In this document: positions 1-23,327 of the stretch, one piece after another | Layout of the letters: every line of letters begins with the position of its first letter | Numbering within the stretch: position 1 is the first letter of the stretch | Source of the DNA: a virus | Direction: 5' to 3' (one strand) | IMG/VR virus record: IMGVR_UViG_3300029705_000088 | Length of the DNA stretch: 23,327 nt | The notes under the pieces: generated by a model | Database searches by the model: none | What the model was told of the DNA's origin: nothing | Seen by the model: the letters and a program-made list of their open reading frames with translations, nothing else | Position numbers and translations under genes: made by a program

Positions 1-120
1 ATTTGAGGATAAGAGGGGGGGGAAGTGGGGTGGTTTTTATAAAAAAAAAAAAAAAAAGAAAAAAAACCCTTTTTTTTAAAAAAAAAAAAAAAAAAAAAAA
101 TAAAAAACTTTTCAAAAACC
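1..120. repeat. Low-complexity homopolymer tract (G-run, A20-30 runs, T-runs) at the window edge
   Basis: Runs such as gggggggg, a(18), t(9) and a(24) are visible directly. There is no coding signal. Confidence 0.6.
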
Positions 121-122
121 TA

Positions 123-151
123 TTGACAAAAAACCAAAAGTGTGGTATAAT
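123..151 (+). promoter_or_regulatory. Sigma70-type promoter (TTGACA, 17 bp spacer, extended TGTGGTATAAT)
   Basis: -35 ttgaca at 123-128 and tgtggtataat at 141-151. Upstream motif cttttcaaaaacc. Confidence 0.8.
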
Positions 152-197
152 ATATACAGAGAGAGGGAGAAACCCTCACAGAAAGGAAGTAAATAAA

Positions 198-404
198 ATG
201 ACTACTAACAACAGACCGCATGCCGCTTACAATCTTACTACTGGTGAAGTGCTTATGGCAAACAATGTCAGATGGCTTGAGAGCGCAATCAGAAGCACTA
301 ATATTTATAATGAAACAAATCACAAAATCAAAAGCAAGTGGGTGTTTGCGCATGGTAGAGATTACCAAAAAAAATTAATCGCAAAGATTGGTAAATGCTG
401 GTAA
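198..404 (+). CDS. Hypothetical small protein (68 aa)
   Basis: ATG at 198 sits after the promoter and a leader hairpin (gaggg agaaa ccctc, 163-177), with RBS aaggaag. The upstream part of the 3..404 ORF is translated homopolymer. Confidence 0.7.
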   Translation: MTTNNRPHAAYNLTTGEVLMANNVRWLESAIRSTNIYNETNHKIKSKWVFAHGRDYQKKLIAKIGKCW

Positions 405-428
405 TTCCAGCATTTACCATTTTTAATT
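390..428 (+). terminator. Intrinsic terminator hairpin (ggtaaatgctgg/ccagcatttacc) followed by a T-run
   Basis: A 12-bp inverted repeat overlaps the stop codon and is followed by atttttaattt. Confidence 0.65.
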
Positions 429-559
429 TATGAACAAATTGTAAAATTTCTATGAATAAAAAATTCATAAATTGTTTACAAAAAATTCATTTTTAATTTA
501 CAAATTATTTACAAAATATGCTTGATTTTGAGCCGGCCGCTCGCGTTCCAAGCGGCCGG

Positions 560-860
560 AGTTCACAAATTGTGAACAATTTGTGAATTTTTTGTAAACA
601 AATTGTGAACAAATTGTAAACTTTTTATTTCCCGAATGTGAACAAATTGTGAACAAATTGTAAATTTTTTGTTAACAATTTATGAATTGTTAACAAAAAA
701 TTTACAATTTGTTCACAATTATCTCTGTTCTCGGGCCCCAGGGCCCGAATTTGTGAACAAACTGTGAATTTCAATATTTTTTTTTAAATAAATTGTAAAT
801 AAATTGTGAACAAATTCTCCCGAATGTAAACAAATTGTAAATTTTTAAATTGTAAATTTT
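560..860. repeat. Array of more than 12 iteron-like copies of TGTGAACAAATTGT(A/G)AAC, in both orientations, with GC hairpins
   Basis: Direct and inverted copies are visible. GC hairpins lie at 531-560, 735-750 and 870-895. Confidence 0.8.
645..720. repeat. Large perfect palindrome with 26-bp arms (aattgtgaacaaattgtaaatttttt), capable of forming a cruciform
   Basis: Left arm 645-670 and right arm 695-720 are exact reverse complements. The 24-bp centre, gttaacaatttatgaattgttaac, itself contains GTTAAC palindromes. Confidence 0.85.
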
Positions 861-889
861 TTGTTAACAAACCCTCTCCCCTGCGGCCC

Positions 890-1142
890 GCCGATTGTTA
901 AAAATTTCACACACTTTAGTATGGTAAAGCGTGAAAGTGAAAAACAGTTTTTTGACGATTTTCGTGTTTGTGAAAAATTTCACAATGCCAGCCTTCCGTT
1001 TTGTACGACAAGTGTCGCGGGGCCCCGAAGTCGCGCTTTAGTATGGTAAAGTGATAAAGTGTTAAAATAAGGGGCGGCCGCGCGATTGTTAAAATTTTCA
1101 CGAAATTCCAGTTTTTGGAAAAAACAGTTTTCGCGTTTTCCC
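890..1142. repeat. Pair of about 60-bp direct repeats (gattgttaaaaatttcac ... ctttagtatggtaaagYg ... aaaaacagtttt), each preceded by a GC hairpin, plus a TGTGA-N6-TCACA site at 969-984
   Basis: Element copies lie at 893-911 and 1083-1100, at 914-944 and 1036-1062, and at 940-952 and 1121-1133. The palindrome tgtgaaaaatttcaca is at 969-984. Confidence 0.7.
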
Positions 1143-1440
1143 TACCCGGTAAATTTTGGAAATTCATCCACCATTTGGTAATGGAAGAAACTGGATGCGC
1201 TTGTTAAGAATTTAACGGTCTTTTTACCATTTTCTGGTAAATGGGAAAATTTGTAAGTGCTGGAAGAAAATGGTAAAAGCAGAAAATCGCAAAACTATAC
1301 GCGAACAAATGTTCGTTCGTCAAATTGCACAAAAATGTATAATATACATTTTTAGTCAAATTATACAAAAATGAATATTTATACATTTTTGTGCAAAACG
1401 TACAAAATACATTTTTTTTAAAGAAATTTCAAAAACCCCC

Positions 1441-1469
1441 TTGACAGAATCGCAATTGTGTGGTATAAT
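1441..1469 (+). promoter_or_regulatory. Sigma70-type promoter
   Basis: ttgaca at 1441-1446 and tgtggtataat at 1459-1469, 17 bp apart. Upstream tttcaaaaaccccc. Confidence 0.8.
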
Positions 1470-1527
1470 AGATACAGTAAAGGAAATCCGGAAGCCACAA
1501 AGAACGGAAGAAAGAGAGATTAAAAAA

Positions 1528-1689
1528 ATGACTATTGAAAGCATCACTTTTGAAAAGTATGTAGAAATTGCAAACCTGCTTGATGAATGCGTCGGCGATG
1601 TTTACTTGTACGGCATTGAAGAAATCGCAATTATGTGTGACGTACCCGTTGAAGTTGTTAAGTACGTTGACAGAGCTGAACACGAATAA
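1528..1689 (+). CDS. Hypothetical small protein (53 aa)
   Basis: ATG at 1528 after a conserved leader (ggaaatccggaagcc..aagaacggaagaaagagag). It is in frame within the 1441..1689 ORF. Confidence 0.65.
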   Translation: MTIESITFEKYVEIANLLDECVGDVYLYGIEEIAIMCDVPVEVVKYVDRAEHE

Positions 1690-1708
1690 TAAAAGGGGGA
1701 TAAAAAAG

Positions 1709-1828
1709 ATGTTTTGGTGGTTTATTTTCGCAGACGGCTACAGAACAGCAGTGAAGGGATTCAGCAAGCGCGAGCTTAAGGTGGAAGAAATGAAGCACGG
1801 CAAGCTGGTCAGAAAAATCCCCGCGTAA
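1709..1828 (+). CDS. Hypothetical small protein (39 aa, MFWWFIFADGY...)
   Basis: RBS aaaggggga, 8 nt, then ATG at 1709. A hairpin (atccccgcg taaa gcggggat) overlaps the stop. Confidence 0.5.
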   Translation: MFWWFIFADGYRTAVKGFSKRELKVEEMKHGKLVRKIPA

Positions 1829-1874
1829 AGCGGGGATTGACTCCAACAAAAAATAAAGAAAGAGGTAAAATAAA

Positions 1875-2240
1875 ATGAGCTGTGTTTACTATGCGATGAA
1901 CGAAAAAACGGTGCTTGCTTTACAAGAAAAAAAGCGCGGCACCTACGTCATTAAAATCGGCGAAACAAATAACGTTATCCGAAGAGCAAGAGAGGTATTT
2001 TACAGAGACAAAGACCTAATCATGAAAAATTGGGAGTGCGACGATAATATCGCATATCGCAGAGTAATTGAGGCTAACGCGCATTTGATTCTTGAAAACA
2101 ACTTTGATGTTGAACGTAAAGGGAATGACCATTATATAGTCAAGAACAAAGCAGAGCTTGCGAGAATTGAAAAAGCGCTTGATACACTGATTGAAAAAGC
2201 AATCGCGCAGGCGGATGCGGTTGATAGAATCCCTATGTGA
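1875..2240 (+). CDS. T5orf172/GIY-YIG-superfamily domain protein (121 aa)
   Basis: RBS aagaggtaaaataaaATG. The motif VYYAMNEK...YVIKIGETNNVIRRAREVF resembles the GIY...KIGxT..RR signature of T5orf172 (PF10544-like). It is a paralogue of 10750..11097. Confidence 0.7.
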   Translation: MSCVYYAMNEKTVLALQEKKRGTYVIKIGETNNVIRRAREVFYRDKDLIMKNWECDDNIAYRRVIEANAHLILENNFDVERKGNDHYIVKNKAELARIEKALDTLIEKAIAQADAVDRIPM

Positions 2241-2252
2241 CAGATGTAAAAT

Positions 2253-2290
2253 AAAGCGGCTGGGTGGAAAAAATATCCAGCCGCTTTGGT
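2253..2290 (+). terminator. Intrinsic terminator (aaagcggctgg ... ccagccgcttt)
   Basis: An 11-bp stem is followed by a T-rich tract. Confidence 0.7.
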
Positions 2291-2440
2291 AACAATTTGT
2301 TCATATTCTGTTCACAATTTGTTCATACATTTTTGTTCATATTTTGTTCACAATTTGTTCATAAAATTTTTTTAAAAAATTTACAATTGTGGGCGCCCGC
2401 TCGTTTCCGGGCGTTTACCACCCGAAACGAGCGGTATTTC
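2284..2440. repeat. Inverted-orientation iteron copies (ttgttcacaatttgttcata, at least 4 copies) plus a GC-rich hairpin island (2391-2440)
   Basis: The reverse complement of the 560-860 motif is repeated here. The stem ccgctcgtttc/gaaacgagcgg is visible. Confidence 0.75.
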
Positions 2441-2564
2441 TAATGGCCACCTAATTCCGCATTTTTTATGGCAAAAACTGGATAATTCGCATATGTTTCC
2501 CATTTCCTGAAACTACCAATAGGCCAGTTCACAGAAACTTCACAATCTATTTACAGAATATTCA

Positions 2565-2593
2565 TTGACATTTTTATTAAAATATGATATAAT
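2565..2593 (+). promoter_or_regulatory. Sigma70-type promoter (attgacatttttattaaaatatgatataat variant)
   Basis: ttgaca at 2565-2570 and tataat at 2588-2593, 17 bp apart. Confidence 0.8.
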
Positions 2594-2639
2594 ATATATA
2601 CAGTAAAGGAAAGCCAATAGGCGACCAAAGAAAGGACAC

Positions 2640-2816
2640 ATGGAGATGAAAACTTATGCTTGCTCTGTTTATCACAAGAAATTTGGATGGGATGAATACT
2701 TCGTTAAAGCGAGTAATAAAGGTGAAGCGAAGAAAGAATGTATGTATCGCCTTGATAACGAGACCGATTATCCTGCCAAAGAATGGGAAATCGTGGATGT
2801 GGTAGAGGTCAAGTGA
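2640..2816 (+). CDS. Hypothetical small protein (58 aa, MEMKTYACSVYHKKFGWDEY...), absent from the ORF track because it is under 60 aa
   Basis: ATG at 2640 after the promoter and RBS aaaggacacATG. The ORF runs to TGA at 2814-2816. A perfect hairpin (gtagaggtca/tgacctctac) overlaps the stop. Confidence 0.55.
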   Translation: MEMKTYACSVYHKKFGWDEYFVKASNKGEAKKECMYRLDNETDYPAKEWEIVDVVEVK

Positions 2817-2860
2817 CCTCTACCTTGCGAAAAAAAATTTAAAAAATTTCGCAAAACCTC

Positions 2861-2889
2861 TTGACAAACGACCGGAAATGTGATATAAT
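2861..2889 (+). promoter_or_regulatory. Sigma70-type promoter with upstream TTTCGCAAAACC element
   Basis: ttgaca at 2861-2866 and tgatataat at 2881-2889. Confidence 0.8.
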
Positions 2890-2938
2890 ATATATACAGA
2901 GGAACCCAAGAGGTTCCAAGAGAAAGGAAGTAAAAACT

Positions 2939-3405
2939 ATGTTACCTAAGATGATTTGCTTTGACATGGACGGCACCCTCGCAGACCTTTACAACGTGCC
3001 CAACTGGCTTGAACAGCTTCGTGCGTTTGACCCTGCCCCGTATCGGGAAGCAGAATGTATGTGGGATGAAGAGGAGCTTGCTTGCATCCTGAATACGCTG
3101 ATTGATAACGGCGTTGAAATTCGCATTATCACTTGGCTGTCAAAGGAAAGCACTCCCGAGTATGATGAAGCGGTACGCGAAGCGAAGCGAGAATGGCTTG
3201 AAGCCCTCGGCATTCCTTACACTCACTTCCACGGTGTAAAGTATGGCGCGACTAAGGCTGACAGCATCCGCAGATACCTTGAAGAGGACGAAACCGCTTG
3301 CTCTTTGATGACAATGAAAAGGTTCGCAAGGGCTGGCACATGGGCGAAGCGTTTGACCCGACCGCGATTGATATTCTTGAATTACTGTATGCGCTCTTGG
3401 ATTGA
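2939..3405 (+). CDS. HAD-superfamily 5'(3')-deoxyribonucleotidase-like phosphatase (NT5C family); the reading frame is interrupted by a -1 shift near 3283-3294
   Basis: The product begins MLPKMICFDMDGTLADL, which is HAD motif I (DxDGT). GATKAD supplies the motif III lysine. The motif IV stretch LLFDDNEKVRKGW lies in the -1 frame and ends at TGA 3403-3405. The listed frame instead runs on to 3436 as non-homologous sequence. Confidence 0.7.
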
Positions 3406-3453
3406 GCGCATACAGGTAAATTCAAAAAAGTTTTAATACAGGAAAGAAATAGC

Positions 3454-3645
3454 ATGGAAGAAAATATTCAGTTTAAACGTTTTCAAGCAATTATTGACCC
3501 AAAATCTATTGATATCCCAATTTTTAAATGTGAAGAATGTCCATTAAATGATAAATGCCATGATGAAAAACGCATAGATGATTTTGAGCATACTTGCATA
3601 GAAGCTATCTGGCATTATATTCAAACTGGTGAATTCTTGGCATAA
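3454..3645 (+). CDS. Hypothetical small Cys/His-containing protein (63 aa)
   Basis: RBS aggaaagaaatagcATG. No promoter of its own, so it is probably co-transcribed with the upstream gene. Confidence 0.6.
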   Translation: MEENIQFKRFQAIIDPKSIDIPIFKCEECPLNDKCHDEKRIDDFEHTCIEAIWHYIQTGEFLA

Positions 3646-3677
3646 AAAATTTTTTTCAAAAAATTTCGCAAAACCTC

Positions 3678-3706
3678 TTGACAAACACCGCAAAGTATGA
3701 TATAAT
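3678..3706 (+). promoter_or_regulatory. Sigma70-type promoter with TTTCGCAAAACC element
   Basis: ttgaca at 3678-3683 and tataat at 3701-3706. Confidence 0.8.
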
Positions 3707-3762
3707 ATATATACAGAGGAAATCCGGAAGCCCAAAAGAACGGAAGAAAGAGAGAAAACAAA

Positions 3763-4035
3763 ATGCCTACTGGTAGATTTAATGAAGTTGAAGAGAATGT
3801 TGTTCTGATGGAAGTCACCGCCGAAGAGCTTAAACTTATCATTGAAAGAAGAAAAAAAGAAATTACACGCGATAATTATATGGAAGAATTTAATGATTTA
3901 ATTTCTCGGGCAAGAAAAGATGGTATTTTCTTCTGCGTTCAACGTGGAAGAGTTGCTAACGGAACAAGACTGTTTGAAGAAGATGGTCCAGAATCATATA
4001 CAGATAGATTGAATAATATTCGTATCACCTATTAA
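3763..4035 (+). CDS. Hypothetical protein (90 aa)
   Basis: Conserved leader, the same as the 1528 gene, followed by ATG at 3763. Confidence 0.7.
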   Translation: MPTGRFNEVEENVVLMEVTAEELKLIIERRKKEITRDNYMEEFNDLISRARKDGIFFCVQRGRVANGTRLFEEDGPESYTDRLNNIRITY

Positions 4036-4065
4036 ATAAAAGCCGCCTTTGGGCGGTTTTTTATT
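4036..4065 (+). terminator. Intrinsic terminator (aagccgcc ttt gggcggtttttt)
   Basis: GC stem followed by a T-run. Confidence 0.75.
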
Positions 4066-4160
4066 TCAATTTCAATTTTTGTTTCCATTTTTTGGATTCA
4101 TTTTTTCATTTCAATTCATATTTTGTTTTCATTTTATTTACAAATTTTGACTTGACTTTT

Positions 4161-4196
4161 GGGCCGGCCGCCCGCGCTCCAAGCGGCCGGTTTTTG
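4161..4196. terminator. GC-rich hairpin (gggccggccgcccgcgctccaagcggccgg) plus a T-run. It is a homologue of the 531-560 hairpin and is followed by iteron copies.
   Basis: ccggccgc/gcggccgg stem. gaacaaattgtgaa copies lie at 4195-4252. Confidence 0.6.
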
Positions 4197-4308
4197 AACA
4201 AATTGTGAATTTCAATACTTTTTTGTAAGCATTTTGTAAACAAATTGTGAAGGGAAATTTTCCCAAAATGTTTGTGCAATTTGACGAAAGATTTTTTTCA
4301 AAAACCTA

Positions 4309-4337
4309 TTGACTTTTGGCTTGATATGTGGTATAAT
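4309..4337 (+). promoter_or_regulatory. Sigma70-type promoter
   Basis: ttgact at 4309-4314 and tgtggtataat ending at 4337, 17 bp apart. Confidence 0.8.
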
Positions 4338-4371
4338 ATATATACAGAAAAGAAAGAGAGGTACATCACAA

Positions 4372-4575
4372 ATGACTAACACTAAAATTTATTTTGAGGT
4401 AGAAATTGAGGGCGTAGTAACCCAATTCAATAATTTCAATGATGCCCGTGATGAGTATAACGCGCTCATGGAATGCGGTTTCTACGAAGCCACCCTTCAC
4501 AGAGTAGAAGAAGTCAATGGCGACAAATACATAGTAGTATGGAATGACAGAAGTGCTTGCTTTTTCCCCCGCTAA
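4372..4575 (+). CDS. Hypothetical small protein (67 aa)
   Basis: ATG at 4372 with RBS aaagagagg. Confidence 0.65.
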   Translation: MTNTKIYFEVEIEGVVTQFNNFNDARDEYNALMECGFYEATLHRVEEVNGDKYIVVWNDRSACFFPR

Positions 4576-4604
4576 AAATCTTTAAAAAACTTTCGCAAAA
4601 CCCC

Positions 4605-4633
4605 TTGACAAATCGCTCAAAGTATGATATAAT
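4605..4633 (+). promoter_or_regulatory. Sigma70-type promoter (canonical class-A copy aaaaccccttgacaaatcgctcaaagtatgatataat)
   Basis: ttgaca at 4605-4610 and tataat at 4628-4633. Confidence 0.85.
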
Positions 4634-4675
4634 ATATATACCCCCGATACAGGGGGTAGAAAGAGAGATAGACCA

Positions 4676-5380
4676 ATGAACACAGAAAAGATTGACCGCC
4701 GCAGACATTACATTATCGTGCTTGACACGGAAACCGCAAACACCTTCCGCGATGAAAGAGGACAGCTTGACACAAGTAGTACACTTGTGTATGACCTTGG
4801 GTGGGCGGTAACTGATAAGCATGGAAACATCTACCGCAAAAAGAGTTTTGTAAATTCTGATATTTTCTTCCATGAAGCTGAACTGATGAAGTCGGCATAC
4901 TACGCAAATAAAATCCCGCAGTATCTCGCAGACATTGAAGCGGGTAGGCGCATTGTGGCTAATACCTATCAAATGCGCTCGGCTCTGCTGAATGATATCG
5001 CAGATTTCGCAGTTGATACAATTTGCGCGCATAACGCCCGTTTTGACTACAACAGCCTAAACAGCACAGAGCGCTGGACTACAAAAAGCAAGTACCGCTA
5101 TTTTCTCCCTTATGGAATTACAATTTGGGACAGTATGAAGATGGCGCAAAGTGTAATCGGAAAGATGCCCACCTACCGCGCATTTTGTGAAGAACATGGT
5201 TATCTGACAAAAACTGGCAGACTTTCCATGACAGCGGAAAATCTTTACAGATTCATTTCCCGCAATAATGATTTTGTTGAAAATCATACAGGGCTTGAAG
5301 ATGTGGAAATTGAAGCGCAGATAATGGCGTACTGTTTCAGACAACACAAGGCAATGCAGAAAGAGTTATGGGGGAATTAA
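4676..5380 (+). CDS. DnaQ-like DEDDh 3'-5' exonuclease (234 aa)
   Basis: Exo I is IIVLDTETAN, Exo II is AHNARFDYNSL, and Exo III is HTGLEDVEIEAQ. The leader hairpin ccccc gataca ggggg lies at 4641-4656. Confidence 0.75.
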   Translation: MNTEKIDRRRHYIIVLDTETANTFRDERGQLDTSSTLVYDLGWAVTDKHGNIYRKKSFVNSDIFFHEAELMKSAYYANKIPQYLADIEAGRRIVANTYQMRSALLNDIADFAVDTICAHNARFDYNSLNSTERWTTKSKYRYFLPYGITIWDSMKMAQSVIGKMPTYRAFCEEHGYLTKTGRLSMTAENLYRFISRNNDFVENHTGLEDVEIEAQIMAYCFRQHKAMQKELWGN

Positions 5381-5429
5381 TCCCCCATGACTACCGCAAA
5401 AAAAACTTTAAGAAATTTCGCAAAACCCC

Positions 5430-5458
5430 TTGACAAAACCGCAAAAGTATGATATAAT
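5430..5458 (+). promoter_or_regulatory. Sigma70-type promoter driving the tRNA-like gene
   Basis: ttgaca at 5430-5435 and tataat at 5453-5458. Confidence 0.8.
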
Positions 5459-5498
5459 ATATATACAGAAGAGAGGAACAAATCCTCCCCGATAATAT

Positions 5499-5605
5499 GG
5501 CAGTGAGATAGAAGCGGCTCTATTTCCATAAAGATGGCTTGAGATACAACAAATGGAAACGTTCGCCATTGGAAAACGTAGGTTCAACTCCTACCACTGC
5601 CTCCA
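5499..5605 (+). tRNA. tRNA-like gene, non-canonical length (107 nt). It has a 7-bp acceptor stem, a canonical T-arm and 3' CCA, but the middle part does not fold into a standard anticodon arm.
   Basis: ggcagtg at 5499-5505 pairs with cactgcc at 5595-5601. The T-arm gtagg-ttcaact-cctac is at 5578-5594, the discriminator t is at 5602, and CCA is at 5603-5605. A D-arm-like atag aagcggct ctat is present. I could not place a 7-nt anticodon loop with U33, nor find a CUA anticodon. Confidence 0.45.
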
Positions 5606-5636
5606 AAAAATTTTTCAAAAACTTTTGCAAAACCCC

Positions 5637-5665
5637 TTGACAAATCGCTCAAAGTATGATATAAT
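5637..5665 (+). promoter_or_regulatory. Sigma70-type promoter (class-A copy)
   Basis: ttgaca at 5637-5642 and tataat at 5660-5665. Confidence 0.85.
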
Positions 5666-5749
5666 ATATATACCGAAGCAAGAGGGCACGACCTCCAATC
5701 GGTAAAATAAAAATAATGGGTAGCGACCTACGCTGAAAGGATTGATACC

Positions 5750-6139
5750 ATGGCTACTACTAACTCTACTTCCAAGAAGCTCACTAAGCGCGACCACTTC
5801 AACACCCTGCTCCAGCTCCCCGAAGTTGCCGCAAATCCCGCACTCGTTGATTTCATCAACAACGAACTTGACCTGCTGGCTCGCAAGAACAACAGCGACA
5901 ACAAGAAGCTCACTGAAAAGGACATCGCAAATCAGGGGCTTAAGGCGGCGATTCTTGAATTCGCAACCGCGAGCGGCGAACAGCACACTGTTACCGACTT
6001 CATCAAGAACGTGCCTGCGTGCGCTGGACTTTCTCCGCAGAAGATTACCGCACTGGTTCGCCAGATGGTAGAAGATGGCAAGCTTGAAAAGGTAATCGTA
6101 AAGCGCGTATCTTACTTCCGCATTCCGGAGGGGGTTTAA
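5750..6139 (+). CDS. Hypothetical protein (129 aa), cassette A gene 1, with a possible C-terminal winged helix
   Basis: An 80-nt structured leader ends ...gctgaaaggattgataccATG. Codon usage is rich in C-ending codons. It is a paralogue of 9851..10249. Confidence 0.8.
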   Translation: MATTNSTSKKLTKRDHFNTLLQLPEVAANPALVDFINNELDLLARKNNSDNKKLTEKDIANQGLKAAILEFATASGEQHTVTDFIKNVPACAGLSPQKITALVRQMVEDGKLEKVIVKRVSYFRIPEGV

Positions 6140-6170
6140 TCCCCCTCCCCCAAGAGGGGGGACGTAATCC

Positions 6171-6527
6171 ATGAGCGAACAGGAAAAAGCAATGCGGCGG
6201 CTCGGCTTTACAGATGAAGAAATCGCCGACGTAATGGACGCAGATAAGCGCATTGACAAGGGCGAAAAACTATTTGAGCAGACCGCCGAAGAAAAGAACG
6301 CAAGTAAAGAATTGCGGCGAGCACCGCGCAAAGTCGTTGACGCATACGGCAAAGCAAGCACCAAGGAACGCAAAAGCGACAACGACAAGCAAGCACTAAT
6401 CAAAGGCATTGAAATGGCAATTTTTGACAAAGTGGAAAATCTTACCATTATCAATCCCGAACGTGAAATGGAGTTTCTTTACAATGGTAGAAAATTCAAG
6501 TTGACTCTATCTGCTCCCCGAAAGTAA
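6171..6527 (+). CDS. Hypothetical protein (118 aa), cassette A gene 2
   Basis: ATG at 6171 after the stacked hairpins gaggggg/ccccctc and ccccc aagag ggggg. It is a paralogue of 10285..10692. Confidence 0.75.
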   Translation: MSEQEKAMRRLGFTDEEIADVMDADKRIDKGEKLFEQTAEEKNASKELRRAPRKVVDAYGKASTKERKSDNDKQALIKGIEMAIFDKVENLTIINPEREMEFLYNGRKFKLTLSAPRK

Positions 6528-6537
6528 ATATTTTCCA

Positions 6538-6570
6538 AAATGCATATTACAAATGTAATATGCATTTTTG
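6538..6570. promoter_or_regulatory. Perfect AT-rich palindrome (aaaatgcatattaca aa tgtaatatgcatttt), a candidate operator or terminator
   Basis: The 15-bp arms are exact reverse complements. Confidence 0.5.
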
Positions 6571-6589
6571 TTTATTTTGACGAAAATTT

Positions 6590-6790
6590 CCAGTTCACAA
6601 ATTGTTTACAAAATATACTTGATTTGTTCAAACGCGCGTCGCCGATGGTGGCGCGCGTTTTTTTTGTCAATAGGTAATGTATACAAATTTTCAGAAAATT
6701 TTTGGGCGTTTTTAGTCAATTCATACAAATCCCGCAATTATGAACATTTTGTAAACAATAAAGAAAACCTATTGACTTTTTTATTATAAT
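6590..6790. repeat. About 190-bp intergenic repeat element, copy 1 (tttacaaaatatacttgatttgttcaaac, a GC hairpin with T-run terminator at 6631-6668, then ...caaatcccgcaattatgaacattttgtaaa...)
   Basis: Close similarity to 11150..11340. The GC hairpin aaacgcgcg...cgcgcgttttttttt is visible. Confidence 0.8.
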
Positions 6791-6800
6791 ATGATATAAT
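6772..6800 (+). promoter_or_regulatory. Sigma70-type promoter
   Basis: ttgact at 6772-6777 and tgatataat ending at 6800, 17 bp apart. Confidence 0.8.
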
Positions 6801-6845
6801 ATATATACAGAAAACAAAGAGCCAACAGGCAAAGGAGATAAAACA

Positions 6846-7277
6846 ATGAAAAATATTTACGCTGTTAAGAATTACGTCCGCTTTGATGATGAATGGGAAG
6901 AAATTTTTGTGTGGGATTACAATTATGAGTATCTCACCCCCGAAGAAGCAAAAACCTTTGAAGATACTTTCCGCACGACCTGCCGCACGTTTGAGGAACT
7001 GCGCGAAGAGGTAGACAGATTCCCCGGTATCAAAGAAAATTATACCTTTTTCCGGCGCAGTCCTTACATCCGTGTGCAGGGTTCTGATTGGGATAGCTAT
7101 GGCAAATATTATGATGAAAAGCATTTCAAGAAGCCTATTAGCTTCAAGAAGGTCTGTAAAAGAGTTAATAACCTTTCCATTAATGATTTGATGAAAGTAT
7201 TAACTGCAGAAGATTTTGCAGACTGGTGGAAAGACCACGCAGGCGAAACGCAGTGCCCGTTCAAAAAGAATTCATAA
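6846..7277 (+). CDS. Hypothetical protein (143 aa)
   Basis: RBS aaaggagataaaacaATG. Confidence 0.8.
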   Translation: MKNIYAVKNYVRFDDEWEEIFVWDYNYEYLTPEEAKTFEDTFRTTCRTFEELREEVDRFPGIKENYTFFRRSPYIRVQGSDWDSYGKYYDEKHFKKPISFKKVCKRVNNLSINDLMKVLTAEDFADWWKDHAGETQCPFKKNS

Positions 7278-7296
7278 AATAAATACAAATTATACA

Positions 7297-7325
7297 TTGA
7301 CTTTCTCTCTTGGATGTGGTATAAT
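7297..7325 (+). promoter_or_regulatory. Sigma70-type promoter
   Basis: ttgact at 7297-7302 and tgtggtataat ending at 7325. Confidence 0.8.
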
Positions 7326-7367
7326 ATATATACCCTCCAAGAGAGAGGGTAGAAAGAGGTAAAACAA

Positions 7368-7604
7368 ATGAGAGTTGAGGACATGAGAAATAAGGACAAA
7401 GAGGTAACAATTAAAGACATTAAAGTCGGTGAATGCTTCATTGACTGTGATGGCGATTTAAATATGAAAATAAAAAATATTGAATCTTTTGATTATGAAT
7501 CTATTAATGCTGTAGTGCTTTTAACTGGTCAACTGTGGGCTTGTGATGAAGATAGCCCTATAACTCCAGTAAAAACGCACATTGTAATTGAATCGGAGGG
7601 ATAA
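7368..7604 (+). CDS. Hypothetical protein (78 aa)
   Basis: Leader hairpin ccctc caagaga gaggg at 7333-7349. RBS agaaagaggtaaaacaaATG. Confidence 0.7.
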   Translation: MRVEDMRNKDKEVTIKDIKVGECFIDCDGDLNMKIKNIESFDYESINAVVLLTGQLWACDEDSPITPVKTHIVIESEG

Positions 7605-7610
7605 AAAAAA

Positions 7611-8084
7611 ATGAATATTTTAATTTTTGCAATCGCTACTGTAATTAACGTATCACTTTCCACTATCCGCGCCATTACCACCATTAAAAGCGGTAAATGG
7701 CTGTCCGCTGTGATGAATGCGGTTTGTTATGGTTTCTATCCTCTGATTGTCATGCTGACCGCGCAAGGCACCGTAGGCATTTTGGTGAATATGGCAATTA
7801 CTGCCATCGCAAATTTCATCTGCGTATGGATTATTAAGTTTGTAGAGGAAAAGGCGCGTAAAGATAAACTCTGGAAGATTGAAGCATCTGTGTGTGAGCC
7901 TTACACCGAAAGCCTTTATAATGACTTAAGAGAAAATGGAATTTCTTGTAATTATATTCCCAACATTGGTAAATATACCATTTTCAACATTTACGCAGAA
8001 ACGCAAGCGCAAAGCCTTATTGTAAAAGGACTGCTTGAAGCCAACAAAGCAAAGTATTTTGTGAGCGAAACAAAAATTCTTTAA
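7611..8084 (+). CDS. Membrane protein, UPF0316/DUF2179-like (157 aa). It has N-terminal TM helices and a soluble C-terminal domain.
   Basis: RBS ggagggataaaaaaaaATG. The hydrophobic N-terminus carries a TIR motif, and the layout resembles the UPF0316 (YebE-type) family. This family assignment is recalled from memory and is not a verified similarity. Confidence 0.6.
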   Translation: MNILIFAIATVINVSLSTIRAITTIKSGKWLSAVMNAVCYGFYPLIVMLTAQGTVGILVNMAITAIANFICVWIIKFVEEKARKDKLWKIEASVCEPYTESLYNDLRENGISCNYIPNIGKYTIFNIYAETQAQSLIVKGLLEANKAKYFVSETKIL

Positions 8085-8103
8085 AAAACTTTCGCAAAAC
8101 CTA

Positions 8104-8132
8104 TTGACAAATTCAAAAAAGTGTGGTATAAT
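8104..8132 (+). promoter_or_regulatory. Sigma70-type promoter with TTTCGCAAAACC element
   Basis: ttgaca at 8104-8109 and tgtggtataat at 8122-8132. Confidence 0.8.
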
Positions 8133-8174
8133 ATATACATCCCCGATACAGGGGATAGAAAGGAATAAAACAAA

Positions 8175-8498
8175 ATGAAACTTGGTATTATTTTAGCAAA
8201 ACGTAAAATGGATGAAGAAGATACTGGACATCGCATCATTAAAATTGAAACAAACAATAATGATTTCAAACAGATTATTGATAAATCAATATATATAAAT
8301 AAACATTATAAAGAAACAGATGTTGTGACACGTAGAAAAACTTTTGATAAATTGTGTGATTTACTGGATGAAATTGTTAAACCATATTGTAAAGCAGATG
8401 AAGCAGTTATTTTTGCTTGTACAGCAGATGGTTATGCATTTATTTATGATGATGAAGATTTGGTAAATGAAACAATGAAATATATTTTTAATGAATAA
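8175..8498 (+). CDS. Hypothetical protein (107 aa)
   Basis: Leader hairpin atcccc gataca ggggat at 8139-8156. RBS aaaggaataaaacaaaATG. Confidence 0.7.
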   Translation: MKLGIILAKRKMDEEDTGHRIIKIETNNNDFKQIIDKSIYINKHYKETDVVTRRKTFDKLCDLLDEIVKPYCKADEAVIFACTADGYAFIYDDEDLVNETMKYIFNE

Positions 8499-8515
8499 AA
8501 ATTTTACTAAATCCC

Positions 8516-8544
8516 TTGACAAATAAGCAAAAGTGTGGTATAAT
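8516..8544 (+). promoter_or_regulatory. Sigma70-type promoter
   Basis: ttgaca at 8516-8521 and tgtggtataat ending at 8544. Confidence 0.8.
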
Positions 8545-8591
8545 AATAGTACCCCAATACAGGGGGCACTAAAAGAGAGAGGTAAAATAAA

Positions 8592-8849
8592 ATGACAAGA
8601 ATTGTAAAGCAAATGAAAATGGCAAAAATTTATGTTCCCGCTTGTTATGTTGATGGTGGACAAGGCTCTCGTGGCAACTGGACAAAAGAGACAATTTTTT
8701 ATACGGGTGCTTACACCAGCGAAACAGATATGCAGGAAAAATTTATTAAAGCAAAAGAAGAATGGGATAAAAAGAAAAAAGAATCGTGGGATACTTATTA
8801 TACAGAAGTAAAACTTATAGATTGGTGGGAAAATGTAGAAATTTTGTAA
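8592..8849 (+). CDS. Hypothetical protein (85 aa)
   Basis: Leader hairpin cccc aatacag ggggg. RBS agagaggtaaaataaaATG. Confidence 0.7.
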   Translation: MTRIVKQMKMAKIYVPACYVDGGQGSRGNWTKETIFYTGAYTSETDMQEKFIKAKEEWDKKKKESWDTYYTEVKLIDWWENVEIL

Positions 8850-8855
8850 AACCCC

Positions 8856-8884
8856 TTGACAAATCCGAAGAAATGTGATATAAT
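8856..8884 (+). promoter_or_regulatory. Sigma70-type promoter overlapping the end of the upstream CDS
   Basis: ttgaca at 8856-8861 and tgtgatataat ending at 8884. Confidence 0.8.
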
Positions 8885-8926
8885 AATAGTACCCCCAATA
8901 AAGGGGGGAGAAAGAGGTAAAATAAA

Positions 8927-9160
8927 ATGAAAGTTGCTGTTACACTTTATCGCACGATTGAAATGGATGTAAATGAAGAAGTTTTTGAAAGACTTCATGA
9001 AATCCATAAAGACCCTACCACTTTTGGAGAAGATGAAGATTATTCCGAAGCAAAAGAAATTATCACAAACAGACTGCTGGCACGCTGTGAACTTCATAAT
9101 GGTGAAGAAATTATCGGCGTGTATGCGGCGGAAGATGATATTCCGATTCTTGAATTTTAA
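8927..9160 (+). CDS. Hypothetical acidic small protein (77 aa)
   Basis: Leader hairpin ccccc aataaa gggggg. RBS agaaagaggtaaaataaaATG. Confidence 0.7.
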   Translation: MKVAVTLYRTIEMDVNEEVFERLHEIHKDPTTFGEDEDYSEAKEIITNRLLARCELHNGEEIIGVYAAEDDIPILEF

Positions 9161-9163
9161 TAA

Positions 9164-9200
9164 GGAGAGGGCGCAAGCCCCTCTCTTTCTTTTACTTTTG
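9164..9200 (+). terminator. Intrinsic terminator (ggagaggg cgcaag cccctctc followed by tttcttttactttt)
   Basis: GC stem followed by a T-run. Confidence 0.75.
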
Positions 9201-9472
9201 GCATTCATAATTTATTTACAAATTATTTATAAAAAACACTTGACTTTTGAGTCGCCCGCGGCCGGAGGTCACGGGCGAAATTTTGTCAAGAGATATCGTA
9301 TAAAAAAATTGTAAACATTTTATTAACAATCAAGTGAATTAGCCGTTTTCCCGTAATAAAAAATTAACAAATGAACATAGACTCGTTCACATATTATACC
9401 ATTACCAAAAATTGACAATCTGACTTGTTCTTGGATATTGAAAAAATTTTTTGAGAAATTTTGAAAAACCTC

Positions 9473-9501
9473 TTGACAAAAACGTGATTGTGTGGTATAA
9501 T
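9473..9501 (+). promoter_or_regulatory. Sigma70-type promoter with no ORF downstream (first of three tandem promoters)
   Basis: ttgaca at 9473-9478 and tgtggtataat at 9491-9501. Confidence 0.75.
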
Positions 9502-9579
9502 ATATATGTACCAAACAAAAGGATGCGCGGGGACGCCGAAAGCCACTCAAAAAAATTTGAAAAACTTTTCAAAAACCCC

Positions 9580-9608
9580 TTGACAAATCGCTCAAAGTAT
9601 GGTATAAT
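9580..9608 (+). promoter_or_regulatory. Sigma70-type promoter (class-A copy) driving an ORF-less structured transcript
   Basis: ttgaca at 9580-9585 and tataat at 9603-9608. Confidence 0.8.
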
Positions 9609-9614
9609 ATATAT

Positions 9615-9720
9615 GTCAGGGGCGAGGGTGAGTAAAACCTCGTAAAAAATCTCCTCATCAAGTGAAGTCCAAAATGCGATAAATTGACTTCAAATCTTGA
9701 TAGTATCGCAAAAAATTTTT
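9615..9720 (+). ncRNA. Candidate small non-coding RNA (about 105 nt): a 5' hairpin plus an H-type pseudoknot, ending in AAAAAATTTTT
   Basis: There is no ORF beyond a 10-codon one. The 5' hairpin is cgagg...cctcg (9623-9642). The pseudoknot has S1 at 9657-9669 paired with 9686-9701, and S2 tgcgata (9675-9681) paired with tatcgca (9704-9710), interleaved. Confidence 0.4.
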
Positions 9721-9741
9721 GAAAAACTTTTCAAAAACCCC

Positions 9742-9770
9742 TTGACAAATACCATAAAGTATGGTATAAT
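9742..9770 (+). promoter_or_regulatory. Sigma70-type promoter for cassette B
   Basis: ttgaca at 9742-9747 and tataat at 9765-9770. Confidence 0.8.
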
Positions 9771-9850
9771 ATATATACCGGGTGAGGGAAACCTACCACG
9801 GCAAACAAATTAAAAGGTTGGCAACCTAAACAGCTGAAAGGATTGATACC

Positions 9851-10249
9851 ATGGCTAACACTAATTCTACTCTCAACGCTACCGCAAAGAAGCTCACCAA
9901 GCGTGACCACTTCAACGCCCTCCTCGCTATCCCCTCTGTAGCATCTAACCCCACGCTCGTTGAATTCATTGAAAATGAGCTTGACCTACTGGCTCGTAAG
10001 AACGCTAAGCCGTCTGGCAAGCAGATGGAAAAGAAGGAAGCAAACGATGCGCTGAAGCAGGCAATGCTTGACTACCTCGCAAATGATGGCGGTCAGCACA
10101 CCGTTACTGACTTCATCAAGAATGTTCCCGAATGCGCTGGACTGTCCCAGCAGAGAATCACTGCGCTTGTCCGTCAGCTGGTAGAAGATGGCAAGATGGA
10201 AAAGGTGATTGAAAAGCGCGTTTCCTACTTCAAGCTGGCAGAGGTTTAA
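9851..10249 (+). CDS. Hypothetical protein (132 aa), cassette B gene 1, paralogue of 5750..6139
   Basis: The same structured leader ending gctgaaaggattgataccATG. About 60% identity to the cassette A protein by eye. C-ending codon bias. Confidence 0.8.
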   Translation: MANTNSTLNATAKKLTKRDHFNALLAIPSVASNPTLVEFIENELDLLARKNAKPSGKQMEKKEANDALKQAMLDYLANDGGQHTVTDFIKNVPECAGLSQQRITALVRQLVEDGKMEKVIEKRVSYFKLAEV

Positions 10250-10284
10250 TCCTCTGCCACGCCTAACCAAAAGAGGTGATGAAG

Positions 10285-10692
10285 ATGGAACTGACCCGAG
10301 CCGACAAAGCGCAAGTCAAGCGAATTCAAGAGGGCTTGCGCTGTACCGAAGAAGAAGCTCTTGAGGTTTTGTCCTATGACAAGGAAGTTGAGAAGGCTTC
10401 CGCTAATGACAGGCTGGCGTACGACCTTGACAAGGAGACAGAGAAGGAAGCGATGCGTATGGCTAACTGCCGCGACCGCAAGCCTACTGTTTACAATTTC
10501 TCCCAGCGTGAGCGCAAGGCAAATCCCACAAAGGGCGGAATAATCGCAGAATTGGCGGAGTTTTTGACAAAAAACAGTCAGTTTGCGACCGAAGATGTGG
10601 AAATTACCAACAAAGAACGGCAAATTGCGTTCAAAATTGGTGAAGATGCCTTTGAATTGACGCTTGTTCAGAAGCGAAAGCCCAAAAAGTAA
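10285..10692 (+). CDS. Hypothetical protein (about 136 aa), cassette B gene 2, paralogue of 6171..6527
   Basis: RBS aagagg. Candidate ATGs lie at 10279 and 10285; the track uses GTG at 10276. Confidence 0.7.
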   Translation: MELTRADKAQVKRIQEGLRCTEEEALEVLSYDKEVEKASANDRLAYDLDKETEKEAMRMANCRDRKPTVYNFSQRERKANPTKGGIIAELAEFLTKNSQFATEDVEITNKERQIAFKIGEDAFELTLVQKRKPKK

Positions 10693-10694
10693 AG

Positions 10695-10724
10695 AAAAGT
10701 GGGAATTTTTCCCACTTTTCACTT
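10695..10724 (+). terminator. Intrinsic terminator (aaaagtggga atttt tcccactttt)
   Basis: 10-bp stem followed by a T-run. Confidence 0.7.
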
Positions 10725-10749
10725 AAATTTTAGTCAAAAAGATGCAAAA

Positions 10750-11097
10750 ATGGCAGAAAAAGAGTTTCTTTATGTGGGTTTTTACCACGATACCGACAAA
10801 AATTTTGTTCTAAAGATTGGAACAACTAACGACCTAAAGCGCAGACAGGCAGAGCACACGCGCAATTATAGGAAAAGCCCTGAACACACAATGCCGCCAG
10901 ATGGCAAATTTACCTATTTATGGAAGCTGCCCCTTTCAAAATATAATACTCTGCGTTTTGAGGACAGAAACCGCCAAAAGTGGCAGGAAATGGGAATTGG
11001 TGAATATGTGCGGAACGACCGCTTTGTTCTCCATGAAATTCCACCACAGGTAGAAATTACCATCCGCAAAACTTATACAATCCCTCTACTGATGTAG
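10750..11097 (+). CDS. T5orf172/GIY-YIG-superfamily protein (115 aa), with no promoter of its own, inserted into copy B of the duplicated cassette
   Basis: FLYVGFYHDTDKNFVLKIGTTNDLKRRQAEH matches the GIY..YIG..R..H pattern and is paralogous to 1875..2240. The gene ends with TAG inside a terminator hairpin. Confidence 0.7.
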   Translation: MAEKEFLYVGFYHDTDKNFVLKIGTTNDLKRRQAEHTRNYRKSPEHTMPPDGKFTYLWKLPLSKYNTLRFEDRNRQKWQEMGIGEYVRNDRFVLHEIPPQVEITIRKTYTIPLLM

Positions 11098-11112
11098 AGG
11101 GATTTTCTTTTG
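11082..11112 (+). terminator. Intrinsic terminator (ccctctac tgat gtagaggg plus a T-rich tract) that contains the TAG stop
   Basis: Perfect 8-bp stem followed by attttcttttg. Confidence 0.65.
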
Positions 11113-11149
11113 TGCATAATGACGAAAATGCTGTGTTCATAATTTATTT

Positions 11150-11340
11150 ACAAAATATACTTGATTTGTTCAAACGCCCGCGACCGGAGGCCACGGGCGT
11201 TATTTTGTCAAGTGGTAATCTATACAAATTTTCAGAAATTTTTTTAACATTTTTGTACAAACCGCACAAATCCCGCAATTATGAACATTTTGTAAATAAA
11301 CAAGAATATCTATTGACATTTTTATAAAAATATGATATAA
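11150..11340. repeat. About 190-bp intergenic repeat element, copy 2 (homologue of 6590..6790)
   Basis: The same tttacaaaatatacttgatttgttcaaacgc, a GC hairpin (gcccgcgaccggaggccacgggcg), and ...caaatcccgcaattatgaacattttgtaaa. Confidence 0.8.
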
Positions 11341-11341
11341 T
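11313..11341 (+). promoter_or_regulatory. Sigma70-type promoter
   Basis: ttgaca at 11313-11318 and tgatataat ending at 11341. Confidence 0.8.
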
Positions 11342-11381
11342 ATATATACAGTAAAGAACCAACAGAAAGAGAGCAAATAAA

Positions 11382-11579
11382 ATGGATATGTGGATGAGCG
11401 ACCTTTTAGAAGCTACCGCAAGAGTAAAAGTACATAAAGGAAAAAATTTCTGTATCAAGTCTGCCCTTCCTGCGGTTGATGGCATTGTATTTGAAACTAC
11501 TTACTTCACTTACATTAAATGGTATCGCGCAGATGGACGCATTGAAGAACATTCTAAAGACGCATGGAGGAATAAATAA
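11382..11579 (+). CDS. Hypothetical protein (65 aa)
   Basis: RBS agagagcaaataaaATG. Confidence 0.65.
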   Translation: MDMWMSDLLEATARVKVHKGKNFCIKSALPAVDGIVFETTYFTYIKWYRADGRIEEHSKDAWRNK

Positions 11580-11580
11580 A

Positions 11581-11808
11581 ATGAATACACTTGTAATCAG
11601 CGAAAAGTTGATTGAATACTTTGAGCAGGAAGTAAAAGACGCAGAAAGAGCGCTTGAACGCAATCTTTACACGCCCCTTGAAATCGTAGATAACGCAAAA
11701 CAGCGAATGCTTGGAGCGACTACTCTGTGCCAGTATCTTGGTATTGAATATTTGTTCCTTGAAGCAAACTATGAAGCATACACAAAAAAACTTGAAAAAC
11801 TTTTATAA
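11581..11808 (+). CDS. Hypothetical protein (75 aa)
   Basis: ATG at 11581, in frame within the 11476..11808 ORF. RBS aggaataaataaaATG, with the stop and start adjacent. Confidence 0.65.
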   Translation: MNTLVISEKLIEYFEQEVKDAERALERNLYTPLEIVDNAKQRMLGATTLCQYLGIEYLFLEANYEAYTKKLEKLL

Positions 11809-11814
11809 AACCCC

Positions 11815-11843
11815 TTGACAAATCGCGCAAAGTATGGTATAAT
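11815..11843 (+). promoter_or_regulatory. Sigma70-type promoter (class-A copy)
   Basis: ttgaca at 11815-11820 and tataat at 11838-11843. Confidence 0.85.
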
Positions 11844-11887
11844 AATAGTACCCCCCAGAGAGGGGGGGAGAAAGAGAGTAAAATAAA

Positions 11888-12295
11888 ATGGAAAAAGTAA
11901 TGTATTTTATCGCAGAAGATGGCACGCAGTTTGAAGATGAATTTGACTGCGTACAGTATGAAGAAGAACTCCACATTAAGCAGGTGTTTGAACCTTTCTC
12001 CTGTTATGATATCAATGGACATCTTCTTGACACTAATGACGAGCATTTTGAATCCGATGATGTATATTATATTCTTGTAAAAGAAGATAATTACGAAGAT
12101 GGAAGTTATATGGAGCTGGATGATTTTATTTTTGATGGTGAATTACCTGCTCTTAGCCATGTTTTCAAAGATACTGATACCACGTTGATTTATTTCAATC
12201 GTAATTCTGACACTTGGGAAAACTGGCACGAAGAATTCAACAGGCTTACTGAAATGATGAAAATGTTTCAACTGTTTGCGGGGAAGGGCGAGTAA
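11888..12295 (+). CDS. Very acidic hypothetical protein (135 aa), a candidate DNA-mimic or anti-restriction type
   Basis: Leader hairpin cccccc agaga ggggggg. D and E residues heavily outnumber K and R residues. Confidence 0.75.
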   Translation: MEKVMYFIAEDGTQFEDEFDCVQYEEELHIKQVFEPFSCYDINGHLLDTNDEHFESDDVYYILVKEDNYEDGSYMELDDFIFDGELPALSHVFKDTDTTLIYFNRNSDTWENWHEEFNRLTEMMKMFQLFAGKGE

Positions 12296-12319
12296 TCGCC
12301 CTTCATGGAGGTAAAGAAA

Positions 12320-12475
12320 ATGACTTGTAAAGAATGCGGCTACTGTTGGAAAGAAGAGTGCGAGAAATACGCCCATTGCCACTTTGAAGGCCCGGAAGGT
12401 TGGGCACCTTGTGAGCAGGAAGAAGAGTACGAAGAAGAAGAAGATGAGGAGGATGATGAAGATGAAGCCGAATGA
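12320..12475 (+). CDS. Cys-rich small protein with a poly-acidic tail (51 aa), absent from the ORF track because it is under 60 aa
   Basis: Strong RBS ggaggtaaagaaaATG. Product is MTCKECGYCWKEECEKYAHCHFEGPEGWAPCEQEEEYEEEEDEEDDEDEAE. TGA at 12473-12475. Confidence 0.55.
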   Translation: MTCKECGYCWKEECEKYAHCHFEGPEGWAPCEQEEEYEEEEDEEDDEDEAE

Positions 12476-12731
12476 AGAAACTTTACTTGATTTAATGAAC
12501 GAATACAATGCTTTGAAACAGAAGCTTGCTAACGTTGAAAGTGCTATTAAATCACATCAAAAACAGGGCGCTAAAGAGCAGTTACGAACAGCTTTTGCTA
12601 TTTTGGAAAAAATTAACAATGACAACATTTTTGGTGATGACGATTATTATTCTGATGATTTGAATGAATATATCAATTTAACAACCATTGTTAATTGCCT
12701 TGGTTCATTTATTGAAGAAGTGGTCAAATGA
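12456..12731 (+). CDS. Hypothetical coiled-coil protein (about 91 aa); the start is uncertain (12444 to 12462) and it overlaps the previous gene in another frame
   Basis: RBS gaggagga lies upstream of a cluster of ATGs. The ORF runs 12384..12731. Confidence 0.6.
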   Translation: MKMKPNEETLLDLMNEYNALKQKLANVESAIKSHQKQGAKEQLRTAFAILEKINNDNIFGDDDYYSDDLNEYINLTTIVNCLGSFIEEVVK

Positions 12732-13210
12732 CCACTTCTTTTTCGTTATTTTATACAAAAATAATTTGTTTACAAATTATGATAGATTTGTTCACATTTG
12801 CGCCGCCCGATTGCGCTCGCGCAGGGCGGGATTTCCATTTTTTACCATATTTACAAAATTTTGCGGCGATTTCCAGGATTTTCCAGTCCAGCCAGATTTT
12901 CCCATATTCTACACCTGTCAAGCGGTCCGGGCGCGGGCGCTGCGGACCGAGTTCCCGTTCGGACCCCCATATGCGAATTTTTTGCTACTTCTAGCGACCC
13001 TCAGCCTATATGCGCATTTTCCTATAATTCTAGTACCCCAGCCAGCCGACCGGAATTGTAAAATTTTTGTAAAAATTTTTGTAAAATTTTTATGAACGCG
13101 CGATTTCTCCAGAGATACGCCAGTGCTTATCTATTGAGAGCTACGGCTTAAATAAAGACCCTCTCCCTCACATTTACTCAAAAATTTTTTTGCGTGGCTT
13201 AAAATGCCGA
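12732..13210. repeat. About 480-bp non-coding island with a GC-rich core (12800-13060), several repeat families, and the boundary between the two promoter classes
   Basis: Tandem repeats of about 42 bp lie at 12965-13006 and 13007-13048. A triple tgtaaaattttt repeat lies at 13056-13095. Hairpins include cggtccg..cggaccg, and atttcc(a)g direct repeats are present. Confidence 0.7.
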
Positions 13211-13213
13211 AAT

Positions 13214-13242
13214 TTGACTTTTTTAAAAATTTATGATATAAT
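13214..13242 (+). promoter_or_regulatory. Sigma70-type promoter, class B (ttgactttttt aaaaatt tatgatataat)
   Basis: ttgact at 13214-13219 and tataat at 13237-13242. The promoter plus leader is about 60 bp and nearly identical to 16085-16145. Confidence 0.8.
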
Positions 13243-13274
13243 ATATATACAAAATAAAAAAAGGAGATAAAATT

Positions 13275-13721
13275 ATGAATTACAATTCTAATGACATTCT
13301 TAAGATGATTCAGGAGGGCAAATCTGTAGATGATATTGCCAAGGAATTCACCGCCGCACTGAACGAGGCAAAAAAGATTGACGAAGCCAAGAGAGCAGAG
13401 GCTAAGGAAGAAGAGGCTAGAAAGAAGGTCCAGGAGAGGGCAGATAAGATTGCGGACATGGGCAAGATGAAGGATGCTATCGCAGCCTACATTAAGCGCT
13501 GGTACCCCAACCTTGCCGCCCAGTATAAGGATATTGATATCACCGCAGAAGACCTTGTTGATTTGGTTGATGAAACTGTTGCGGAAATGCGCGAAGCATT
13601 CTCTATGTTTGGTAATTTTGCTCATATGCTGAAGCCTGGCAATGCTACCCTCTCAATTAAGACTGATAAGTCTAATTTGGATAATGTTTTTGATACTTTC
13701 TTTAAGAACAATGGTATTTAA
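13275..13721 (+). CDS. Hypothetical protein (148 aa) with high-expression-like codon usage
   Basis: Strong RBS aaaggagataaaattATG. C/G-ending codons are enriched relative to the neighbouring genes. Confidence 0.85.
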   Translation: MNYNSNDILKMIQEGKSVDDIAKEFTAALNEAKKIDEAKRAEAKEEEARKKVQERADKIADMGKMKDAIAAYIKRWYPNLAAQYKDIDITAEDLVDLVDETVAEMREAFSMFGNFAHMLKPGNATLSIKTDKSNLDNVFDTFFKNNGI

Positions 13722-13727
13722 TATTTT

Positions 13728-13754
13728 AAGCCACGATTTTCGTGGCTTTTTTAT
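13728..13754 (+). terminator. Intrinsic terminator (aagccacg atttt cgtggctttttt)
   Basis: 8-bp stem followed by a T-run. Confidence 0.8.
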
Positions 13755-13832
13755 TTGATGTGAAAAGATGTTCGTAAAAATGTTTTGAGAGGGCTACAGA
13801 TTGCGAAAATTGGCAAATTGAACTATAAAATG

Positions 13833-13876
13833 AGAAAAAGAGAGACACAAGAAAATGTCTCTCTTTATTTTTTATT
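13833..13876. terminator. Bidirectional intrinsic terminator (agagagaca caagaaaa tgtctctct), flanked by an A-run and a T-run, between convergent transcription units
   Basis: 9-bp stem with aaaaag on the 5' side and ttatttttt on the 3' side. Confidence 0.7.
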
Positions 13877-14098
13877 AAGAAAGGATGAGGGATGACGATG
13901 ACGAGGGAAAAGTGATGAGTGTCTAGTGGAGCCGAACGGCACGACACCTCTCCAATTTTCGCAATTTTTATTACTTATTACTTTATTTACTTATTATTAT
14001 CTATATAATTATTATCTATTATCTATACAGTTGTTATCCATTATCAACCTATTACTTACTACCTACTACCTATTATCTATATTGTTACCTACCTACTA

Positions 14099-14299
14099 TC
14101 ACAACACCCAAATAACTCCCTGCCGCAACAACTTCCTTCTCTCCTTGCCAATCTCCTTAAACCTCTTCCTCTCCTCCGCCTCAAACCCTCTCAACAACCA
14201 ACATCCAAGAGCAGAAGAAAAAGAAACTCTTTTCAACACATACCTAACAACTGCGCCTAGCACCAAGCCAACTACTACACCTGCCGCGACCCCTATCAT
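14099..14299 (-). CDS. Small membrane protein (66 aa), the last gene of the minus-strand operon
   Basis: Its start overlaps the upstream stop as ATGA. It has an N-terminal hydrophobic helix and a basic C-terminus. Confidence 0.6.
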   Translation of the reverse strand: MIGVAAGVVVGLVLGAVVRYVLKRVSFSSALGCWLLRGFEAEERKRFKEIGKERRKLLRQGVIWVL

Positions 14300-14607
14300 A
14301 ACTTAACCTCTTTCAATTCCGCAAAAAACTTATCAACTACCGTACTATATTGACTAAAATAATTATCTTTTTCCTTTTCTTTCTCTTTCTTTAACTTTTC
14401 ATATACCCAACATTTATTGCTCCCAAACTCTTTAACTTTCATATCTAATCCTACTCTACCAACAACTTTACCTTTAAAAACTAACCACCTATCATCATCT
14501 TCAATAATAAAATAATTCTCTTTATCCTTATTCTTCTCATTCAAAAAATAATTATCTCTATCAATTAAATAAACATTTTTATAACCATACGTACCACAAT
14601 GCCTCAT
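14296..14607 (-). CDS. Hypothetical protein (103 aa)
   Basis: RBS aaaggtg precedes the ATG. The stop is TGA. Confidence 0.65.
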   Translation of the reverse strand: MRHCGTYGYKNVYLIDRDNYFLNEKNKDKENYFIIEDDDRWLVFKGKVVGRVGLDMKVKEFGSNKCWVYEKLKKEKEKEKDNYFSQYSTVVDKFFAELKEVKL

Positions 14608-14648
14608 GAGTTTTCAATTCACCTTTCTGAAAGGGTCCCTTTTTCATT

Positions 14649-14930
14649 TCATTTTTCAAATACATTCTATAAAATAGAATCCGCATCATCAAAATTAAAA
14701 TTCATACCCTATAAAAAAGGATTATCCTCTCTTTCATTTTTATTTTCAAATATATTATAGCATATTTTTTTATCTTTATCAACTCTTCTTTTATTTTCTA
14801 AAACAAAGAAAATTTTTCCAGTTGTTTCATCTATATACAATTCTTTTACTTTTCTATGAGGCTGCTTCGCAACCTCTGATAAACCTGAATGATAATCATT
14901 TTCACTTAATTTTACAAAACCGACTTCCAT
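14649..14930 (-). CDS. Hypothetical protein (93 aa) containing two in-frame TAG codons, consistent with amber being read as sense
   Basis: Strong RBS aaaaaggagaattcaaaATG. The frame is open from 14930 to TGA at 14649-14651, apart from TAG at 14709-14711 and 14667-14669. The track truncates this ORF at the first TAG. Confidence 0.55.
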
Positions 14931-14995
14931 TTTGAATTCTCCTTTTTCACTTCAGTTTTCCGCCCCTATCAACAGAAAAAAATTTTCTATAAGAA

Positions 14996-15033
14996 ATTTA
15001 TGTTCCAAGCGATAGCTGGAACATAAATTTCGC
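14996..15033. promoter_or_regulatory. Perfect palindrome (aaatttatgttcca agcgatagct tggaacataaattt) upstream of the minus-strand gene, a candidate operator
   Basis: 14-bp exact inverted arms. Confidence 0.5.
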
Positions 15034-15059
15034 TTTGTTAATTATTTAGTTTTTAGTAT

Positions 15060-15145
15060 TATTTAGATATAATATGAAAAATTACCCTTTTTTCCTTTTT
15101 ACTAACTATTAAAAATTGCCCTCACTAACTATTAAAAATTACCCT
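15060..15145. repeat. Three copies of the 24-bp motif (plus form ACTAACTATtAAAAATTrCCCTtt; minus form AAAGGGTAATTTTTAATAGTTAGT)
   Basis: Copies lie at about 15064-15084, 15091-15113 and 15124-15145. Confidence 0.75.
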
Positions 15146-15146
15146 T

Positions 15147-15830
15147 TTATTTCTTTTTACTATTATATACTAAAGATACATTTAATAATTTTTTCTTTGG
15201 TACTTTATTAATATAAATGGTTTCATAGTCAATTAATTTTGAATTATATAATAATTCTAAAGCGTGATTAATTATATCATAAGCTCTCTAATTATTTTTT
15301 ATATATATACCTATATGTTCTGCTATTTCATTCAAAGTAAAAATATAATTTTCCTACTATTTTAATCTTTTATTCTAATCTTCTTTATATTTATATTTCT
15401 AAACTAAATAAATATAAATTTTAATAATATGTTCCCGACAGTTATCCTATAAATATTCTAAAGTTGCTAAAGGAATATCTAAATAAATATTTTCTTTTAC
15501 TGGCAAATAATAATCTCCATTCTCTTTTTCCACTAAATACCCCTAATCTTTTAATGACTTCAAATGCGCTCTTAATGTTTTTGGACTTTTAATTTTTAAT
15601 TTTTCACACATATCTATTTGTTTTGGAATAATTGATTTCTTTACTACTGTTTCATATACTTCATAAGCCACACCCTTATCATCTTTTTTACAAACTTTTT
15701 CTGCTATTGAAATAGACTATAACAATCCATACAATTCACCATCTAATGTATTTGTATTTAAAAAAGTTTCATAATCTAATGTAGTATCCGCAGGAAACCT
15801 TTTTTCAATCTAATCTTTTGATTTTACCAC
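15147..15830 (-). CDS. Double winged-helix DNA-binding protein, RepA/replication-initiator-like (about 227 aa); the frame contains 8 in-frame TAG codons and no TAA or TGA
   Basis: RBS GGAGG, 7 nt, then GTG at 15830. The frame stays open to TAA at 15147-15149 apart from 8 TAGs. The translation carries two clean winged-helix motifs, MCEKLKIKSPKTLRAHLKSLKD*GYLVEKENGDYYLPV and FTLNEIAEHIGIYIKNN*RAYDIINHALELLYNSKLI. No ORF of at least 60 aa is called here in any frame. Confidence 0.6.
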
Positions 15831-15849
15831 AAGGAAACCTCCAATCTAA

Positions 15850-16065
15850 ATTTTACTAACTATGAAAAATTACCTTTCTAGTCGCACAATTATTTCAATT
15901 TCATTTATTTATATTTTACCTTTTTTGTCCAATATTTTTAGGTAATTTTACCTTTTTTAAAAGTAATATTCTAATAATATTTCTATTAAAAAATTAATAA
16001 AAATATTACTTACTAACTATGAAAAATTACCTAAAATTTTACTAACTATTAAATTTTACCCTTTT
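15850..16065. repeat. At least four further copies of the 24-bp motif family, between the divergent minus-strand operon and the plus-strand promoter
   Basis: ttttactaactatgaaaaattacctttc at 15851-15878, weaker copies at 15905-15960, then copies at 16007-16030 and 16035-16062. Confidence 0.75.
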
Positions 16066-16084
16066 CTAATTAACAATAACTCTA

Positions 16085-16113
16085 TTGACATTTATAAAAA
16101 AATATGATATAAT
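16085..16113 (+). promoter_or_regulatory. Sigma70-type promoter, class B
   Basis: ttgaca at 16085-16090 and tataat at 16108-16113. Near-identical to the 13214 promoter and leader. Confidence 0.8.
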
Positions 16114-16145
16114 ATATATACAAAATAAAAAAAGGAGATAAAATA

Positions 16146-16358
16146 ATGAAAATTACTTATAGTCAAAAATATTTCGTCATGTCTTTTAATGAACTTAACC
16201 CCGGAGATGCTTTCCTCTATCATGGTAATCTTTATCTAAAATTATATAAGTTAGGCTCAAATTCGGGCGACGCAGTTTCTCTTGAGAGTGGCCATACATT
16301 ATGGATTAATACTTATGAAGCAGTAGAAAAAGTAGATGTGGAGGTAGTAGTTAAATAA
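16146..16358 (+). CDS. Hypothetical small protein (70 aa)
   Basis: RBS aaaggagataaaataATG. It is a paralogue of the next gene. Confidence 0.75.
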   Translation: MKITYSQKYFVMSFNELNPGDAFLYHGNLYLKLYKLGSNSGDAVSLESGHTLWINTYEAVEKVDVEVVVK

Positions 16359-16561
16359 TGAATATTGTTTATAATAATACAAAACCTATGACGACTGTAT
16401 ATAGAGTTCGTTGCGGAAGTGTTTTTAGATGCGGCGATGAATGTTTTATGAAAATTAATTGTGAAGAACCCAATGCTGTAAATATTAAAACCGGCGAATT
16501 AAGACATTTTCAAACTGGAGAAATTGTAGAATCTGTAATAGCTAAAGTTGTAATTGAATAA
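16358..16561 (+). CDS. Hypothetical small protein (67 aa), a paralogue of 16146..16358
   Basis: TAATG start/stop overlap. The shared pattern is G.aF..g..y.K......NaV.l.sG....I.t.E.Ve.V. Confidence 0.7.
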   Translation: MNIVYNNTKPMTTVYRVRCGSVFRCGDECFMKINCEEPNAVNIKTGELRHFQTGEIVESVIAKVVIE

Positions 16562-16573
16562 AAGTATCGTAAT

Positions 16574-17041
16574 ATGAAAGAAATTAAATATTGTAAAACT
16601 TGCGGTTTCCGAGACCCCTAGCAACCTGTATGTCAGTTGCTCGGGCATTAGATAAACCCAGAAATTGATTATTGTTCTCGGCATAATGCCGAACCTTTCA
16701 CCTGCGCGCAATGTCACCGCATTTTAACTTTACCAATTTTCCTAACTCCTGGAGGCGCAATCTGTGATGAATGCCGACTAGCCTTATCTACTTGCGCTGG
16801 TTGCCGCAATTCTTCAACTTGTCTTTTTGAAAGCGACCCATCTCCAGTGCTGAAAGTAATTCAACAACAAATCCGTCAGGGAAACATGGTAATTCAACAA
16901 CAAGTAAAAAACCCGTTGCGCATCCAAATTACCTGTGAAAAAGGTTGTCCTTGTTACGATAAAGAAAATGGTTGCCGTAGACAATTAAATTCATGTGAGA
17001 ACCACAAATCTATTATCCAGGAGGAAGAAACTAATGATTGA
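16574..17041 (+). CDS. Cys-rich protein (155 aa) with two in-frame TAG codons, missing from the ORF track as a full-length ORF
   Basis: The frame is open from ATG 16574 to TGA 17039-17041 apart from TAG at 16619-16621 and 16649-16651. It contains CxxC-type pairs throughout, and the track ORF 16847..17041 is its 3' end. Confidence 0.55.
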
Positions 17042-17375
17042 CCCCAATCGTGTCTTAGACTTCATTGACCATTTCACATAGGCTGGCGACCGCAAACAAG
17101 TAATTGAATGCTTCACTTGCGGCAATTGCTTCTGGTTCGCTTATATTCTCCATGGACGTTTCTCTGCCGAACCAAATGTCCAATGTGAAATTATGTATGA
17201 CGAAGTAGAAAATCATTTCGCCACAAAAATTGATAATGAAATTTATGATATTACCGGCATCGTAACCAATCAATACGATTGGATTGCGTGGTCTGACTTA
17301 TGGAAGAAAGACCCTTCTTTAAGCAAACGTATTATTCGTGATTGTGTAAAACAGGAGATAATAGAAAATGAATAA
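17034..17375 (+). CDS. Hypothetical protein (113 aa) with one in-frame TAG (17079-17081)
   Basis: Strong RBS caggaggaagaaactaATG at 17034. The ATG overlaps the upstream stop. The frame is otherwise open to TAA at 17375, and the track shows only the distal 60 aa. Confidence 0.65.
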
Positions 17376-17613
17376 TTTTTTTAAACTTGTAATTTCTGAC
17401 CGCGTAGATTATATTAATCTTAATTTTGTAGAACAAGTTAATATCAGTAATGCTTGTGATAGTAAGAAAAGACCTACAGTAACATTCTATTATAGGAGTG
17501 GAAAAACTTCAGAATATAATATGGGCAAAGAAGATTTACAAAAATTAATTCAAATCTTAGAGGAAAAAGATATTTATATTGAACCAATAGTAGCGAGGAA
17601 ATTAAATGAGTAA
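17368..17613 (+). CDS. Hypothetical protein (81 aa)
   Basis: Its ATG overlaps the upstream stop. The stop is TAA. Confidence 0.7.
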   Translation: MNNFFKLVISDRVDYINLNFVEQVNISNACDSKKRPTVTFYYRSGKTSEYNMGKEDLQKLIQILEEKDIYIEPIVARKLNE

Positions 17614-17881
17614 ATTTAACATCTATTATGCGGGAACTCATTAGGCAGAATTCCAAGAGGAATTGGAATTTGAGACACCGGCCGCCGCACTTGATTACGC
17701 GGAGAAACGAGCCATTGAGGATTATGAAAGTAATTGCGGCGGCAACGGTTATCTATCTTGGGAAGAGTGTCGTGAGGAATTAATTCATTCAGGCGAAGAA
17801 GAAATAACTGATGAGGATGTGGATAATTATTACAGAGAAGTAATATACTCCACAATACAATACCATGTAGAAAAAATATAA
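17606..17881 (+). CDS. Hypothetical acidic protein (91 aa) with one in-frame TAG (17642-17644)
   Basis: RBS gaggaaattaaATG at 17606 overlaps the upstream TAA (ATGAGTAA). The frame is open to TAA at 17881, and the track begins the ORF at TTG 17663. Confidence 0.6.
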
Positions 17882-17961
17882 TCATAAAAATTCCTTTCTA
17901 ATTTAAGTAATATAATTATAACATAAAATTTATTTAAAATCAATTAAAGGAGATAATATAA

Positions 17962-18345
17962 ATGACTTTTTGGTTTCTTTTTGGTTTTATTGGACTTATA
18001 ATTGGCATTTTTTTACTTGTAATCAGCTTTAAAAATGATTTTAAAGGGGAATATATTGTCATGATAGTTGGTCTTATTTTAACTGCGGCAGGTGTAATTG
18101 CGCTTGTTAGTGTGGCAGATACCAGTATTGATTATAATCTATTTGAAACCAGTTTTGAATTACAGCAAGAAGTATATCATAATATTCAGGAAAATGATAA
18201 CTGGTACCCCGACATTTACAATGTCGCAGATGTAATATCCGCAAATAAAAAACTGTGTGATTATCAGGCTAGACGCAAAATGTATGGTTTCTTTTCTATT
18301 ATCCCCGAACGTGTTCTTGATATTAAGCCTATTGGACTTGATTAA
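17962..18345 (+). CDS. Membrane protein (127 aa, two TM helices)
   Basis: RBS aaaggagataatataaATG. The N-terminus is hydrophobic. Confidence 0.8.
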   Translation: MTFWFLFGFIGLIIGIFLLVISFKNDFKGEYIVMIVGLILTAAGVIALVSVADTSIDYNLFETSFELQQEVYHNIQENDNWYPDIYNVADVISANKKLCDYQARRKMYGFFSIIPERVLDIKPIGLD

Positions 18346-18362
18346 TTTGCGGAGGCATAACT

Positions 18363-18425
18363 ATGTCTGTTGTGGCGGCTATCCTTATAGCATTCATGTT
18401 CTTTGACGTATGGACCGATATCTAA
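18363..18425 (+). CDS. Possible 20-aa hydrophobic micropeptide (MSVVAAILIAFMFFDVWTDI)
   Basis: Strong RBS ggaggcataactATG. A terminator follows. Confidence 0.35.
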   Translation: MSVVAAILIAFMFFDVWTDI

Positions 18426-18430
18426 ATATT

Positions 18431-18466
18431 AATCCCTCATACAAGAAAGTATGAGGGATTTTTGAT
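18431..18466 (+). terminator. Intrinsic terminator (aatccctcatac aagaaa gtatgagggatt plus a T-run)
   Basis: 12-bp stem. Confidence 0.8.
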
Positions 18467-18490
18467 TTTTATAAAAAAATATGATATAAT
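18462..18490 (+). promoter_or_regulatory. Sigma70-type promoter, class B (ttgatt ... tatgatataat)
   Basis: ttgatt at 18462-18467 and tataat at 18485-18490. Confidence 0.75.
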
Positions 18491-18515
18491 ATTTATAGAA
18501 AAATAAAGAAAGGAA

Positions 18516-18788
18516 ATGATAAAAATGCGTAAATGGCATATTTATACAAGTAATTTCCACCTTTTACGATGGGGTGATTCCATTCTTGAATTTGATGACT
18601 ATGAGTCTGCTGTAGCGTTCGTAAAATCAATTATCCATTCGTCATTTATGGGCGAAGAAGAGTGCGCGCATATGTCTATTGCTAAAGATATTGTATATCT
18701 CAAAGCTGGTGATAACTGTATCAATGCTACTGGACTTGTAATTGCTTACGATGTAGAATATGATATTGTGCGGCTTGTGCGCGCCTAA
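18516..18788 (+). CDS. Hypothetical protein (90 aa); the start may be 18525
   Basis: RBS aaagaaaggaa. Confidence 0.75.
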   Translation: MIKMRKWHIYTSNFHLLRWGDSILEFDDYESAVAFVKSIIHSSFMGEEECAHMSIAKDIVYLKAGDNCINATGLVIAYDVEYDIVRLVRA

Positions 18789-18799
18789 AGGAAAATAAT

Positions 18800-19114
18800 A
18801 TGAATACTTATGATGTAGACGCAAGAATCGGATATGGATATATTTTTACTGCTGAAGATATAGAATCATTAAGCCTTGAAACACAACGAGAAATGCGTGC
18901 GTGTAAAAGATTTTGTTATGAAATGTATGATGGTACTGTATTCTTCGGCATTTTACTTGAATGTAGCTATAAATATGATATAATTTCTTGGAGCAATTAT
19001 ACCAATTTATCTACAGAAGATGAAAAAGATTTAAAAGAAGATTTTTATAGAATTTTTAAAGGAAATGTTGAATTTAATTTCTATTTAATGAGATTTAAAT
19101 TTACTGATTATTAA
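18800..19114 (+). CDS. Hypothetical protein (104 aa)
   Basis: RBS aaaggaaaataatATG. Confidence 0.8.
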   Translation: MNTYDVDARIGYGYIFTAEDIESLSLETQREMRACKRFCYEMYDGTVFFGILLECSYKYDIISWSNYTNLSTEDEKDLKEDFYRIFKGNVEFNFYLMRFKFTDY

Positions 19115-19127
19115 AAAGGAGAATAAT

Positions 19128-19421
19128 ATGAATACTATTAACCTTAATAATATCGCTGAATATAAGTCTGAAGACTTAAAGGTTATGATTGATGCTCTTC
19201 AGAATGAATTAGAATCTCGTGAAGATGCACGCAAAGAACAGCTTTATTATGAAATTCATTGCGCAGTATCTACACTTTTTAATGAATTTCCTGATACTAA
19301 ATTCTATGTTAATGGATACAATCATGATTATGGCGTTCATTTAACTGTTTGTCTGAATAATCTTAATTTCACCAGCATTACCGATAAAGTAGAAGAAGCA
19401 AAGGGAGATGATATCTTTTAA
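19128..19421 (+). CDS. Hypothetical protein (97 aa)
   Basis: RBS aaaaaggagaataatATG. Confidence 0.8.
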   Translation: MNTINLNNIAEYKSEDLKVMIDALQNELESREDARKEQLYYEIHCAVSTLFNEFPDTKFYVNGYNHDYGVHLTVCLNNLNFTSITDKVEEAKGDDIF

Positions 19422-20161
19422 TGGTGGCTAAAAGTTTTAAAGATTTTGAAATTTTATGCGAACCTTATGAAATCAGTAAAAAGATGTATGTGCGCGTGCG
19501 CAATCCTAAAACAAAGACCGAACGACAAGTGCGCTGGTATTCAGAAGATGAATATTATAAACTTTATCCAGAAGAGAAAGAAACTGTAAAAGTTCATGAT
19601 ATTTATTACAAACCGCAAAAAGATGTTCTTGGATTTGCGAATGGATTTATCTATATCTTTGATAAAGATATTAATGAGGAAGATGAGCTTTTTGATTGGT
19701 TTCGTATGTATTGCCGCAGATGTACCCGTTTTTGGGGGTGGTATTTTCCGGGCACTGAAACTCTCCCCGATAATCTTCCAACAGAAGTTAATGTCATTAA
19801 ATTAAAATGGGAAGAAGTTGGTAATGATGATGGAAAATTAAAGCCAGAAGACAAAGTAATTGCGGCAGTAGATGCGGCACGCTACCCCGCAGACAATTCA
19901 TCCTCACATGTTGGTTCTATTGGAGAAAGATTAGACCTTACTCTTACTGTAATTAGTGCTATTAAACTTGAAAACAGTTATGGTGTGGGTACATTACATA
20001 CTTTTGAAGATGCTTGCGGCAATCAATATACTTGGATGACTAATGCGAAGAGCTGGGAACCGGGTACAATTAGAAAAATCCGCGGAACAGTAAAAGCGCA
20101 TTCTACCTATAAAGGAAAGCCGCAGACAATTCTTACAAGATGTTCTGAAATAAAATCTTAA
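19421..20161 (+). CDS. Hypothetical protein (246 aa)
   Basis: TAATG overlap with the upstream gene. A long ORF with typical codon usage. Confidence 0.8.
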   Translation: MVAKSFKDFEILCEPYEISKKMYVRVRNPKTKTERQVRWYSEDEYYKLYPEEKETVKVHDIYYKPQKDVLGFANGFIYIFDKDINEEDELFDWFRMYCRRCTRFWGWYFPGTETLPDNLPTEVNVIKLKWEEVGNDDGKLKPEDKVIAAVDAARYPADNSSSHVGSIGERLDLTLTVISAIKLENSYGVGTLHTFEDACGNQYTWMTNAKSWEPGTIRKIRGTVKAHSTYKGKPQTILTRCSEIKS

Positions 20162-20162
20162 T

Positions 20163-20191
20163 TTGATTTTTTATAAAAAATATGATATAAT
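20163..20191 (+). promoter_or_regulatory. Sigma70-type promoter, class B
   Basis: ttgatt at 20163-20168 and tataat at 20186-20191. Confidence 0.75.
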
Positions 20192-20225
20192 ATATATAGA
20201 AAATCAAAAGAGGAGAAAATAAAAT

Positions 20226-20495
20226 ATGGAATATCATACTGAATTTGTAGTCAATTTGAGTACGCTTGAAAAAGAATTAAAAATTCAGTGTAATCTTGAA
20301 GTAGATATTTGTAAATTGTTTGATTTCCATCTTGATGACCCAAGAGCACCTTATAAACAGTTATGGTTTGATGAAAACACAATTACAAGTCTTTATACGG
20401 AAAATTATGATAATGAACAAAGACGTATAATTTATAATTTTCTTGAAGATACATTTTATGATAGAGATTTTATTCTCGTTGATATAACTAAATAA
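20226..20495 (+). CDS. Hypothetical protein (89 aa)
   Basis: RBS aaaagaggagaaaataaaatATG. Confidence 0.8.
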   Translation: MEYHTEFVVNLSTLEKELKIQCNLEVDICKLFDFHLDDPRAPYKQLWFDENTITSLYTENYDNEQRRIIYNFLEDTFYDRDFILVDITK

Positions 20496-20497
20496 TA

Positions 20498-20671
20498 TGT
20501 TTGATAATTTATATTTGCCTCTTTTTTTGATGGATAGAAAAGAAAAATTAGATATGGTCGTTCAGCAGATAATTGAAAATGGTACTTATAGTATTATAGA
20601 AGATTTTTCTCCTGCTGAATTGGACTATATTAGAGAGGAAGTAAGTAAGCGATGTCAAATGAAACTATTGT
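20498..20671 (+). CDS. Possible small protein (57 aa) ending with TAG; it overlaps the start of the next gene
   Basis: ATG lies 2 nt after the upstream TAA. The translation is protein-like (DRKEKLDMVVQQIIENGTYSIIEDFSPAELDYIREEV). There is no RBS. Confidence 0.35.
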
Positions 20672-21836
20672 AGCACAAAAGAATAAGATAGAATGTTTTT
20701 CAAATAATGAGTGGGTTAATGTTGTATTAACTCTTTTTAACAAAGAAGTAAAAGATAAAAAGTATGATAAATTGGGTTATAATAAATGGCGTAATTTATC
20801 AGAATTTGAAGGTTTAATTTATATTGAATTACTTGGTCCTGAAATTTGTGTCCATGAAGAAAATTTTCTTGACGAATATTATTTTAGGATTGATGATAAT
20901 TCATTTGGTGAATTTTTATTTGACCAATATTTTAAAACTATAAAATTAGATATGCCTGAACCTGAAAAAGTTAATATAACTGGTGGAGCTGTTAATGCTC
21001 TTGGGGAATTAACTGATTATTGCATGAAAATGACTACTGATGAAATGCTAAATTATAGAACTTCCGCACAATCTTTAAGTGAATCAATTGATTGTTTGAG
21101 TAAACGTATTGATGTAGTTAAAGATGACATTGATAATCTTTATGCGACAAAACTTGATGTAGATAATTATAATCTTGATAAAGAAAATGATAAGGAGAAT
21201 AAAACAATGATGAAGGGTTTTAATTTTGATTTTGGTTCTTGCGAAAATGATAATGTCCGTATGTCTCTCTATGGTCTTGCCGTAAAGAATGCTGCTGGTA
21301 ATTGGGTTTCTTATAACCAGCAGACTGGTGATATTGTGGATGTGGATATTCTGAATTTTGATGGCGGCAAGTGGATGTGGAAGATGCCGGTTGCGATTAA
21401 GGATGTAATTCCTGGCGCAGTAATTATTCATCAGCGGAAGCCCATGTTTGTTAAGGAAGCTGTTGAAAATAACAAGAAGCTGCTTGTTATTGATGTAATC
21501 AACGGTGAGGAAAAGATGATTCTGCCTGTGCGCTCGCCGTTCGGTTTTGATTTCGTAACGCAGGTAGTCTCGCTGTTTAATCTTAATAACACCGCAACCG
21601 CAGACAATCCGTTTGGTAATATGCTTCCTTTCCTTCTGATGGATGATGACGCAAGCGTAGAAAAGGTATTCCCTCTGATGATGATGAATAGTAATTTCAA
21701 TCTTACGAATAATCCCATGTTTATGTATGCGTTTATGAGTGGTAAGAATGATATGAAGGATATGCTTCCTTTGTTCGCAATGATGAATCGGACTCCTATT
21801 CCTGTTAATGTAATGACTCCTCCTTCCAATAACTAA
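20652..21836 (+). CDS. Hypothetical protein (394 aa) with a low-complexity Met/Pro/Asn-rich C-terminus
   Basis: RBS gaggaagtaagtaagcgATG. Confidence 0.85.
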   Translation: MSNETIVAQKNKIECFSNNEWVNVVLTLFNKEVKDKKYDKLGYNKWRNLSEFEGLIYIELLGPEICVHEENFLDEYYFRIDDNSFGEFLFDQYFKTIKLDMPEPEKVNITGGAVNALGELTDYCMKMTTDEMLNYRTSAQSLSESIDCLSKRIDVVKDDIDNLYATKLDVDNYNLDKENDKENKTMMKGFNFDFGSCENDNVRMSLYGLAVKNAAGNWVSYNQQTGDIVDVDILNFDGGKWMWKMPVAIKDVIPGAVIIHQRKPMFVKEAVENNKKLLVIDVINGEEKMILPVRSPFGFDFVTQVVSLFNLNNTATADNPFGNMLPFLLMDDDASVEKVFPLMMMNSNFNLTNNPMFMYAFMSGKNDMKDMLPLFAMMNRTPIPVNVMTPPSNN

Positions 21837-21840
21837 AAAA

Positions 21841-21871
21841 TAAGCCCTTATGAGTAATTCATAAGGGCTTA
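21841..21871 (+). terminator. Hairpin or terminator (taagcccttatga gtaat tcataagggctta)
   Basis: 13-bp stem with a weak T tract. Confidence 0.6.
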
Positions 21872-21872
21872 C

Positions 21873-21901
21873 TTGATTTTTATAAAAAAATATGATATAA
21901 T
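21873..21901 (+). promoter_or_regulatory. Sigma70-type promoter, class B
   Basis: ttgatt at 21873-21878 and tataat at 21896-21901. Confidence 0.75.
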
Positions 21902-21919
21902 ATTTATAGAAAATAAAAA

Positions 21920-23327
21920 ATGAGAAAAGAAAGTGTGAGATATATGAATTCTTATCCTTACGAATCACTTACAACTAATGAAATTGATATGATGTATTTC
22001 CGCATTCAGGAAAATGCTTTTGATGATGAAGTAAAAGAAATTTGTGATATGGTTCATCTTCTTCGTTATTGGAACCATAATAAACAATGGCTATTTGAAA
22101 AATTTGGTAACAAATTAATTCTTGAAAAAGAAATTAAATTTGAGAAATCTTATGATATGCTTATTGAAGAAGTTGAAAATGTAATGTTTGAGAATCCTAC
22201 TGTAGAAATAAAAAACTTTACTCAAGCATTTAATGAATTATTTTATAAATGGCGTTATTCTGATTTTGAAACAACTTGTCCTCTTAAGGAGTATGATGTT
22301 GTGCGTGAATTGATGTGGTCTGATAATCTTGCTGTTAATACTTGGAATGGTGATAAAAACTTTAATATTCCTACTCCTGATGGAAGATTTATTCAGATGA
22401 ATCCTGGCTGTAAAGTTAGTAAAATGCTTGGTAAGATTGCGACAGCTTATAATCTTCCTAATTATGAAGAATTCCGTATTGCGCACTCTATGATTCTTAA
22501 CCAGAAAGAAGTTAAAGGAAAGCTTTGTCTTTCTATTCATCCTCTTGATTATATGACCATGAGTGATAATGATAGTAATTGGGAAAGTTGTATGAGCTGG
22601 GATAATAAGGGAGATTATAGATGCGGCACCATTGAAATGATGAATTCTCCGATGGTAGTTGTAGCATATCTTGCCGCAAGTACTCCTATGACATTTACCT
22701 ATTCTTCTGATGAATATCTCTGGTCTAATAAAAAGTGGAGAGAACTTTTCATTGTTAATGAAAATATGATTTGTAGTGTAAAACCATATCCTTATGCGAA
22801 TGAATCATTAACTTTTACTTGTCTTGATTGGCTTAAAGAAATTGCTGGGGCAGACGCATATTCTTCTAAAAAATGTCAATTTAGTTCATGGAAAGATGAT
22901 AATATTATTGCGGAAACTGGTCATAGAGTAAATCTTCATTTTTATACTAATAATATGTATAATGATTTTTACACTTGTCTGCATTATGTTTATTTAAATA
23001 AAAATATTCACGATACAGATATTACTACTTCCTATTCTGGTGAATTAATCTGTATGTGTTGCGGCAAGGATGTAGCACATTTTTCTGAAAATTACAATTT
23101 ACTTTGTGATGACTGTAATAATGTTAGAATTTGTAGTCATTGTGGAGAAACAATTTACTCAAATGATGAATGGTATGAAGTAGATGGAGAAATTGTTTGT
23201 AGTTGCTGCTATGATAACACTTGTAGTTGTGATGAATGCGGCGATTGTCATTTCTCTGACAATATGGTAGTTGTAAAAATCGCAATTGACCATGATAAAC
23301 TTACTGCACAGTATGTTACTCTTTGTT
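21920..23327 (+). CDS. Large hypothetical protein, 3'-truncated by the window edge (more than 460 aa), with Cys-rich CxxC repeats towards the C-terminus
   Basis: The frame is open from ATG 21920 (or 21944) to the window end and has no stop. It is probably absent from the track for that reason. Confidence 0.7.
   Translation, partial: MRKESVRYMNSYPYESLTTNEIDMMYFRIQENAFDDEVKEICDMVHLLRYWNHNKQWLFEKFGNKLILEKEIKFEKSYDMLIEEVENVMFENPTVEIKNFTQAFNELFYKWRYSDFETTCPLKEYDVVRELMWSDNLAVNTWNGDKNFNIPTPDGRFIQMNPGCKVSKMLGKIATAYNLPNYEEFRIAHSMILNQKEVKGKLCLSIHPLDYMTMSDNDSNWESCMSWDNKGDYRCGTIEMMNSPMVVVAYLAASTPMTFTYSSDEYLWSNKKWRELFIVNENMICSVKPYPYANESLTFTCLDWLKEIAGADAYSSKKCQFSSWKDDNIIAETGHRVNLHFYTNNMYNDFYTCLHYVYLNKNIHDTDITTSYSGELICMCCGKDVAHFSENYNLLCDDCNNVRICSHCGETIYSNDEWYEVDGEIVCSCCYDNTCSCDECGDCHFSDNMVVVKIAIDHDKLTAQYVTLC

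Follow-up and report, generated by a model that had tools for sequence, protein, structure and literature searches.

The 23,327-nt stretch of viral DNA that we analysed (the window) carries a dense array of near-consensus σ70/σA-type promoters with an extended –10, and about 30 near-perfect copies of this standard bacterial promoter exist in the phage, an uncultivated gut phage with a host probably among Clostridia. The explanation that we consider likely is that the unmodified housekeeping RNA polymerase of the host (σA/σ70 type) reads the array as a set of standardised high-expression cassettes, that these form an early class, and that near-identical promoters are junctions for gain, loss and replacement of cassettes between related phages. 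Each cassette would start with a phased A/T-tract UP-like block at about –57 to –40, to which the α C-terminal domain may bind, then a –35 that fits the consensus (TTGACAAA), a 17-bp spacer, the Gram-positive ‘–16’ TRTG with the extended –10 (TGnTATAAT) and, downstream, an AT-rich start region and a strong Shine-Dalgarno sequence; in most class A units the transcript would open with a stem-loop. Such a cassette would express between one and three small genes or, in some cases, a short non-coding RNA. Strong-promoter arrays of early or host-takeover genes are already known in Bacillus, Staphylococcus, Listeria and T4-type phages, and the present one would be a clean new example.

A scan with the pattern TTGACA-N14-TGNTATAAT (at most one mismatch) returned 22 matches in the window, where 100 shuffles that preserve dinucleotides gave 0.00 on average; 21 are co-oriented on the plus strand, and the sole minus-strand copy lies at 14754. 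By a second, independent consensus scan, 17 sites in 1–17000 reach 12/12 with TG. All 19 promoters listed in the initial annotation as TTGACA, 17 bp and TGnTATAAT were recovered, every one on the plus strand; 16 are perfect and the –35 is TTGACT in the other three (4309, 6772 and 7297). The ATATATAC described as usual at +1 is exact in 11 of the 19, and the shorter ATATAC occurs in 13. The copies were placed at 123–11843, where they indeed are, but the array is not confined to that block and continues past both its ends: further copies lie at 13214 (+), 16085 (+) and 14754 (–), TTGATT variants lie at 18462, 20163 and 21873, and L010, a contig of 91 kb from the same phage (99.99% identical), has nine extra copies immediately to the left of window position 1. 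Promoter variants persist for at least 20 kb further. The density is about one promoter per 0.6 kb, and a strong ribosome-binding site lies 26–78 nt downstream of the promoter (Table 1); anti-SD pairing of –8 kcal/mol or stronger was found for 24 of 27 array genes versus 7.5% of random 20-mers.

Table 1. Promoters, their units and the long intergenic blocks (window coordinates)
Feature	Coordinates	Strand	Unit and remarks
Class A promoter core	123..151	+	UP-like block ~24 nt upstream; gene 198–404 (68 aa); terminator 389–419
Class A promoter	1441..1469	+	1528–1689 (53 aa), 1709–1828 (39 aa), 1875–2240 (121 aa, T5orf172)
Class B promoter	2565..2593	+	no UP block, AT-only spacer, after long intergenic block; 2640–2816 (58 aa)
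Class A promoter	2861..2889	+	2939–3436 (HAD-like phosphatase), 3454–3645 (63 aa, 4 Cys)
Class A promoter	3678..3706	+	3763–4035 (90 aa); terminator 4038–4061
Class A promoter, –35 TTGACT	4309..4337	+	4372–4575 (67 aa)
Class A promoter, stem-loop at +1	4605..4633	+	4676–5380 (234 aa, DnaQ-like exonuclease, clade core gene)
Class A promoter, ORF-less	5430..5458	+	tRNA-like RNA 5499–5605
Class A promoter, 78-nt structured leader	5637..5665	+	5750–6139 (129 aa, winged-helix), 6171–6527 (118 aa)
Class B promoter	6772..6800	+	6846–7277 (143 aa)
Promoter without UP block, TTGACT, 5′ stem-loop	7297..7325	+	7368–7604 (78 aa), 7611–8084 (157 aa, membrane protein)
Class A promoter, 5′ stem-loop	8104..8132	+	8175–8498 (107 aa)
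Class A promoter, 5′ stem-loop	8516..8544	+	8592–8849 (85 aa)
Class A promoter, 5′ stem-loop	8856..8884	+	8927–9160 (77 aa); terminator 9162–9188
Class A promoter, ORF-less unit ~50 nt	9473..9501	+	9508–9560
Class A promoter, ORF-less unit ~110 nt	9580..9608	+	9615–9720; missing from L023
Class A promoter, 74-nt leader	9742..9770	+	9851–10249 (132 aa, winged-helix paralogue), 10285–10692 (135 aa), 10750–11097 (115 aa, T5orf172); terminators 10694–10720, 11079–11104
Class B promoter	11313..11341	+	11382–11579 (65 aa), 11581–11808 (75 aa)
Class A promoter, 5′ stem-loop	11815..11843	+	11888–12295 (135 aa, pI 4.1), 12320–12475 (51 aa, 6 Cys and acidic tail), 12462–12731 (89 aa); terminator 12714–12741
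Class B promoter	13214..13242	+	past the annotated range; 13275–13721 (148 aa); terminator 13728–13748
Minus-strand copy (TTGATA ... TGCTATAAT)	14754..14782	–	within low-GC minus-strand island
Class B promoter	16085..16113	+	past the annotated range; operon with in-frame-TAG genes 16574–17041, 17034–17375, 17606–17881
Class C promoter (TTGATT, AT-only spacer, TGATATAAT)	18462..18490	+
Further class C copies	20163–20191, 21873–21901		more rightward in L017
Longest intergenic block	420..1440
Other long intergenic blocks	2241–2564, 4062–4308, 6528–6771, 9189–9472, 11105–11312, 12742–13213

That most copies share a block around –45 holds for its loose form, A5-6 N T3-4 N2-3 AAAA CC, found in 15 of the 19 (class A) and missing at 2565, 6772, 7297 and 11313; the literal TTTCGCAAAACC is present in only five. 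Scored against NNAAAWWTWTTTTNNNAAANNN, an UP consensus that was defined in E. coli, class A blocks agree on average at 10.1 of the 14 specified positions. On the same E. coli scale class B reaches 6.3 and class C 5.0, compared with 5.5 ± 2.1 for the window background. Fifty-four promoters of six other phages, and 328 promoters of 37 loci (exonuclease 38–67% identical), keep all of the A and T tracts, TTGACAAA, the T at –17 and TGnTATAAT, and the spacer is nearly information-free in both sets. The match to the E. coli consensus and the conserved phasing of the tracts thus support the view that the block acts like an UP element, one of the functions proposed for it earlier. UP-dependent promoters are blocked by gp67 of phage G1; an anti-sigma of the gp67 kind was not found in the examined sequence of the present phage.

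It is possible, if somewhat doubtful, that all conservation beyond the RNA polymerase contacts (the –45 block, CCCC, spacers such as AATCGCTCAAAGTA) is unselected and results from recent duplication and gene conversion among the cassettes, i.e. from concerted evolution of a repeat that recombination spreads, with only the contact positions being functional. The spacer AATCG(C/G)TCAAAGTA is common to 4605, 5637, 9580 and 11815, the 69-bp stretches 4574–4642 and 5606–5674 are 95.7% identical, synteny breakpoints are located in cassettes, and CGC and CCCC become CTA, GGG and GTA in related phages. Since CGC, CCCC and whole spacers differ among relatives, their identity within this genome is better explained by cassette-to-cassette copying than by the extra protein contacts suggested before. 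However, concerted evolution accounts for literal identity in one genome and not for the block itself: the A-/T-/A-tract pattern persists in 382 promoters of phages with randomised spacers, so this pattern is under selection.

Exchange of whole cassettes fits the comparison with L023 (88% identity), in which a promoter lies within ±75 nt of 20 of the 24 synteny breakpoints, with cassettes being 23% of the compared span (binomial P = 7.5e–10). Part of this enrichment is expected, since alignments extend into any conserved element, yet the position of the breakpoints suggests that the promoters bound exchangeable gene cassettes, like T4 PeSLs. The cassette of the tRNA-like RNA is missing from L023 and the HAD-like gene is frameshifted versus its L023 orthologue; the ORF-less unit 9508–9560 is kept in L023, L002, L007 and L009. 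Units 5637 and 9742 are paralogues, and the UP block of promoter 8856 overlaps the stop codon of the preceding gene.

Of 18 leaders, 10 have a stable stem-loop that starts within 6 nt of the predicted 5′ end (z = –2.1 to –6.8); eight of the 10 belong to class A units, and none is among the five class B leaders. Such an extreme-5′ structure may shield the transcript from 5′-end-dependent RNases.

The genetic code gives an indication of timing. In-frame TAG is absent from all 27 array genes and present in five ORFs past ∼14.6 kb (TAG recoding), one of which encodes a Pfam YunG-like domain that requires read-through; a suppressor tRNA was not found in the examined sequence of this phage. Written in the standard code, array genes would be expressible at DNA entry, ahead of any suppressor tRNA or other factor made by the phage, which makes the cassettes most likely an early class. 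The core motif alone does not define a temporal class, because closely similar class B and C cores also precede TAG-containing and longer genes over at least 20 kb. It is unlikely, in our estimate, that there is no distinct early class, all three variants being constitutive σA promoters and the small genes ordinary accessory (‘moron’-type) ones. This would agree with the same –10 and similar –35 throughout the window and further, and with the small-gene regions of the cultured Enterococcus phage H1, which hold both promoter kinds. But class A is systematically unlike B and C (UP block, 5′ hairpin, higher-GC spacer), the neighbouring units differ from the array in TAG use, and comparable units are early in studied Gram-positive phages (PMC12282133, PMC11598898).

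We give still less credit to the possibility that the upstream block is an operator for a sequence-specific regulator, activating or repressing, of phage or host origin, such as the two paralogous winged-helix proteins encoded in the array, even with TTTCGCAAA and GAAAAACTTTTC being near-palindromic. Relatives keep only tract composition and phasing and no specific word. A sequence-specific activator or anti-sigma site, as put forward in the initial annotation, is not supported. A better operator candidate is AAWTTGTRAAYA, which occurs 37 times versus 5.6 expected and only in the long intergenic blocks; these seven blocks lie between transcription units and contain it in 11-bp-phased form together with GC-rich hairpins. 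That the phage encodes its own sigma factor or RNA polymerase to read these promoters, an idea raised only for the uniformity of the copies and with no supporting point found, is highly improbable, as comparison with the housekeeping consensus identifies the motif as textbook σ70/σA including the Gram-positive TRTG –16 motif, and neither an RNA polymerase gene nor a sigma gene turned up in ∼45 kb of its sequence.

The description of one or two tiny genes per promoter is mostly correct, but 5430, 9473 and 9580 have no ORF, at least two promoters are followed by three genes and another by the exonuclease; likewise, most products fall within the proposed 39–157 aa, with others of 165 and 234 aa. 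Acidic (pI 4.1–4.5 in 7 of 27) and Cys-rich proteins (one of 51 aa with 6 Cys, one of 63 aa with 4) are present as noted before. The genes had been described as mostly lacking homologues, and most proteins indeed lack a Pfam or PHROG family, but ∼10 of 27 belong to a clade-conserved core (HAD-like, exonuclease, winged-helix pair, membrane protein, T5orf172). Of 45 related loci, 21–43 contain the genes of the HAD-like, exonuclease and winged-helix types, and 17 array genes are found in only 0–1 relative; GC3 per gene spans 0.11–0.65, a mosaic composition. A conserved core with predicted DNA-related roles (HAD-like phosphatase, exonuclease, winged-helix DNA-binding pair) is intermixed with orphan genes. 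A match to a known host-shut-off or anti-defence family was obtained for none of the array proteins, and one acidic protein, with a fold predicted at moderate confidence (mean pLDDT 79.6), had no known-structure match; the lineage-specific orphans are, by analogy, candidate host-takeover or anti-defence genes. The tRNA-like RNA (plus strand) has a 7-bp acceptor stem, D arm, T arm and encoded CCA, with a 41-nt insert where the anticodon loop would be.

A host-takeover role of the array is suggested by its organisation, which, as proposed, parallels known early and host-takeover modules (PMC6873191, PMC12282133, PMC11598898). According to PMC6873191, host-takeover genes of SPO1 are small and early, with strong promoters and ribosome-binding sites, and the likeness extends to a ∼12-kb block, ∼25 small and mostly orphan genes, many short operons each with a very strong σA-type promoter and strong ribosome-binding site, and a probably Gram-positive host. 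Unlike SPO1, the present array includes RNA-only units as well as conserved genes of DNA metabolism, and TAG is recoded elsewhere in the phage; no homology to SPO1 gp37–60 was detected with Pfam or PHROGs. Early promoters of Listeria phage CKA15 are σA-like with an AT-rich UP element (PMC12282133), and early terminal-repeat units of Staphylococcus phage K have σA-type promoters (PMC11598898). These Herelleviridae long-terminal-repeat units (CKA15/P100-like, phage K) resemble the array in σA-consensus-like promoters, some with an AT-rich UP element, in having several promoter classes and in small genes of unknown function, but our consensus is far more uniform and its copies far denser, and earliness here is by analogy.

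With PeSLs (promoter-early stem-loops) of T4-type phages (Arbiol et al. 2010, PMC2839356; PMC4122927) the array shares repeated strong σ70-like early promoters beside orphan genes, and hyperplastic regions where indels and replacements between close relatives end in repeats. Here, in contrast, the stem-loop is downstream of the start site (5′ leader hairpin) and not a promoter-adjacent terminator, and the host is probably Gram-positive. Enterococcus phages H1, EF1 and VRE9 (OP534061.1 and others) have a homologous exonuclease (40% identity), the order HAD-like ... exonuclease in a run of ∼23 small plus-strand genes, TTGACA-17-TGnTATAAT promoters and a class-C-like TTGATT/AT-spacer promoter. 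Most of their small genes are unrelated to ours, EF1, a relative of H1, has no TAG recoding (PMC10607447), and H1 promoters are less uniform, with a terminator hairpin built around the –35; hairpins embracing the –35 are seen in H1 and in the relative L021. Promoter arrays are not described in PMC10607447 and PMC10879173 for TAG-recoded gut phages (phAss-1 group), which resemble the present phage in having in-frame TAG in a subset of genes and predicted hosts among Clostridia; their exonuclease is distantly related (28.6% identity).

The array is best read as a set of standardised, maximal-strength expression cassettes for the host RNA polymerase, which would come into use as soon as the DNA has entered the cell, since they should need neither a phage factor nor a recoded translation system. 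Its cassettes appear to combine conserved DNA-related early functions with variable orphan genes and small RNAs, and the promoter repeats may serve as recombination junctions as well.

Matches to TTGACA-N14-TGNTATAAT with at most one mismatch number 22 in the window (18 perfect and four with one mismatch), dinucleotide-preserving shuffles of the window give none, and an independent consensus scan of positions 1-17000 returns 17 sites that score 12/12. The window copies fit the housekeeping sigma-70/sigma-A-type promoter with an extended -10, which is defined by -35 TTGACA, a spacer of 17 ± 1 bp and -10 TATAAT; the extended -10 TG (-15/-14) is present in every copy. Both in these copies and in 382 promoters of relatives T at -17 is followed by a purine (TGTG or TATG); the TRTG '-16' motif is reportedly typical of Gram-positive sigma-A promoters, as Voskuil & Chambliss are said to have described in 1998. 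All 19 promoters of the initial annotation, from 123 to 11815, were recovered, every one on the + strand; the block drawn there at 123-11843 does contain them but does not confine the repeat, as copies also lie beyond both ends. Alignment of the copies separates a class A with an upstream block, a class B without it, always preceded by a long intergenic block, and a class C with -35 TTGATT. The phage recurs in many metagenome contigs at 99.9–100% identity, and one of these (L010, part of a 91-kb contig) holds nine further class A promoters left of the window, eight strict matches and one TTGACT variant, the array start being preceded by a long intergenic block. Proteins identical to those of the phage are also encoded on contigs of up to 186.5 kb. 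With this continuation the class A array measures ∼14.7 kb and comprises some 28 promoters; the extent is 17.4 kb if the class B units 13214 and 16085 are included. The first ∼80 bases of the window are an assembly end within a poly-A run, where several contigs stop (window ∼80) and which L010 and L011, another contig of the same phage, read through.

Promoters, genes, RNAs and repeats of the window, and tRNA genes in loci of relatives (L-numbers)
Feature	Coordinates	Strand	Remarks
Class A promoters			15 window copies; block aAAAAnTTT(c/t)(g)nAAAAcc(c/t)(c/a), then TTGACAAAt, mixed spacer, aaaGT(A/G)TG(A/G)TATAAT
Class B promoters	2565, 6772, 11313, 13214, 16085		without block; AT-only spacer (ctaTTGACATTTTTATnAAAATATGATATAAT)
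Promoter without upstream block	7297		yet mixed spacer and 5' stem-loop
Class C promoters	18462, 20163, 21873		-35 variant TTGATT with class B-type AT spacer; class continues rightward ahead of longer genes
Extra promoter copy	13214	+	pattern match, class B
Extra promoter copy	16085	+	pattern match, class B
Extra promoter copy	14754	-	pattern match; only minus-strand copy of the window
T5orf172 domains			two array proteins; domain match
HAD-like phosphatase	2939-3436		weak match; frameshift near 3296 versus intact orthologue in L023
DnaQ-like exonuclease			234 aa; phrog_20187, E = 2.9e-45
Duplicated two-gene module	5637-6527 and 9742-10692		winged-helix protein and partner
AAWTTGTRAAYA blocks	420-870, 2309-2356, 4135-4242, 6592-6757, 9213-9317, 11134-11298, 12767-12859		
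GC-rich hairpins	520-565, 4150-4200, 6616-6675, 9237-9295, 11158-11220		
TAG-containing ORFs	16574-17041, 17034-17375, 17606-17881	+	
TAG-containing ORFs	15147-15611, 14649-14930	-	
tRNA-like RNA	5499-5605	+	own class A promoter 5430
ORF-less unit	9502-9560		∼50 nt; promoter 9473; conserved in L023, L002, L007, L009
ORF-less unit	9609-9720		∼110 nt; promoter 9580
tRNA genes in relatives	L021 9539-9614; L043 2481-2568, 4907-4980; L041 8869-8941; L051 3349-3424; L062 242-314		

The initial annotation had considered an UP element for the upstream block, and sequence as well as comparison support this for class A, although its function is something we infer. The E. coli UP-element consensus is said to be NNAAAWWTWTTTTNNNAAANNN at -59 to -38 (reportedly from work of Estrem et al. 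in 1998). Class A blocks, which have A/T-tracts resembling it at -59 to -38, agree on average with 10.1 of its 14 specified positions; by the same score the window background reaches 5.5 ± 2.1, class B 6.3 and class C 5.0. Promoters of relatives keep the order of A-tract, T-tract and A-tract, as well as TTGACAAA, T at -17 and TGnTATAAT, while the spacers and the CGC and CCCC positions are not conserved. It thus appears that the tract pattern is selected, and that the identity of spacers, CGC and CCCC within one genome reflects copying of cassettes.

Stable stem-loops starting within the first 1–6 nt of the predicted transcript are present in 10 of 18 protein-coding leaders (for example ACCCCCGAUACAGGGGGU; -8 to -18 kcal/mol, z = -2.1 to -6.8); all five class B leaders lack them. 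RNA stabilisation is a known role of 5' stem-loops in B. subtilis, and the hairpins of the array would probably act likewise. Anti-Shine-Dalgarno pairing of ≤ -8 kcal/mol is found for 24 of 27 genes versus 7.5% of random 20-mers. Units that adjoin long intergenic blocks downstream end in intrinsic terminators; many class A promoters come after a stop codon with no terminator in between, which makes it likely that transcription runs on into them from the units upstream.

The cassette type is widespread. An exact search with the UP block and -35 retrieved nine IMG/VR contigs of 23–154 kb whose DNA resembles that of the window in the promoters only, with up to 15 of these per 13 kb. Homologues of the array exonuclease number 6548 in metagenomes (E ≤ 1e-10), and 16–21 kb contexts of such genes hold 23 promoters in the relative L023 (88% identity), 22 in L024 (70%) and 21 in L021 (68%). 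A further 37 loci from MAG bins, which belong mostly to Clostridia, Eubacteriales and Acutalibacteraceae and come from yak, goat, buffalo, rabbit and rumen, contain 328 strict promoter matches in 307 kb. Candidate hosts of the window's phage are Clostridia/Acutalibacteraceae of the ruminant gut. Among cultured phages the closest is Enterococcus phage H1, in which HAD-like gene and exonuclease follow each other in the same order amid ∼23 small + strand genes, with TTGACA-17-TGnTATAAT promoters and a TTGATT/AT-spacer promoter resembling class C; its 'exodeoxyribonuclease' is 40% identical to the array exonuclease. No near-identical DNA to window 1-12000 was found among INPHARED phages, peptide patterns of the exonuclease recovered one distant match only in IMG/VR, and a 106-nt promoter cassette gave two short matches only among phages. 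The cassette match MT835476.1 is unrelated: it has 47.5% GC and a single promoter match, and neither tRNAs nor protein homologues. Near the promoter array of the related contig L006, positions 6341-6561 encode a HEARO RNA (RF02033, 128 bits), which indicates an IS605/OMEGA-type element there.

When the window's phage is aligned with L023, 20 of 24 synteny breakpoints are no more than 75 nt away from a promoter start on either side; promoter cassettes make up 23% of the aligned span (P = 7.5e-10 for the enrichment, to be read with the fact that alignments by nature run into any conserved element). Precisely between two promoter copies, one phage has and the other lacks the tRNA-like unit, the 9580 unit, a unit like it in the left extension or one of several gene cassettes; the indels of the tRNA-like unit and of two units without an ORF thus have promoters as their exact bounds. 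The same exchange pattern is shown by the promoter-early stem-loops (PeSLs) of T4-type phages (PMC2839356), with which the array shares a repeated promoter beside orphan genes and indels or replacements that end in the repeats. PeSLs also pair their promoter with a terminator stem-loop. The hairpins of the window are 5' leaders that are terminator-like on the opposite strand; hairpins around -35 occur in L021 and phage H1. The array would thereby extend the idea of promoter repeats as gene-shuffling junctions from T4-type coliphages to Gram-positive gut phages.

Each promoter had been proposed to drive one or two tiny genes of 39 to 157 aa, mostly without homologues. This describes most of the array: nine of the 19 promoters precede one gene and four precede two, but three precede three genes and three no ORF, and the exonuclease exceeds the size range that the other genes mostly keep. 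Most array proteins indeed lack a Pfam or PHROG family, yet a core is conserved, with about 10 of 27 genes in more than one related locus; 17 array ORFs are lineage-specific. In the HAD-like gene the C-terminal 35 residues resume in another frame (3298-3405), and the 165-aa frameshifted ORF is called in six contigs of the same phage that cover the gene (L010-L013, L015, L016; 99.9–100% identical), L014 starting downstream of it and hence lying outside this comparison. About half of the related loci have kept the duplicated module; its winged-helix copies (5750-6139, 9851-10249) share 67% amino acid identity, and each module copy has a conserved structured leader of 74–78 nt. The first member of the pair is modelled with a winged-helix DNA-binding fold (pLDDT 82.7; MarR-, ArsR- and Mnd1-type neighbours). 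For the most acidic protein (135 aa, pI 4.1) a moderate-confidence model (mean pLDDT 79.6) found no structural neighbour (best E = 1.0), and PDB sequence searches with four array proteins returned nothing significant. GC3 of array genes spans 0.11–0.65, a compositional mosaic. Its mean is 0.415 in array genes (198-13721) versus 0.293 in genes to the right (16146-23327), which suggests a mosaic origin or a different codon adaptation.

Among the units without an ORF, the tRNA-like RNA matches the Rfam tRNA model at 29.4 bits, where the gathering score is 29 (E = 2.6e-4 for a 361-nt search). Its cloverleaf comprises an acceptor stem of 7 bp, a D arm, a T arm (GTTCRANY) and an encoded 3' CCA, and the minimum free energy fold of the RNA yields the same arms as the model. 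At the anticodon loop 41 nt replace nine central model positions, and the element has no 7-nt loop with a readable anticodon. A suppressor or intron-bearing tRNA finds no support: ARAGORN was negative, intron mode included, and on direct reading the insert holds no CUA, UUA or UCA. The T arm and acceptor ends are nearly identical to those of the tRNA-Tyr of L043, and the cassette is missing from L023. Judged by its sequence, this RNA fills the tRNA slot of relatives' arrays but cannot decode normally, and would be either a decayed tRNA or a functional mimic. An exact IMG/VR search with its 3' half gave no match, and no ribozyme or other Rfam family was found at the element at E ≤ 10. Theta (HDV-like) ribozymes adjoin phage tRNAs (PMC10879173); none was seen downstream of the tRNA-like RNA, where the UP block of the next promoter adjoins directly. 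The two short ORF-less units have weak folding z-scores and predicted structure, and could represent either small RNAs or empty cassettes that recombination between promoters has left behind. They do not form one ncRNA family, as their shared start GTCAAG(A)GGGG also stands ahead of ordinary genes in relatives.

Arrays of relatives contain ordinary single tRNA genes (three Lys-UUU, and Tyr-GUA, Asn-GUU and Ile-GAU). A strict array promoter lies 16–187 nt upstream of those in L051, L021 and L043 (Tyr), and the nearest one ∼500 nt upstream in L043 (Lys) and L041; none was found upstream of the L062 tRNA. The tRNA-Ile of L051 has its flanking promoters 16 and 19 nt away. Lysine, tyrosine and asparagine tRNAs are classic targets of anticodon nucleases, and the tRNA-like RNA could be expressed early to decoy or inhibit a tRNA-targeting defence and not to decode. 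The joint reading, in which the array is partly an RNA and protein anti-defence arsenal with a tRNA-like decoy and a coupled two-layer timing switch, strikes us as improbable. If it were true, standard-code class A units dependent on UP elements and UP-less B and C units ahead of TAG genes would make a switch of timing at the levels of transcription and translation.

The 27 array genes hold no in-frame TAG and stop at 22 TAA, 4 TGA and 1 TAG. Past about 14.6 kb, five ORFs hold 1–7 in-frame TAGs each. One of them carries a Pfam YunG-like domain at residues 18–78 (E = 3.6e-11), and its first methionine past a TAG is residue 54, so the domain needs TAG read-through. ENA gene calls likewise read through TAG, and we conclude that the phage recodes TAG (code 15) and that the array is in the standard code. 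The phAss-1 group is a described case of TAG recoding (PMC10607447). Within about 45 kb of the genome of the window's phage, which has at least 91 kb, no suppressor tRNA (anticodon CUA) was found. At 20572-20648 of L017, a contig that extends the phage to the right, lies a tRNA of 77 nt whose anticodon TAG would read CUN (Leu) but which lacks the long variable arm of bacterial tRNA-Leu; it is ∼8 kb right of the window, amid closely spaced class C promoters. Positions 13900-16050 of the window are an island transcribed from the minus strand (GC 22–31%, GC skew to -0.66) with an HTH_11-type gene containing seven in-frame TAGs and the sole minus-strand promoter copy.

Precedents for such an organisation are the host-takeover module of the Bacillus phage SPO1 (PMC6873191), the early sigma-A/UP promoters of Listeria phage CKA15 (PMC12282133) and the early units of phage K (PMC11598898). 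Like the SPO1 module, the array groups small genes whose sigma-A promoters and ribosome-binding sites are strong; no homology to SPO1 gp37-60 was found among its proteins by Pfam, PHROG or PDB. By analogy the array would belong to the early class, the label 'early host-takeover' is plausible, and its genes may have host-takeover or anti-defence roles. In the phage K/CKA15 group G1 gp67 shuts off UP-dependent promoters, and a protein of this kind would switch off class A while B and C continue; none was found within about 45 kb of the window's phage. The array is an unusually regular example of a known phage regulatory organisation in a large uncultivated clade. For this unstudied clade, mostly in Clostridia of herbivore guts, the promoter classes offer a regulatory grammar: they mark transcription units, set candidate early genes apart from the rest and locate the end of the standard-code stretch in a genome that recodes TAG. 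With its UP block, consensus promoter, 5' hairpin and strong SD, the class A cassette could serve as an off-the-shelf module for strong expression in Firmicutes, and the promoter-bounded orphan cassettes are a compact list of candidates for host-takeover or anti-defence screens.

The intergenic blocks have repeats of their own. AAWTTGTRAAYA occurs in 37 copies in the window versus 5.6 expected, in both orientations and with 11-bp phasing at 565-690, almost wholly in long intergenic blocks with two or three single copies elsewhere; it may form an array of operators or iterons, to which the winged-helix proteins perhaps bind. GC-rich hairpins with CTTGA...TCAAG flanks, some followed by a T-run, lie in AT-rich intergenic blocks. 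Equivalent hairpins in L021 (11671, 15196, 16511) stand directly downstream of consensus promoters, and these pairs would yield tiny hairpin RNAs. Within the first long intergenic block, CGAACAAATGTTCG at 1303-1316 fits the LexA (Cheo) box of Gram-positive bacteria, in the form CGAAC-N4-GTTCG, without a mismatch.

Follow-up and report, generated by a model that had tools for sequence, protein, structure and literature searches.

Covarying stem-loops between predicted transcription starts and ribosome-binding sites of early phage genes as candidate mRNA stabilisers

The DNA analysed here, hereafter the window, is a 23,327-nt stretch of an uncultured gut phage (IMG/VR record IMGVR_UViG_3300029705_000088). 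Its early region (1-12000) contains 19 promoters of the TTGAC[A/T]-17-TGnTATAAT type, and 24 starts were predicted in the whole 23.3-kb window. The +1 was placed by rule at the 7th nucleotide after the -10 hexamer; all +1 positions are predicted, not mapped. The early transcripts are of the host-RNA-polymerase (sigma-A/sigma-70) type with inferred starts, and the transcription units comprise 1-3 genes with their own promoter each. The host is probably a Firmicute, based on the promoter type, the extended Shine-Dalgarno (SD) sequence and the MAG bins of relatives, which belong to Clostridia and Erysipelotrichaceae. All promoters and leaders described below are on the + strand.

The leaders follow a compact rule: predicted +1, 0-14 nt of purines, a stem-loop, a purine-rich SD (AGAAAGAG) and the ATG. 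The extended SD consensus is AGAAAGAGRG, with a spacer of 7-9 nt to the ATG. No T-run follows the stem on the + strand.

Eight G/C-clamp hairpins had been listed in the original prediction. All eight inverted repeats were present, three of them with trimmed 3' ends (8552-8565, 8892-8907 and 11851-11867), and each lies downstream of a promoter of the above type, with consensus hexamers at 12/12 positions in seven promoters and at 11/12 in P7297 (TTGACT). They had been placed right after +1, which holds for six, where the stem starts at +1 or +2. Module P4605 (4605..4675, predicted +1 4640) precedes a DnaQ-like exonuclease gene (ATG 4676); its hairpin CCCCC/GATACA/GGGGG at 4641-4656 lengthens by an A-T pair to ACCCCC/GATACA/GGGGGT at 4640-4657 (MFE -12.5, z -3.8), followed by the SD AGAAAGAGAG at 4658-4667. 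Likewise, in module P7297 (7297..7367, predicted +1 7332, ATG 7368), CCCTC/CAAGAGA/GAGGG at 7333-7349 lengthens to ACCCTC/CAAGAGA/GAGGGT at 7332-7350, with the SD AGAAAGAGG at 7351-7359. Module P8104 (8104..8174, predicted +1 8139, ATG 8175) carries the flush hairpin ATCCCC/GATACA/GGGGAT at 8139-8156 and the SD AGAAAGGA at 8157-8164. Module P8856 (8856..8926, predicted +1 8891, ATG 8927) contains CCCCC/AATAAA/GGGGG at 8892-8907 and the SD AGAAAGAGG at 8909-8917, and module P11815 (11815..11887, predicted +1 11850, ATG 11888) contains CCCCCC/AGAGA/GGGGGG at 11851-11867 (MFE -13.9, z -3.1) and the SD AGAAAGAGAG at 11869-11878. The near-flush hairpin of module P8516 (8516..8591, predicted +1 8551, ATG 8592) has only 4 bp, CCCC/AATACA/GGGG at 8552-8565, and it holds to the 5' end, not to the SD, because a gap of 26 nt separates it from the ATG.

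Three further stems start at +6 to +9, so the placement right after +1 does not apply to them. Module P123 (123..197; -35 at 123-128, -10 at 146-151, predicted +1 158) carries GAGGG/AGAAA/CCCTC at 163-177 (+6; MFE -8.0, z -2.8), and the SD AAAGGAAG and ATG 198 lie downstream. Module P2861 (2861..2938, predicted +1 2896) carries GGAACC/CAAGA/GGTTCC at 2901-2917 (+6) ahead of a HAD-like hydrolase gene (ATG 2939). The third, GAGGA/ACAAA/TCCTC at 5473-5487 (+9) in module P5430 (5430..5496, predicted +1 5465), is a ninth hairpin absent from the earlier list and lies upstream of a tRNA-like gene (5499-5602), not a CDS. The 5-8 nt 5' tail of these three hairpins would weaken 5'-end protection.

A second hairpin class combines an invariant 14-nt loop, GAAGCCCAAAAGAA, with a 4-bp stem that covaries freely. 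It is represented by module P1441 (1441..1527, predicted +1 1476, ATG 1528; TCCG 1487-1490, loop GAAGCCACAAAGAA 1491-1504, CGGA 1505-1508) and module P3678 (3678..3762, predicted +1 3713, ATG 3763; TCCG 3723-3726, loop GAAGCCCAAAAGAA 3727-3740, CGGA 3741-3744), and both hairpins adjoin the SD AGAAAGAGAG. Mini-hairpins of 3 bp were found in module P2565 (2565..2639, predicted +1 2600, ATG 2640; GCC/AATA/GGC at 2613-2622, the only stem) and in module P6772 (6772..6845, predicted +1 6807, ATG 6846; GCC/AACA/GGC at 6821-6830, adjoining the SD AAAGGAG). The paralogous modules P5637 (5637..5749, predicted +1 5672, ATG 5750) and P9742 (9742..9850, predicted +1 9777, ATG 9851) have structured leaders of 78 nt, with an outer stem ACCGA...TCGGT from +1, and of 74 nt, with the first stem from +2, respectively. 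Promoter P9473 (9473..9579, predicted +1 9508) precedes a short non-coding segment that lacks both an ORF and an SD and could be a small RNA, and promoter P9580 (9580..9741, predicted +1 9615) precedes about 120 nt without an ORF; transcripts of the latter type, beginning GUCARGRGG, were found again in relatives. Two early leaders are stemless, a counterpoint to a stabilising role: the 28-nt leader of P4309 (4309..4371, predicted +1 4344, ATG 4372), which is purine-rich throughout, and the 34-nt leader of P11313 (11313..11381, predicted +1 11348, ATG 11382).

Two hairpins lie ahead of internal genes. The promoterless CCCCC/AAGA/GGGGG at 6147-6160 (+) is located between genes 5750-6139 and 6171-6527, with an ATG 10 nt further on, and the second is at 12283-12304. 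For the hairpins at 6147-6160 and before the tRNA-like gene (5473-5487), 5'-end protection of an mRNA is not an obvious need.

The statement that such hairpins open almost every early transcript was too broad, since eight listed hairpins, or nine with 5473-5487, face 19 promoters in 1-12000; the remaining 10/19 have other, weaker or no stems. The hairpins at early promoters are nevertheless far from chance. The fold of +1..+24 reached -7.5 kcal/mol or lower at 9/19 early promoters, compared to 2.9% of background 24-mers (binomial p about 1e-9). In 23.3 kb there are about 27 distinct perfect hairpins rich in G/C; the interval +1..+9 at the 24 predicted starts, 0.9% of the window, holds the first base of 8 of them. 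Single-leader folds gave z-scores of -1.5 to -3.8. Leaders of this kind were found in 0/45 cases in unrelated phages with the same promoter type, used as a control. Like the two stemless early leaders, the five AT-rich promoters beyond 13.2 kb lack a stem, which speaks against a stabilising role. A covariance-model search for known 5' stabiliser elements had also been proposed as a check, and no Rfam family matched.

In relatives at 85-93% identity, the hairpin was kept at orthologous genes while its sequence was swapped (CCCCC/GGGGG to TCCTC/GAGGA to GTTC/GAAC). The exonuclease leader (P4605) reads ACCCCC..GGGGGT in the window, GTCCTC..GAGGAT in L041, GTCCTC..GAGGGC in L043 and GTTC..GAAC in L025 and L039, and the ribosome-binding site (RBS) AGAAAGAGAGAcAgACCAATG 3' of the stem is conserved in all of them. 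The P4309 promoter, stemless here, has a leader with the flush hairpin GTCCTC/AAGA/GAGGAT in L025 and L041. Orthologues of P11815 have C/G stems of 4-5 bp with loops CAAAGA or AAAGA. Some stems lack the strength to stop an exonuclease (the 3-bp GCC/GGC; the 4-bp GTTC/GAAC, -2.8 kcal/mol).

For the pairing analysis, the anchors were the +1 derived from the promoter and the SD motif, both independent of the hairpin. Between the first 6 transcribed nucleotides and the 6 nt before the SD, 6/6 pairing occurred in 10/40 unique close-clade leaders, and the Watson-Crick score was 5.5 with the own partner compared to 4.3 with swapped partners (permutation p<5e-5). The predicted first nucleotide lies inside the stem in 12/40 of these leaders (A1-T in 8, G1-C in 3, G1.U in 1), and this base covaries with its partner. 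In the conserved-loop class, stem covariation was seen over nine homologous leaders; 3/4 pairs were compensatory, with 97% paired compared to 66% in shuffles. The hairpins are maintained by covariation, with a fixed position relative to the predicted +1 and the SD. The feature is dispensable, because relatives at 66-70% identity (L027, L029 and L031) mostly lack flush hairpins.

This pattern bears on two alternatives. Palindromes at +1..+18 occupy the classic operator position, so a role at the DNA level, as operators of a dimeric repressor over +1, may be imagined, and so may terminators of minus-strand (antisense) transcription entering the promoters. A consensus scan marked the minus-strand copies at 4658-4639, 7351-7331, 8157-8138, 8909-8892 and 11870-11851 as terminator-like, since on that strand the stem runs into the complement of the AT-rich -10 and discriminator. 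Nevertheless, we consider both forms very improbable. Half-sites are not conserved (CCCCC, CCCTC, TCCCC, GGAACC, GAGGG, TCCTC, GTTC), and their spacing varies from 4 to 8 nt; conservation of complementarity and not of half-site sequence points to a folded strand and away from recognition of a sequence. Some pairs on the + strand are G.U (GTCCTC..GAGGAT; GAGGGC). On the minus strand, the tail UAUAUAUUAU does not amount to a U-tract. Minus-strand ORFs in 1-13 kb all lack a promoter-like signal, and none corresponds to a gene called in near-identical loci, where all called genes of this region are on the + strand.

The second alternative is a binding site for a phage or host protein, such as a boxB/N-like antiterminator or a translational operator coordinating early genes. 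The hairpins have a boxB-like shape, with G/C stems of 5-6 bp and A-rich loops of 5-7 nt a short way past early promoters, which fits it, and an invariant 14-nt loop on a covarying stem is the pattern expected of a recognised loop. The G/C-clamp loops, however, vary within the window in both sequence and length (AGAAA, CAAGA, GATACA, CAAGAGA, AATAAA, AGAGA), and they drift between close strains while the stems stay (AATAAA at P8856 to GATAC in L025 and GATACA in L039; AGAGA to CAAAGA). Recognition of the recurring GATACA loop by a protein, raised in the original prediction, is unlikely for this reason. Whole hairpin classes are also exchanged at orthologous genes; in L039, the P2861 orthologue carries the conserved-loop hairpin ACTG/GAAGCCCAAAAGAA/CAGT in place of the G/C-clamp. 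No boxA-like element was seen beside any hairpin on reading the leaders by eye, and none of the early proteins shows a recognisable RNA-binding or ARM-type domain. Antitermination is not needed, because each transcription unit of 1-3 genes has its own promoter. Overall, this alternative appears improbable.

A role in translation initiation is the likeliest of the alternatives, although we still regard it as rather unlikely. The stem would act as a helper or insulator that keeps the SD single-stranded and context-independent, or would stack on the SD-anti-SD helix, and it would set translation efficiency, not mRNA lifetime. The most uniform feature over all hairpin classes is the 3' boundary of the stem, which adjoins the purine SD in 34/40 leaders and lies 15-22 nt upstream of the ATG in 85% of 40 stems (mode 18), whereas the 5' gap from the predicted +1 is 0-2 nt in 21/40 leaders and ranges from 0 to 16 nt. 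Stem position is therefore tied to the SD at least as tightly as to the 5' end, and since it is fixed relative to both, a translation role is not separable from 5'-end protection. Even 3-bp mini-hairpins adjoining the SD are kept by compensatory change (P6772 GCC/GGC to GCT/AACA/AGC in L043), and the hairpins ahead of internal genes also suit this role. However, adjoining a purine run is partly trivial because the leaders are purine-rich throughout, and the P8516 hairpin remains at +2 despite its distant ATG. A purely SD-related role does not require a stem that takes in, and covaries with, the predicted +1 base, and the stemless leaders (P4309, P11313 and all late-region promoters) share the same SD.

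We therefore lean, with some reserve, towards the hairpins being 5'-terminal or SD-abutting mRNA stabilisers that are used repeatedly and kept by evolution. Covarying hairpins that take in the +1 base and are kept in orthologues are what a 5'-end-protecting hairpin predicts. Only 6/19 early promoters have a flush stem, so this part of the original prediction stands for a subset, and systematic application does not; the phage-induced RNase response suggested there likewise draws no support from the data. In B. subtilis, a 5' hairpin and/or an RBS near the 5' end stabilises mRNA, and RppH requires at least two unpaired 5' nucleotides (PMC3997798). A stem from +1 or +2 would leave zero or one unpaired 5' nucleotide on the transcript. 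Decay that depends on the 5' end should then be impeded, because RppH would be hampered in removing pyrophosphate, the 5'-to-3' exonuclease RNase J1 in gaining entry, and RNase E or Y in sensing the end. Since the stem stops exactly where the ribosome-covered SD starts, hardly any of the leader would stay single-stranded and uncovered. In the offset and conserved-loop classes, whose leaders begin ACAGAGGAAA or AGAGAGAGGG, the purine-rich 5' tail is SD-like, and the stem could form a roadblock just upstream of the RBS.

Among known systems, the lambda-type boxB (nut) shares a 5-bp G/C-rich stem and an A-rich pentaloop shortly after early promoters; the resemblance is one of shape only, since the phage leaders have no conserved loop, boxA or N-like protein and belong to many independent short transcription units. 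Phage SP82 reportedly has a polypurine 5' stabiliser (Hue, Cohen and Bechhofer 1995, listed in PMC3997798), and cryIIIA is said to have a comparable STAB-SD (Agaisse and Lereclus 1996). The SP82 element is likewise an SD-like polypurine, close to the 5' terminus of an early RNA of a phage; SP82 and STAB-SD act via 16S rRNA or ribosome binding and are hairpinless, whereas here a polypurine tail is combined with a stem. Short, very stable 5'-end hairpins linked to mRNA stability recur in phages, and the T7 phi10 5' stem-loop is one case, with its own polymerase and one leader type. Others, as far as summarised in PMC8948821, are the T4 intergenic CUUCGG hairpins (Tuerk et al. 1988) and the gene 32 5' hairpin (Gorski et al. 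1985). T4 uses the special UUCG tetraloop, whereas the loops here are ordinary A-rich 4-8-mers, with C/G runs providing the stability.

The 5'-terminal stem-loops of E. coli ompA and papA mRNAs are described as stabilisers (Emory, Bouvet and Belasco 1992; Bricker and Belasco 1999; cited in PMC3997798). There the structure is decisive and the sequence unimportant, a trait that the phage hairpins appear to share. Each of those stem-loops belongs to one cellular gene with a long 5' UTR, in an organism that uses RNase E, whereas the phage has many 34-40 nt leaders in a probable Firmicute host, with the stem directly at the SD. The B. subtilis aprE leader (Hambraeus et al. 2002) has the same order, a stem-loop at +1 and then a strong RBS, and follows the general rule for this species, in which mRNA is stabilised by a hairpin, an RBS or a bound protein located at the 5' end or close to it (PMC3997798). 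It serves one host gene, whereas the phage hairpins can replace one another between genes and strains and include offset and very weak examples. By analogy, we infer a stabilising effect, and the device is most likely of a kind already known from ompA, aprE, the SP82 stabiliser and T4 gene 32. The aprE leader is the closest match in both layout and likely host biology (RNase J1, RNase Y and RppH).

Twenty-four near-perfect host-type promoters (TTGAC[A/T]-17 nt-TGnTATAAT) were found on the + strand of the window; 19 of the 24 lie within 1-12000, and 16 show a 12/12 consensus match. The +1 was set as the seventh nucleotide after the -10 hexamer, and the predicted base was A or G at every promoter. 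All eight G/C-clamp hairpins of the original prediction were recovered by sequence reading and a hairpin scan, with coordinates and sequences as written there. They had been placed right behind the +1. Relative to the predicted starts, this is correct for six, which begin at +1/+2 on the + strand (4640-4657, 7332-7350, 8139-8156, 8552-8565, 8892-8907, and 11851-11867), whereas 163-177 and 2901-2917 (+) both begin at +6. The stem at 8552-8565 has just 4 bp. A ninth hairpin, GAGGA/ACAAA/TCCTC at 5473-5487 (+), was absent from the original list and begins at predicted +9 of the leader that precedes a tRNA-like gene. The statement that almost every early transcript carries such a hairpin was inaccurate, since it is missing behind 10 of the 19 early promoters. 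The minimum free energies of the hairpins ranged from -7.6 to -13.9 kcal/mol.

A scan of the whole window returned about 27 distinct perfect G/C-rich hairpins, the majority being longer stems at gene ends. Eight of these start within +1 to +9 of predicted starts, a zone that makes up 0.9% of the window. The +1 to +24 segment folded at -7.5 kcal/mol or lower in 9 of the 19 early promoters compared to 2.9% of 24-mers from the same region, and a chance origin of the leader hairpins was ruled out (binomial p ~1e-9). With dinucleotide shuffles as the reference, single leaders had z-scores between -1.5 and -3.8. Therefore, the hairpin observation is real.

The anatomy was analyzed in the window and close relatives, which together supplied 51 unique short leaders, 40 of them with a predicted stem. 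The distance from stem end to ATG was 15-22 nt in 85% of the 40 stems (mode 18), the purine-rich Shine-Dalgarno (SD) motif (AGAAAGAGRG) directly adjoined the stem in 34/40, and the 5' gap was bimodal, at 0-2 nt in 21/40 and 5-16 nt in 19/40. Based on these measurements, the general module is +1, optional purine tail, stem, SD, spacer, and ATG. In the flush class, where the stem starts at predicted +1/+2, the stem takes up every nucleotide from the 5' end to the edge of the ribosome-binding site. The offset leaders open with the SD-like polypurine tracts ACAGAGGAAA and AGAGAGAGGG. The SD boundary is the most uniform feature of the hairpins, and hairpins also occur ahead of internal genes (6147-6160, 12283-12304) and the tRNA-like gene; both points would fit a translation helper or insulator, a reading that we consider possible but unlikely. 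In the P8516 leader (modules are named by the -35 start coordinate), the ATG is 26 nt off and the stem is still at +2, and therefore the 5' end is argued to be an anchor in its own right.

Some G/C-rich hairpins lie over stop codons and end just before the SD of the next operon gene (5368-5388, 6127-6148, 10236-10259, and 12283-12304). Their loops (ATTAA, TTTAAT, TTTAAT, and GTAA) include the TAA stop, and a clear T-run is absent. These hairpins could be internal stability or processing elements.

Covariation was assessed with two fold-independent anchors, the promoter-derived +1 and the SD motif. The first six nucleotides paired 6/6 with the six nucleotides before the SD in 10 of the 40 unique leaders. 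Arms formed 5.5 Watson-Crick pairs with their own partners versus 4.3 with the partners of other leaders, and none of 20,000 permutations was as good. The predicted +1 base covaried with its partner (A-T in 8, G-C in 3, and G.U in 1), which indirectly backs both the predicted starts and the idea that a blunt 5' end is under selection. The mini-hairpin showed one compensated change, GCC/GGC to GCT/AGC. Comparing strands, about three G.U cases (+ strand) were counted against about two C.A cases, which is not decisive. The near-identical strains L014-L020 were uninformative, because their hairpins do not vary. Taken within and between strains, the arms covary and the loops drift; the hairpins are stable and selected as structure, not as sequence.

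The early promoters without a G/C clamp carry leaders of other classes. P1441 and P3678 have a 4-bp stem with an almost invariant 14-nt loop, TCCG-GAAGCC[C/A][A/C]AAAGAA-CGGA; P2565 and P6772 have the 3-bp mini-hairpin GCC/GGC; the leaders of P4309 and P11313 are stem-less. The paralogues P5637 and P9742 have structured leaders of 74-78 nt with the first stem at +1/+2. Short non-coding stretches follow P9473 and P9580. The five promoters past 13.2 kb, in the AT-rich part (13214, 16085, 18462, 20163, and 21873), have A-rich leaders of 26-36 nt without a stem. The composition shifts sharply from 13800-16100 onward, with G+C falling from 37-46% to 22-33%. A strongly negative GC skew marks the 14-16 kb stretch, in which ORFs are on the minus strand.

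The conserved-loop hairpin is located at 1487-1508 and 3723-3744 (+) in the window and approximately at 2550-2571 and 4780-4801 in L014, 722-743 and 4786-4807 in L025, 8-29 in L039, and 442-463 and 2709-2730 in L041, all loci of relatives. It precedes unrelated genes, with GAGGAAA upstream and AGAAAGAGAG downstream. The loop GAAGCCCAAAAGAA is almost invariant, and the stem covaries freely (TCCG/CGGA, GCCT/AGGC, ACCG/CGGT, GCGC/GCGC, and ACTG/CAGT). Across nine leaders, 97% of the stem cells were paired versus 66% in shuffles, slid registers dropped to 11-44%, and three of the four pairs showed compensatory changes (UA/GC/AU, CG/GC/UA, and GC/CG/UA).

The exonuclease gene behind P4605 has 6,549 database homologues, so this phage group is very widespread in gut metagenomes. 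In L014-L020, both the exonuclease and the hairpins are identical. Informative relatives were those at 85-93% identity (L025, L039, L041, and L043); the closer relatives were retrieved by exact-protein look-ups. The exonuclease leader reads ACCCCC-GATACA-GGGGGT in the window, GTCCTC-AAGA-GAGGAT in L041, GTCCTC-AAGA-GAGGGC in L043, and GTTC-CCAAGAGA-GAAC in L025 and L039, and all five keep AGAAAGAGAGAcAgACCAATG downstream of the hairpin. Among P8856 orthologues, the C5/G5 stem was unchanged and the loop went from AATAAA to GATAC or GATACA, and among P11815 orthologues the stem went from 6 to 4-5 bp with an altered loop. In front of the HAD-like hydrolase gene of module P2861, the window has GGAACC-CAAGA-GGTTCC and L039 has the conserved-loop form ACTG-GAAGCCCAAAAGAA-CAGT. 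Thus, hairpin classes are interchangeable. Further away, the hairpins of L027 (70%) are all of the offset GAGGG..CCCTC kind, L029 and L031 (66-68%) are mostly hairpin-less, and flush [G/A]YCCC-AAG(A)-GGGR hairpins reappear in L034 (about 50%). As a negative control, none of 45 comparable leaders had such a hairpin in unrelated IMG/VR phages that share the promoter type; the IMG/VR scans (exonuclease and two promoter patterns) that supplied these phages returned unrelated or very distant phages only. A metagenome scan gave relatives at 48-55% identity only, and 1-12000 had no megablast match among the INPHARED phages.

These swaps bear on whether the hairpins are binding sites for an RNA-binding protein. 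Such a site is plausible for the invariant GAAGCCCAAAAGAA loop, which suggests a specific partner. For the G/C clamps it is unlikely, because loops differ both within the genome and from one close strain to the next, and entire hairpin classes are swapped; no candidate RNA-binding or N-like protein was found among the proteins by Pfam or PHROGs. Overall, we regard a protein site as improbable. A wider version of this proposal, to which we likewise give little weight, is that the hairpins are interchangeable address tags for a dedicated factor that times, boosts, or shuts off the early regulon or protects phage messages against a 5'-end-sensing defence nuclease of the host. The factor may then be the ribosome or an RNA-binding protein encoded by the phage or the host, and it would recognise the G/C clamps and, in particular, NNNN-GAAGCCCAAAAGAA-N'N'N'N'. 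If true, this would be a regulon-wide RNA code, not passive stabilisation. A boxB/nut antitermination site, for which a conserved GNRA-like pentaloop would be expected, was rejected, as the loops are 4-8 nt and non-conserved with no N-like ARM candidate (Pfam, PHROGs); no boxA-like element adjoining the hairpins was seen when the leaders were read by eye.

The DNA-level readings were also assessed. The terminator scan flagged minus-strand copies of the hairpins, where the AT-rich -10 complement comes after the stem. However, this tail is an alternating UAUAUAUU, not a U-tract, and all genes called in the near-identical loci at 1-13 kb are on the + strand. For an operator, half-site sequence and spacing are not conserved. 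We therefore judge an operator or minus-strand terminator very improbable. A palindromic repressor operator in particular was rejected, given seven different half-sites with spacers of 4-8 nt, where complementarity and not sequence is preserved. Intrinsic terminators or attenuators on the coding strand were excluded because the T-run is absent: AGAAAGAG follows the + strand stems, and the scan made no + strand call among the hairpins. The stems are too short for RNase III sites.

No covariance-model match to known 5' stabiliser elements was found in Rfam: the gathering-score scan of the window gave no match and no family covering the hairpins, and the hairpin-overlapping matches of an E<=5 scan of 1-13300 were far below gathering and from unrelated families. 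These were Clostridium-PBP at 2875-2941 over hairpin 2901-2917 (28.3 versus 94.4 bits gathering, E 2.6), Corio-PBP at 6114-6195 on the minus strand over 6147-6160, and mir-67 and mir-4680 at 7290-7358 over 7333-7349, and all were treated as noise. Other sub-threshold matches in 1-13300 covered AT-rich palindromes and a tRNA-like gene.

Several other features of the window were recorded. The tRNA-like gene at 5499-5602 (+), under its own consensus promoter P5430, scored 29.4 bits with the Rfam tRNA model (gathering 29), and its anticodon arm carries an insertion of 41 nt. ARAGORN found no tRNA, 5499-5602 included. In-frame TAG codons in genes around 16575-17370 suggest TAG recoding in the later region, and the tRNA-like gene could be a putative TAG suppressor. 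P9473 and P9580 drive 9508-9579 and 9615-9741, which are candidate small RNAs because these stretches have consensus promoters and no ORF or SD; neither matched Rfam. Transcripts beginning GUCA[A/G]G[A/G]GG recur behind consensus promoters of relatives (L014 3750, L025 2326, L039 1434, L043 326, L027 8995, and L034). A two-gene cassette is duplicated at 5637-6527 and 9742-10692, encoding proteins of 129/132 aa and 118/135 aa, the first of which has a weak winged-helix-like (Mnd1 HTH) match, and both copies are preceded by a structured 74-78 nt leader ending CTGAAAGGATTGATACCATGGCT. In distant relatives (L029, L034), the leader of the cassette-gene orthologue has a covarying stem with loop AAGGACA, then AAAAACCAGAAAGGA. 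T5orf172-domain matches were found in two small early genes, 1875-2240 and 10750-11097 (E 5e-4 and 8e-5).

Non-coding islands (420-900, 2280-2420, 4060-4260, 6530-6760, 9185-9420, 11105-11300, and 12740-13100) are full of direct and inverted CAAATTGTGAACAAATTGTAAA-like repeats, with a perfect palindrome of 36-bp arms at 645-720. Each contains a long G/C-rich hairpin, such as 6630-6660 followed by TTTTTTTTGTCAATAGGTAAT. This G/C hairpin, T-run, and GTCAA motif stands directly behind a consensus promoter in relatives and unrelated phages (L029 11671; L031 9462, 11707, and 13485; L002; L005). Upstream of P123, at 40-110, there is a long A/T homopolymer tract. The window start is probably an assembly break and not a genome end, because the four independent assemblies L016, L017, L019, and L020 start no more than about 125 nt before their equivalent of P123, and L014 and L015 read through it into nine and three more promoter-leader modules, respectively.

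The best-supported reading, which we hold to be moderately likely from sequence evidence, is that the leader hairpins form a 5' stabiliser module. We infer the transcription starts, the host, the early timing, and any stability or translation effect. The host is probably a Firmicute, because the promoters are extended -10 promoters, the SD shows complementarity to the very 3' terminus of 16S rRNA, and the MAG bins holding relatives are Clostridia and Erysipelotrichaceae. RppH requires at least two unpaired 5' nucleotides, and the entry point of RNase J1 is a monophosphorylated single-stranded 5' end (PMC3997798). A stem from +1/+2 to the edge of the ribosome footprint would suit these requirements exactly.

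If stabilisation is true, the phage group would provide a natural collection of minimal leaders, 34-40 nt long, each with a consensus promoter, a 5' clamp, and an extended SD, in which evolution has already done the compensatory-mutation and module-swap experiments. The rules that govern 5'-end-dependent decay are poorly known for Clostridia-type hosts, and the natural compensatory and swap series makes the leaders a clean test system for them. The leaders could also serve as compact expression parts. The current picture of mRNA decay is unchanged by this finding.

Among known systems, the closest in layout are the B. subtilis aprE leader, a 5' stem-loop plus ribosome-binding site, and the 5'-terminal hairpins of E. 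coli ompA and papA. The repeated use of hairpins in this phage also recalls the T7 phi10 leader. The CUUCGG hairpins and gene 32 leader of T4 are likewise a repeated phage use of hairpins (PMC8948821), and the polypurine starts of the offset leaders recall the SP82 polypurine stabiliser (cited in PMC3997798). The gene organisation is similar to the SPO1 host-takeover module, in which many small early genes of unknown function each have a strong host promoter and a strong ribosome-binding site (PMC6873191). Compared to these systems, the new points here are how many instances there are, how exactly they are registered to the +1 and the SD, and the series of swaps and covariation that nature supplies.

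Follow-up and report, generated by a model that had tools for sequence, protein, structure and literature searches.

A repeat-packed, gene-free region among the early genes of an uncultured gut phage and its possible role as a multi-operator protein-binding hub

The Rep proteins of iteron plasmids (RepE, RepA and pi among them) bind direct repeats as monomers and dyads as dimers. The iteron of the satellite phage P4 reads TGTTCACC, the parC centromere of plasmid R1 is made of 11-bp iterons, and direct-repeat boxes are also those of PhoP (TTHACA-N5), WalR (TGTWAH-N5-TGTWAH) and ResD (TTTGTGAAT). In the Bacillus phage GIL01, host LexA serves as its repressor. The Gram-positive SOS box has the consensus GAAC-N4-GTTC (PMC4234289), and the operator consensus of Rex, an NADH-sensing repressor, is the 18-bp palindrome TTGTGAA-N4-TTCACAA (PMC3441419, PMC4600107). 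The left terminal repeat of phage T5 contains the untranslated repeat regions 1-3, including the injection stop signal (iss), whose function is still debated; paired DnaA boxes are a conserved feature of the iss region (bioRxiv 10.1101/866236). These untranslated repeat regions of T5 are the closest known counterpart of the locus described here.

The locus occupies positions 405-1440 of a 23,327-nt stretch of viral DNA (IMG/VR record IMGVR_UViG_3300029705_000088, referred to as the window), which represents the early block of its source phage and is 59% coding. The phage is a large, uncultured one, probably of gut Firmicutes, and its early block is of the host-takeover type; at least 21 consensus promoters were found in the window by the promoter scan, all on the plus strand. 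On the left, the region is bordered by an intrinsic terminator (389-419, plus strand; a 13-pair stem followed by TTTTT, terminator scan) that ends the upstream early gene 198-404, and on the right by the promoter from which the next early operon is read, of consensus type (TTGACA-17-TGgTATAAT) and preceded by an A/T-rich upstream element (1417-1469, plus strand). Its flanks are AT-rich, with ~20% GC. The initial annotation had found no credible ORF here and this is borne out, the ORFs being short and devoid of ribosome-binding sites; gene callers run on six independent contigs of this phage left the region empty, save for one 34-aa ORF on one contig. An 83-aa ORF on the minus strand (916-1167) was rejected as a gene, having no proper ribosome-binding site and being uncalled on every contig. 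Rfam and ARAGORN searches of the window found no RNA family and no tRNA. The start of the window was considered as a genome end and rejected, being an assembly break at a poly-A run through which the sequences L002 and L003 continue.

The 23 contigs of the same phage are ~100% identical to one another, so footprinting by comparison across them is uninformative. Megablast found nothing similar to positions 1-6000 in the phage collection, the exact iteron pattern had no match in IMG/VR, and a single-protein search of IMG/VR returned one weak relative and nothing more. A first scan of genome contigs for the host found nothing, and the host hints of the profile scan, which come from MAG binning only, include Clostridia, Erysipelotrichaceae and others.

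The packing of the region with repeats is real and far beyond chance. The 17-mer TGTRAACAAATTGTRAA (≤2 mismatches) has 23 matches in the window against 0.04 expected, 13 of them within 429-841. The commonest unit of the region is a 6-7-bp half-site, TGT(G/T/A)AA, occurring once per 11 bp, so that the copies lie on one face of the helix; as TTGT[GTA]AA it has 30 occurrences in the region, where 2.8 are expected and shuffles reach at most 8. Nearly half of the distances between same-strand hexamers ≤110 bp apart (51 of 105) are exact multiples of 11, and the motif panel detected 19 perfect TTHACA-N5-TTHACA pairs. The half-site is arranged head-to-tail in the arrays and head-to-head in 18-bp dyads of the form TTGTKAA-N4-TTMACRA, of which the region has four.

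The arrays begin in an AT-rich lead-in (423-520) with a first iteron pair at 429-445, reverse-oriented hexamers at 475, 497 and 508, and a dyad TATGAAT-N5-ATTCATA at about 450-468. The main TGT(G/A/T)AA array (562-680, plus strand) keeps a strict 11-bp register, with hexamers at 571, 582, 593, 604 and 615 and, after an interruption reading TTTATTTCC, at 637, 648, 659 and 670. A second set of iteron pairs follows on the same strand at 749-870 (hexamers 752/763, 794/805, 825/836 and 851/862), where CCCGAAT introduces two sub-arrays. More than 12 iteron copies in both orientations had been proposed for 560-860; the repeats hold, and what had been taken for copies of a 19-mer are about 20 units of 11 bp.

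Outside the region, an inverted partner array carries the same hexamers on the opposite (minus) strand at 2296-2390, and together with 568-621 it brackets 578-2524, the segment missing from the relative L010. A small iteron group at 4193-4251 (plus strand) directly follows a GC hairpin (4162-4190), repeating the same hairpin-plus-iteron module; the recurrences annotated at 2284-2390 (inverted) and 4195-4252 are thus real. Three to four TTCACA/TTTACA hexamers at 2528-2570 (plus strand), spaced by 11 bp, run into the -35 hexamer of the promoter at 2565 and are kept in L010. The motif, intergenic in every case, is also present at 2528-2566, within the group just named, and at 6594, 9204, 9299 and 11136. 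Within a 35.5-kb composite the motif families are found nowhere but in intergenic spacers of the early block; the uniform spread that would have pointed to a compositional artefact was not seen.

Between the two sets of iterons lies a perfect 76-bp palindrome (645-720), built of 3-4 iteron units facing one another. It had been annotated with 26-bp arms; the palindrome stands and its arms (645-680 and 685-720) are 36 nt each, 100% complementary and separated by the 4-nt asymmetric spacer TATG. Folded as single-stranded DNA it reaches -36.9 kcal/mol (z = -11.7). A telomere-resolution site was considered for it and rejected on account of the asymmetric centre and of the absence of a protelomerase. 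Two of the four annotated GC-rich hairpins fold significantly, whereas the GC blocks 872-893, 1012-1035 and 1069-1085 have z of about 0. The first hairpin (533-559, plus strand) has a 9-bp stem CCGGCCGCT/AGCGGCCGG and a DNA fold of -12.5 kcal/mol (z = -3.4). It is of terminator type and stands ahead of the iteron array, as in the module heading the early block; equivalents with other stem sequences are present in L002, L010, L012, L015, L017 and the Enterococcus phage H1. The second (731-748, plus strand) has a 7-bp stem TCGGGCC/GGCCCGA (-8.0 kcal/mol, z = -2.8).

The right half of the region is dominated by dyads. The annotated TGTGA-N6-TCACA site at 969-984 is present and forms part of a perfect 18-bp dyad TTGTGAA-AAAT-TTCACAA (968-985), the only perfect match in the window with 0 expected, which agrees with the Rex operator consensus TTGTGAANNNNTTCACAA at all 14 specified positions. 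Its earlier CRP/FNR-type label is too narrow, Rex being the more specific match in Firmicutes. Most of the other Rex-type copies fit the clostridial form TTGTTAANNNNTTAACAA (TTGTTAA-N4-TTAACAA) with 0-2 mismatches. Two of them, of 18 bp and with one mismatch each, lie within direct repeats: TTGTTAAAAATTTCACAC (895-912) inside 883-910, and TTGTTAAAATTTTCACGA (1086-1103), overlapping the extended -10-like TGTTAAAAT, inside 1074-1101. The fourth, TTGTTAAGAATTTAACGG (1201-1218, two mismatches), is surrounded by four copies of TGGTAA/TTACCA within 1176-1276, which confirms the TGGTAA repeats of the initial annotation. The direct repeats of 890-1142 had been described as one pair of about 60 bp; they are real and consist of two pairs of about 30 bp in swapped order, 883-910/1074-1101 (86% identity) and 914-944/1036-1066 (84% identity). 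The latter pair contains a further dyad, ACTTTA-N6-TAAAGC, at 913-930 and again at 1035-1052.

Across the early block, Rex-type dyads with ≤1 mismatch number eight against 0.1 expected. For those of the region, the nearest -35 hexamer downstream is 223-529 bp away and no promoter is overlapped; at 220-530 bp, most of the dyads here cannot be classical promoter-occluding operators. Upstream copies are 40-163 bp from -35 hexamers, and some dyads have a fixed place 40-51 bp ahead of such a hexamer. To our knowledge, direct repeats of the half-site are not a binding mode of Rex dimers.

At the right end, three units of 36-37 bp (1307-1416) carry ACAAAAATGTAT/ATACATTTTTGT dyads, in agreement with the ACAAAAATGTAT palindromes annotated at 1300-1430; the motif TTTGTGCAATTTGACGAA has a reverse copy at 1316-1333. 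The same motif also precedes promoters, at 4270 and in both L012 and L017. Next to them a leftward promoter-like site on the minus strand (TTGACG-18-TATAGT, 1294-1323; 10 of 12 matches in the promoter scan) contains in its spacer a perfect Gram-positive SOS (LexA) box, CGAACAAATGTTCG (1302-1315), which is the only match in the window with 0.0-0.2 expected. Neither a credible gene nor a known RNA was found downstream of this leftward site among ORFs and Rfam families. Each genome has one or two SOS boxes and the about 30 early promoters carry none, so LexA cannot silence the phage in the manner of GIL01. In the motif panel, sites for DnaA, Fur, PerR, CtsR, CIRCE, NrdR, ArgR, Spo0A and cre were absent from 405-1440 or not above expectation, and no DnaA box TTATCCACA with ≤1 mismatch was found there. 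Among the proteins of the window, one phage DNA-binding candidate and no other is recognisable, a winged-helix protein of 129 aa (5750-6139) with a paralogue at 9851-10249. Both were examined as the binding factor through their distribution across relatives and set aside: the fold is generic, and the iteron-less L012 encodes them too, which gives no discrimination.

Comparison with relatives has shown that the region is an expanded paralogue, that is a second copy, of the module heading the early block; the array 562-680 aligns at ~84% with the head-of-block module array of L002 (2030-2163). In the close relative L010, the flanks are 93% identical and 578-2524 is missing entirely. The copy number and orientation of the arrays vary among relatives, and in L015 and L017 the hexamer is conserved while the spacers are variable. 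Relatives with an exonuclease of only 41-46% identity (L021/MT837012 42%, L024 46%, H1 41%) again have Rex-type dyads and LexA boxes. L021/MT837012 has five Rex-type sites, three of them perfect TTGTTAA-N4-TTAACAA, and L024 has three, adjoining a LexA-like box. In the 138-kb genome of H1, six of the seven Rex-type matches fall in two non-coding gaps, one heading the early block and the other just before the HAD and exonuclease genes, a layout as found here; the equivalent hub positions are 90.4-91.2 kb and 99.8-100.3 kb. The Rex-type variant tracks the host class: the Enterococcus phage carries TTGTGAA..TTCACAA, and in the gut phages most copies are TTGTTAA..TTAAC, the clostridial Rex form. 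LexA boxes are also present in L002, L010, L015, L017, L023 and L024, and the ACTTTA dyad motif has five copies in L002, seven in L015 and five in L021. Rex-type dyads, SOS boxes and ACTTTA-N6-TAAAGT dyads recur in the early-block non-coding spacers of distant relatives; no such motifs were found in L012, phAss-1 and L022. A suppressor tRNA considered in L012 was rejected, the tRNA being tRNA-Lys(ttt). In phAss-1, A-tracts phased at 10-11 bp form an array upstream of an early promoter.

The reading we favour, tentatively, is that the region may be a multi-operator protein-binding hub acting on early transcription or on host-state sensing. A dimer of a winged-helix or HTH protein would bind the dyads and spread along the phased arrays; this protein could be host Rex or a phage protein sharing its specificity. 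With LexA and further factors it would form a nucleoprotein block. The effect of the block might be to insulate the early transcription units, which are co-directional and very strong, or to tune them, and to link them with the redox and SOS state of the host. Such a hub would be accessory, its copy number and orientation differing between relatives, and its dispensability is seen in L010, from which 578-2524 is absent. Beside the Rex-type dyads there are a perfect LexA box and no fewer than two other dyad families. The hub is favoured by its setting among plus-strand promoters in a block of low coding density, the restriction of the motif families to this block, the phasing and the shared half-site, the excess of Rex-type dyads and their conservation in distant relatives, the recurrence of LexA boxes, the paralogy to the head-of-block module and the dispensability in L010. 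Against it speak the distance of most dyads from promoters, the direct half-site repeats, the relatives devoid of such motifs (L012, phAss-1 and L022), the generic fold of the phage candidate protein and the short, AT-rich nature of the half-site, which resembles the sites of PhoP, WalR, ResD and Fnr.

A wider version of the hub reading is possible although rather doubtful. It envisages a large, widespread clade of gut Firmicutes phages with conserved non-coding hubs in the early block, made of consensus operators for global regulators of the host (Rex for redox state, LexA for DNA damage and possibly, nearby, CodY), by which the phage would read or titrate these regulators. With the same reservation, the clade could extend from the cultured Enterococcus phages H1, EF1 and VRE9 to uncultured TAG-reassigning phages. 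A lytic phage of this kind might sense the metabolic and SOS state of its host during the first minutes after infection, or might titrate the regulators after DNA replication.

The initial annotation had left the choice between a replication origin and a master regulatory region to which a dimeric HTH protein would bind. The regulatory half of this proposal fits better, because the region combines dyad operators with phased half-sites in a mosaic whose families are shared with distant relatives; the origin half is weakened. An iteron-type origin or replication enhancer, at which an initiator would bind to the repeats as a monomer and to the dyads as a dimer and melt the adjoining AT-rich DNA, is unlikely; its several arrays would work together in the way of P4 ori and crr. 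It would account for the phased direct repeats with the same half-site in dyads, the AT-rich flanks and the long perfect palindrome, and the strong promoters upstream of the arrays could activate it. Moreover, the head-of-block module of H1 sits at a change of gene direction, and TGTTCAC is common to the P4 iteron and the reverse of the iteron of the region. On the other hand, 578-2524 is absent from the close relative L010, the arrays stand at six or more intergenic places in variable number and orientation, and their units are of 11 bp against 17-22 bp in iteron origins. DnaA boxes are absent from 405-1440, no initiator-like gene was recognised among the window proteins in Pfam and PHROGs scans, and the replication genes of H1 are ~60 kb from the equivalent hubs. 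The GC-skew check also went against an origin, with no inflection at the region in the window or in the 35.5-kb composite; GC skew in phages follows transcription. Since its layout recurs in distant relatives, among them cultured Enterococcus phages, the hub has the look of a conserved control platform and not of the replication origin of the phage, at least not of a sole one. If the region were nevertheless an origin, it would define the replication start in a phage group without a known one.

It is improbable that the region is a cis-acting DNA-handling signal near the leading end of the genome, similar to the T5 iss, or a terminase or concatemer-processing site. The setting is T5-like: small early genes follow very strong promoters of the host type, genes for a HAD-family phosphatase and for T5orf172-domain proteins are present, and there are several untranslated regions of 0.2-1.2 kb made of direct repeats, inverted repeats and palindromes (bioRxiv 10.1101/866236). 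A conserved copy stands at the head of the early block, straight after a conserved leader sequence, and several independent contigs begin within about 100 bp of this leader, their starts being clustered and not identical. Against such a signal, the block is internal in a 91-kb contig, the deposited H1 record is without a terminal repeat, DnaA boxes are missing although conserved in the T5 iss region, and the copy at 405-1440 is both internal to the block and dispensable.

A decoy function has a similarly small likelihood. Here replicated phage DNA would titrate host repressors with hundreds to thousands of Rex-type and other sites; as one element of host takeover, fermentation or SOS genes of the host would thereby be released from repression. 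The sites are of consensus quality and too far from promoters for repression, about 10 Rex-type sites are present per genome, all within the first DNA to be expressed, and the same pattern is seen in distant relatives. However, one or two LexA boxes per genome are too few for the titration of LexA, and the dyads fixed 40-51 bp upstream of -35 hexamers imply local action. We know of no phage precedent for a decoy of host regulators.

A region without sequence-specific function, in which intrinsically curved, recombination-prone filler grows and shrinks between the early transcription units and yields consensus-like sites as by-products of AT-rich palindromic DNA, is also hardly probable. Its presence, copy number and orientation do differ between close relatives, a duplication-inversion of recent date is suggested by the perfect palindrome, the 11-bp phasing of AAATT tracts should make the DNA bend, and phAss-1 has its A-tract array before an early promoter. 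Against this, the hexamer is kept while spacers vary (L015, L017), the 14-position and 10-position consensus matches are perfect with ~0 expected, and the dyad families recur at 41-46% protein identity and in just two gaps of a 138-kb genome.

Returning to the multi-operator hub, if it binds host Rex and LexA it would tie early phage development to redox state and DNA damage without a phage-encoded sensor. The marker exonuclease family has more than 6,500 metagenome members, hence the lineage is very abundant in the gut; and since the two-hub layout is common to cultured Enterococcus phages, the idea is directly testable.

In comparison with known systems, iteron origins such as those of plasmid Rep proteins and P4 ori/crr share with the region one recognition sequence used as direct repeats and as a dyad, and several separated clusters on a single replicon. 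They differ in their 17-22-bp units, whereas the units here are of 11 bp, no initiator gene is adjacent, and the clusters are numerous, variable and partly dispensable. Head-to-tail 11-bp repeats as found here are a feature of the OmpR/PhoB-type boxes of PhoP, WalR and ResD and of parC. As in case of the OmpR/PhoB-type boxes, one array (2528-2570) enters a -35 hexamer; unlike them, the arrays here reach ten units and are mostly far from promoters. Proteins of the ParM, ParA, TubZ and ParR families, expected for a plasmid-type parC/tubC centromere, were not found among the window proteins. With phage LexA (SOS, Cheo) boxes, for example those of GIL01, the region has in common its perfect GAAC-N4-GTTC inside a promoter-like spacer; here each hub has one box and the leftward site has no recognisable gene downstream. 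The dyad at 968-985 matches the Gram-positive Rex operators (ROP sites) at all specified positions; in contrast to these, the sites here are phage-borne, in up to about 10 copies, mostly off-promoter and accompanied by direct half-site arrays. T5, as the phage studied here, has gene-free, repeat- and palindrome-rich stretches of 0.2-1.2 kb in several copies among small early genes with very strong host-type promoters, and consensus sites for a host DNA-binding protein. The two share no sequence similarity; T5 has DnaA boxes in place of the Rex-type dyads, LexA box and 11-bp arrays, the hosts here are presumably Firmicutes, and the terminal-repeat location and two-step injection are established for T5 only. 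Our finding would give Gram-positive phages a counterpart of the long-unexplained untranslated repeat regions of T5.

The stretch between 405 and 1440 is gene-free, bordered on the left by the terminator (389-419) of the gene at 198-404 and on the right by a promoter at 1441, and it is made up of half-sites in phase together with dyads of several classes. The initial annotation had seen no credible ORF here, and gene callers applied to six contigs likewise returned nothing but one 34-aa ORF in a single contig; Rfam and tRNA searches of 405-1440 were empty. The proposed iteron arrays were borne out, as the 17-mer (up to 2 mismatches) matches 23 times where 0.04 would be expected, with 13 matches inside 429-841, and the half-site TTGT[GTA]AA occurs 30 times in the region against 2.8 expected. 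Nearly half of the same-strand hexamer pair distances (51/105) are exact multiples of 11. The palindrome reported with 26-bp arms is perfect, but its arms are 36 nt long (645-680 and 685-720), being 100% complementary around a 4-nt spacer with a fold z of -11.7. Folding was recovered for the GC hairpins at 533-559 and 731-748 and not for the other GC blocks among the four proposed, and the supposed pair of 60-bp direct repeats proved to be two pairs of ~30 bp in swapped order. The stem sequences of the GC hairpins differ, with pairing kept in every relative examined, and they are most simply terminator-type because T-runs follow most of them.

The half-site TGT(G/T/A)AA is common to two of the previously described items, lying head-to-tail at 11-bp intervals in the arrays and head-to-head in the dyads. 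Four 18-bp dyads of the form TTGTKAA-N4-TTMACRA were located at 895, 968, 1086 and 1201, and the half-site starts within them are 11 bp apart, the same as in the arrays. The dyad at 968-985 matches the Rex operator consensus TTGTGAANNNNTTCACAA (PMC3441419) at 14 of the 14 specified positions, and most other Rex-type copies have the clostridial form TTGTTAANNNNTTAACAA (PMC4600107). Extending the early block with L002, a 91-kb contig of the same phage, gives eight Rex-type dyads with at most one mismatch against 0.1 expected, all between window -3003 and +1201. A motif-panel scan revealed one perfect Gram-positive SOS box (CGAACAAATGTTCG, 1302-1315; consensus from PMC4234289) between the two hexamers of a promoter-like site that points leftward (TTGACG-18-TATAGT), and no DnaA boxes in 405-1440. 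The region also holds ACTTTA-N6-TAAAGT dyads at 913 and 1035, a reverse copy of TTTGTGCAATTTGACGAA at 1316-1333 and three 36-bp units with ACAAAAATGTAT dyads; these last dyads, the TGTGA-N6-TCACA site and the TGGTAA copies are present as annotated, as are the motif recurrences outside the region (2296-2390 and 4193-4251).

The window comes from an uncultured phage, of which it is the early-gene block, and it carries an exceptionally dense promoter array, with 21 perfect or near-perfect sigma-A-type promoters (TTGACA-17-TGnTATAAT) on the + strand only, from 123 to 16113, most of them preceded by a conserved A/T-rich element AAAAAWTTTCGCAAAACCYC. The first 12 kb contain 66 promoter-like sites against 33 expected, 16 being perfect 12/12 matches. 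These promoters drive small orphan genes, the coding share of the first 13.2 kb is 59%, and the few recognisable products are a HAD-family phosphatase, two T5orf172-domain proteins, a DnaQ-like exonuclease and two paralogous winged-helix proteins. Megablast of window 1-6000 gave no match among sequenced phages. Metagenomes contain over 6,500 members of the exonuclease family. The window exonuclease shares 40-42% identity with proteins from Enterococcus phages H1, EF1, EF5 and VRE9 (134-142 kb) and from MT837012, an unverified human-faecal phage scaffold, and 29% with a protein of phAss-1, a TAG-reassigning phage (PMC10607447). At least 23 contigs, originating from several samples and ~100% identical, represent the window phage. 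L002 continues for another 5.3 kb to the left, so the window begins where assembly broke at a poly-A run and not at a genome end; window 1-80, which is G-rich at first and then runs into long poly-A and poly-T, is probably an artefact at the homopolymer, and other contigs of this phage have GAGAGGGCGAAAGCCCTCTC and a shorter A-run there.

Other features of the block were also observed. The segments 5600-6830 and 9700-11380 are duplicates, each with a long 5' leader, a gene for a winged-helix protein (products of 129 and 132 aa, 67% identical), the next gene and a spacer in which a GC hairpin, GTCAA and a CodY-like box occur. This box, AATTTTCAGAAAATT at 6686-6700, is a perfect CodY-box consensus; it has a one-mismatch copy at 11227-11241 in the paralogous spacer and perfect copies at homologous places in two related contigs (L010 12816, L018 3528). 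A palindrome with perfect 14-nt arms (AAAATGCATATTAC-AAAT-GTAATATGCATTTT, 6537-6568) lies directly 3' of the gene 6171-6527 and may be a terminator or operator. The consensus promoters at 5430, 9473 and 9580 probably drive small RNAs, since the short stretches following them (5470-5610, 9502-9560 and 9610-9720) are without an ORF; the first has tRNA-like ends, with GGCAGTG...CACTGCC acceptor-type pairing and a T-arm-like hairpin GTAGGTTCAACTCCTAC, and was recognised by neither ARAGORN nor Rfam. Outside the early block (13900-23327) genes contain in-frame TAG codons, two of them in the Cys-rich ORF from 16574, and on the minus strand at 13.9-16.1 kb the open frames total 185 aa if TAG is taken as a stop and 445 aa if it is sense. 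The stop codons of early genes are TAA (21), TGA (4) and TAG (1). This pattern is consistent with TAG reassignment (code 15) affecting middle and late genes, which probably explains the non-coding look of 14-16 kb in the initial annotation.

Comparison with closer relatives placed the region in a wider arrangement. Window 520-700 is ~84% identical to the array at L002 2030-2163, including the internal TTTATTTCC interruption, and that array is part of a module at the early-block head (leader, GC hairpin, iterons, ACTTTA dyads, Rex-type dyads and first promoter) seen in L002, L010, L015 and L017; 405-1440 is therefore a paralogue of the head module, an expanded second copy. Non-coding, relatively GC-rich and unusual leader or trailer stretches flank the early block (window 12800-13130, L002 1803-2040, L010 1-200, L012 4800-5010); leader and hairpin are kept even in L012, several independent contigs start within ~100 bp of the leader, and it may hold a genome terminus or repeat boundary. 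In L010, whose exonuclease is 88% identical and flanks 93% identical, the entire 578-2524 is replaced by 78 unrelated bases, with the head module and smaller iteron groups retained; the region is variable and dispensable. L015 and L017 (exonuclease 68-70% identical) keep the hexamers and the 11-bp register with different spacers and reversed orientation, which points to a hexamer recognised on one helix face.

The motif families are absent from L012, phAss-1 and L022. The counterpart spacers of L012, a 68% relative, hold a GC hairpin and then a leftward consensus promoter; in several of its intergenic spacers, perfect minus-strand promoters (6886-6920, 9724-9755, 14449-14480 and 15262-15290) aim into a GC hairpin ~10 bases away as short antisense units, and the homologous window spacers retain the GTCAATAGG (-35) part alone. 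An intergenic spacer of L015 (1280-1520; 70% relative) has 240 nearly T-free bp with AAGAGATA/ACAAGAC-type repeats, and phAss-1 11883-12003, immediately before the early promoter at 12024, consists of ~12 phased A-tract units (AAAATGGCT / AAAATCGTC, 10-11-bp period), a textbook example of curved DNA.

The Rex-type sites recur in distant relatives, with five in 8.5 kb of MT837012 (exonuclease 42% identical), three of them perfect, and three in L024 adjoining a LexA-like box; LexA boxes also occur in L010, L015, L017, L023 and L024. In phage H1, whose complete genome has 138 kb, two non-coding gaps account for six of the seven matches (at most 2 mismatches), one gap at the early-block head (90.4-91.1 kb) and the other immediately ahead of the HAD and exonuclease genes (99.8-100.3 kb); three of the six are perfect TTGTGAA-N4-TTCACAA, and the gaps also have further dyad families of their own as well as a similar GC hairpin. 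The window phage has the same two-hub layout, and the element families are conserved over a very wide phage group. Since the dyad variant tracks host class (TTGTGAA in the Enterococcus phage, TTGTTAA in gut phages, whose nearest MAG-binned relatives are labelled Clostridia, weak evidence for host), a host factor is favoured.

The initial annotation had offered either a replication origin or a master regulatory region to which a dimeric HTH protein binds. The regulatory reading is the better fit and would narrow to Rex-type and LexA-type operators with phased half-site arrays. The repeats and dyads would be protein-binding sites, the main factor being Rex-like (host Rex or a phage protein of the same specificity), and the platform may act on the early transcription units, which are strong and co-directional, or couple them to host state. 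A simple repressor model is disfavoured, as most dyads of the region lie 220-530 bp from the next -35 hexamer and Rex is not known to bind direct half-site arrays. The hexamer also resembles response-regulator sites (PhoP, WalR, ResD), which is a lead only. The interest lies mainly in the conserved two-hub layout: cultured Enterococcus phages have it too, so that the question can be put to a direct test.

An iteron-type origin is less likely, though one half-site is used in direct and inverted form, the signature of plasmid Rep systems, and separate iteron clusters can cooperate, as in P4. The arrays are multiple, no initiator gene was recognised in the window, 405-1440 has no DnaA boxes, L010 has the deletion, and H1 replication genes are distant from the hubs; the comparisons leave the origin unsupported. 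Across the 35.5-kb composite (window -5325 to +30160) the cumulative GC skew turns at ~13.7 and ~15.7 kb, where gene direction changes, and not at 405-1440; all motif families are confined to the early block rather than uniformly spread. Still less probable than an origin are a decoy for regulators and, to the same degree, non-specific curved-DNA filler. A DNA-entry or packaging signal like that of T5 would be equally improbable. Among described systems, the three untranslated repeat regions of the T5 terminal repeat come closest to the overall arrangement of the region.

Follow-up and report, generated by a model that had tools for sequence, protein, structure and literature searches.

A single-base deletion probably inactivates a stand-alone HAD phosphatase gene in one clonal phage lineage

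In this work, we propose that the gene at 2939-3436 of a viral sequence of 23,327 nt (IMG/VR record IMGVR_UViG_3300029705_000088; the whole stretch is called the window here) is very probably an ordinary loss-of-function allele, created by a genuine 1-bp deletion in a probably dispensable early HAD phosphatase gene and carried by one clonal lineage of an uncultured gut phage. An earlier note on this DNA had recognized that the gene is split between catalytic motifs III and IV and had left three explanations side by side, namely an indel introduced by sequencing, inactivation to a pseudogene, or programmed -1 frameshifting; the pseudogene option is the one supported by the deletion relative to 11 intact alleles, by its recurrence on at least 24 contigs and by the loss of invariant residues. 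The intact gene would encode a 155-aa stand-alone Mg2+-dependent HAD phosphatase transcribed from its own consensus early promoter, and the loss of one G from the Trp121 codon (3299/3300) would put the gene out of frame after motif III and before motif IV. The resulting product would retain motif II together with the nucleophilic Asp of motif I and the Lys of motif III, and would gain 45 unrelated residues, while losing about 35 native ones, with the fourth core strand, the motif IV Asp-Asp, the short strand 138-139 and the C-terminal helix.

The listed open reading frame (2939..3436; this and all other features of the gene lie on the + strand) encodes 165 aa identical to protein P0025, of which residues 1-120 are native HAD sequence and residues 121-165 an out-of-frame tail. 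It is preceded by a strong early-type sigma-70 promoter at 2861..2889 (TTGACA-17-TATAAT, agreeing with the consensus at 12 of 12 positions and with a TG ahead of the -10 hexamer) and by a Shine-Dalgarno-like AAGGAAG read from the sequence at 2924..2930, 8 nt 5′ of ATG 2939. Translation of the three forward frames shows that the frame from ATG 2939 codes MLPKMICFDMDGT...GATKADSIRRYLEEDETA, and carries motif I DMDGT (2963..2977, with the nucleophile D9 and D11) and the K-containing motif III GATKAD (3245..3262, K106), as the earlier note had read them, with the motif II region IITWLS (3125..3142) between them. It then continues as CSLMTMKRFARAG...NSKKF up to TAA 3434-3436. By translation and comparison with relatives, the read-through part (3299..3436) is unrelated to the family, as the note had said of the run to 3436, but it comprises 45 codons (121-165) rather than the 48 given there; the family profile correspondingly matches P0025 only up to residue 123. 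The -1 frame is closed upstream by TGA 3280-3282, the 5′ limit for a productive frame switch, and is open thereafter, reading RGRNRL-LFDDNEKVRKGWHMGEAFDPTAIDILELLYALLD, encoding LFDDNEKVRKGW...ALLD and stopping at TGA 3403-3405. This frame holds the stranded remnant of the gene (3301..3405, L122-D155 plus the natural stop), including motif IV FDDN with D124 and D125 at 3304..3315, so that the acidic pair, at 3307-3312, is absent from the listed reading frame. The claim that the DD motif and the natural C-terminus lie in the -1 frame thus holds, and relatives read the same end in a single frame.

The break was located by aligning the genes as DNA, whereby the window and four frameshifted contigs (L001-L004) were compared with 11 intact loci (L005-L015), which carry four of the intact proteins, 155 aa long and 94-97% identical in protein sequence. 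The intact loci read GC(T/A)TGGCTC, and the window and the four contigs read GCTT-GCTC; GCTTGGCTC is found in 8 of the 11 intact alleles and GCATGGCTC in L006-L009, and the window and L001-L004 have GCTTGCTC. The TG at 3299..3300 is what is left of the Trp121 codon TGG after deletion of one G, and this missing G is the sole frame-changing difference inside the gene. With it restored, the gene is 468 nt long and its 155-aa protein is colinear with that of each intact allele, the pattern of a frameshift null allele, in which a single indel relative to intact orthologues can be reversed to recover the colinear full-length product. The earlier note had placed the switch point within 3283-3294, in a GAAAC stretch, and had suggested alignment to homologues as the way to find the exact indel; this alignment puts the break 5-16 nt further downstream, at 3299/3300, and the first 'L' of the 'LLFDD' read in that note is the leftover of the Trp121 codon.

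The base call at 3299/3300 is drawn from concordant assemblies. Index records of the exact 165-aa product (P0025) fill 36 blocks and correspond to 24-25 contigs, assembled by JGI, ENA (k141 contigs) and Logan and reaching 186,545 bp in length, and the deletion is present in every one of the at least 24 contigs with this haplotype. Over the gene, the contigs L001-L004 match the window exactly, and their identity to it across the whole aligned part, from window position ~78-95 (L004 from 2397) to ~6436, is 99.98-100%, which indicates one mutation in one clonal strain, seen repeatedly through different assemblers and pipelines. Because three assembly sources show the same deletion, on no fewer than 24 contigs, and the lesion context is only a GG dinucleotide without a homopolymer, an assembly artefact is unlikely and the deletion is probably a real allele. 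Some of the 24 contigs may come from related samples, two JGI sample numbers being close, so that the independence holds for assembly and not necessarily for biology. Single-base indels are a classic type of sequencing error, and assemblies of this strain do disagree elsewhere, with a second 1-nt indel, in a CC dinucleotide, in the sister contig L004. However, the reading that the phage has TGG and that the consensus dropped one G would require the same mistake in all contigs of the haplotype across the JGI, ENA k141 and Logan pipelines, at a site without a homopolymer, and we consider this explanation, the first of the three in the earlier note, improbable. Pattern scans for both alleles in IMG/VR and JGI metagenome contigs gave 0 matches, and as JGI contigs bearing the allele exist, these scans say nothing on allele frequency.

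Two further differences among these contigs were observed. The L004 contig (JGI 3300022654), otherwise identical to the window over 2397-6437, lacks one C of the CC at 5812-5813, which breaks the 129-aa reading frame 5750-6139 (+) there; either indels truly segregate in this strain, or some assemblies hold indel errors. In addition, the window differs from L001-L003 over its first ~80-95 bases; all three are identical to it only from ~78-95 onward, and the window may start at a variable junction or an assembly end.

A search of 5.8 billion proteins with the hand-joined sequence returned 1054 relatives, and the closest (P0001-P0023; 151-155 aa, 93-97% identity) contain ...RRYLEEDETAWLFDDNEKVRKGW...ALLD in a single frame. 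The resemblance of the stranded part to a HAD protein is therefore not a matter of chance, since more than 1000 homologues exist and the closest are read through in one frame. When 1.84 billion cluster representatives were searched with the profile, 913 matched at E up to 0.001; the 150 listed are mostly ~150-160 aa long, and the intact family amounts to 913 clusters at 50% identity, mostly metagenomic. Megablast of 2600-3700 against 50,697 GenBank phage records gave no match; the phage is without a close relative among sequenced ones, and the nearest homologue in a GenBank phage is an intact gene with 49% protein identity in phAss-1 (OQ749652.1, locus L016, 4001-4465), a human-gut phage of the 'Caudoviricetes code 15 clade', which reassigns TAG (PMC10607447). 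Because this phage is filed under a 'code 15' clade, alternative genetic codes were also considered; they are irrelevant here, as the break is a missing base rather than an in-frame stop.

All the curated models that were matched score the family below their cutoffs. PF00702 (Hydrolase) gives 21.5-21.9 bits against a cutoff of 26.4, yet 47 of 53 relatives match it at E <0.01, and the family is therefore best read as a divergent branch of the HAD superfamily. PF25109 (HAD_PNKP) gives 20.3-21 bits against 27.6, with 44 of the 53 relatives matching at E <0.01, and the best NCBIfam match, TIGR01681 (HAD-SF-IIIC), gives 20.6 against 35.75. The earlier label of an NT5C 5′-deoxynucleotidase finds no support in this comparison: PF06941 reaches 13.0-13.2 bits against a cutoff of 24.8, over residues 5-46 only, and matches 2 of the 53 relatives at E <0.01. 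Known enzymes behind this label are the mitochondrial and cytosolic 5′(3′)-deoxyribonucleotidases (PF06941; 4mwo, 3bwv) and, in phages, those of PHROG 2643. Among PHROGs, matches with E 2e-7 to 4e-6 were obtained to phrog_420 (unknown function), 415 (polynucleotide kinase, E 7e-7) and 2643 (5′-3′ deoxyribonucleotidase), and by hhalign the family profile aligns with PseT of Cronobacter phage GAP32 at 96.6% probability (E 7e-10, 31% identity), with DxDGT and FDD in register. A profile search of PDB sequences returned two chance-level matches only. By these profile comparisons the family is best classed as a divergent stand-alone HAD phosphatase whose nearest sequence match is the T4 Pnkp-type 3′-phosphatase domain, rather than as a member of NT5C. 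It shares with the T4 Pnkp/PseT 3′-phosphatase domain (PF25109; 5uj0, 2ia5, 1ltq) the HAD core and the order of motifs I-IV, but unlike T4 Pnkp it is a stand-alone protein of 155 aa without a kinase domain, and in the structural model an additional insert of ~30 residues, which forms two short helices, separates strand 1 from the first long helix. A PNKP architecture with a fused kinase was considered and rejected, as the protein stands alone at 155 aa and no kinase Pfam domain was found in ten longer relatives. One relative, P0203, is a HAD protein fused to a T5orf172 domain.

The AlphaFold2 model of the intact relative P0003 (pLDDT 93.4, pTM 0.88) has a Rossmannoid alpha/beta core. DMDGT occupies residues 9-13 after strand 5-9, T65 and the motif II region around it lie at the end of strand 60-66, and K106 provides the motif III Lys. 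In the alignment of 53 relatives, D9, D11, T65, K106, D124, D125 and N126 are invariant and correspond to HAD motifs I-IV; M10, G12 and the whole stretch from G103 to S109 are invariant as well, and S68 nearly so. Foldseek against PDB places HisB-N (2fpr), the T4 Pnkp phosphatase (5uj0) and GmhB (4pnh) at the top and human mdN 13th. The capless HAD phosphatases HisB-N and GmhB (4pnh, 2gmw) are the best matches and of similar size (~155 aa), with E-values of 1.7e-5 and 2.1e-4, but the identity is only 12-17% and the TM-scores are modest (0.56-0.59). Taken together, sequence and model characters indicate that the family is HAD and that the window allele is a broken member of it.

In HAD enzymes, the essential catalytic Mg2+ is bound by the motif IV aspartates, and the central sheet includes strand 4. 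The part removed by the frameshift corresponds in the P0003 model to strand 120-123, helix 127-131, the short strand 138-139 and helix 146-152. Because the Mg2+ ligands of motif IV and a strand of the central sheet are lost, the 165-aa product should be inactive; judged from this motif loss, it is almost certainly without activity and probably misfolded or unstable. The strain has been seen in many samples, so the phage evidently propagates without the enzyme, and the gene would be a dispensable accessory early gene. That the strain is widespread despite the lesion fits dispensability, although some use for the truncated product is possible.

Programmed recoding, the third explanation in the earlier note, would be a -1 ribosomal frameshift, there proposed on the GAAAC stretch, or transcriptional slippage, giving the full phosphatase conditionally. 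The shift needed is indeed -1, the stranded 3′ part is intact and ends at its natural stop, and the frameshift of a second lineage described below likewise needs -1; as in dnaX and the G/GT genes of phage tail chaperones, two overlapping frames stand in a -1 relation. A productive -1 shift is possible only in 3283-3303, the frames overlapping by 18 nt (3283-3300), and the elements that accompany such shifts in dnaX and G/GT were not found there. No 0-frame heptamer of the slippery X XXY YYZ type occurs between 3271 and 3310, which spans the interval from TGA 3280-3282 to the FDD codons; the sole canonical heptamer in the reading frame, AAAAAAG at 3424, lies past the natural stop. Four downstream segments fold with minimum free energies of -11 to -16 kcal/mol, no better than shuffled sequences (z +0.05 to +2.1; pseudoknots lie outside this folding), and runs of one base near the site do not exceed 3 nt, a point against transcriptional slippage. 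Comparison of the gene in related phages, also suggested in the earlier note, showed that a recoding layout is not shared: each of the 11 close intact alleles is in a single frame, as are 119 of the 120 listed matches, those 119 covering 93-100% of the query, and the second broken lineage (L018/L019) is interrupted at another codon, so that there is no conserved site. We therefore regard programmed recoding as extremely unlikely.

Two ways in which the broken gene might still serve the phage were weighed against simple loss of function. In one, the TTG at 3298-3300, itself created by the deletion, would start a 35-aa C-terminal peptide that complements the N-terminal fragment. Such a reading frame exists (3298-3405), in frame with LFDD...ALLD, and a Shine-Dalgarno-like AGAGGA (3283-3288) lies 9 nt before the TTG, but AGAGGA is also present in the intact alleles L005 and L010-L012 and so was not selected for this role. 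Moreover, the N-terminal fragment would bear a 45-aa foreign tail, the allele is without later adaptation, all its copies being identical, and we know of no precedent for a HAD core made of two pieces divided at strand 4; a split enzyme is hardly credible on these grounds. In the other, the truncated protein with its new basic tail would have a selected non-catalytic role, for example by using the nucleophilic Asp and the Lys that it still has to trap substrate. The allele does belong to a strain seen in many samples, on contigs of up to 186 kb, but the tail is simply what conserved coding sequence yields when read out of frame, the 90% cluster of the product has a single member and thus gives no sign of evolutionary persistence, and with two core strands lost in the model a stable fold would be unlikely. 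We give this role next to no likelihood. There is also a very slight chance that the gene is still active at a low level, through an occasional -1 shift within 3283-3300 or re-initiation at TTG 3298 yielding a little functional, possibly two-piece, phosphatase; if so, the effect in this widespread clonal strain of a gut phage would have been to lower the output of a constitutive early enzyme, not to abolish it.

Loss of function by a single deletion also agrees in its apparent age with the pattern of substitutions. Over codons 1-120, the repaired window gene differs from the intact alleles by 12-21 synonymous and 0-4 non-synonymous changes, and since the differences are mostly synonymous the family appears to be under purifying selection. 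Over the stranded codons 121-155, it differs from L013-L015 by 3 synonymous and 0 non-synonymous changes; as this 3′ part has not yet decayed, we infer a recent mutation, and it would be limited to a single clonal lineage.

Other members of the family are broken too, and the profile search of cluster representatives revealed relatives with native N-termini and foreign tails. The DNA behind one of them, P0186 (L018/L019, that is Logan ERR4564743 and ERR4564742; gene at 962-1315 in L018), reads GCA AAA GAG AGT GGC where relatives have A-K-R-E-W, and its -1 frame goes on as KREWLEKYNFPADKCHF...LIDDNKKVRDGW...ALD*, with the rest of the protein intact. This points to an A5 run shortened to A4 at the K83/R84 codons, a call made by comparison with the protein sequence of relatives, and to an independent frameshift in a distant family member. 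In another, P0136 (L020), the 3′ part has been replaced. Disruption that recurs at different places is the pattern of a dispensable gene and not that of a conserved recoding site, and it suggests that these phages can do without the gene.

Around the gene, small ORFan genes follow one another, each preceded by a promoter cassette nearly identical to the others, and the promoter at 2861-2889 belongs to this series of early-promoter cassettes repeated across the window. The intergenic cassettes, of ~70-140 nt, lie at ~1403-1537, 2824-2933, 3636-3772, 4574-4642, 5606-5674, 8073-8162 and 9546-9614, and most are 78-96% identical to at least one other copy. Such surroundings are typical of an early, accessory, mosaic region and fit dispensability. 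Perfect TTGACA-17-TGnTATAAT promoters are present in at least the cassettes 2824-2933 and 3636-3772 and, separately, at 2565-2593. The gene between cassettes is swapped in relatives, the one downstream of the HAD gene encoding 63 aa here and 73, 74 or 83 aa in L005-L015; this arrangement suggests cassette-mediated mosaicism. Elsewhere in the window, the reading frame 1875-2240 (+; 121 aa) passes the Pfam threshold of T5orf172 narrowly (21 bits, cutoff 20), and an AT-rich stretch of ~1.2 kb (~14930-16092) has only three short reading frames (42-43 aa), many inverted repeats and five copies of a ACTAACTAT(G/T)AAAAATTACC-like motif, and could act in regulation or as an origin of replication. A search of the whole window with Rfam at gathering thresholds, together with a tRNA search, found nothing.

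In conclusion, the gene should be annotated as a frameshifted HAD phosphatase pseudogene, neither as a 165-aa protein nor as an NT5C nucleotidase, and for the window itself the finding has little import beyond that. The intact family falls under every curated Pfam and NCBIfam threshold tested and is without a solved relative detectable by sequence; it would represent an unnamed branch of stand-alone HAD phosphatases near the Pnkp phosphatase domain. Its repeated, independent disruption across lineages suggests that the gene is dispensable for these phages.

Follow-up and report, generated by a model that had tools for sequence, protein, structure and literature searches.

The most fitting description of the element at positions 5499-5605 (+) is that of a non-decoding RNA gene, encoded by a phage and derived from a tRNA; it should be annotated neither as a tRNA nor as a glutamine-inserting amber suppressor. 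It was located in the window, which was the whole stretch of 23,327 nt analysed from IMG/VR record IMGVR_UViG_3300029705_000088. The preliminary description had called it a tRNA-like gene under an early promoter of its own, in which the 3' half is canonical and the core is not, and this wording was correct. A recoded phage needs a suppressor tRNA, and suspicion falls naturally on an unusual phage tRNA gene; excluding this one prevents a wrong annotation and redirects the search for the suppressor to the rest of the 91-kb genome. Moreover, the locus is an example of an RNA with all the features needed for tRNA maturation whose anticodon has nevertheless been lost.

Architecture of the tRNA-like element

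The element was read on the plus strand as GGCAGTG-AG-ATAG-AAGCGGCT-CTAT-T-TCCA-TAAAG-ATGGC-(26 nt)-GCCAT-TGGA-AAAC-GTAGG-TTCAACT-CCTAC-CACTGCC-T-CCA. Its parts and its surroundings are as follows.

5430-5458 (+): promoter P1, with -35 TTGACA at 5430-5435, a 17-nt spacer and -10 TATAAT at 5453-5458; 12/12 consensus, extended -10 TG
5438-5644 (+): lineage-specific insertion of 207 nt, approximate extent, from the alignment with L110, L112, L114 and L115
5466-5498 (+): predicted 5' leader of about 33 nt, its start placed from the position of the -10
5473-5490 (+): leader hairpin GAGGA-ACAAA-TCCTC, from the sequence
5499-5605 (+): whole element
5499-5505 (+): acceptor stem, 5' strand GGCAGTG, paired with 5595-5601
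5508-5523 (+): D arm ATAG/AAGCGGCT/CTAT, with stem strands at 5508-5511 and 5520-5523 and G18 G19 in the loop
5525-5573 (+): long arm in place of the anticodon arm, from the tRNA-model alignment, the fold and the excision search
5525-5528 / 5570-5573 (+): outer stem TCCA/TGGA of the long arm, favoured fold
5529-5533 (+): 5-nt bulge of the long arm, favoured fold
5534-5538 / 5565-5569 (+): inner stem ATGGC/GCCAT of the long arm, favoured fold
5539-5564 (+): 26-nt loop of the long arm, favoured fold
5574-5577 (+): variable loop AAAC, 4 nt, from the tRNA-model alignment and the fold
5578-5594 (+): T arm GTAGG/TTCAACT/CCTAC, with a 5/5 stem and canonical G53-C61, T54, psi55, C56 and A58
5578-5582 / 5590-5594 (+): T-stem strands GTAGG and CCTAC, from the sequence
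5595-5601 (+): acceptor stem, 3' strand CACTGCC, from the sequence
5602 (+): discriminator T (U73), from the sequence
5603-5605 (+): encoded CCA, from the sequence
5606-5665 (+): A/T-rich upstream element and promoter P2 (-35 at 5637, -10 ending at 5665), from relatives and a promoter scan

The perfect acceptor stem claimed in the preliminary description was borne out by 7/7 Watson-Crick pairs, and the claims of a T arm, a discriminator and an encoded CCA also held at 5578-5605. The D arm had been called plausible; its stem formed 4/4 pairs and could be extended to 6, and G18 and G19 were in their places. According to the alignment with RF00005, A14, G18 and G19 were kept in the core, position 8 was A (A5506) and position 21 was U (T5519). 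U8 and A21 are near-universal nucleotides of the tRNA core. The arm that stood in place of the anticodon arm was 49 nt long, versus 17 nt for the anticodon stem-loop of an ordinary tRNA.

The resemblance to tRNA was evaluated with covariance models, a tRNA finder and a structural scan. In a permissive Rfam search of 5380-5760, RF00005 was aligned to the element over model positions 1-71 with 29.4 bits (E=2.7e-4; the gathering score of RF00005 is 29), and a 41-nt insert took the place of the 7-nt anticodon loop and its closing pair. At E<=10, no intron, ribozyme, tmRNA, tRNA-Sec or YrlA family was matched in the same interval. Of the checks with tRNA finders and covariance models that had been proposed beforehand, this local match answered positively, whereas the runs over the whole window were silent: ARAGORN gave 0 tRNA or tmRNA genes, and Rfam at gathering thresholds reported nothing, the element included. 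The structural scan sought a T-loop motif combined, within 60-200 nt, with a T stem and a 7-bp acceptor that were both perfectly paired. Exactly one match, the element, was obtained in the window, and none of 300 dinucleotide shuffles reproduced it, indicating that the tRNA architecture of 5499-5605 is real and beyond chance.

The minimum-free-energy fold of the element had an energy of -29.0 kcal/mol (z = -2.4 vs shuffles). The favoured fold was a class-I cloverleaf with a variable loop of 4 nt. A 7-bp stem (5523-5529 with 5553-5559) enclosing a 23-nt loop had been proposed for the core. The complementarity behind this proposal is real, but as a structure it was disfavoured (-26.4 vs -29.0 kcal/mol, pair probability <0.03), and it was rejected. 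The alternative stem costs 2.6 kcal/mol and clashes with the D stem, the last base of which, nt 5523, it uses. The long arm folded alone was no stabler than expected (z = -0.88), and 33 of 200 shuffles were equally stable. Because RF00005 matched the element end to end, the favoured fold was a cloverleaf and the scan match recurred in none of the shuffles, the element is a tRNA-derived gene.

A small protein gene at the same place was also weighed. Its reading frame is present, starting at ATG 5497 (M-A-V-R-TAG...) and running for 46 codons to a TGA near 5634 with TAG as glutamine, and TAG is a sense codon in this phage. However, no Shine-Dalgarno sequence lies 5-12 nt from the ATG, unlike in the neighbouring cassettes, no gene was called here in seven contigs, and the tRNA architecture is far beyond chance. 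The small reading frame is hardly credible as a gene and was ruled out for want of a ribosome-binding site.

Decoding capacity and the acceptor end

The genetic code of the phage was explored through the gene at 15147-15869 (-), which encodes a winged-helix protein (HTH_11, E=2.7e-4) and contains 10 in-frame TAGs. Its protein had 96 homologues, and the TAG columns were examined in an alignment of the 88 that were near full length. The best-conserved TAG columns held Gln in 81/88 and 87/88 homologues, and P0121, a homologue with 80% identity, had Q at the five TAG positions that could be matched by eye. Three consecutive genes just outside the window (L152) contained 10, 7 and 7 in-frame TAGs. 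The stops of the 35 non-overlapping plus-strand ORFs in the window were TAA in 31, TGA in 2 and TAG in 2. The preliminary description had taken TAG to be a sense codon in this genome, and the alignment of the 10 in-frame TAGs with Gln, together with the further TAGs beyond the window, agrees with it. Judged from these alignments, TAG is read as glutamine in the phage, and the phage therefore needs a Gln-accepting tRNA(CUA). In the 37 kb of the 91-kb phage genome that was searched, no tRNA(CUA) was found; the one canonical tRNA present there had the anticodon UAG, which reads CUN.

The ability of the element to supply this tRNA was evaluated from its long arm. The segment 5524-5577 contained no CTA, TTA, TCA or GCA, and the sole CTA of the element fell in a D-stem strand. 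This confirmed the earlier inspection by eye, in which no CUA anticodon had been seen in a canonical context. Furthermore, a canonical arm was sought by excision: every contiguous deletion of 5524-5577 that left 1 nt, a 17-nt arm and a variable loop of 4-5 nt was enumerated. No deletion in this exhaustive search combined a stem of >=4 bp with U33 and a purine at 37. The best candidate left the loop UUCGCCA (anticodon CGC, C37), which was non-canonical. In the alternative fold with the 23-nt loop, no 16-nt excision yields U33, as reasoned from the loop AAAGAUGGCUUGAGAUACAACAA. A 5-bp anticodon stem with a 7-nt loop, U33 and a purine at 37 is thus a feature absent from the element, and brute-force enumeration upheld the earlier finding that no 7-nt loop with U33 could be placed.

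The suggestion that the element carries an insertion or an intron did not hold, as no contiguous excision restored a canonical arm and no Rfam intron or ribozyme family was matched. The fold has one bulge only, so that the bulge-helix-bulge motif is absent, and the 41-nt insert is far below the size of a group I intron. An intron-containing tRNA of either kind was rejected on the failed excision search and the lack of an intron fold. A canonical elongator tRNA was rejected because the anticodon arm, its defining feature, is missing. tRNA-Sec was rejected on the 7/5 limb, versus 8/5 (13-bp) in tRNA-Sec, the 4-nt variable loop and the lack of TCA. Because there is neither a 7-nt loop with U33 nor a CUA, the element, as far as its sequence tells, cannot read codons; hence, it would not be the TAG-to-Gln suppressor of the phage.

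The type of the acceptor end was examined next to the anticodon. The identity set of E. coli GlnRS includes a weak 1-72 pair and G73. The acceptor of the element had G1-C72, G2-C71, C3-G70 and U73. In bacteria, the cysteine identity set consists of U73, G2-C71 and C3-G70 with the GCA anticodon, and in minihelices U73 alone can confer cysteine acceptance (PMC9976931, Table 1 for the identity set). The element matched this set except for GCA, which is absent from 5524-5577. One genome per species (185,579 species) was scanned for CACTGCC-T after any T loop. Among the canonical tRNAs found, the acceptor stem and U73 of the element occurred solely in tRNA-Cys(GCA), from the Bacillus cereus group and Paenibacillus. 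Owing to the match to the identity set and to these tRNAs being the only canonical ones that share the acceptor, the acceptor end is assigned, from its sequence, to the Cys type and not the Gln type.

Besides the acceptor GGCAGUG/CACUGCC with U73, the element shares with these bacterial tRNA-Cys a D loop of the AAGYGG type, a variable loop of class I and a T arm of canonical form. The element differs in having no GCA, no anticodon loop and a 49-nt arm in place of 17 nt, and in having A8/U21 where tRNA-Cys has U8/A21. Moreover, its T-stem and D-stem sequences are unrelated to those of tRNA-Cys in the Bacillus cereus group and Paenibacillus, and a recent capture from these genomes is therefore not indicated. 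A parent was also sought among phage tRNA arrays (L008, L014, L017, L151 tRNA-Cys), and no close relative was found there.

The same evidence bears on a tRNA that decodes after an unusual maturation, by an intron or other processing, and that might be the TAG suppressor. Such a tRNA would answer to the reading of TAG as Gln and to the lack of a CUA tRNA in the 37 kb of phage DNA searched, and the RF00005 match does span the model end to end. It is opposed by an arm without CTA, TTA or TCA, by the absence of any single excision that gives a canonical arm, by an insert too short for group I with no ribozyme or intron family matched, and by the Cys-type rather than Gln-type acceptor set. In addition, the tRNA array of a phage that shares the promoter sequence (L008, one of 21 such IMG/VR contigs) includes a tRNA(CUA) of ordinary form, 73 nt long. 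A decoding tRNA is accordingly very improbable. An amber suppressor inserting Gln was rejected on the absent CUA anticodon and on G1-C72 with U73 in place of a Gln-type acceptor, and the suppressor reading of the preliminary description is not supported by the sequence of the arm and the acceptor. The element comes, like the amber suppressor tRNAs of TAG-recoded gut phages (Borges et al., bioRxiv 10.1101/2021.08.26.457843), from a phage in which TAG is Gln; also like them, it has an early promoter, and it lies where hardly any ORFs end in TAG and most have no in-frame TAG. It differs from these suppressor tRNAs in having no CUA, no canonical anticodon arm and an acceptor of Cys type.

Promoters and origin of the cassette

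As had been described, the element lies between two copies of a strong promoter. Both copies were 12/12 matches to the consensus; P2 at 5637-5665 had the form TTGACA-17-TATAAT with an extended -10 TG, as did P1. The promoter family had at least 9 near-identical copies on the plus strand, and the interval 5606-5674 was 95.7% identical to 4574-4642. According to the comparison with relatives, the P1 spacer AAACCGCAAAAGTATGA was unique to the cassette of the element. The leader downstream of P1 ended with U at -1, abutting the predicted RNase P site, and hairpins similar to that in the leader followed the promoters of other early cassettes. The gene upstream, at 4676-5380, encodes an exonuclease-like protein (phrog_20187), of which gut and rumen metagenomes contain >6,500 homologues. 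Other promoter-to-promoter intervals without an ORF occurred in the same early region, for example between the tandem promoters at 9473-9770.

The distribution of the element was explored in contigs of increasing distance. Contigs with an identical 4676-5380 protein represented the same phage (99.9-100% identical), and the element was unchanged in all of them. Since all copies are 99.9-100% identical genome-wide, this identity is uninformative about selection. The lineage was found in many samples from several projects, always with the element. Relatives with flanking genes 88% (L110, L112, L113) and 70% (L114, L115) identical had a single promoter and no element between these two genes. In the 93% relatives L147-L149, an HNH/NUMOD homing endonuclease occupied the site and no element was present within their contigs, full coverage being given by L149 alone. 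A further 80 more distant related loci examined by blastn, ARAGORN and the structural scan contained no similar element; about 90 related loci were searched in all, and no homologue was found in them. Four pattern scans of IMG/VR yielded no homologue (the 41 matches of one scan were all random non-tRNA sequences, and another returned only tRNA-Met), blastn against GenBank phages gave only generic T-arm matches, and the representative genomes, one for each of 185,579 species, contained no homologue. The search for homologues in related phages that had been suggested for covariation was thus empty, so that no covariation was available.

The alignment with the relatives delimited the insertion of 207 nt. 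It contained the promoter spacer and -10, the hairpin leader, the tRNA-like gene and the A/T-rich upstream element, and it was bounded by TTGACAAA, which is common to the two promoter copies 207 nt apart; the breakpoints within this repeat are undefinable. On this comparative evidence, the element is a recent cassette confined to one near-clonal lineage, and the cassette was probably gained through recombination at the promoter repeats, the donor being an unsampled phage with the same promoters. The locus illustrates how a gene derived from a tRNA can travel as a cassette bounded by promoters. The same comparison marks P2 as the ancestral promoter of the gene at 5750-6139. In L151, one other phage contig that was sampled, an A-rich upstream element and a promoter follow immediately after tRNA genes with an encoded CCA. 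A partial internal duplication (TGGAAACGT at 5554-5562 vs TGGAAAACGT at 5570-5579) was considered as the origin of the insert in the arm; it was suggestive, but it was rejected because it gave no simple path to a canonical tRNA.

The arrangement of the promoters was also considered as a processing or transcription module, in which the cassette would provide an RNase P signal or an extra strong promoter for read-through into the gene at 5750-6139 and the RNA would be a by-product. Between the CCA of the element and the next promoter or gene, no terminator was found, and tandem promoters separated by short ORF-less intervals recur at 9473-9770; both points are in keeping with such a module. However, the gene at 5750-6139 has its own consensus promoter 30 nt past the element, which the relatives use alone, and an RNase P signal needs less than a full cloverleaf. 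We regard the module as improbable.

Proposed history and possible roles of the RNA

The best explanation, to which we give about an even chance, is that the element is a non-decoding relic derived from tRNA-Cys (a pseudo-tRNA), transferred by cassette shuffling and without a selected function of its own. A relic is favoured because the element is a singleton, its odd arm bears no signal of selection, two core nucleotides are off consensus and ORF-less fillers lie nearby. The element would have arisen from a tRNA in which the 17-nt anticodon stem-loop was replaced by a weakly structured arm of 49 nt without an anticodon, and would have arrived as a 207-nt promoter-to-promoter cassette through recombination between copies of the early promoter. 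Transcription would begin at the consensus early promoter P1, a few nt past 5458. RNase P would be expected to cut before G5499, as suggested by U at -1 and UCCA at the 3' end, and 3' trimming may proceed to the encoded CCA. The product would be L-shaped and about 107 nt long, and its acceptor/T-arm limb and elbow would be normal.

Several observations stand against a relic. The five helices are perfectly paired, and G18, G19, T54, psi55, C56, A58 and G53-C61 of the elbow are intact. The oddness is limited to the anticodon arm, unlike the usual random decay. The cassette has its own promoter spacer, -10 and hairpin leader, indicating that it would already have been a complete transcription unit in the donor. 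Moreover, the element is present throughout a recurring lineage (many samples, several projects). To call the element a relic is also to reason from absence, because no ancestral canonical copy or donor was found.

A functional mimic of the tRNA body is less likely than a relic, but it is a rival to be taken seriously. Such an RNA would be abundant early, would be matured like a tRNA and would act through the acceptor/T-arm limb and the CCA end rather than an anticodon. As a decoy or sponge, it might capture a host factor or a defence toxin that binds the tRNA body or the 3' end. Alternatively, CysRS might charge it weakly through U73, or it might be a natural scaffold that stabilises the 26-nt loop and displays it. 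The intact acceptor, D and T helices and elbow, U at -1, the encoded CCA, the consensus early promoter with a standard hairpin leader and the movement of the cassette as a whole transcription unit are all in favour of a mimic, as is the cysteine acceptance that U73 alone can give to minihelices (PMC9976931). Other long tRNA-like elements were also seen in phage-like contigs (L116, L125, L138), one rumen prophage included. Against a mimic, the element is a singleton without homologues or covariation, its long arm is no stabler than shuffles (z = -0.88), and it is missing from the 93%, 88% and 70% relatives. Furthermore, none of the neighbouring proteins was an evident partner.

The 26-nt loop was examined as an antisense sequence against both strands of 37 kb of the phage, and no complementarity >10 nt was found, which also argues against a mimic. 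The best duplex energies of the loop, -16.5 and -18.8 kcal/mol, did not surpass those of 40 shuffled loops, which lay between -18.1 and -25.8 kcal/mol. A 13-nt same-strand identity of the loop at 270-282 (E=0.02 in a small search) was judged to be chance.

A bolder form of the mimic is rather unlikely in our estimate. The recoded rumen phage would deliberately make, under an early promoter, an anticodon-less mimic of tRNA-Cys type. This RNA would serve as a decoy for a host defence enzyme whose target, for attack or modification, is the elbow of tRNAs or their acceptor/CCA end; it would soak up RNase P, CysRS, EF-Tu or the CCA-adding enzyme as a sponge; or it would be a natural scaffold for the 26-nt loop as an effector. 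Together with the elements of L116 and L125/L138, it could form an undescribed class of long-armed tRNA-like RNAs of phages. At present the element is a singleton without evidence of selection, and it would gain in interest only if expression data or homologues pointed to its maintenance by selection.

The element was compared with known RNAs of similar design. In engineered tRNA scaffolds, the anticodon arm is swapped for a cargo RNA, and in E. coli such scaffolds are processed by RNase P and are stable. The element shares their design, that is, an intact framework of acceptor, D and T arms with a replaced anticodon arm. The engineered scaffolds are artificial, and the cargo of the element is without detectable structure, target or conservation. 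If its RNA is stable and functional, the element would be a natural counterpart of these scaffolds or a new type of tRNA decoy.

The species 1 and 2 RNAs of phage T4 (rnaC/rnaD), which are about 110-140 nt long, have tRNA-like termini and are presumably matured by the tRNA machinery. They are not known to have a decoding role. They resemble the element, by description, in being phage-encoded with tRNA-like ends. The T4 RNAs are encoded within a cluster of tRNA genes and conserved across T4-like phages, whereas the element is solitary, has its own promoter and occurs in one lineage only.

tmRNA is also like the element in combining a tRNA-like domain of acceptor and T arm with a large non-tRNA insert. 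The element has C3-G70 and not G3.U70, the alanine determinant, and has no pseudoknots and no tag reading frame. tmRNA was rejected on C3-G70 and on the absence of any tmRNA from the ARAGORN and Rfam reports. Moreover, the element is 107 nt long, versus about 350 nt for a typical tmRNA.

Insertion site and nearby gene content

The intergenic site occupied by the tRNA-like cassette of the window was compared with that of 93%-identical relatives (L147 and L149); the second entry below is a gene that precedes the tRNA-like gene by 2 kb:

L149:2042-2563 and the L147 end, free-standing homing endonuclease (HNH/NUMOD, I-HmuI-like)
2861-3436 (window, + strand), 191-aa protein with weak matches to PF25109 (E=2e-3) and phrog_415

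The 3' end of the exonuclease gene was the point of insertion of the endonuclease, and the last codons of the exonuclease gene were duplicated. The same intergenic site carried the endonuclease in the relatives and the tRNA-like cassette in the window, indicating that the site 3' of the exonuclease gene is an insertion hot spot. PF25109 is the HAD phosphatase domain of polynucleotide kinase-phosphatase; judging from this sequence match, a function of the 191-aa protein in RNA-end repair is possible.

TAG recoding and tRNAs

In-frame TAG codons were found in the window and, past its end, in a contig of the same phage (L152), which also encodes a tRNA:

15147-15869 (window, - strand), winged-helix gene (HTH_11/LexA-like, DnaD-like), 10 in-frame TAG codons
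14296-14930 (window, - strand), neighbours of the winged-helix gene
L152:16829-19447 (approximately window-equivalent 27480-30100), three consecutive genes with 10, 7 and 7 in-frame TAGs
L152:20572-20648 (approximately 7.9 kb past the window end), canonical class-I tRNA of 77 nt with an encoded CCA

The conserved TAG columns of the winged-helix gene were Gln in its homologues; hence, TAG is read as Gln. TAG was almost never used by the surrounding plus-strand early genes, and the stop codon was TAA in 31 of 35 ORFs. The three L152 genes, one of which encodes a family-2 glycosyltransferase, were whole in the ENA gene calls, whereas they were fragmented in the JGI standard-code calls. The L152 tRNA had a G1.U72 pair and A73, and was labelled Leu by ARAGORN, but the long variable arm found in bacterial tRNA-Leu was missing. 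Its anticodon, UAG, reads CUN, and this tRNA is not the TAG suppressor.

Phages with the same early promoter carried tRNAs, those of L011, L016 and L018 at homologous positions:

L011:2178-2249, tRNA with an 8-nt anticodon loop
L016:2563-2634, tRNA with an 8-nt anticodon loop
L018:2751-2820, tRNA with anticodon AGG
L008:3470-3542, ordinary tRNA(CUA) suppressor, part of a 15-gene tRNA array

Long tRNA-like elements in other contigs

L125:933-1046 and 2800-2932, tRNA-like elements
L138:847-946, 1241-1354 and 3104-3236, tRNA-like elements
L116, approximately 3850-3965 (locus + coordinates; - strand), 116-nt tRNA-like element in a Chloroflexi MAG contig

The L125 and L138 elements, 100-133 nt each and several per region, lay in a rumen/goat prophage region with SSB, replication initiator, dUTPase and integrase. 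They were missed by ARAGORN in both contigs, and Rfam, run on L125 alone, gave no report at them. They had in common the T arm GATGGTTCGACTCCATC and the motif ACTAGTRA, and their acceptor stems covaried; one had an acceptor identical to that of the window element, with U73 in both. These elements may constitute a family of their own among long tRNA-like RNAs. In the L116 element, which adjoins a tRNA gene cluster with some irregular members, a 70-nt arm replaced the anticodon arm. Its acceptor stem and U73 were the same as those of the window element, but sequence homology was lacking.

Promoter intervals and a repeat in the early region

9473-9770 (window, + strand), three consensus promoters within 300 nt
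6566-6814 and 11108-11355 (window), dispersed repeat of 250 nt

The intervals between the three promoters were short, with unique sequence of approximately 40 and 110 nt, and contained no convincing ORF; they are more ORF-less promoter cassettes or small RNAs. The two copies of the early-region repeat were 82% identical by megablast.

Follow-up and report, generated by a model that had tools for sequence, protein, structure and literature searches.

Two copies of an ancient two-gene cassette in a predicted early region of an uncultured large phage, and the probable bulk nucleic-acid-binding protein that it encodes

The window analysed here, a stretch of 23,327 nucleotides from a virus (IMG/VR record IMGVR_UViG_3300029705_000088), contains two homologous cassettes (A, 5637-6817; B, 9742-11358; Table 1) with a common order of elements: a consensus promoter, a leader of ~80 nt, gene 1, gene 2 and a terminator-plus-promoter module. 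We consider it rather probable that these are two copies of an ancient early cassette, in which gene 1 codes for a bulk nucleic-acid-binding protein and gene 2 for two specialised partners. The duplication of a two-gene unit, proposed in the initial annotation, was confirmed: the gene 1 products, judged by eye to be ~60% identical with a shared C-terminal motif, align with 85/126 identical residues (67%, E-value 1e-62), that motif included, while the gene 2 products, rightly described as more divergent (21/62 aligned residues identical, 34%, E-value 2e-4), both match one family profile. The shared layout extends from the promoter to the downstream module, but the cassettes are not collinear, because B alone contains an extra ORF (10750-11097). 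This ORF matches the Pfam family T5orf172 (PF10544; 23.5 bits, cut-off 20), corresponds to an insertion gap in the alignment of the cassettes, and is probably a mobile endonuclease-type insertion.

Table 1. Coordinates of the features of cassettes A and B in the window
Feature	Coordinates	Strand	Remarks
Promoter A	5637..5665	+	TTGACA, 17 nt, TG-n-TATAAT; 12/12 sigma-70 consensus, extended -10
Leader A 5'-proximal hairpin	5672..5703	+	ACCGA...UCGGU and inner GAGG/CCUC stem; RNAfold MFE and centroid
Leader A type-b hairpin	5718..5734	+	GGGU, stem AGCG, loop ACCUA, stem CGCU; adjoins ribosome site
Translation-initiation region A	5732..5752	+	gctgaaaggattgataccATG; identical in B
Gene 1, copy A	5750..6139	+	129 aa; predicted N-terminal helical hairpin, C-terminal winged helix
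Hairpin(s) across gene 1A stop	6127..6162	+	GC-rich; GGAGGGGG-TTTAAT-CCCCCTCC, then CCCCC-AAGA-GGGGGG; RNAfold; without U-tract
Gene 2, copy A	6171..6527	+	118 aa; g2_1 type
Hairpin after gene 2A	6537..6568	+	AT-rich, terminator-like
Downstream module A	6575..6817	+	repeat motif, intrinsic terminator, spacer, class-B promoter
Promoter B	9742..9770	+	12/12 sigma-70 consensus, extended -10
Leader B 5'-proximal hairpin	9778..9801	+	CCGGGU.GAGGGAAACCU.ACC.CGG; RNAfold
Leader B type-b hairpin	9816..9836	+	GGUUGGC-AACCUAAACA-GCUG; weak, 2 Watson-Crick and 2 G-U pairs
Translation-initiation region B	9833..9853	+	same 21-mer as A
Gene 1, copy B	9851..10249	+	132 aa
Hairpin across gene 1B stop	10237..10258	+	GGCAGAGG-TTTAAT-CCTCTGCC; sequence and comparison of relatives
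Gene 2, copy B	10279..10692	+	g2_2 type; 137 aa from ATG 10279, 135 aa from ATG 10285
Palindromic hairpin after gene 2B	10694..10720	.	found on both strands
Extra ORF	10750..11097	+	115 aa; T5orf172/GIY-YIG-like; cassette B only, between gene 2 and repeat
Downstream module B	11117..11358	+	repeat motif, terminator hairpin, spacer, class-B promoter

The window carries 20 consensus promoters, all on a single strand and within positions 1-13300. Promoter A, grouped in the promoter families D1-D3, is preceded by an A/T-rich tract (5605-5636). The ATG is separated from the -10 hexamer by 84 nt (A) or 80 nt (B). As annotated, both leaders close with an identical sequence, the 21-mer gctgaaaggattgataccATG. 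Their 5'-proximal hairpins occupy equivalent positions with different sequences, and analogous hairpins are found on other class-A transcripts of the window (z-scores -2.2 to -4.3). The hairpin of the second kind present in the window (type b) varies in stem sequence and keeps its complementarity in 11 distinct relatives (permutation test: 0/5000), while for a further kind (type c), with 31 double-change cells, covariation scores 0.69, as opposed to 0.21 after shuffling (0/500; slid controls: ≤0.16), although these tests favour structure, because the alignments were loop-anchored and fitted to it by hand. RNAalifold applied to an unguided leader alignment reported only an invariant 3-bp GGU/ACC stem. 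Thus, the description of the leaders as structured stands as far as the stems covary across phages, but the thermodynamic z-scores (RNAfold) are weak (-1.7 for A and -1.0 for B) and the second hairpin of leader B is marginal; the case for leader structure comes from covariation in relatives rather than from folding energy. The Rfam scan suggested at the outset matched the leaders to no family. The three hairpin types have been exchanged among cassette copies, and they are missing in AT-rich relatives that retain the ribosome site. With their modular make-up and a ribosome site that in relatives also serves other early genes, the leaders look like stability/translation devices rather than a specific riboregulator.

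The ribosome site can be paired with the 3' tail of B. subtilis 16S rRNA (GAUCACCUCCUUUCU; PMC5732282) at 12/15 positions in our own alignment, and a conserved spacer, TTGATAC, which follows the SD-like site, lengthens this pairing. The consensus AGAAAGGAATTGATACYATG was found at 73 distinct gene 1 starts in related phages, and 22 of 95 distinct occurrences of the site belong to other early genes. Hairpins and extended Shine-Dalgarno sequences that stabilise mRNA 5' ends are known from Gram-positive bacteria (STAB-SD, aprE and SP82 leaders). The leaders described here resemble them in having a hairpin a few nucleotides from the predicted 5' end and SD-like stretches (the type-c loop contains AAGGA, and the site AGAAAGGA is 8 nt long); by analogy, both would be expected to protect the mRNA and to recruit 30S subunits. 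They differ from these systems in their modularity, with three hairpin types mixed among copies, and in the conserved TTGATAC spacer. At the other end of gene 1, a GC hairpin follows the stop codon in most relatives examined, and the one in B exhibits compensatory changes with respect to A.

The 190-bp repeat reported to flank the cassettes is present, but it is really a composite intergenic module of ~240 nt with partial copies elsewhere (502-546, 2523-2601, 7255-7333 and 12763-12807). Module A comprises the repeat motif TTCACAAATTGTTTACAAA (6584-6630), an intrinsic terminator (6630-6668) and a class-B promoter (6772-6800), and module B the corresponding motif (11124-11170), a terminator hairpin (~11172-11207) and a promoter (11313-11341). 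The two modules are 84% identical over 159 nt (6659-6817/11200-11358) and 87% identical between 6599-6643 and 11141-11185; the terminator stem of B is unlike that of A in sequence, with its complementarity kept.

The C-terminal domain of gene 1 was suspected to be a winged helix, and structure prediction agrees with this assignment. In the Pfam search every match of gene 1 remained below the threshold (best: Mnd1 HTH, 20.9 bits vs 23.5), and its identity to known wHTH proteins, including TFIIIC tau138 eWH, Z-alpha, Rpc34 and Mnd1/Hop2, is 7-21%. The N-terminal KKLTKRDHF helical hairpin is without a counterpart in these proteins. The recognition helix displays no notable basic character in its sequence. 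Winged helices can also contact proteins and RNA, hence DNA binding by gene 1 is not assured. The family is uncharacterised and very widespread. Of 63 related viral contigs (mostly 100-200 kb), nearly all carry the cassette in 2-3 copies, and the search of 50,697 deposited phage records revealed no relatives of gene 1 or gene 2 except in one unannotated faecal contig. MAG bin names give a weak hint of Clostridia; the host is probably a Firmicute and possibly a member of Clostridia.

Comparison of the relatives indicates that the duplication is older than the whole phage group and not recent in the phage of the window. Gene 2, which in many relatives has its own promoter, falls across phages into two orthologous clades, the identity within a genome being 0.35, and these two ancient conserved types fit the earlier proposal that its divergence reflects specialisation. 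The gene 1 copies group by genome (identity 0.70 within and 0.46 between genomes), mainly via the C-terminal domain: the winged helices are 0.66-0.83 identical within a genome, whereas distinct phages share 0.28-0.67, with values of 0.50-0.62 for L008, the nearest relative. The N-terminal domain lacks this within-genome pattern. Winged helices that are alike within and unlike between genomes point to gene conversion or to a shared lineage-specific target. The synonymous divergence of the copies is saturated (dS ~1.1), so any conversion would be old, and at this saturation conversion and co-evolution are not separable from the sequences.

The codon bias ascribed to gene 1 survives proper computation, exceeds what composition predicts and is kept in relatives, at background GC3 values of 0.31 and 0.60 alike. 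Its GC3 is 0.64 (A) and 0.59 (B), compared with GC3s of 0.35 in other early genes and 0.20 in the right half of the window; its two-fold codons have a C/(C+T) of 0.78 (A) and 0.70 (B), and Nc is 37.7, ~20 units lower than the 58.2 expected from GC3s. AAG is used 27:0 over AAA, TTC 9:0 and CAG 11:0, and TTA, TTG, ATA, ACA, TCA and CAA do not occur, while GAA (15:3) and T/A-ending four-fold codons (GCA/GCT, GTT/GTA, ACT) are retained. The ORF at 13275-13721, listed together with gene 1 as rich in C-ending codons, is not (C/(C+T) 0.31); it is biased otherwise, toward G-ending purine codons (0.71; Nc 41).

Could the bias reflect, instead of translational selection, the import of a compositional island from DNA of higher GC content, followed by duplication? 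The cassettes are the most GC-rich parts of the window (0.46-0.51 vs 0.26-0.40), the GC3 of gene 2 is somewhat raised as well (0.48 in A, 0.55 in B), and the probable mobile ORF within cassette B would suit such an origin. Nonetheless, the depression of Nc below the GC3s expectation, the codon-specific character of the bias, its confinement to gene 1 in dozens of relatives whose background GC3 ranges from 0.31 to 0.63 (gene 2 follows the background there), and the ancestry of the cassette to the whole phage group make this explanation very improbable. Even less credence is given to the idea that the true element is a 279-aa antisense ORF (5615-6454, minus strand), which overlaps gene 1A and has similar ORFs in L001 and L003, or a riboswitch-like leader RNA, as the covarying hairpins might suggest. 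The codon boundaries of the antisense frame coincide with those of gene 1 (both starts 2 mod 3), and the frame is open because gene 1A lacks TTA, CTA and TCA codons; it is interrupted in cassette B, whereas the sense proteins have large families and confident predicted folds, with dN far below dS. The lack of an Rfam match and the swapping and loss of hairpin types argue against the RNA.

Two functional alternatives, both of which we regard as unlikely, concern what gene 1 does. It could be an ordinary sequence-specific transcription regulator of an early-to-middle switch, made at a modest level, possibly autoregulated, and binding lineage-specific AT-rich repeats: its predicted fold is typical of MarR, PadR, ArsR and Fur, operator-like repeats (TGTGAACAAATTGTAAAC) with 11-bp phasing are placed where early transcription units end, including the beginning of both downstream modules, and the relatives differ in their repeat motifs as they do in their winged helices. 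However, the association of gene 1 with the repeats is a candidate one, no Pfam regulator family scored above the threshold, and gene 1 is devoid of the sensor/dimerisation domains of MarR, PadR, ArsR, Fur and BlaI/MecI. Regulators are usually of low abundance, and the low Nc, the complete avoidance of AAA, TTT and CAA, the multiple copies and the maximal promoter and ribosome site would be rare for one. High dosage would suit a stoichiometric inhibitor or hijacker that titrates an abundant host protein (nucleoid protein, RNA polymerase, ribosome or defence factor) through winged-helix protein contacts, with the gene 2 types corresponding to two targets; SPO1 host-takeover proteins of comparable size are reported to work in this manner, e.g. 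Gp46 on HU and Gp44 on RNA polymerase (PMC6873191). Host targets are conserved, yet the winged helix diverges between phages and is uniform within a genome; one relative has it joined to a HIRAN DNA-binding domain, and a PADLOC/anti-defence search gave no signal.

The reading of gene 1 as a bulk nucleic-acid-binding protein is best seen against phage SPO1, whose host-takeover module consists of small early genes equipped with the kind of promoter and ribosome site that highly expressed genes have (PMC6873191), a dense one-directional arrangement with strong host-type signals that the window resembles. The SPO1 genes are thought to be highly made right after infection, and the host of SPO1 is a Firmicute, as predicted for the window. 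The search of the 50,697 phage records gave no sequence homology of gene 1 or gene 2 to that module. The SPO1 module is not known to contain a codon-optimised gene in 2-3 concerted copies. SPO1 also encodes TF1, an abundant HU-type DNA-coating nucleoid protein, which is the product of a middle gene. Gene 1 is likewise small, probably very abundant and predicted to adopt a nucleic-acid-binding fold, a functional analogy in line with the initial annotation, but this fold is a winged helix and not HU/IHF, and the gene lies behind host-type promoters.

Altogether, we infer that the cassettes lie in an early region of an uncultured large phage that would be transcribed by the host RNA polymerase. 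A very high output of gene 1 is suggested independently by the perfect extended -10 promoter, the 5'-proximal hairpin and the second, covarying hairpin before the ribosome site, the long ribosome site complementary to the Firmicute 16S tail at optimal spacing, the strongly selected codons, the GC hairpin at the stop codon and the 2-3 copies per genome; expenditure on this scale is in keeping with a stoichiometric mode of action. The gene 1 product, most likely DNA-binding, may be made in bulk straight after infection, when it would coat DNA, organise it or re-programme it globally. Gene 2 may provide a less strongly expressed partner, and with one ancient type in each cassette the phage would possess two specialised versions of the system.

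Alignment of positions 5590-6850 with 9695-11395 bore out the duplicated two-gene cassette proposed in the initial annotation, with promoter, leader, gene 1, gene 2 and downstream module following one another in the same order in both copies (see the table); the observation is real and broader than could be seen by that first reading. Both cassette promoters are perfect matches to the consensus, the leaders of about 80 nt (84 nt from the -10 hexamer to the ATG in A, 80 nt in B) end, as had been noticed, in the same 21-mer gctgaaaggattgataccATG, and the gene 1 products, judged by eye to be about 60% identical, are 67% identical when computed (85/126). The greater divergence of gene 2 is also evident: the A and B proteins can be aligned only at the C-terminus (34% identity over 62 aa), and both match a single family profile along their length. 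The flanking "190-bp repeat" is real (84-87% identical), but it extends over about 240 nt and is composite: an AT-rich repeat motif is followed by an intrinsic terminator and then by the next class-B promoter (classes A and B being the two promoter families of the early region), and its pieces recur at 4 other places in the window. The terminator of module A has a stem of 14 pairs (9 GC) followed by TTTTTTTT; in module B the stem differs from that of A but is complementary, and is followed by TTATTTT. Only cassette B contains an extra T5orf172-like ORF between gene 2 and the module, missed in the initial annotation, which exceeds the Pfam PF10544 threshold (23.5 bits vs cut-off 20) while covering only profile positions 1-44 of 101. 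In the otherwise near-identical contig L005 the ORF at this position has other coordinates and another length (130 aa), pointing to an insertion that varies and may be mobile. A second T5orf172-like (GIY-YIG-related) ORF (21.0 bits) is found elsewhere in the window.

Coordinates of the cassettes and of other features of the window
Feature	Position	Strand	Remark
Repeat arrays	420-850		11-bp-phased, AT-rich; TGTGAACAAATTGTAAAC and variants
Inverted repeat	645-720		perfect, 36 nt
Second T5orf172-like ORF	1875-2240	+	
Further TGTGAACAAATTGTAAAC-type arrays	2281-2380, 4207-4251, 6584-6630, 9203-9247, 11124-11170, 12763-12800		
HAD-phosphatase-like ORF	2939-3436	+	
DEDD/DnaQ-like exonuclease ORF	4676-5380	+	PHROG 20187, E 3e-45
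Promoter of tRNA-like element	5430-5458		
tRNA-like element	5498-5602	+	just 5' of cassette A
Antisense ORF	5615-6454	-	279 aa
Cassette A promoter	5637-5665		
Gene 1, copy A	5750-6139		129 aa
Gene 2, copy A	6171-6527		
Terminator, module A	6630-6668		stem 6630-6660
Membrane-protein-like ORF	7611-8084		157 aa, downstream of cassette A
Short units	9473-9547, 9580-9710	+	immediately 5' of cassette B
Cassette B promoter	9742-9770		
Gene 1, copy B	9851-10249		132 aa
Gene 2, copy B	10279/10285-10692		
T5orf172-like ORF of cassette B	10750-11097		
148-aa ORF	13275-13721	+	unit region 13214-13721
Low-GC region	14000-16100		
Repeated motif ACTAACTATGAAAAATTACC	15094-16063		
Second copy of 66-nt unit	16085-16150	+	92% identical

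The window is phage-like. From position 1 to 13300 the plus strand has 20 matches to TTGACA-17-TATAAT, each agreeing at 11-12 of 12 positions and carrying a TG extension (vs 42 weak promoter matches expected overall), and they fall into two repeat families that correspond to classes A and B of the initial annotation (families D1-D4). Small ORFs, the majority without a database match, lie between these promoters, and strong SD sequences are visible. The region thus presents a cluster of small early genes with strong host-sigma promoters and ribosome sites, in the manner of the SPO1 host-takeover region, whose small genes have the kind of promoters and ribosome sites that characterise highly expressed genes (PMC6873191). 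Homology to SPO1 gp37-gp60 was not found in tblastn searches of 50,697 deposited phage records, where gene 1 retrieved one unannotated faecal contig and nothing else and gene 2 retrieved zero matches; DNA and protein searches of deposited phages returned no cultured relatives. The cassettes are internal in the IMG/VR contigs, which bears on a location in a terminal redundancy, a trait of the SPO1 module. Four independent assemblies (JGI, ENA) begin at most about 10 nt from position 1 of the window, and the first 110 nt contain the homopolymer runs G8, A18, A8, T8 and A24; position 1 may correspond to the end of the genome, to the boundary of a terminal repeat or to an assembly break at homopolymers. 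An identical gene 1 protein (P0001) is encoded on 24 metagenomic contigs (rumen/gut data sets), the longest of 186.5 kb, and the names of MAG bins give an ambiguous clue to the host (Clostridia three times, plus Treponema, Bacteroidales and Saccharibacteria). The HAD-phosphatase-like and DEDD/DnaQ-like ORFs upstream of cassette A keep their position in relatives (L001 8464-9762, L003 7985-8659), and the membrane-protein-like ORF is conserved likewise. The low-GC region, with a sharp GC skew switch (to -0.75), GC down to 0.19-0.26 and small minus-strand ORFs, looks like the place where the one-directional early region gives way to the next module.

The phased repeat arrays punctuate the early transcription units and open each downstream module, and smaller copies of the repeat stand immediately before the GC-rich terminators that end early units. 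Relatives exhibit other motifs in the same style (AAATTTGTAAAAAC, AATTTGCAAAAA, TTGCACAAAA, AACACTTTAAAGC). The tRNA-like element combines an acceptor stem of 7 bp (GGCAGUG/CACUGCC) with a T-arm (GGUUCAACUCC), and its CCA is encoded, but its anticodon arm carries 41 nt in place of the 9 of a tRNA; the element scores 29.4 bits against Rfam tRNA (gathering score 29) and is not called by ARAGORN, which likewise misses the T-arm-like 3' ends of some relatives. Before cassette B, two more perfect promoters in tandem precede stretches of ~45 and ~100 nt that contain hairpins and no convincing ORF; these short units are dissimilar to the tRNA-like unit at the same relative position before cassette A and may be small RNAs. 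Neither they nor the tRNA-like element gave any match in blastn searches against the relatives.

The codon bias noticed in gene 1 was confirmed by computation: GC3 (0.64 in copy A, 0.59 in copy B), the C-ending fraction of two-fold pyrimidine codons (0.78 and 0.70) and the G-ending fraction of two-fold purine codons (0.73 in both) are highest or near-highest among the ORFs of the window. For the pooled copies Nc is 37.7 vs 58.2 expected from GC3s. AAG outnumbers AAA 27:0, the counts for TTC, CAG, CAC and TAC are 9:0, 11:0, 4:0 and 3:0, and TTA, TTG, ATA, ACA, TCA and CAA are absent, while GAA (15:3), GCT/GCA, GTT/GTA, ACT and TCT are still used; the bias is codon-specific selection rather than simple GC enrichment. 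Gene 2 is far less biased (Nc 50.7). The same gene 1-specific bias recurs in most relatives irrespective of background composition, e.g. in L001, where GC3, C-ending and AAG fractions of 0.31/0.26/0.24 in the background compare with 0.66/0.77/1.00 and 0.69/0.96/1.00 in the gene 1 copies, and gene 2 of the relatives tracks the background; a few AT-rich relatives (e.g. L056 and the L057-L069 group) show little or none of the gene 1 bias. The initial annotation erred in describing the 148-aa ORF as rich in C-ending codons: the C-ending fraction is 0.31, though the ORF is biased (Nc 41 vs 60 expected) towards G-ending purine codons (0.71) and T-ending pyrimidine codons. This ORF is preceded by a class-B promoter and an AAAGGAG ribosome site, a 66-nt unit that occurs a second time downstream. 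Comparisons with hhalign rejected both the 148-aa ORF as a gene 1 paralogue and a relationship of gene 2 to gene 1 (probabilities 0.1 and 0.2).

The ribosome-site consensus AGAAAGGAATTGATACYATG is found at 73 distinct gene 1 starts, even between proteins only 30-45% identical. It matches the complement of the 3' tail of B. subtilis 16S rRNA (GAUCACCUCCUUUCU; PMC5732282) at 12 of 15 positions (AGAAAGGA and TGAT), and by our own alignment its spacing falls within the optimal range of 15-21 nt (PMC5732282). In some relatives it also occurs at other early genes (22 of 95 distinct occurrences), which weakens the idea of a gene 1-specific autoregulatory operator; because GAAAGGAATTGATACTATG precedes many different early genes in L036, L044 and L068, the site acts, in this phage group, as a translation module that can be reused.

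Upstream of this site three types of leader hairpin are mixed among the copies: (a) a 5'-proximal one, (b) GGGU-stem-ACCUA-stem, the one found in the window, and (c) stem-AAGGA(C/A)A-stem. In hand-built alignments anchored on the conserved loops, the four inner pairs of type c are nearly always paired, with 31 double-change cells and a covariation score of 0.69 (shuffles: 0.21, 0/500; slid partners: 0.16 or less); the type b stems (AGCG/CGCU, UGACG/CGUCA, CGUG/CACG, UUGCG/CGCAA, UCGC/GCGA) gave 0/5000 in a partner-permutation test. With unguided MAFFT and RNAalifold the stems were not brought into register, only the invariant GGU/ACC 3-bp stem being recovered, and RNAfold z-scores are modest for the leaders of the window. 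Rfam reported no match at E<=1 in 5666-5750 or 9771-9850, and in 12 related loci no leader match reached the gathering score. The hairpins are missing from AT-rich relatives, in which the ribosome site is kept. Measured from predicted promoters, both leaders and five other transcripts have hairpins that begin ~6-7 nt past the -10 hexamer; 5' stabilisers (STAB-SD) are defined by a stable hairpin or SD-like site at the extreme 5' end that prolongs mRNA half-life. Most relatives also possess a GC-rich hairpin across or after the gene 1 stop codon, with compensatory differences between A and B in the window; these hairpins have no U-tract and so are not intrinsic terminators, and in many relatives gene 2 has its own promoter after them.

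Gene 1 has 134 close homologues, all metagenomic and unnamed, and the profile search identified 4,234 clusters at 50% identity (E<=1e-3). The AlphaFold2 model (pLDDT 82) comprises an N-terminal helical hairpin, in which the most conserved motif KKLTKRDHFNTLL is located, and a C-terminal winged helix, with a flexible linker between the two; the winged helix agrees with the initial suggestion. This domain, a three-helix bundle followed by a beta-hairpin wing, can be superposed on solved wHTH domains. It also occurs as 2-4 tandem copies in metagenome proteins of 340-1400 aa (P0260, P0261, P0306, P0352), one of which (P0352, 1078 aa) additionally contains a HIRAN domain. The predicted winged helix, the basic wing (conserved K118/R119) and the HIRAN fusion favour nucleic-acid binding. 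With membership in MarR, PadR, ArsR, Penicillinase_R or Mnd1 defined by a score above the curated Pfam gathering threshold, gene 1 falls below all thresholds (best matches, Mnd1: 20.9 bits, threshold 23.5; Rpc34: 17.1, 28.4; MarR_2: 12.9, 27); NCBIfam gave no meaningful match, and neither the family profile nor the signature residues indicated a Z-alpha (Z-DNA/RNA-binding) domain. Gene 2 has >523 homologues and a confident AlphaFold2 model (pLDDT 86) with three helices, a basic linker and an alpha-beta3 unit. For both proteins, Pfam, PHROGs, NCBIfam and PADLOC scans returned only sub-threshold or unnamed matches, and profile searches of PDB sequences returned none.

A pattern search of IMG/VR identified 63 related loci, on contigs mostly of 100-200 kb. 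Searching their ORFs with profiles showed two gene 1-gene 2 pairs in almost all of these phages and, frequently, a third gene 1 that has no partner. The gene 2 tree has two clades, each with one copy from almost every phage (identity within a genome 0.35), and therefore the cassette duplication is older than the phage group. In the gene 1 tree the copies group by genome (identity 0.70 within vs 0.46 between genomes), a pattern that comes mostly from the winged helix (0.83 within this window and 0.66-0.81 within five relatives, vs 0.28-0.67 between distinct phages and 0.50-0.62 between the window and its nearest relative, L008) and is not seen in the N-terminal domain. Between the two copies of the window dS is about 1.1 (saturated) and dN is 0.24, which rules out recent gene conversion in this phage; thus, either the homogenisation is old or the likeness reflects a shared lineage-specific constraint. 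The N-terminal domain type does not follow the type of the adjacent gene 2: L009 copy 1 adjoins an A-type gene 2, and its closest relative, L010 copy 3, adjoins a B-type. The pattern of gene 1 is unusual, and the contrast between two ancient, divergent types of gene 2 and gene 1 copies (above all their winged helices) uniform in each genome provides a clean case of domain-level concerted evolution in phage.

Promoter, 5' hairpin, ribosome site, codons, 3' hairpin and copy number would all equip gene 1 for maximal early output, and because several independent sequence features mark it, its product probably ranks with the early proteins made in the greatest amounts. Such an investment would fit a protein needed in stoichiometric amounts, and gene 2, with its two ancient types, probably specialises the system. 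A compositional island, to which the elevated GC3 might point, is poorly supported given the codon-specific character of the bias. The antisense ORF over gene 1A and part of gene 2A was rejected as a by-product of that bias: it is open because gene 1A, with which it has codon boundaries in common, is devoid of TTA, CTA and TCA codons, and it is broken in cassette B. That an antisense or RNA element is the true function, as the covarying hairpins might suggest, is also poorly supported. A conventional regulator, with which the winged helix would be compatible, seems unlikely beside the predicted scale of production; an inhibitor that titrates a host protein would be needed in quantity, and is improbable too.

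We speculate, with great reserve and at a low probability, that gene 1 could encode a phage 'chromatin' protein, made in bulk on entry and loading onto the lineage-specific TGTGAACAAATTGTAAAC arrays. In each genome, the winged helices of every copy would then co-evolve with the repeat motif found there, so that copies would be alike within a phage and different between phages, and the two types of gene 2 would serve as alternative adaptors on one DNA-bound scaffold. If true, a large clade of uncultured gut phages would possess a sequence-directed nucleoprotein system, whose coding family is unannotated and has >4,000 clusters at 50% identity.

As far as sequence and predicted structure indicate, gene 1 of the cassette is a strongly expressed early phage gene with a common DNA-binding fold. 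The conserved promoter-leader-ribosome-site-hairpin module could serve as a strong Firmicute expression cassette. The family is very large and uncharacterised, with no Pfam, NCBIfam or PHROG function attached, and lies in the presumably first-expressed region of large, widespread uncultured phages of animal guts, which makes gene 1 a good candidate for learning how these phages take over their hosts.

Follow-up and report, generated by a model that had tools for sequence, protein, structure and literature searches.

Three tandem strong promoters without intervening genes precede a winged-helix gene cassette in an uncultured phage and probably form a multi-promoter leader with base-paired RNA 5' ends

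Three strong promoters in tandem (P1, P2 and P3) precede a small gene cassette in the phage DNA analyzed here (the window, i.e., the whole stretch of 23,327 nucleotides), and this stack is best read as a set of tandem early promoters combined with 5' stabilisers. The new part is a covarying complementarity between the 5' end of the transcript of an upstream promoter and the -35 region of the next promoter, of which no earlier description is known to us. The stack probably serves as a multi-promoter leader that boosts the early cassette at positions 9851-10692, with modules between the promoters that are non-coding, variable between strains and occluded at their 5' end. Amplification of the downstream cassette had been named as a fallback in the initial annotation of this region, and it is supported by the presence of such stacks in dozens of relatives, by the lack of a terminator and by the restriction of ORF-less promoters to such sites.

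In a scan of positions 8500-11000, P1, P2 and P3 were each found to match TTGACA-17-TATAAT at all 12 positions, which is far beyond chance. The initial annotation had placed consecutive strong promoters at 9473, 9580 and 9742, and all three are exact and lie on the same (plus) strand. Their -35 hexamers start 107 and 162 nt apart, and in front of each promoter lie phased A and T tracts that finish with CCTC or CCCC. The region thus has the composition of a tandem early promoter cluster, with at least two consensus promoters in one orientation within a few hundred bp and neither a gene nor a terminator between them, from which read-through would follow. The coordinates of all features are collected in Table 1.

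Table 1. Features of the promoter stack, its paralog and the downstream cassette in the window, and tRNA genes in related loci (L numbers).
Feature	Coordinates	Strand	Remarks
A/T-tract upstream element of P1	~9440-9472	+	
Promoter P1	9473-9501	+	TTGACA-17-TGgTATAAT, consensus 12/12, TG extension
Unit 1 body, non-coding leader module	9508-9548	+	No SD-led ORF; z = 0.05
Promoter P2 (middle)	9580-9608	+	Consensus 12/12, TG extension
P2 transcript 5' end GUCAGGGG, predicted 5' arm of closing helix	9615-9622	+	Homolog of (U)GUCAAGRGG
Local 5' hairpin, CGAGG ... CCUCG	9623-9642	+	Resembles 5' hairpin of P3 leader
S1 hairpin, two 6-bp segments and internal loop	9657-9701 (9657-9669 with 9686-9701)	+	Specific to this strain
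Candidate S2, TGCGATA with TATCGCA	9675-9681 with 9704-9710	+	Exact 7-nt complement; unsupported
P3 upstream element, palindromic A/T tract (TTTTTGAAAAACTTTTCAAAAA) and CCCC flank	9711-9741	+	Not a terminator
Partner arm CCCUUGAC in P3 -35 region	9739-9746	+	
Promoter P3, cassette-proximal	9742-9770	+	Consensus 12/12, TG extension
Cassette mRNA leader, 5'-terminal hairpin and SD (GAAAGGA)	9777-9850	+	Kept in close relatives
132-aa protein gene, C-terminal winged-helix domain	9851-10249	+	Served by the stack
137-aa partner gene	10279-10692	+	Next to winged-helix gene in relatives too
Intrinsic terminator after partner gene	10694-10720		
Paralogous stack: promoter 5430, ORF-less unit, promoter 5637	5430-5665	+	Precedes cassette 5750-6527
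tRNA-like element	5499-5605		Inside ORF-less unit 5430-5637
tRNA genes downstream of winged-helix gene	L019 2927-3002, L038 2046-2121, L039 3213-3368, L044 2136-2211		
tRNA genes downstream of winged-helix gene	L045 2916-2992, L050 2588-2661, L064 1307-1379		

A gene follows the last promoter only, as annotated initially: P3 leads to the ATG at 9851, and no ORF of at least 20 aa with an SD-like sequence could be identified after P1 or P2. The middle transcript had been described as having no plausible ORF, only 10 codons, and this agrees with the sequence, since the 10-codon ORF (9613-9645, MSGARVSKTS) has no SD and starts at or before the likely transcription start. Coding by this ORF was also rejected from the related locus L013, where an indel shifts the frame while the nucleotides stay conserved. 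Coding from an ATG at 9523 was considered for unit 1 and rejected as well. This codon abuts its SD-like run, and it is replaced by ACG in five contigs (L093 and L095-98), which indicates that unit 1 is non-coding.

Within 9473-9790 no terminator-like site was found; such sites instead follow the neighboring genes, at 9162-9188 and 10694-10720. As no terminator separates P1, P2 and P3, RNA started at P1 or P2 should continue into the cassette. The middle RNA had been proposed to end in AAAAAATTTTT. This sequence is indeed present, but it does not define an end, since its A6T5 run belongs to the upstream element of P3 and is not a terminator. The middle unit thus has its own promoter, as a stand-alone small RNA gene would, but neither an intrinsic terminator nor a defined 3' end. 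A reading of the TGTCAAG at +1 as an antisense -35 hexamer was discarded, because in our reading the minus strand offers no -10 hexamer at a workable spacing (TTTGAG at 17 bp).

A pattern search identified 24 near-consensus sigma-A promoters in the 23-kb window, all on the plus strand. For 21 of these, an SD and an ORF follow 35-110 nt past the start site. The only ORF-less promoters are those at 5430, 9473 and 9580, and each precedes one of the two paralogous cassettes (5750-6527 and 9851-10692), whose first proteins are 67-68% identical to each other. Both cassettes are located in stretches of 43-47% G+C, compared with ~31-38% in most of the remaining window. The AlphaFold (AF2) model of the 132-aa protein has a mean pLDDT of 83.7, and Foldseek matched its C-terminal ~65 residues to winged-helix domains (DsrD, Z-alpha, ArsR-like) with a best E-value of ~1e-2; 292 homologs were found at E <= 1e-10. 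In the related locus L002 the winged-helix gene is present three times (1836-2600, from 2998 onwards and from 5631 onwards), each copy with its own stack. The proteins of the window are mostly unannotated, and megablast and blastn searches with 8500-11000 gave no DNA match among deposited phages. An exonuclease-like protein (4676-5380) is 40% identical to proteins of Enterococcus phages of 134-142 kb, its closest homologs with a name. Altogether, the window looks like an early region of the host-takeover type from a large Firmicute phage.

Close relatives were defined as contigs whose cassette protein is 88-100% identical to the 132-aa protein. P1 is kept in all of them, and what follows P1 occurs in three architectures. 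The order P1, body 1, P2, body 2, P3 is found in the window and in one identical JGI contig (Ga0187908_10011618, sample 3300018495). In ten contigs from several samples P1 and body 1 are directly followed by P3 and the entire 162-nt middle unit is absent, and in five contigs an unrelated 91-nt body follows P1 in place of body 1 (L087-L092). The middle unit (9580-9741), including S1 and S2, is thus lacking in strains with an 88-99% identical cassette protein, which shows that it is dispensable at the strain level. The P2 spacer is identical to the spacer of the last promoter in L083-L085, which are strains without the middle unit, as would be expected if units are gained or lost when promoter repeats recombine. 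The middle body would most simply be a recent recombinational insert.

Protein-based searches yielded two IMG/VR contigs and 62 metagenome loci with 30-59% protein identity. In more than 60 distant relatives a stack of two to four (rarely five) consensus promoters stands in front of the same gene family, and nearly all loci with enough upstream sequence have a stack with ORF-less stretches between the promoters. The stack-bearing relatives are gut and rumen phages. The stacked promoters are mostly 86-170 nt apart; AT-rich relatives have spacings of 86-93 nt, which is near the minimum for a promoter with its upstream element and leaves almost no body. Upstream of the winged-helix family lie 71 of the 103 detected stacks, a count that is biased towards this gene because the loci were fetched around it. 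The unit bodies have a G+C content of ~50% in a genome of ~33%. Taken together, they show no more structure than shuffled sequences (mean z = -0.38, median 0.06, n = 38), and no enriched k-mer is shared between them beyond the 5' end, so that a common motif or unusual structure of the bodies was dismissed. Some body families recur in phages with differing flanking leaders, e.g., in L018, L020, L043 and L053. In several relatives ordinary tRNA genes (Lys-UUU, Glu-UUC, Asn-GUU) are located directly 3' of the winged-helix gene; these share the stack-driven operon, and the stacks there should thus drive tRNAs too. Ordinary tRNAs were also all that Rfam identified in 20 related loci.

Most ORF-less units in the relatives start at the predicted transcription start site with (T/A)GTCAAGRGG. 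This motif is the reverse complement of the -35 hexamer with 3-5 nt upstream of it (CCYC-TTGACA), and over its first 8-14 nt, which begin (U)GUCAAGRGG, the RNA complements the next promoter's -35 hexamer together with the flank upstream of it. When 34 units were placed in register, 82% of the cells of a 12-pair helix were paired. Pair 8-25 covaried, being A-U in 20 units, G-C in 10, G-U in 2 and another combination in 2, and the observed pairing or covariation score was reached by none of 500 shuffles. The four flank positions were paired in 93% of the cells with the next promoter compared to 72% with the unit's own, and where the two flanks differ, the next one was paired in 92% and the own one in 64%. 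Examples are GAAG with CTTC in L030, GAGA with TCTC in L068 and a perfect 14-bp helix in L027. Among the departures from complementarity G-U wobbles outnumber A-C mismatches, which fits pairing in the plus-strand RNA and not a site in duplex DNA or a protein site. In a few units the motif is lacking, and a dedicated partner is located at the body's end instead, e.g., in L057, L054, L037 and L033.

In the window, positions 9615-9622 and 9739-9746 are paired in both the minimum free energy (MFE) structure and the centroid of the read-through RNA 9615-9850, and none of 200 shuffles of this RNA folds as well (z = -4.5). The closing helix encloses the 5' hairpin, S1 and the hairpin of the upstream element. 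Most relatives have a stronger helix; here an A is missing from the motif (GUCAGGGG in place of GUCAAGGGG), which leaves 8 bp, one of them a G-U. Unit 1, which starts from the promoter at 9473, has no GUCAAG motif. There, GUACCA at 9508-9513 complements UGGUAU at 9600-9605 in the extended -10 region of P2, and this pairing is present in the MFE structure of 9508-9850.

In Bacillus subtilis, mRNA is stabilised when its 5' end is occluded or when it carries a strong SD that lacks a start codon (PMC3997798). The 5' mRNA stabilisers of Bacillus comprise 5'-terminal stem-loops, the SP82 polypurine sequence and the STAB-SD of cryIIIA (PMC3997798, where Hue et al., 1995 is cited for such determinants). 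The predicted P2 transcript, with a helix from its first nucleotide and a GRGG-rich start, has the features of such a Firmicute stabiliser, and the modules resemble the Bacillus elements in having a base-paired 5' end, a purine-rich SD-like run (AAGAGGGAG) without a start codon, or both. From this likeness we infer protection of the longer transcripts. In contrast to the Bacillus stabilisers the pairing is long-range: the partner strand, copied from the downstream -35 region, lies 60-140 nt away, and the helix encloses the whole module. Stabilisation of the downstream RNA by the closing helix is accordingly proposed here by analogy.

In the multi-promoter leader proposed here, all three promoters would be read by host RNA polymerase with its primary sigma factor. 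RNA started at P1 and P2 would run past the next promoter into the cassette and add to its mRNA. The stretches between the promoters would be non-coding leader modules that are gained, lost and swapped among strains, most simply by recombination between the promoter repeats of ~90 bp, and the middle module with S1 and S2 would be one strain-specific insert. The RNA 5' end of each module would be base-paired, in most relatives with the transcribed -35 hexamer and flank of the next promoter, and the closing helix together with the purine-rich SD-like start would occlude the 5' end and, in a Firmicute host, shield the read-through RNA against decay that depends on the 5' end. Promoter use, read-through and RNA half-life in this model are deduced from sequence. 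Simple amplification leaves unexplained why bodies of 40-200 nt with ~50% G+C persist in many relatives. A further point against the model is that one body in the window is a conserved tRNA-like RNA.

The initial annotation had instead favored a regulatory or decoy RNA started from P2, folded into a 5' hairpin and an H-type pseudoknot of S1 and S2. The 5' hairpin and the complementarities of S1 and S2 are all exact, and S1 is the main feature of the predicted ensemble, its pairs having probabilities of 0.86-0.99 (helix as defined, -8.9 kcal/mol). Two interleaved helices can thus be drawn, as an H-type pseudoknot demands. A 7-nt complement between loop and flank like that of S2 occurs in 1.8% of shuffles, and both S2 arms are unpaired in the MFE structure of the read-through RNA. 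In nested folding, the pairing probability of S2 is ~0.01. The full pseudoknot looks strained, since loop 3 consists of 2 nt (9702-9703) and would have to span the 12-13 bp of S1. By our judgement of the geometry, which is not a computation, the complete H-type fold is sterically implausible, and only a truncated S1 of 6 bp with its lower half open could coexist with S2. The 108-nt P2 transcript is marginally unusual in stability and not beyond chance (z = -1.83; 12 of 200 shuffles fold as well), and a z of about -2 is unremarkable among the 38 units.

Conservation of S1 and S2 in related phages and an Rfam match had been named as checks of the pseudoknot, its refutation being a lack of conservation of the paired positions. 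Neither conservation nor covariation of the two helices was observed in the relatives, as the unit is absent from the closest strains and the only other copy found is identical and offers no sequence variants of S1 or S2. The exact 35-nt S1/S2 pattern has no match in IMG/VR, and a degenerate scan of IMG/VR for the 5' motif gave 13 matches, of which one contig is a true relative. No homolog of the middle body was found among ~100 related loci fetched; L013, the only relative with a similar unit start, shares the first ~17 nt alone. At gathering thresholds the window has no Rfam match, and 9440-9860 gave only noise at E <= 10 (at most 18 bits). No complementarity of the unit bodies to other parts of the window exceeded chance. 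A discrete trans-acting regulator or decoy RNA of ~100 nt has in its favor the perfect P2, the stable predicted S1, the exact S2 with its two arms free in the MFE structure, and the occurrence on at least 24 contigs of the 132-aa cassette protein that goes with this variant. A conserved pseudoknotted small RNA is nevertheless unsupported given the missing unit in the nearest strains, the lack of homologs and Rfam matches and the apparently strained fold. Together with the lack of a terminator, this makes such an RNA improbable.

A different role for the bodies would be that of slots for accessory non-coding RNAs, closed by the helix and excised by host RNases, e.g., as decoy or anti-defence RNAs, with the middle unit here as one such payload. 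This is unlikely, though it would account for the element inside the ORF-less unit of the paralogous stack. This element has a 7-bp acceptor stem, a canonical T arm, an encoded CCA and a 41-nt insert in the anticodon loop, and its Rfam tRNA score is 29.4 bits (gathering threshold 29). An Rfam scan of 5300-9900 at E <= 10 matched it at 5499-5602 and otherwise gave noise, and ARAGORN identified no tRNA in the window. In the related strain L100 the T stem carries a compensatory change, from GTAGG/CCTAC to GTGGG/CCCAC. The paralogous unit thus holds a conserved tRNA-like RNA, so some modules do carry a structured RNA, with a function of their own. The recurrence of body families across differing leaders, the G+C content of the bodies and the tRNA genes in the stack-driven operon of several relatives also speak for payloads. 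Most bodies, however, are not more structured than shuffled sequences and share no motif beyond the 5' end, many relatives have no body at all, and bodies come and go between near-identical strains. Rather unlikely, and a bolder version of the same idea, is that the stacks are arrays of exchangeable helix-closed RNA modules that are cut to discrete stem-loop RNAs for host takeover or counter-defence, among them the tRNA-like element at 5499-5605 and the S1-bearing RNA at 9615-9746; phages would then have a previously undescribed means of packaging small RNAs and of exchanging them through recombination from promoter to promoter. A role at the DNA level is another option for the inverted repeat TGTCAAGRGG ... 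CCYCTTGACA, which might provide paired binding sites for a phage regulator, possibly the winged-helix protein itself, or form part of an origin of transcription-primed replication. The cassette encodes a winged-helix protein, the motif at +1 is at a typical operator position, and to our knowledge ORF-less promoters mark origins in T7 and T4. This is very improbable, since the arms are 60-140 bp apart at a variable distance, the flanks differ between units of one phage yet stay complementary, the departures are mostly G-U rather than A-C, and no iterons are present in 9473-9790, the iteron-like repeats of the window being located at 15100-16060. Titration of host polymerase by the stack as a sink for sigma factor, an option of the initial annotation, or for RNA polymerase is exceedingly improbable: all three promoters are perfect and carry upstream elements, but they are only 3 of ~24 equivalent promoters in 23 kb and would add little, and the link of the stacks to a single gene family in the relatives is not what a generic sink predicts.

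Tandem early promoters are textbook knowledge, and the stack in itself is unsurprising. In T7 and T3 the host-polymerase promoters A1, A2 and A3 feed the first early genes, and the stack in the window likewise has three strong promoters of the same orientation in ~300 bp with no gene between them. Unlike in T7, stacks of this type precede a particular gene family, occur two or three times per genome and vary in promoter number between strains; we know of no description of complementarity between the transcript start and the next -35 region for T7. The dense, very strong sigma-A early promoters, each with one or a few small genes and strong ribosome-binding sites, recall the host-takeover module of Bacillus phage SPO1 and other Herelleviridae, from which the window differs in showing no DNA similarity to any deposited phage and in its mostly unannotated proteins. 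No description of ORF-less promoter stacks was found in the SPO1/Herelleviridae literature searched. Tandem promoters P1 and P2 of rrn drive the rRNA and tRNA operons of bacteria, and with these the stack shares upstream elements, a predicted very high output and, in several relatives, tRNA genes in the operon, whereas its main product is a small protein-coding cassette in a phage early region.

A group of uncultured gut and rumen phages thus reserves promoter stacks for one winged-helix gene family, which suggests that the phage needs this protein rapidly and in large amounts and recommends it for functional studies. Pairing of the 5' end with the next -35 region would be a simple rule by which the 5' end of every read-through RNA is protected. 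Should this rule hold, tandem promoters for Firmicute expression systems could be designed by it, and there would be reason for caution in calling the spacers between promoters small RNA genes.

Several further observations concern the surroundings of the stack and the other promoters of the window. In related strain L094 the tRNA-like unit appears to be missing, in an upstream sequence of only ~150 nt. The upstream A/T-tract elements are palindromic (TTTTTGAAAAACTTTTCAAAAA) at 9716-9737 and at other promoters of the window, as well as in L013, L030, L053 and L069. Many promoter spacers form palindromes with the extended -10 region, of the type CCACA-N3-TGTGG or ATACCATA-AAG-TATGGTAT, and these spacer/-10 palindromes would give hairpins in read-through RNA. 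The leaders of the promoters at 4605, 7297, 8104, 8516, 8856 and 11815 start at nucleotide 1-2 with a GC-rich hairpin of the type ACCCCCGAUACAGGGGGU, directly followed by an SD, and this phage appears to use the combination repeatedly as a 5' stabiliser.

Just upstream of the stack, at 9230-9290, a conserved module was observed in which a GC-rich hairpin adjoins TTTGTCAAGAG; the same module is present in L053, L075, L034, L026, L040, L054 and L063. In several relatives its minus strand carries a perfect promoter, CCTCTTGACA-N17-TGTGGTATAAT, that points away from the stack, with TGCACAAA boxes nearby. Finally, the region 14940-16080 is poor in ORFs, has a G+C content of ~22% and a strongly negative GC skew, and separates two promoter sub-types. 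A 21-nt repeat, TACTAACTATNAAAAATTACC, is found five times (at 15100, 15123, 15854, 16011 and 16040; 0.03 expected by chance), and the region might mark a module boundary or serve as an origin or terminus.

Follow-up and report, generated by a model that had tools for sequence, protein, structure and literature searches.

A GC-rich non-coding island lies at a promoter and genetic-code boundary in a TAG-recoded gut phage

What does a GC-rich, repeat-laden stretch of non-coding DNA do between two plus-strand phage genes? The window analysed here is a 23,327-nt stretch of viral DNA (IMG/VR record IMGVR_UViG_3300029705_000088), and the locus in question, 12732–13274, is the gap between an 89-aa gene (12462–12731, plus strand) and a 148-aa gene (13275–13721, plus strand). 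An earlier note, made from the letters alone, described most of this gap (12732–13210) as an island with no coding potential and a core above 50% GC. The core, 12800–13060, is indeed 52.9% GC, against 35.1% window-wide. This level is reached by just 0.9% of 261-nt windows, and the remaining such windows are coding; the island is matched in GC by some coding stretches and is the sole non-coding gap above 40% GC.

The proteins flanking the island are found on metagenomic contigs of up to 176–186 kb (JGI and ENA samples), and the window is part of a TAG-recoded metagenomic gut phage of roughly 176–186 kb. Samples in which the phage occurs include JGI 3300018495, 3300031555 and 3300022660 and ENA ERZ27248436, and the 176-kb contig is Ga0318466_10001305. 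The protein encoded at 4676–5380 shows around 40% identity to large Enterococcus phage proteins and 29% identity to a protein of phAss-1, a TAG-recoded gut phage (PMC10607447). Together with promoters that carry an extended −10 element, this distant similarity to Enterococcus phages suggests that the host is probably Gram-positive. The left ~12.7 kb of the window contains small, fast-evolving ORFs in the standard code, strong host-type promoters and several large untranslated regions, rich in repeats and better conserved than the ORFs around them; a tRNA-like gene lies at 5499–5605, and two winged-helix paralogues are encoded at 5750–6139 and 9851–10249. On the other side of the island, a minus-strand reading frame (15147–15869) is open only with TAG as sense, and ENA gene calls place additional recoded genes at 16574–17881. 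All recoded genes and all minus-strand genes of the 23-kb window lie to the right of the island, confirming the shift in gene style that the earlier note had pointed out. We also asked whether the genome ends where the window starts. Contig breaks occur at this point, but they coincide with a poly-A tract of 30 nt whose left-hand sequence varies from assembly to assembly, which makes the position uninformative.

The island does not encode a protein. Its ORFs, 56–135 aa long, exist because stop codons are rare in it, and their peptides are nonsense-like. No frame is conserved: the open frame differs between the two haplotypes found among relatives (types I and II, below), which carry indels of +1, −2 and +3 nt, some of them frameshifting. 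The 135-aa ORF, compared with 5.8 billion proteins, matched only the same spurious ORF in a sister contig (L038). The lack of coding potential claimed for the island thus holds, and a conserved gene at the locus was looked for in relatives and not found. Nor does the island match a known RNA: ARAGORN reported no tRNA or tmRNA in it, and Rfam gave no match at E ≤ 1 in a search of the whole window and only noise below gathering scores at E ≤ 10 for the island alone. Searches of GenBank phages yielded no DNA match to the window, and searches of IMG/VR (four patterns) and of GTDB genomes yielded no DNA homologue of the island, the latter arguing against host-derived attP-like DNA. A metagenome scan returned seven contigs of 57–65% GC that share only 19–33 nt with it, which we judged to be chance matches.

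From the 3′ end of the 89-aa gene to the start of the 148-aa gene we delineated ten features (Table 1). All the elements that the earlier note had listed are among them, including short atttcc(a)g repeats, here resolved as GATTTCCA, ATTTTCCA and ATTTTCCCA words, GC hairpins (hp1 and, with the arms cggtccg...cggaccg, hp2) and a triple tgtaaaa(a)ttttt repeat; the two imperfect tandem repeats are also present, with a period of 39 nt instead of the 42 initially estimated.

Table 1. Elements of the island and its edges, in window coordinates
Feature	Positions	Strand	Description
T1, intrinsic terminator of the 89-aa gene	12714–12741	+	12-bp stem GAAGAAGTGGTCA/TGACCACTTCTT, then T-run 12742–12751
AT-box 1	12761–12796		Operator-like palindrome ATAATTTGT-TT-ACAAATTAT and two TTTGTTYACA boxes, 22 bp apart (12765, 12787)
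hp1, GC hairpin	12803–12829	+	6 bp, 3-nt bulge, 4 bp, CTCG loop; T-rich tail GATTTCCATTTTTTA (12830–12844)
Four TTTCC(C)A words	12830–12903		GATTTCCA, GATTTCCA, ATTTTCCA, ATTTTCCCA
AT-box 2, TATTTACAAAATTTTG	12848–12863		TATTTACAAAAT word in common with other cassettes; constant in all relatives
hp2, CGGTCCG...CGGACCG	12922–12948	+	Variable basal stem, conserved GCG-CGGG-CG apex
R1 and R2, 39-nt direct repeats	12966–13043		CATATGCrAATTTT...CTAG...CC
AT-rich 11–12-nt repeat, three copies	13056–13091		TTGTAAAA(A)TTT; tandem repeat finder
Spacer, type I relatives only	13092–13213	+	Possible local hairpins 13092–13130, 13136–13165
B2 sigma-70 promoter, extended −10	13214–13242	+	TTGACT, 14-nt pure-AT spacer, TGATATAAT

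The hairpins of the island differ in how closely they resemble terminators. T1, recovered by both a terminator scan and an inverted-repeat search, has the GC stem and immediate U-tract on the same strand that define an intrinsic terminator, and it is identical across 16 of 16 related contigs. hp1 looks like a weak terminator from its sequence: it passes only the lenient terminator scan, and its stem and T-run (tail ATTTCCATTTTTT) are kept apart by ATTTCCA; its pairing shows no informative variation among relatives. hp2 is followed by AGTTCCCGTT in place of a T-run and falls outside the definition of an intrinsic terminator; the missing T-run, along with the conserved apex, argues that hp2 is not a simple terminator. 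Further right, the matched segments of R1 and R2 (12966–12994 and 13005–13033) agree at 22 of 29 positions, a level equalled by 1 of 300 dinucleotide shuffles. A small hairpin in R1 (GCTA/TAGC) was rejected, its 5′ arm being altered without compensation in type II. TTTCC-like words also occur in the long untranslated regions at 1100–1290 and 2440–2520.

Whether the island is conserved or variable among related genomes, a question that the earlier note had raised, has a different answer for each of its parts. Through the two flanking proteins we recovered 16 distinct contig versions, in which diversity at the island locus is low, amounting to two haplotypes. From T1 through AT-box 2 (12717–12875) the sequence is essentially constant in the 16 contigs, whereas the 89-aa protein is only 72–87% identical among them; AT-box 1 is almost constant, with one G-to-A change in two contigs and an 8-nt insert just upstream in another (L024). 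Across type I relatives, most bins of the island show 92–100% identity, the exceptions being 83% at the variable hairpin and 78% at a 12-nt deletion; the coding bins immediately before the island range over 67–98%, most of them under 93%. From 12876 to ~13040 the relatives split into the two haplotypes, ~20% apart, and two mosaics (L034 and L038), and TTTCC words 3 and 4 vary with haplotype. Type II relatives retain both R1 and R2; at a G/A difference the two copies are identical in five of six type II variants covering both, the exception being L024. Type II then lacks the sequence from ~13050 to ~13870, so that the right third of the island (13050–13210), with its 12-mer array, and the 148-aa gene are gone, and two tandem B2 promoters follow directly after R2, which immediately adjoins the −35 element of the first. 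This loss defines 12714 to ~13040 as the unit common to all versions and the right third as accessory.

The near identity of the left 135 nt in otherwise diverged relatives suggests that the island is also a homologous-recombination junction joining different right-hand modules. Other gene replacements among the relatives likewise fall at promoter cassettes. The extreme conservation could come from recent recombination and not from function.

About seven cassettes in the window combine an AT-rich TTGTTYACAA box with a GC hairpin. The island is the largest of them, and the rest lie to its left; it contains two of these units in tandem, together with the hp2 and R1/R2 core that is unique to it. 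TTTGTTYACA is found in 12 copies where 0.3 are expected, with none right of 12796, and TTGTTCACAA (allowing one mismatch) in 30 copies where 3.7 are expected; both boxes are almost exclusively confined to non-coding DNA at or left of 12797. Boxes of the AT-box 1 type lie upstream of GC hairpins also at about 508, 4137, 6605, 9215 and 11147, and the 12-mer of AT-box 2 recurs at 506 and 11145 and, on the minus strand, at 11287–11298. GC-rich stretches in non-coding DNA (at 527, 868, 1005, 2384, 4148, 6626, 9244, 11167, 12793 and 12908) are found only at or left of 12969, and each adjoins an AT box. Three of the cassettes (6585–6700, 9200–9320 and 11130–11250) are built alike, from a conserved AT box followed by a hairpin (CGCCCG-13 nt-CGGGCG) and a T-run, a layout that, as predicted from sequence, has the shape of an intrinsic terminator. 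These three are located 3′ of the upstream gene's own terminator and ~110–190 nt before the next promoter, and their stems are kept by compensatory changes in relatives.

A promoter census with the regular expression TTGAyn-N14-16-TGnTAwAmT resolved two types. B1 promoters (aaaaccccTTGACAaa, a GC-containing spacer and TGrTATAAT) number 16, all within 123–11843. B2 promoters (TTGAyw, a pure-AT spacer and TGATATAAT) number ten, at 2565, 6772, 11313 and 13214 and at six positions further right. The earlier note had placed only its class A left of the island and only its class B right of it. The census bears out the confinement of class A, our B1, to the left, and all six promoters to the right are B2; the three B2 promoters at 2565, 6772 and 11313 contradict the claim that the left side is purely class A. 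An AT-box/hairpin cassette precedes each of the four B2 promoters located at the island or left of it, compared with 3 of 16 B1 promoters (p ~0.007, hypergeometric count), so three cassettes sit ahead of B1 and not B2 promoters. Two B2 promoters on the right, at 18462 and 21873, directly adjoin simple terminator hairpins.

The island itself, flanked by the strong terminator T1 and by the B2 promoter at 13214–13242, which is predicted to drive the 148-aa gene, divides a block of B1-promoter, standard-code, plus-strand genes from a region with minus-strand and TAG-recoded genes. This promoter and genetic-code boundary is a direct observation, as are the island's anatomy, its conservation and the cassette family to which it belongs.

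We conclude that the island is most likely a composite non-coding transcription-control region rather than a gene, an origin or a packaging site. The earlier note had offered an origin, a packaging site or an early/late boundary element; the boundary fits best, with terminator and B2 promoter as flanks, the last cassette of the series and the change of gene block all at this site, and the other two found no support. More specifically, we tentatively favour a regulatory boundary that insulates transcription units from each other and is at the same time a recombination junction, a reading to which we give somewhat less than an even chance. For this reading we infer termination, promoter use, factor binding and timing from the sequence. 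Read from left to right, the proposed device would comprise T1, two cassette units (each a TTGTTYACAA/TTTACAAA box and a GC hairpin), the TTTCC words and the pair of 39-nt repeats, followed by a haplotype-specific AT-rich and spacer segment and finally the B2 sigma-70 promoter. The tandem hairpins would block plus-strand read-through from the B1-driven immediate-early units, and the 148-aa gene would thus be transcribed from its own B2 promoter only. The invariant AT boxes and the repeats would bind a putative phage-encoded or host factor, and this factor would set the timing or the output of the B2 promoter. The insulator model leaves hp2 unexplained.

The evolution of hp2 and of its sister hairpins bears on how the pairing evidence is read. 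Four stem variants of hp2 occur among the relatives (CGGTCCG/CGGACCG, CGGCTCG/CGAGCCG, CGGGTCGC/GCGACCCG and a fourth form in type II), each of which pairs. Two base pairs are altered on both sides, a covariation score reached by 2 of 500 shuffles, and the G·U pairs are compatible with the plus strand only. Other predicted helices of the island are invariant or changed on one side only, and covariation is limited to hp2. Quasi-palindrome template switching is a mutation mechanism, and minute inversions at hairpin loops occur in chloroplast non-coding DNA. At the sister-cassette hairpin 11173–11197, the apical 13 nt are exactly reverse-complemented between sister contigs (the window versus L006; L027 versus L031), and its stems carry complementary changes between contigs. 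These exact flips indicate that hairpin-mediated template switching is active in this lineage. The hairpin covariation could therefore be mutational, as template switching yields compensatory changes in one step, without selection at the RNA level. Checked by hand, hp2 is not a flip of any other variant. The parallel with minute inversions covers the mode of mutation of these hairpins and not their function.

These observations bear on the idea that the island encodes a plus-strand non-coding RNA of roughly 250–400 nt, starting just upstream of hp1 and including hp1, hp2 and R1/R2, with the CGGG apex of hp2 as a recognition element. We consider this unlikely, despite the at least two double changes that preserve hp2, its constant apex on a variable stem, a degree of conservation above that of the flanking genes and the precedent of another non-coding RNA in the region, the tRNA-like gene. 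Further right, in the consensus hairpin 13092–13130, four of four substitutions preserve plus-strand pairing via G·U wobble; a competing long-range helix (13098–13103/13190–13195), with two double changes and two mismatches, rivals this local hairpin. An extended −10-like TGATAGATT can be read at 12779–12787, but it is weak and has no −35 element, the plus-strand promoter scan was empty, and we rejected a sigma-70 promoter ahead of hp1; no convincing promoter or terminator brackets the putative transcript. Folding energies of single sequences show no excess over shuffles for the whole island or its pieces on either strand (z from −0.9 to +0.4). Absence of the right third from type II, the confinement of covariation to one hairpin and the indels and ~20% divergence of 12876–13040 without a compensating pattern also argue against an RNA, as do template switching, which can mimic covariation, and the failure to find an Rfam family even at E = 10. 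Quite improbable, in our judgement, is a replication origin in which R1/R2 act as iterons, the AT-rich segment as an unwinding element and the GC hairpins as primosome signals or parts of a transcription-activated origin. The arrangement is suggestive in that the two significant direct repeats are followed by ~40 bp of near-pure AT in both haplotypes (the 12-mer array in type I, the pure-AT-spacer promoter in type II) within conserved non-coding sequence. GC skew, which the earlier note had proposed as a check, is locally −0.12 to −0.20 (a C-rich plus strand), a further point in favour of an origin; at the scale of the window it follows gene orientation, a point against. Iteron origins have several phased iterons, a conserved AT element and an initiator gene, whereas the island has two repeats, its AT-rich array differs in copy number between relatives and gives way to other sequence in type II, and no replication-initiator, helicase or primase domain was found in 30 neighbouring ORFs. 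DnaA boxes (TT(A/T)TNCACA, up to one mismatch) are absent from 12732–13210 and not enriched in the window (11 versus 7.8 expected), and better iteron arrays exist elsewhere, at 565–861 (11-bp period) and 15098–16061.

That 12876–13040 is mostly functionless, a decayed piece of acquired DNA or a lost gene homogenised by recombination beside functional terminators and boxes, is very unlikely. By its GC content the segment looks foreign among the non-coding sequences of this genome, the frames of its long ORFs shift, and two haplotypes with mosaics look more like recombination than like steady purifying selection. hp2 and both repeats nevertheless survive in the two haplotypes across their ~20% divergence, and phage, plasmid-free viral, bacterial and protein collections yielded no homologue, the metagenome matches being chance. 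We regard as remote the possibility of a physical or temporal genome boundary, whether the inner end of a long terminal repeat, the inner border of a T5-like pre-early block that enters first, or a pac or terminus site. Features of the left ~12.7 kb match the published T5 left terminal repeat (bioRxiv 10.1101/866236), and promoter type, strand use and genetic code all shift at the island. Contig ends do cluster at the two hairpins: two contigs stop on the 3′ side of hp1 (L031 and L037), two begin at 12846 (L011 and L013) and four break at hp2 (L014, L036, L009 and L010). Many other contigs read through the island, however, and we attribute the clustering to microdiversity and to poor coverage of GC hairpins. 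The T5 region is defined by paired DnaA boxes, which are missing here, and no terminase was identified in the ORFs scanned within the window, where the only candidate was a weak PHROG match (E = 0.002). A yet more remote extension, built on analogy with T5, would make the 12.7-kb left block (standard code, B1 promoters, tRNA-like gene) a pre-early module that is expressed or enters first, with the island and the other repeat-rich untranslated regions as a T5-like cis boundary signal that keeps the TAG-recoded genes under B2 promoters in check until early products exist, perhaps including a suppressor-type tRNA. If true, it would link the timing of genome entry or of transcription to stop-codon recoding.

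The insulator and regulatory boundary that we favour has partial counterparts in known systems. PeSLs of T4-type phages are small composite motifs that join a terminator stem-loop to an early promoter and mediate module shuffling (Arbiol et al. 2010, PMC2839356; Comeau et al. 2014, PMC4122927). As in that system, conserved non-coding terminator/promoter modules recur here between small, variable early ORFs, in many copies (16 B1 and ten B2 promoters), and replacement junctions fall at the modules: types I and II part at ~13040, after R2 at the B2 −35 element, and the 148-aa gene is present or absent accordingly. The B2 promoters at 18462 and 21873 even have the same order, hairpin then promoter. 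Unlike a PeSL, which is ~50 bp long, the island spans ~480 bp, adds AT boxes, TTTCC words, a non-terminator hairpin and 39-nt repeats, and belongs to a phage unrelated to the T4 type; its hairpins lie 266–500 nt before the promoter, with other elements in between, instead of directly upstream of it. The T5 left terminal repeat, with untranslated repeat regions, eight paired DnaA boxes (TT(A/T)TNCACA) and a mapped injection stop (Davison, bioRxiv 10.1101/866236), is the nearest published parallel for large untranslated regions full of repeats whose conservation exceeds that of the early ORFs around them. Like those regions, the island is untranslated, rich in repeats and palindromes, far better conserved than the adjacent ORFs and placed at a boundary with the rest of the genome; in contrast to them, its recurrent box is TTGTTCACA, with G at position 3, and it contains no consensus DnaA box, let alone pairs at fixed positions. 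Tandem intrinsic terminators acting as insulators offer a third comparison. T1 is canonical, and T-rich tails on the coding strand follow the GC stems of hp1 and of the cassette hairpins at 6633, 9250 and 11173; hp2 differs in having no U-tract and hp1 in its interrupted one, and a conserved AT-rich box always precedes the cassette hairpins here, whereas ordinary terminators need none.

The island is thus ordinary in kind and unexplained in its details. If our preferred reading is true, it would be a further case of conserved regulatory DNA that organises the fast-evolving early regions of large phages and enables module swaps, a result useful for annotation and not surprising in itself. In this TAG-recoded phage the promoter type, the coding strand and the genetic code all change at the island, which so offers a defined cis element for testing how host-readable genes are separated from recoding-dependent ones. 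The TTGTTYACAA box with its fast-flipping, covarying GC hairpins is, in turn, a tractable, unexplained motif system.

Finally, the AT-rich array in the accessory right third varies within type I itself. It has two copies in three of the four type I relatives (L006, L007 and L034) and a degenerate third copy in L038, the fourth, and is absent in type II. Judged from its sequence, it could be a degenerate B2-like promoter, with TTGTAA and TATGAA separated by 17–18 nt of pure AT.

By its sequence features, the interval 15098-16061 is a better candidate for an origin or operator than the island, the GC-rich non-coding gap at 12732-13210. A 24-nt iteron, TTTACTAACTATTAAAAATTACCC, occurs five times in this interval, where none would be expected, and the surroundings of its copies are non-coding, have 21-26% GC and flank the minus-strand recoded gene listed in the table below. 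Closer to the island, a repeat-rich stretch reaches a GC skew of -0.8 and is where identity among close relatives is lowest (52-63%).

The recoded genes are all confined to the DNA on the right of the island. Because their frames are open only when TAG is read as sense, the phage appears to use genetic code 15. In the ENA gene calls, the minus-strand gene has a product of 154 aa, which faintly matches HTH_11. A tRNA-like gene with its own promoter could be relevant to this TAG recoding: its fold (fold z = -2.4) is a cloverleaf whose anticodon arm carries an extra 41 nt, and its CCA end is encoded. ARAGORN made no call for this gene, and a CUA anticodon was not identified in it.

Features of the window, by position
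Feature	Coordinates	Strand	Remarks
Untranslated region	405-1440		1 kb
GC hairpins of the untranslated region	527-566, 733-750, 1005-1041		
Two ORFs	1875-2240, 10699-11097		Weak T5orf172 (GIY-YIG-related) domain matches
B1 promoter of the tRNA-like gene	5430-5458	+	Own promoter
tRNA-like gene	5499-5605	+	Rfam tRNA model, 29.4 bits (gathering score 29)
Two paralogous ORFs	5750-6139, 9851-10249		~71% nucleotide identity; weak winged-helix (Mnd1 HTH) matches
Repeat-rich stretch	13950-14110		Nearly G-free; TTATTAC and TTATCTA units
Recoded gene	15147-15869	-	Open only with TAG as sense; many in-frame TAGs
Recoded gene(s)	16574-17881	+	Open only with TAG as sense

The sigma-70 promoters, spread over 123-21901, split sharply into two subclasses. 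The 16 promoters of the first, B1, all lie left of 11843 and have spacers with GC and an upstream element, aaaacccc; the 10 of the second, B2, are mostly on the right, with spacers that are entirely AT (TTTTTATAAAAAATA). Many B1 transcripts would start with a CCCCnAUACAGGGG hairpin.

Each T5orf172-like ORF, which may be a mobile endonuclease-like gene, is followed by a cassette of an AT-rich box and a GC hairpin. In the cassette hairpin at 11173-11197, the apical 13 nt of one sister contig match exactly the reverse complement of those in another (among the window, L006, L027 and L031), with the inverted pairs CGACCGGAGGCCA versus TGGCCTCCGGTCG and CGACCGGATGCCG versus CGGCATCCGGTCG; these apex flips are minute inversions at the hairpin. 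The two paralogous ORFs are candidates for DNA-binding proteins that recognize the recurrent boxes.

At the left edge, contigs from several samples share a start at poly-A tracts of 26-30 nt (1-110 in both the window and the related contig L039), to the left of which the sequence varies between assemblies; these starts reflect either an assembly break in low-complexity DNA or a real end. The untranslated region carries around 25 boxes of the TTGTTCACAA type, phased at 11 bp over 565-861, and direct repeats that include CTTTAGTATGGTAAAG and CGATTGTTAAAA. A second, smaller array lies at 2296-2382.
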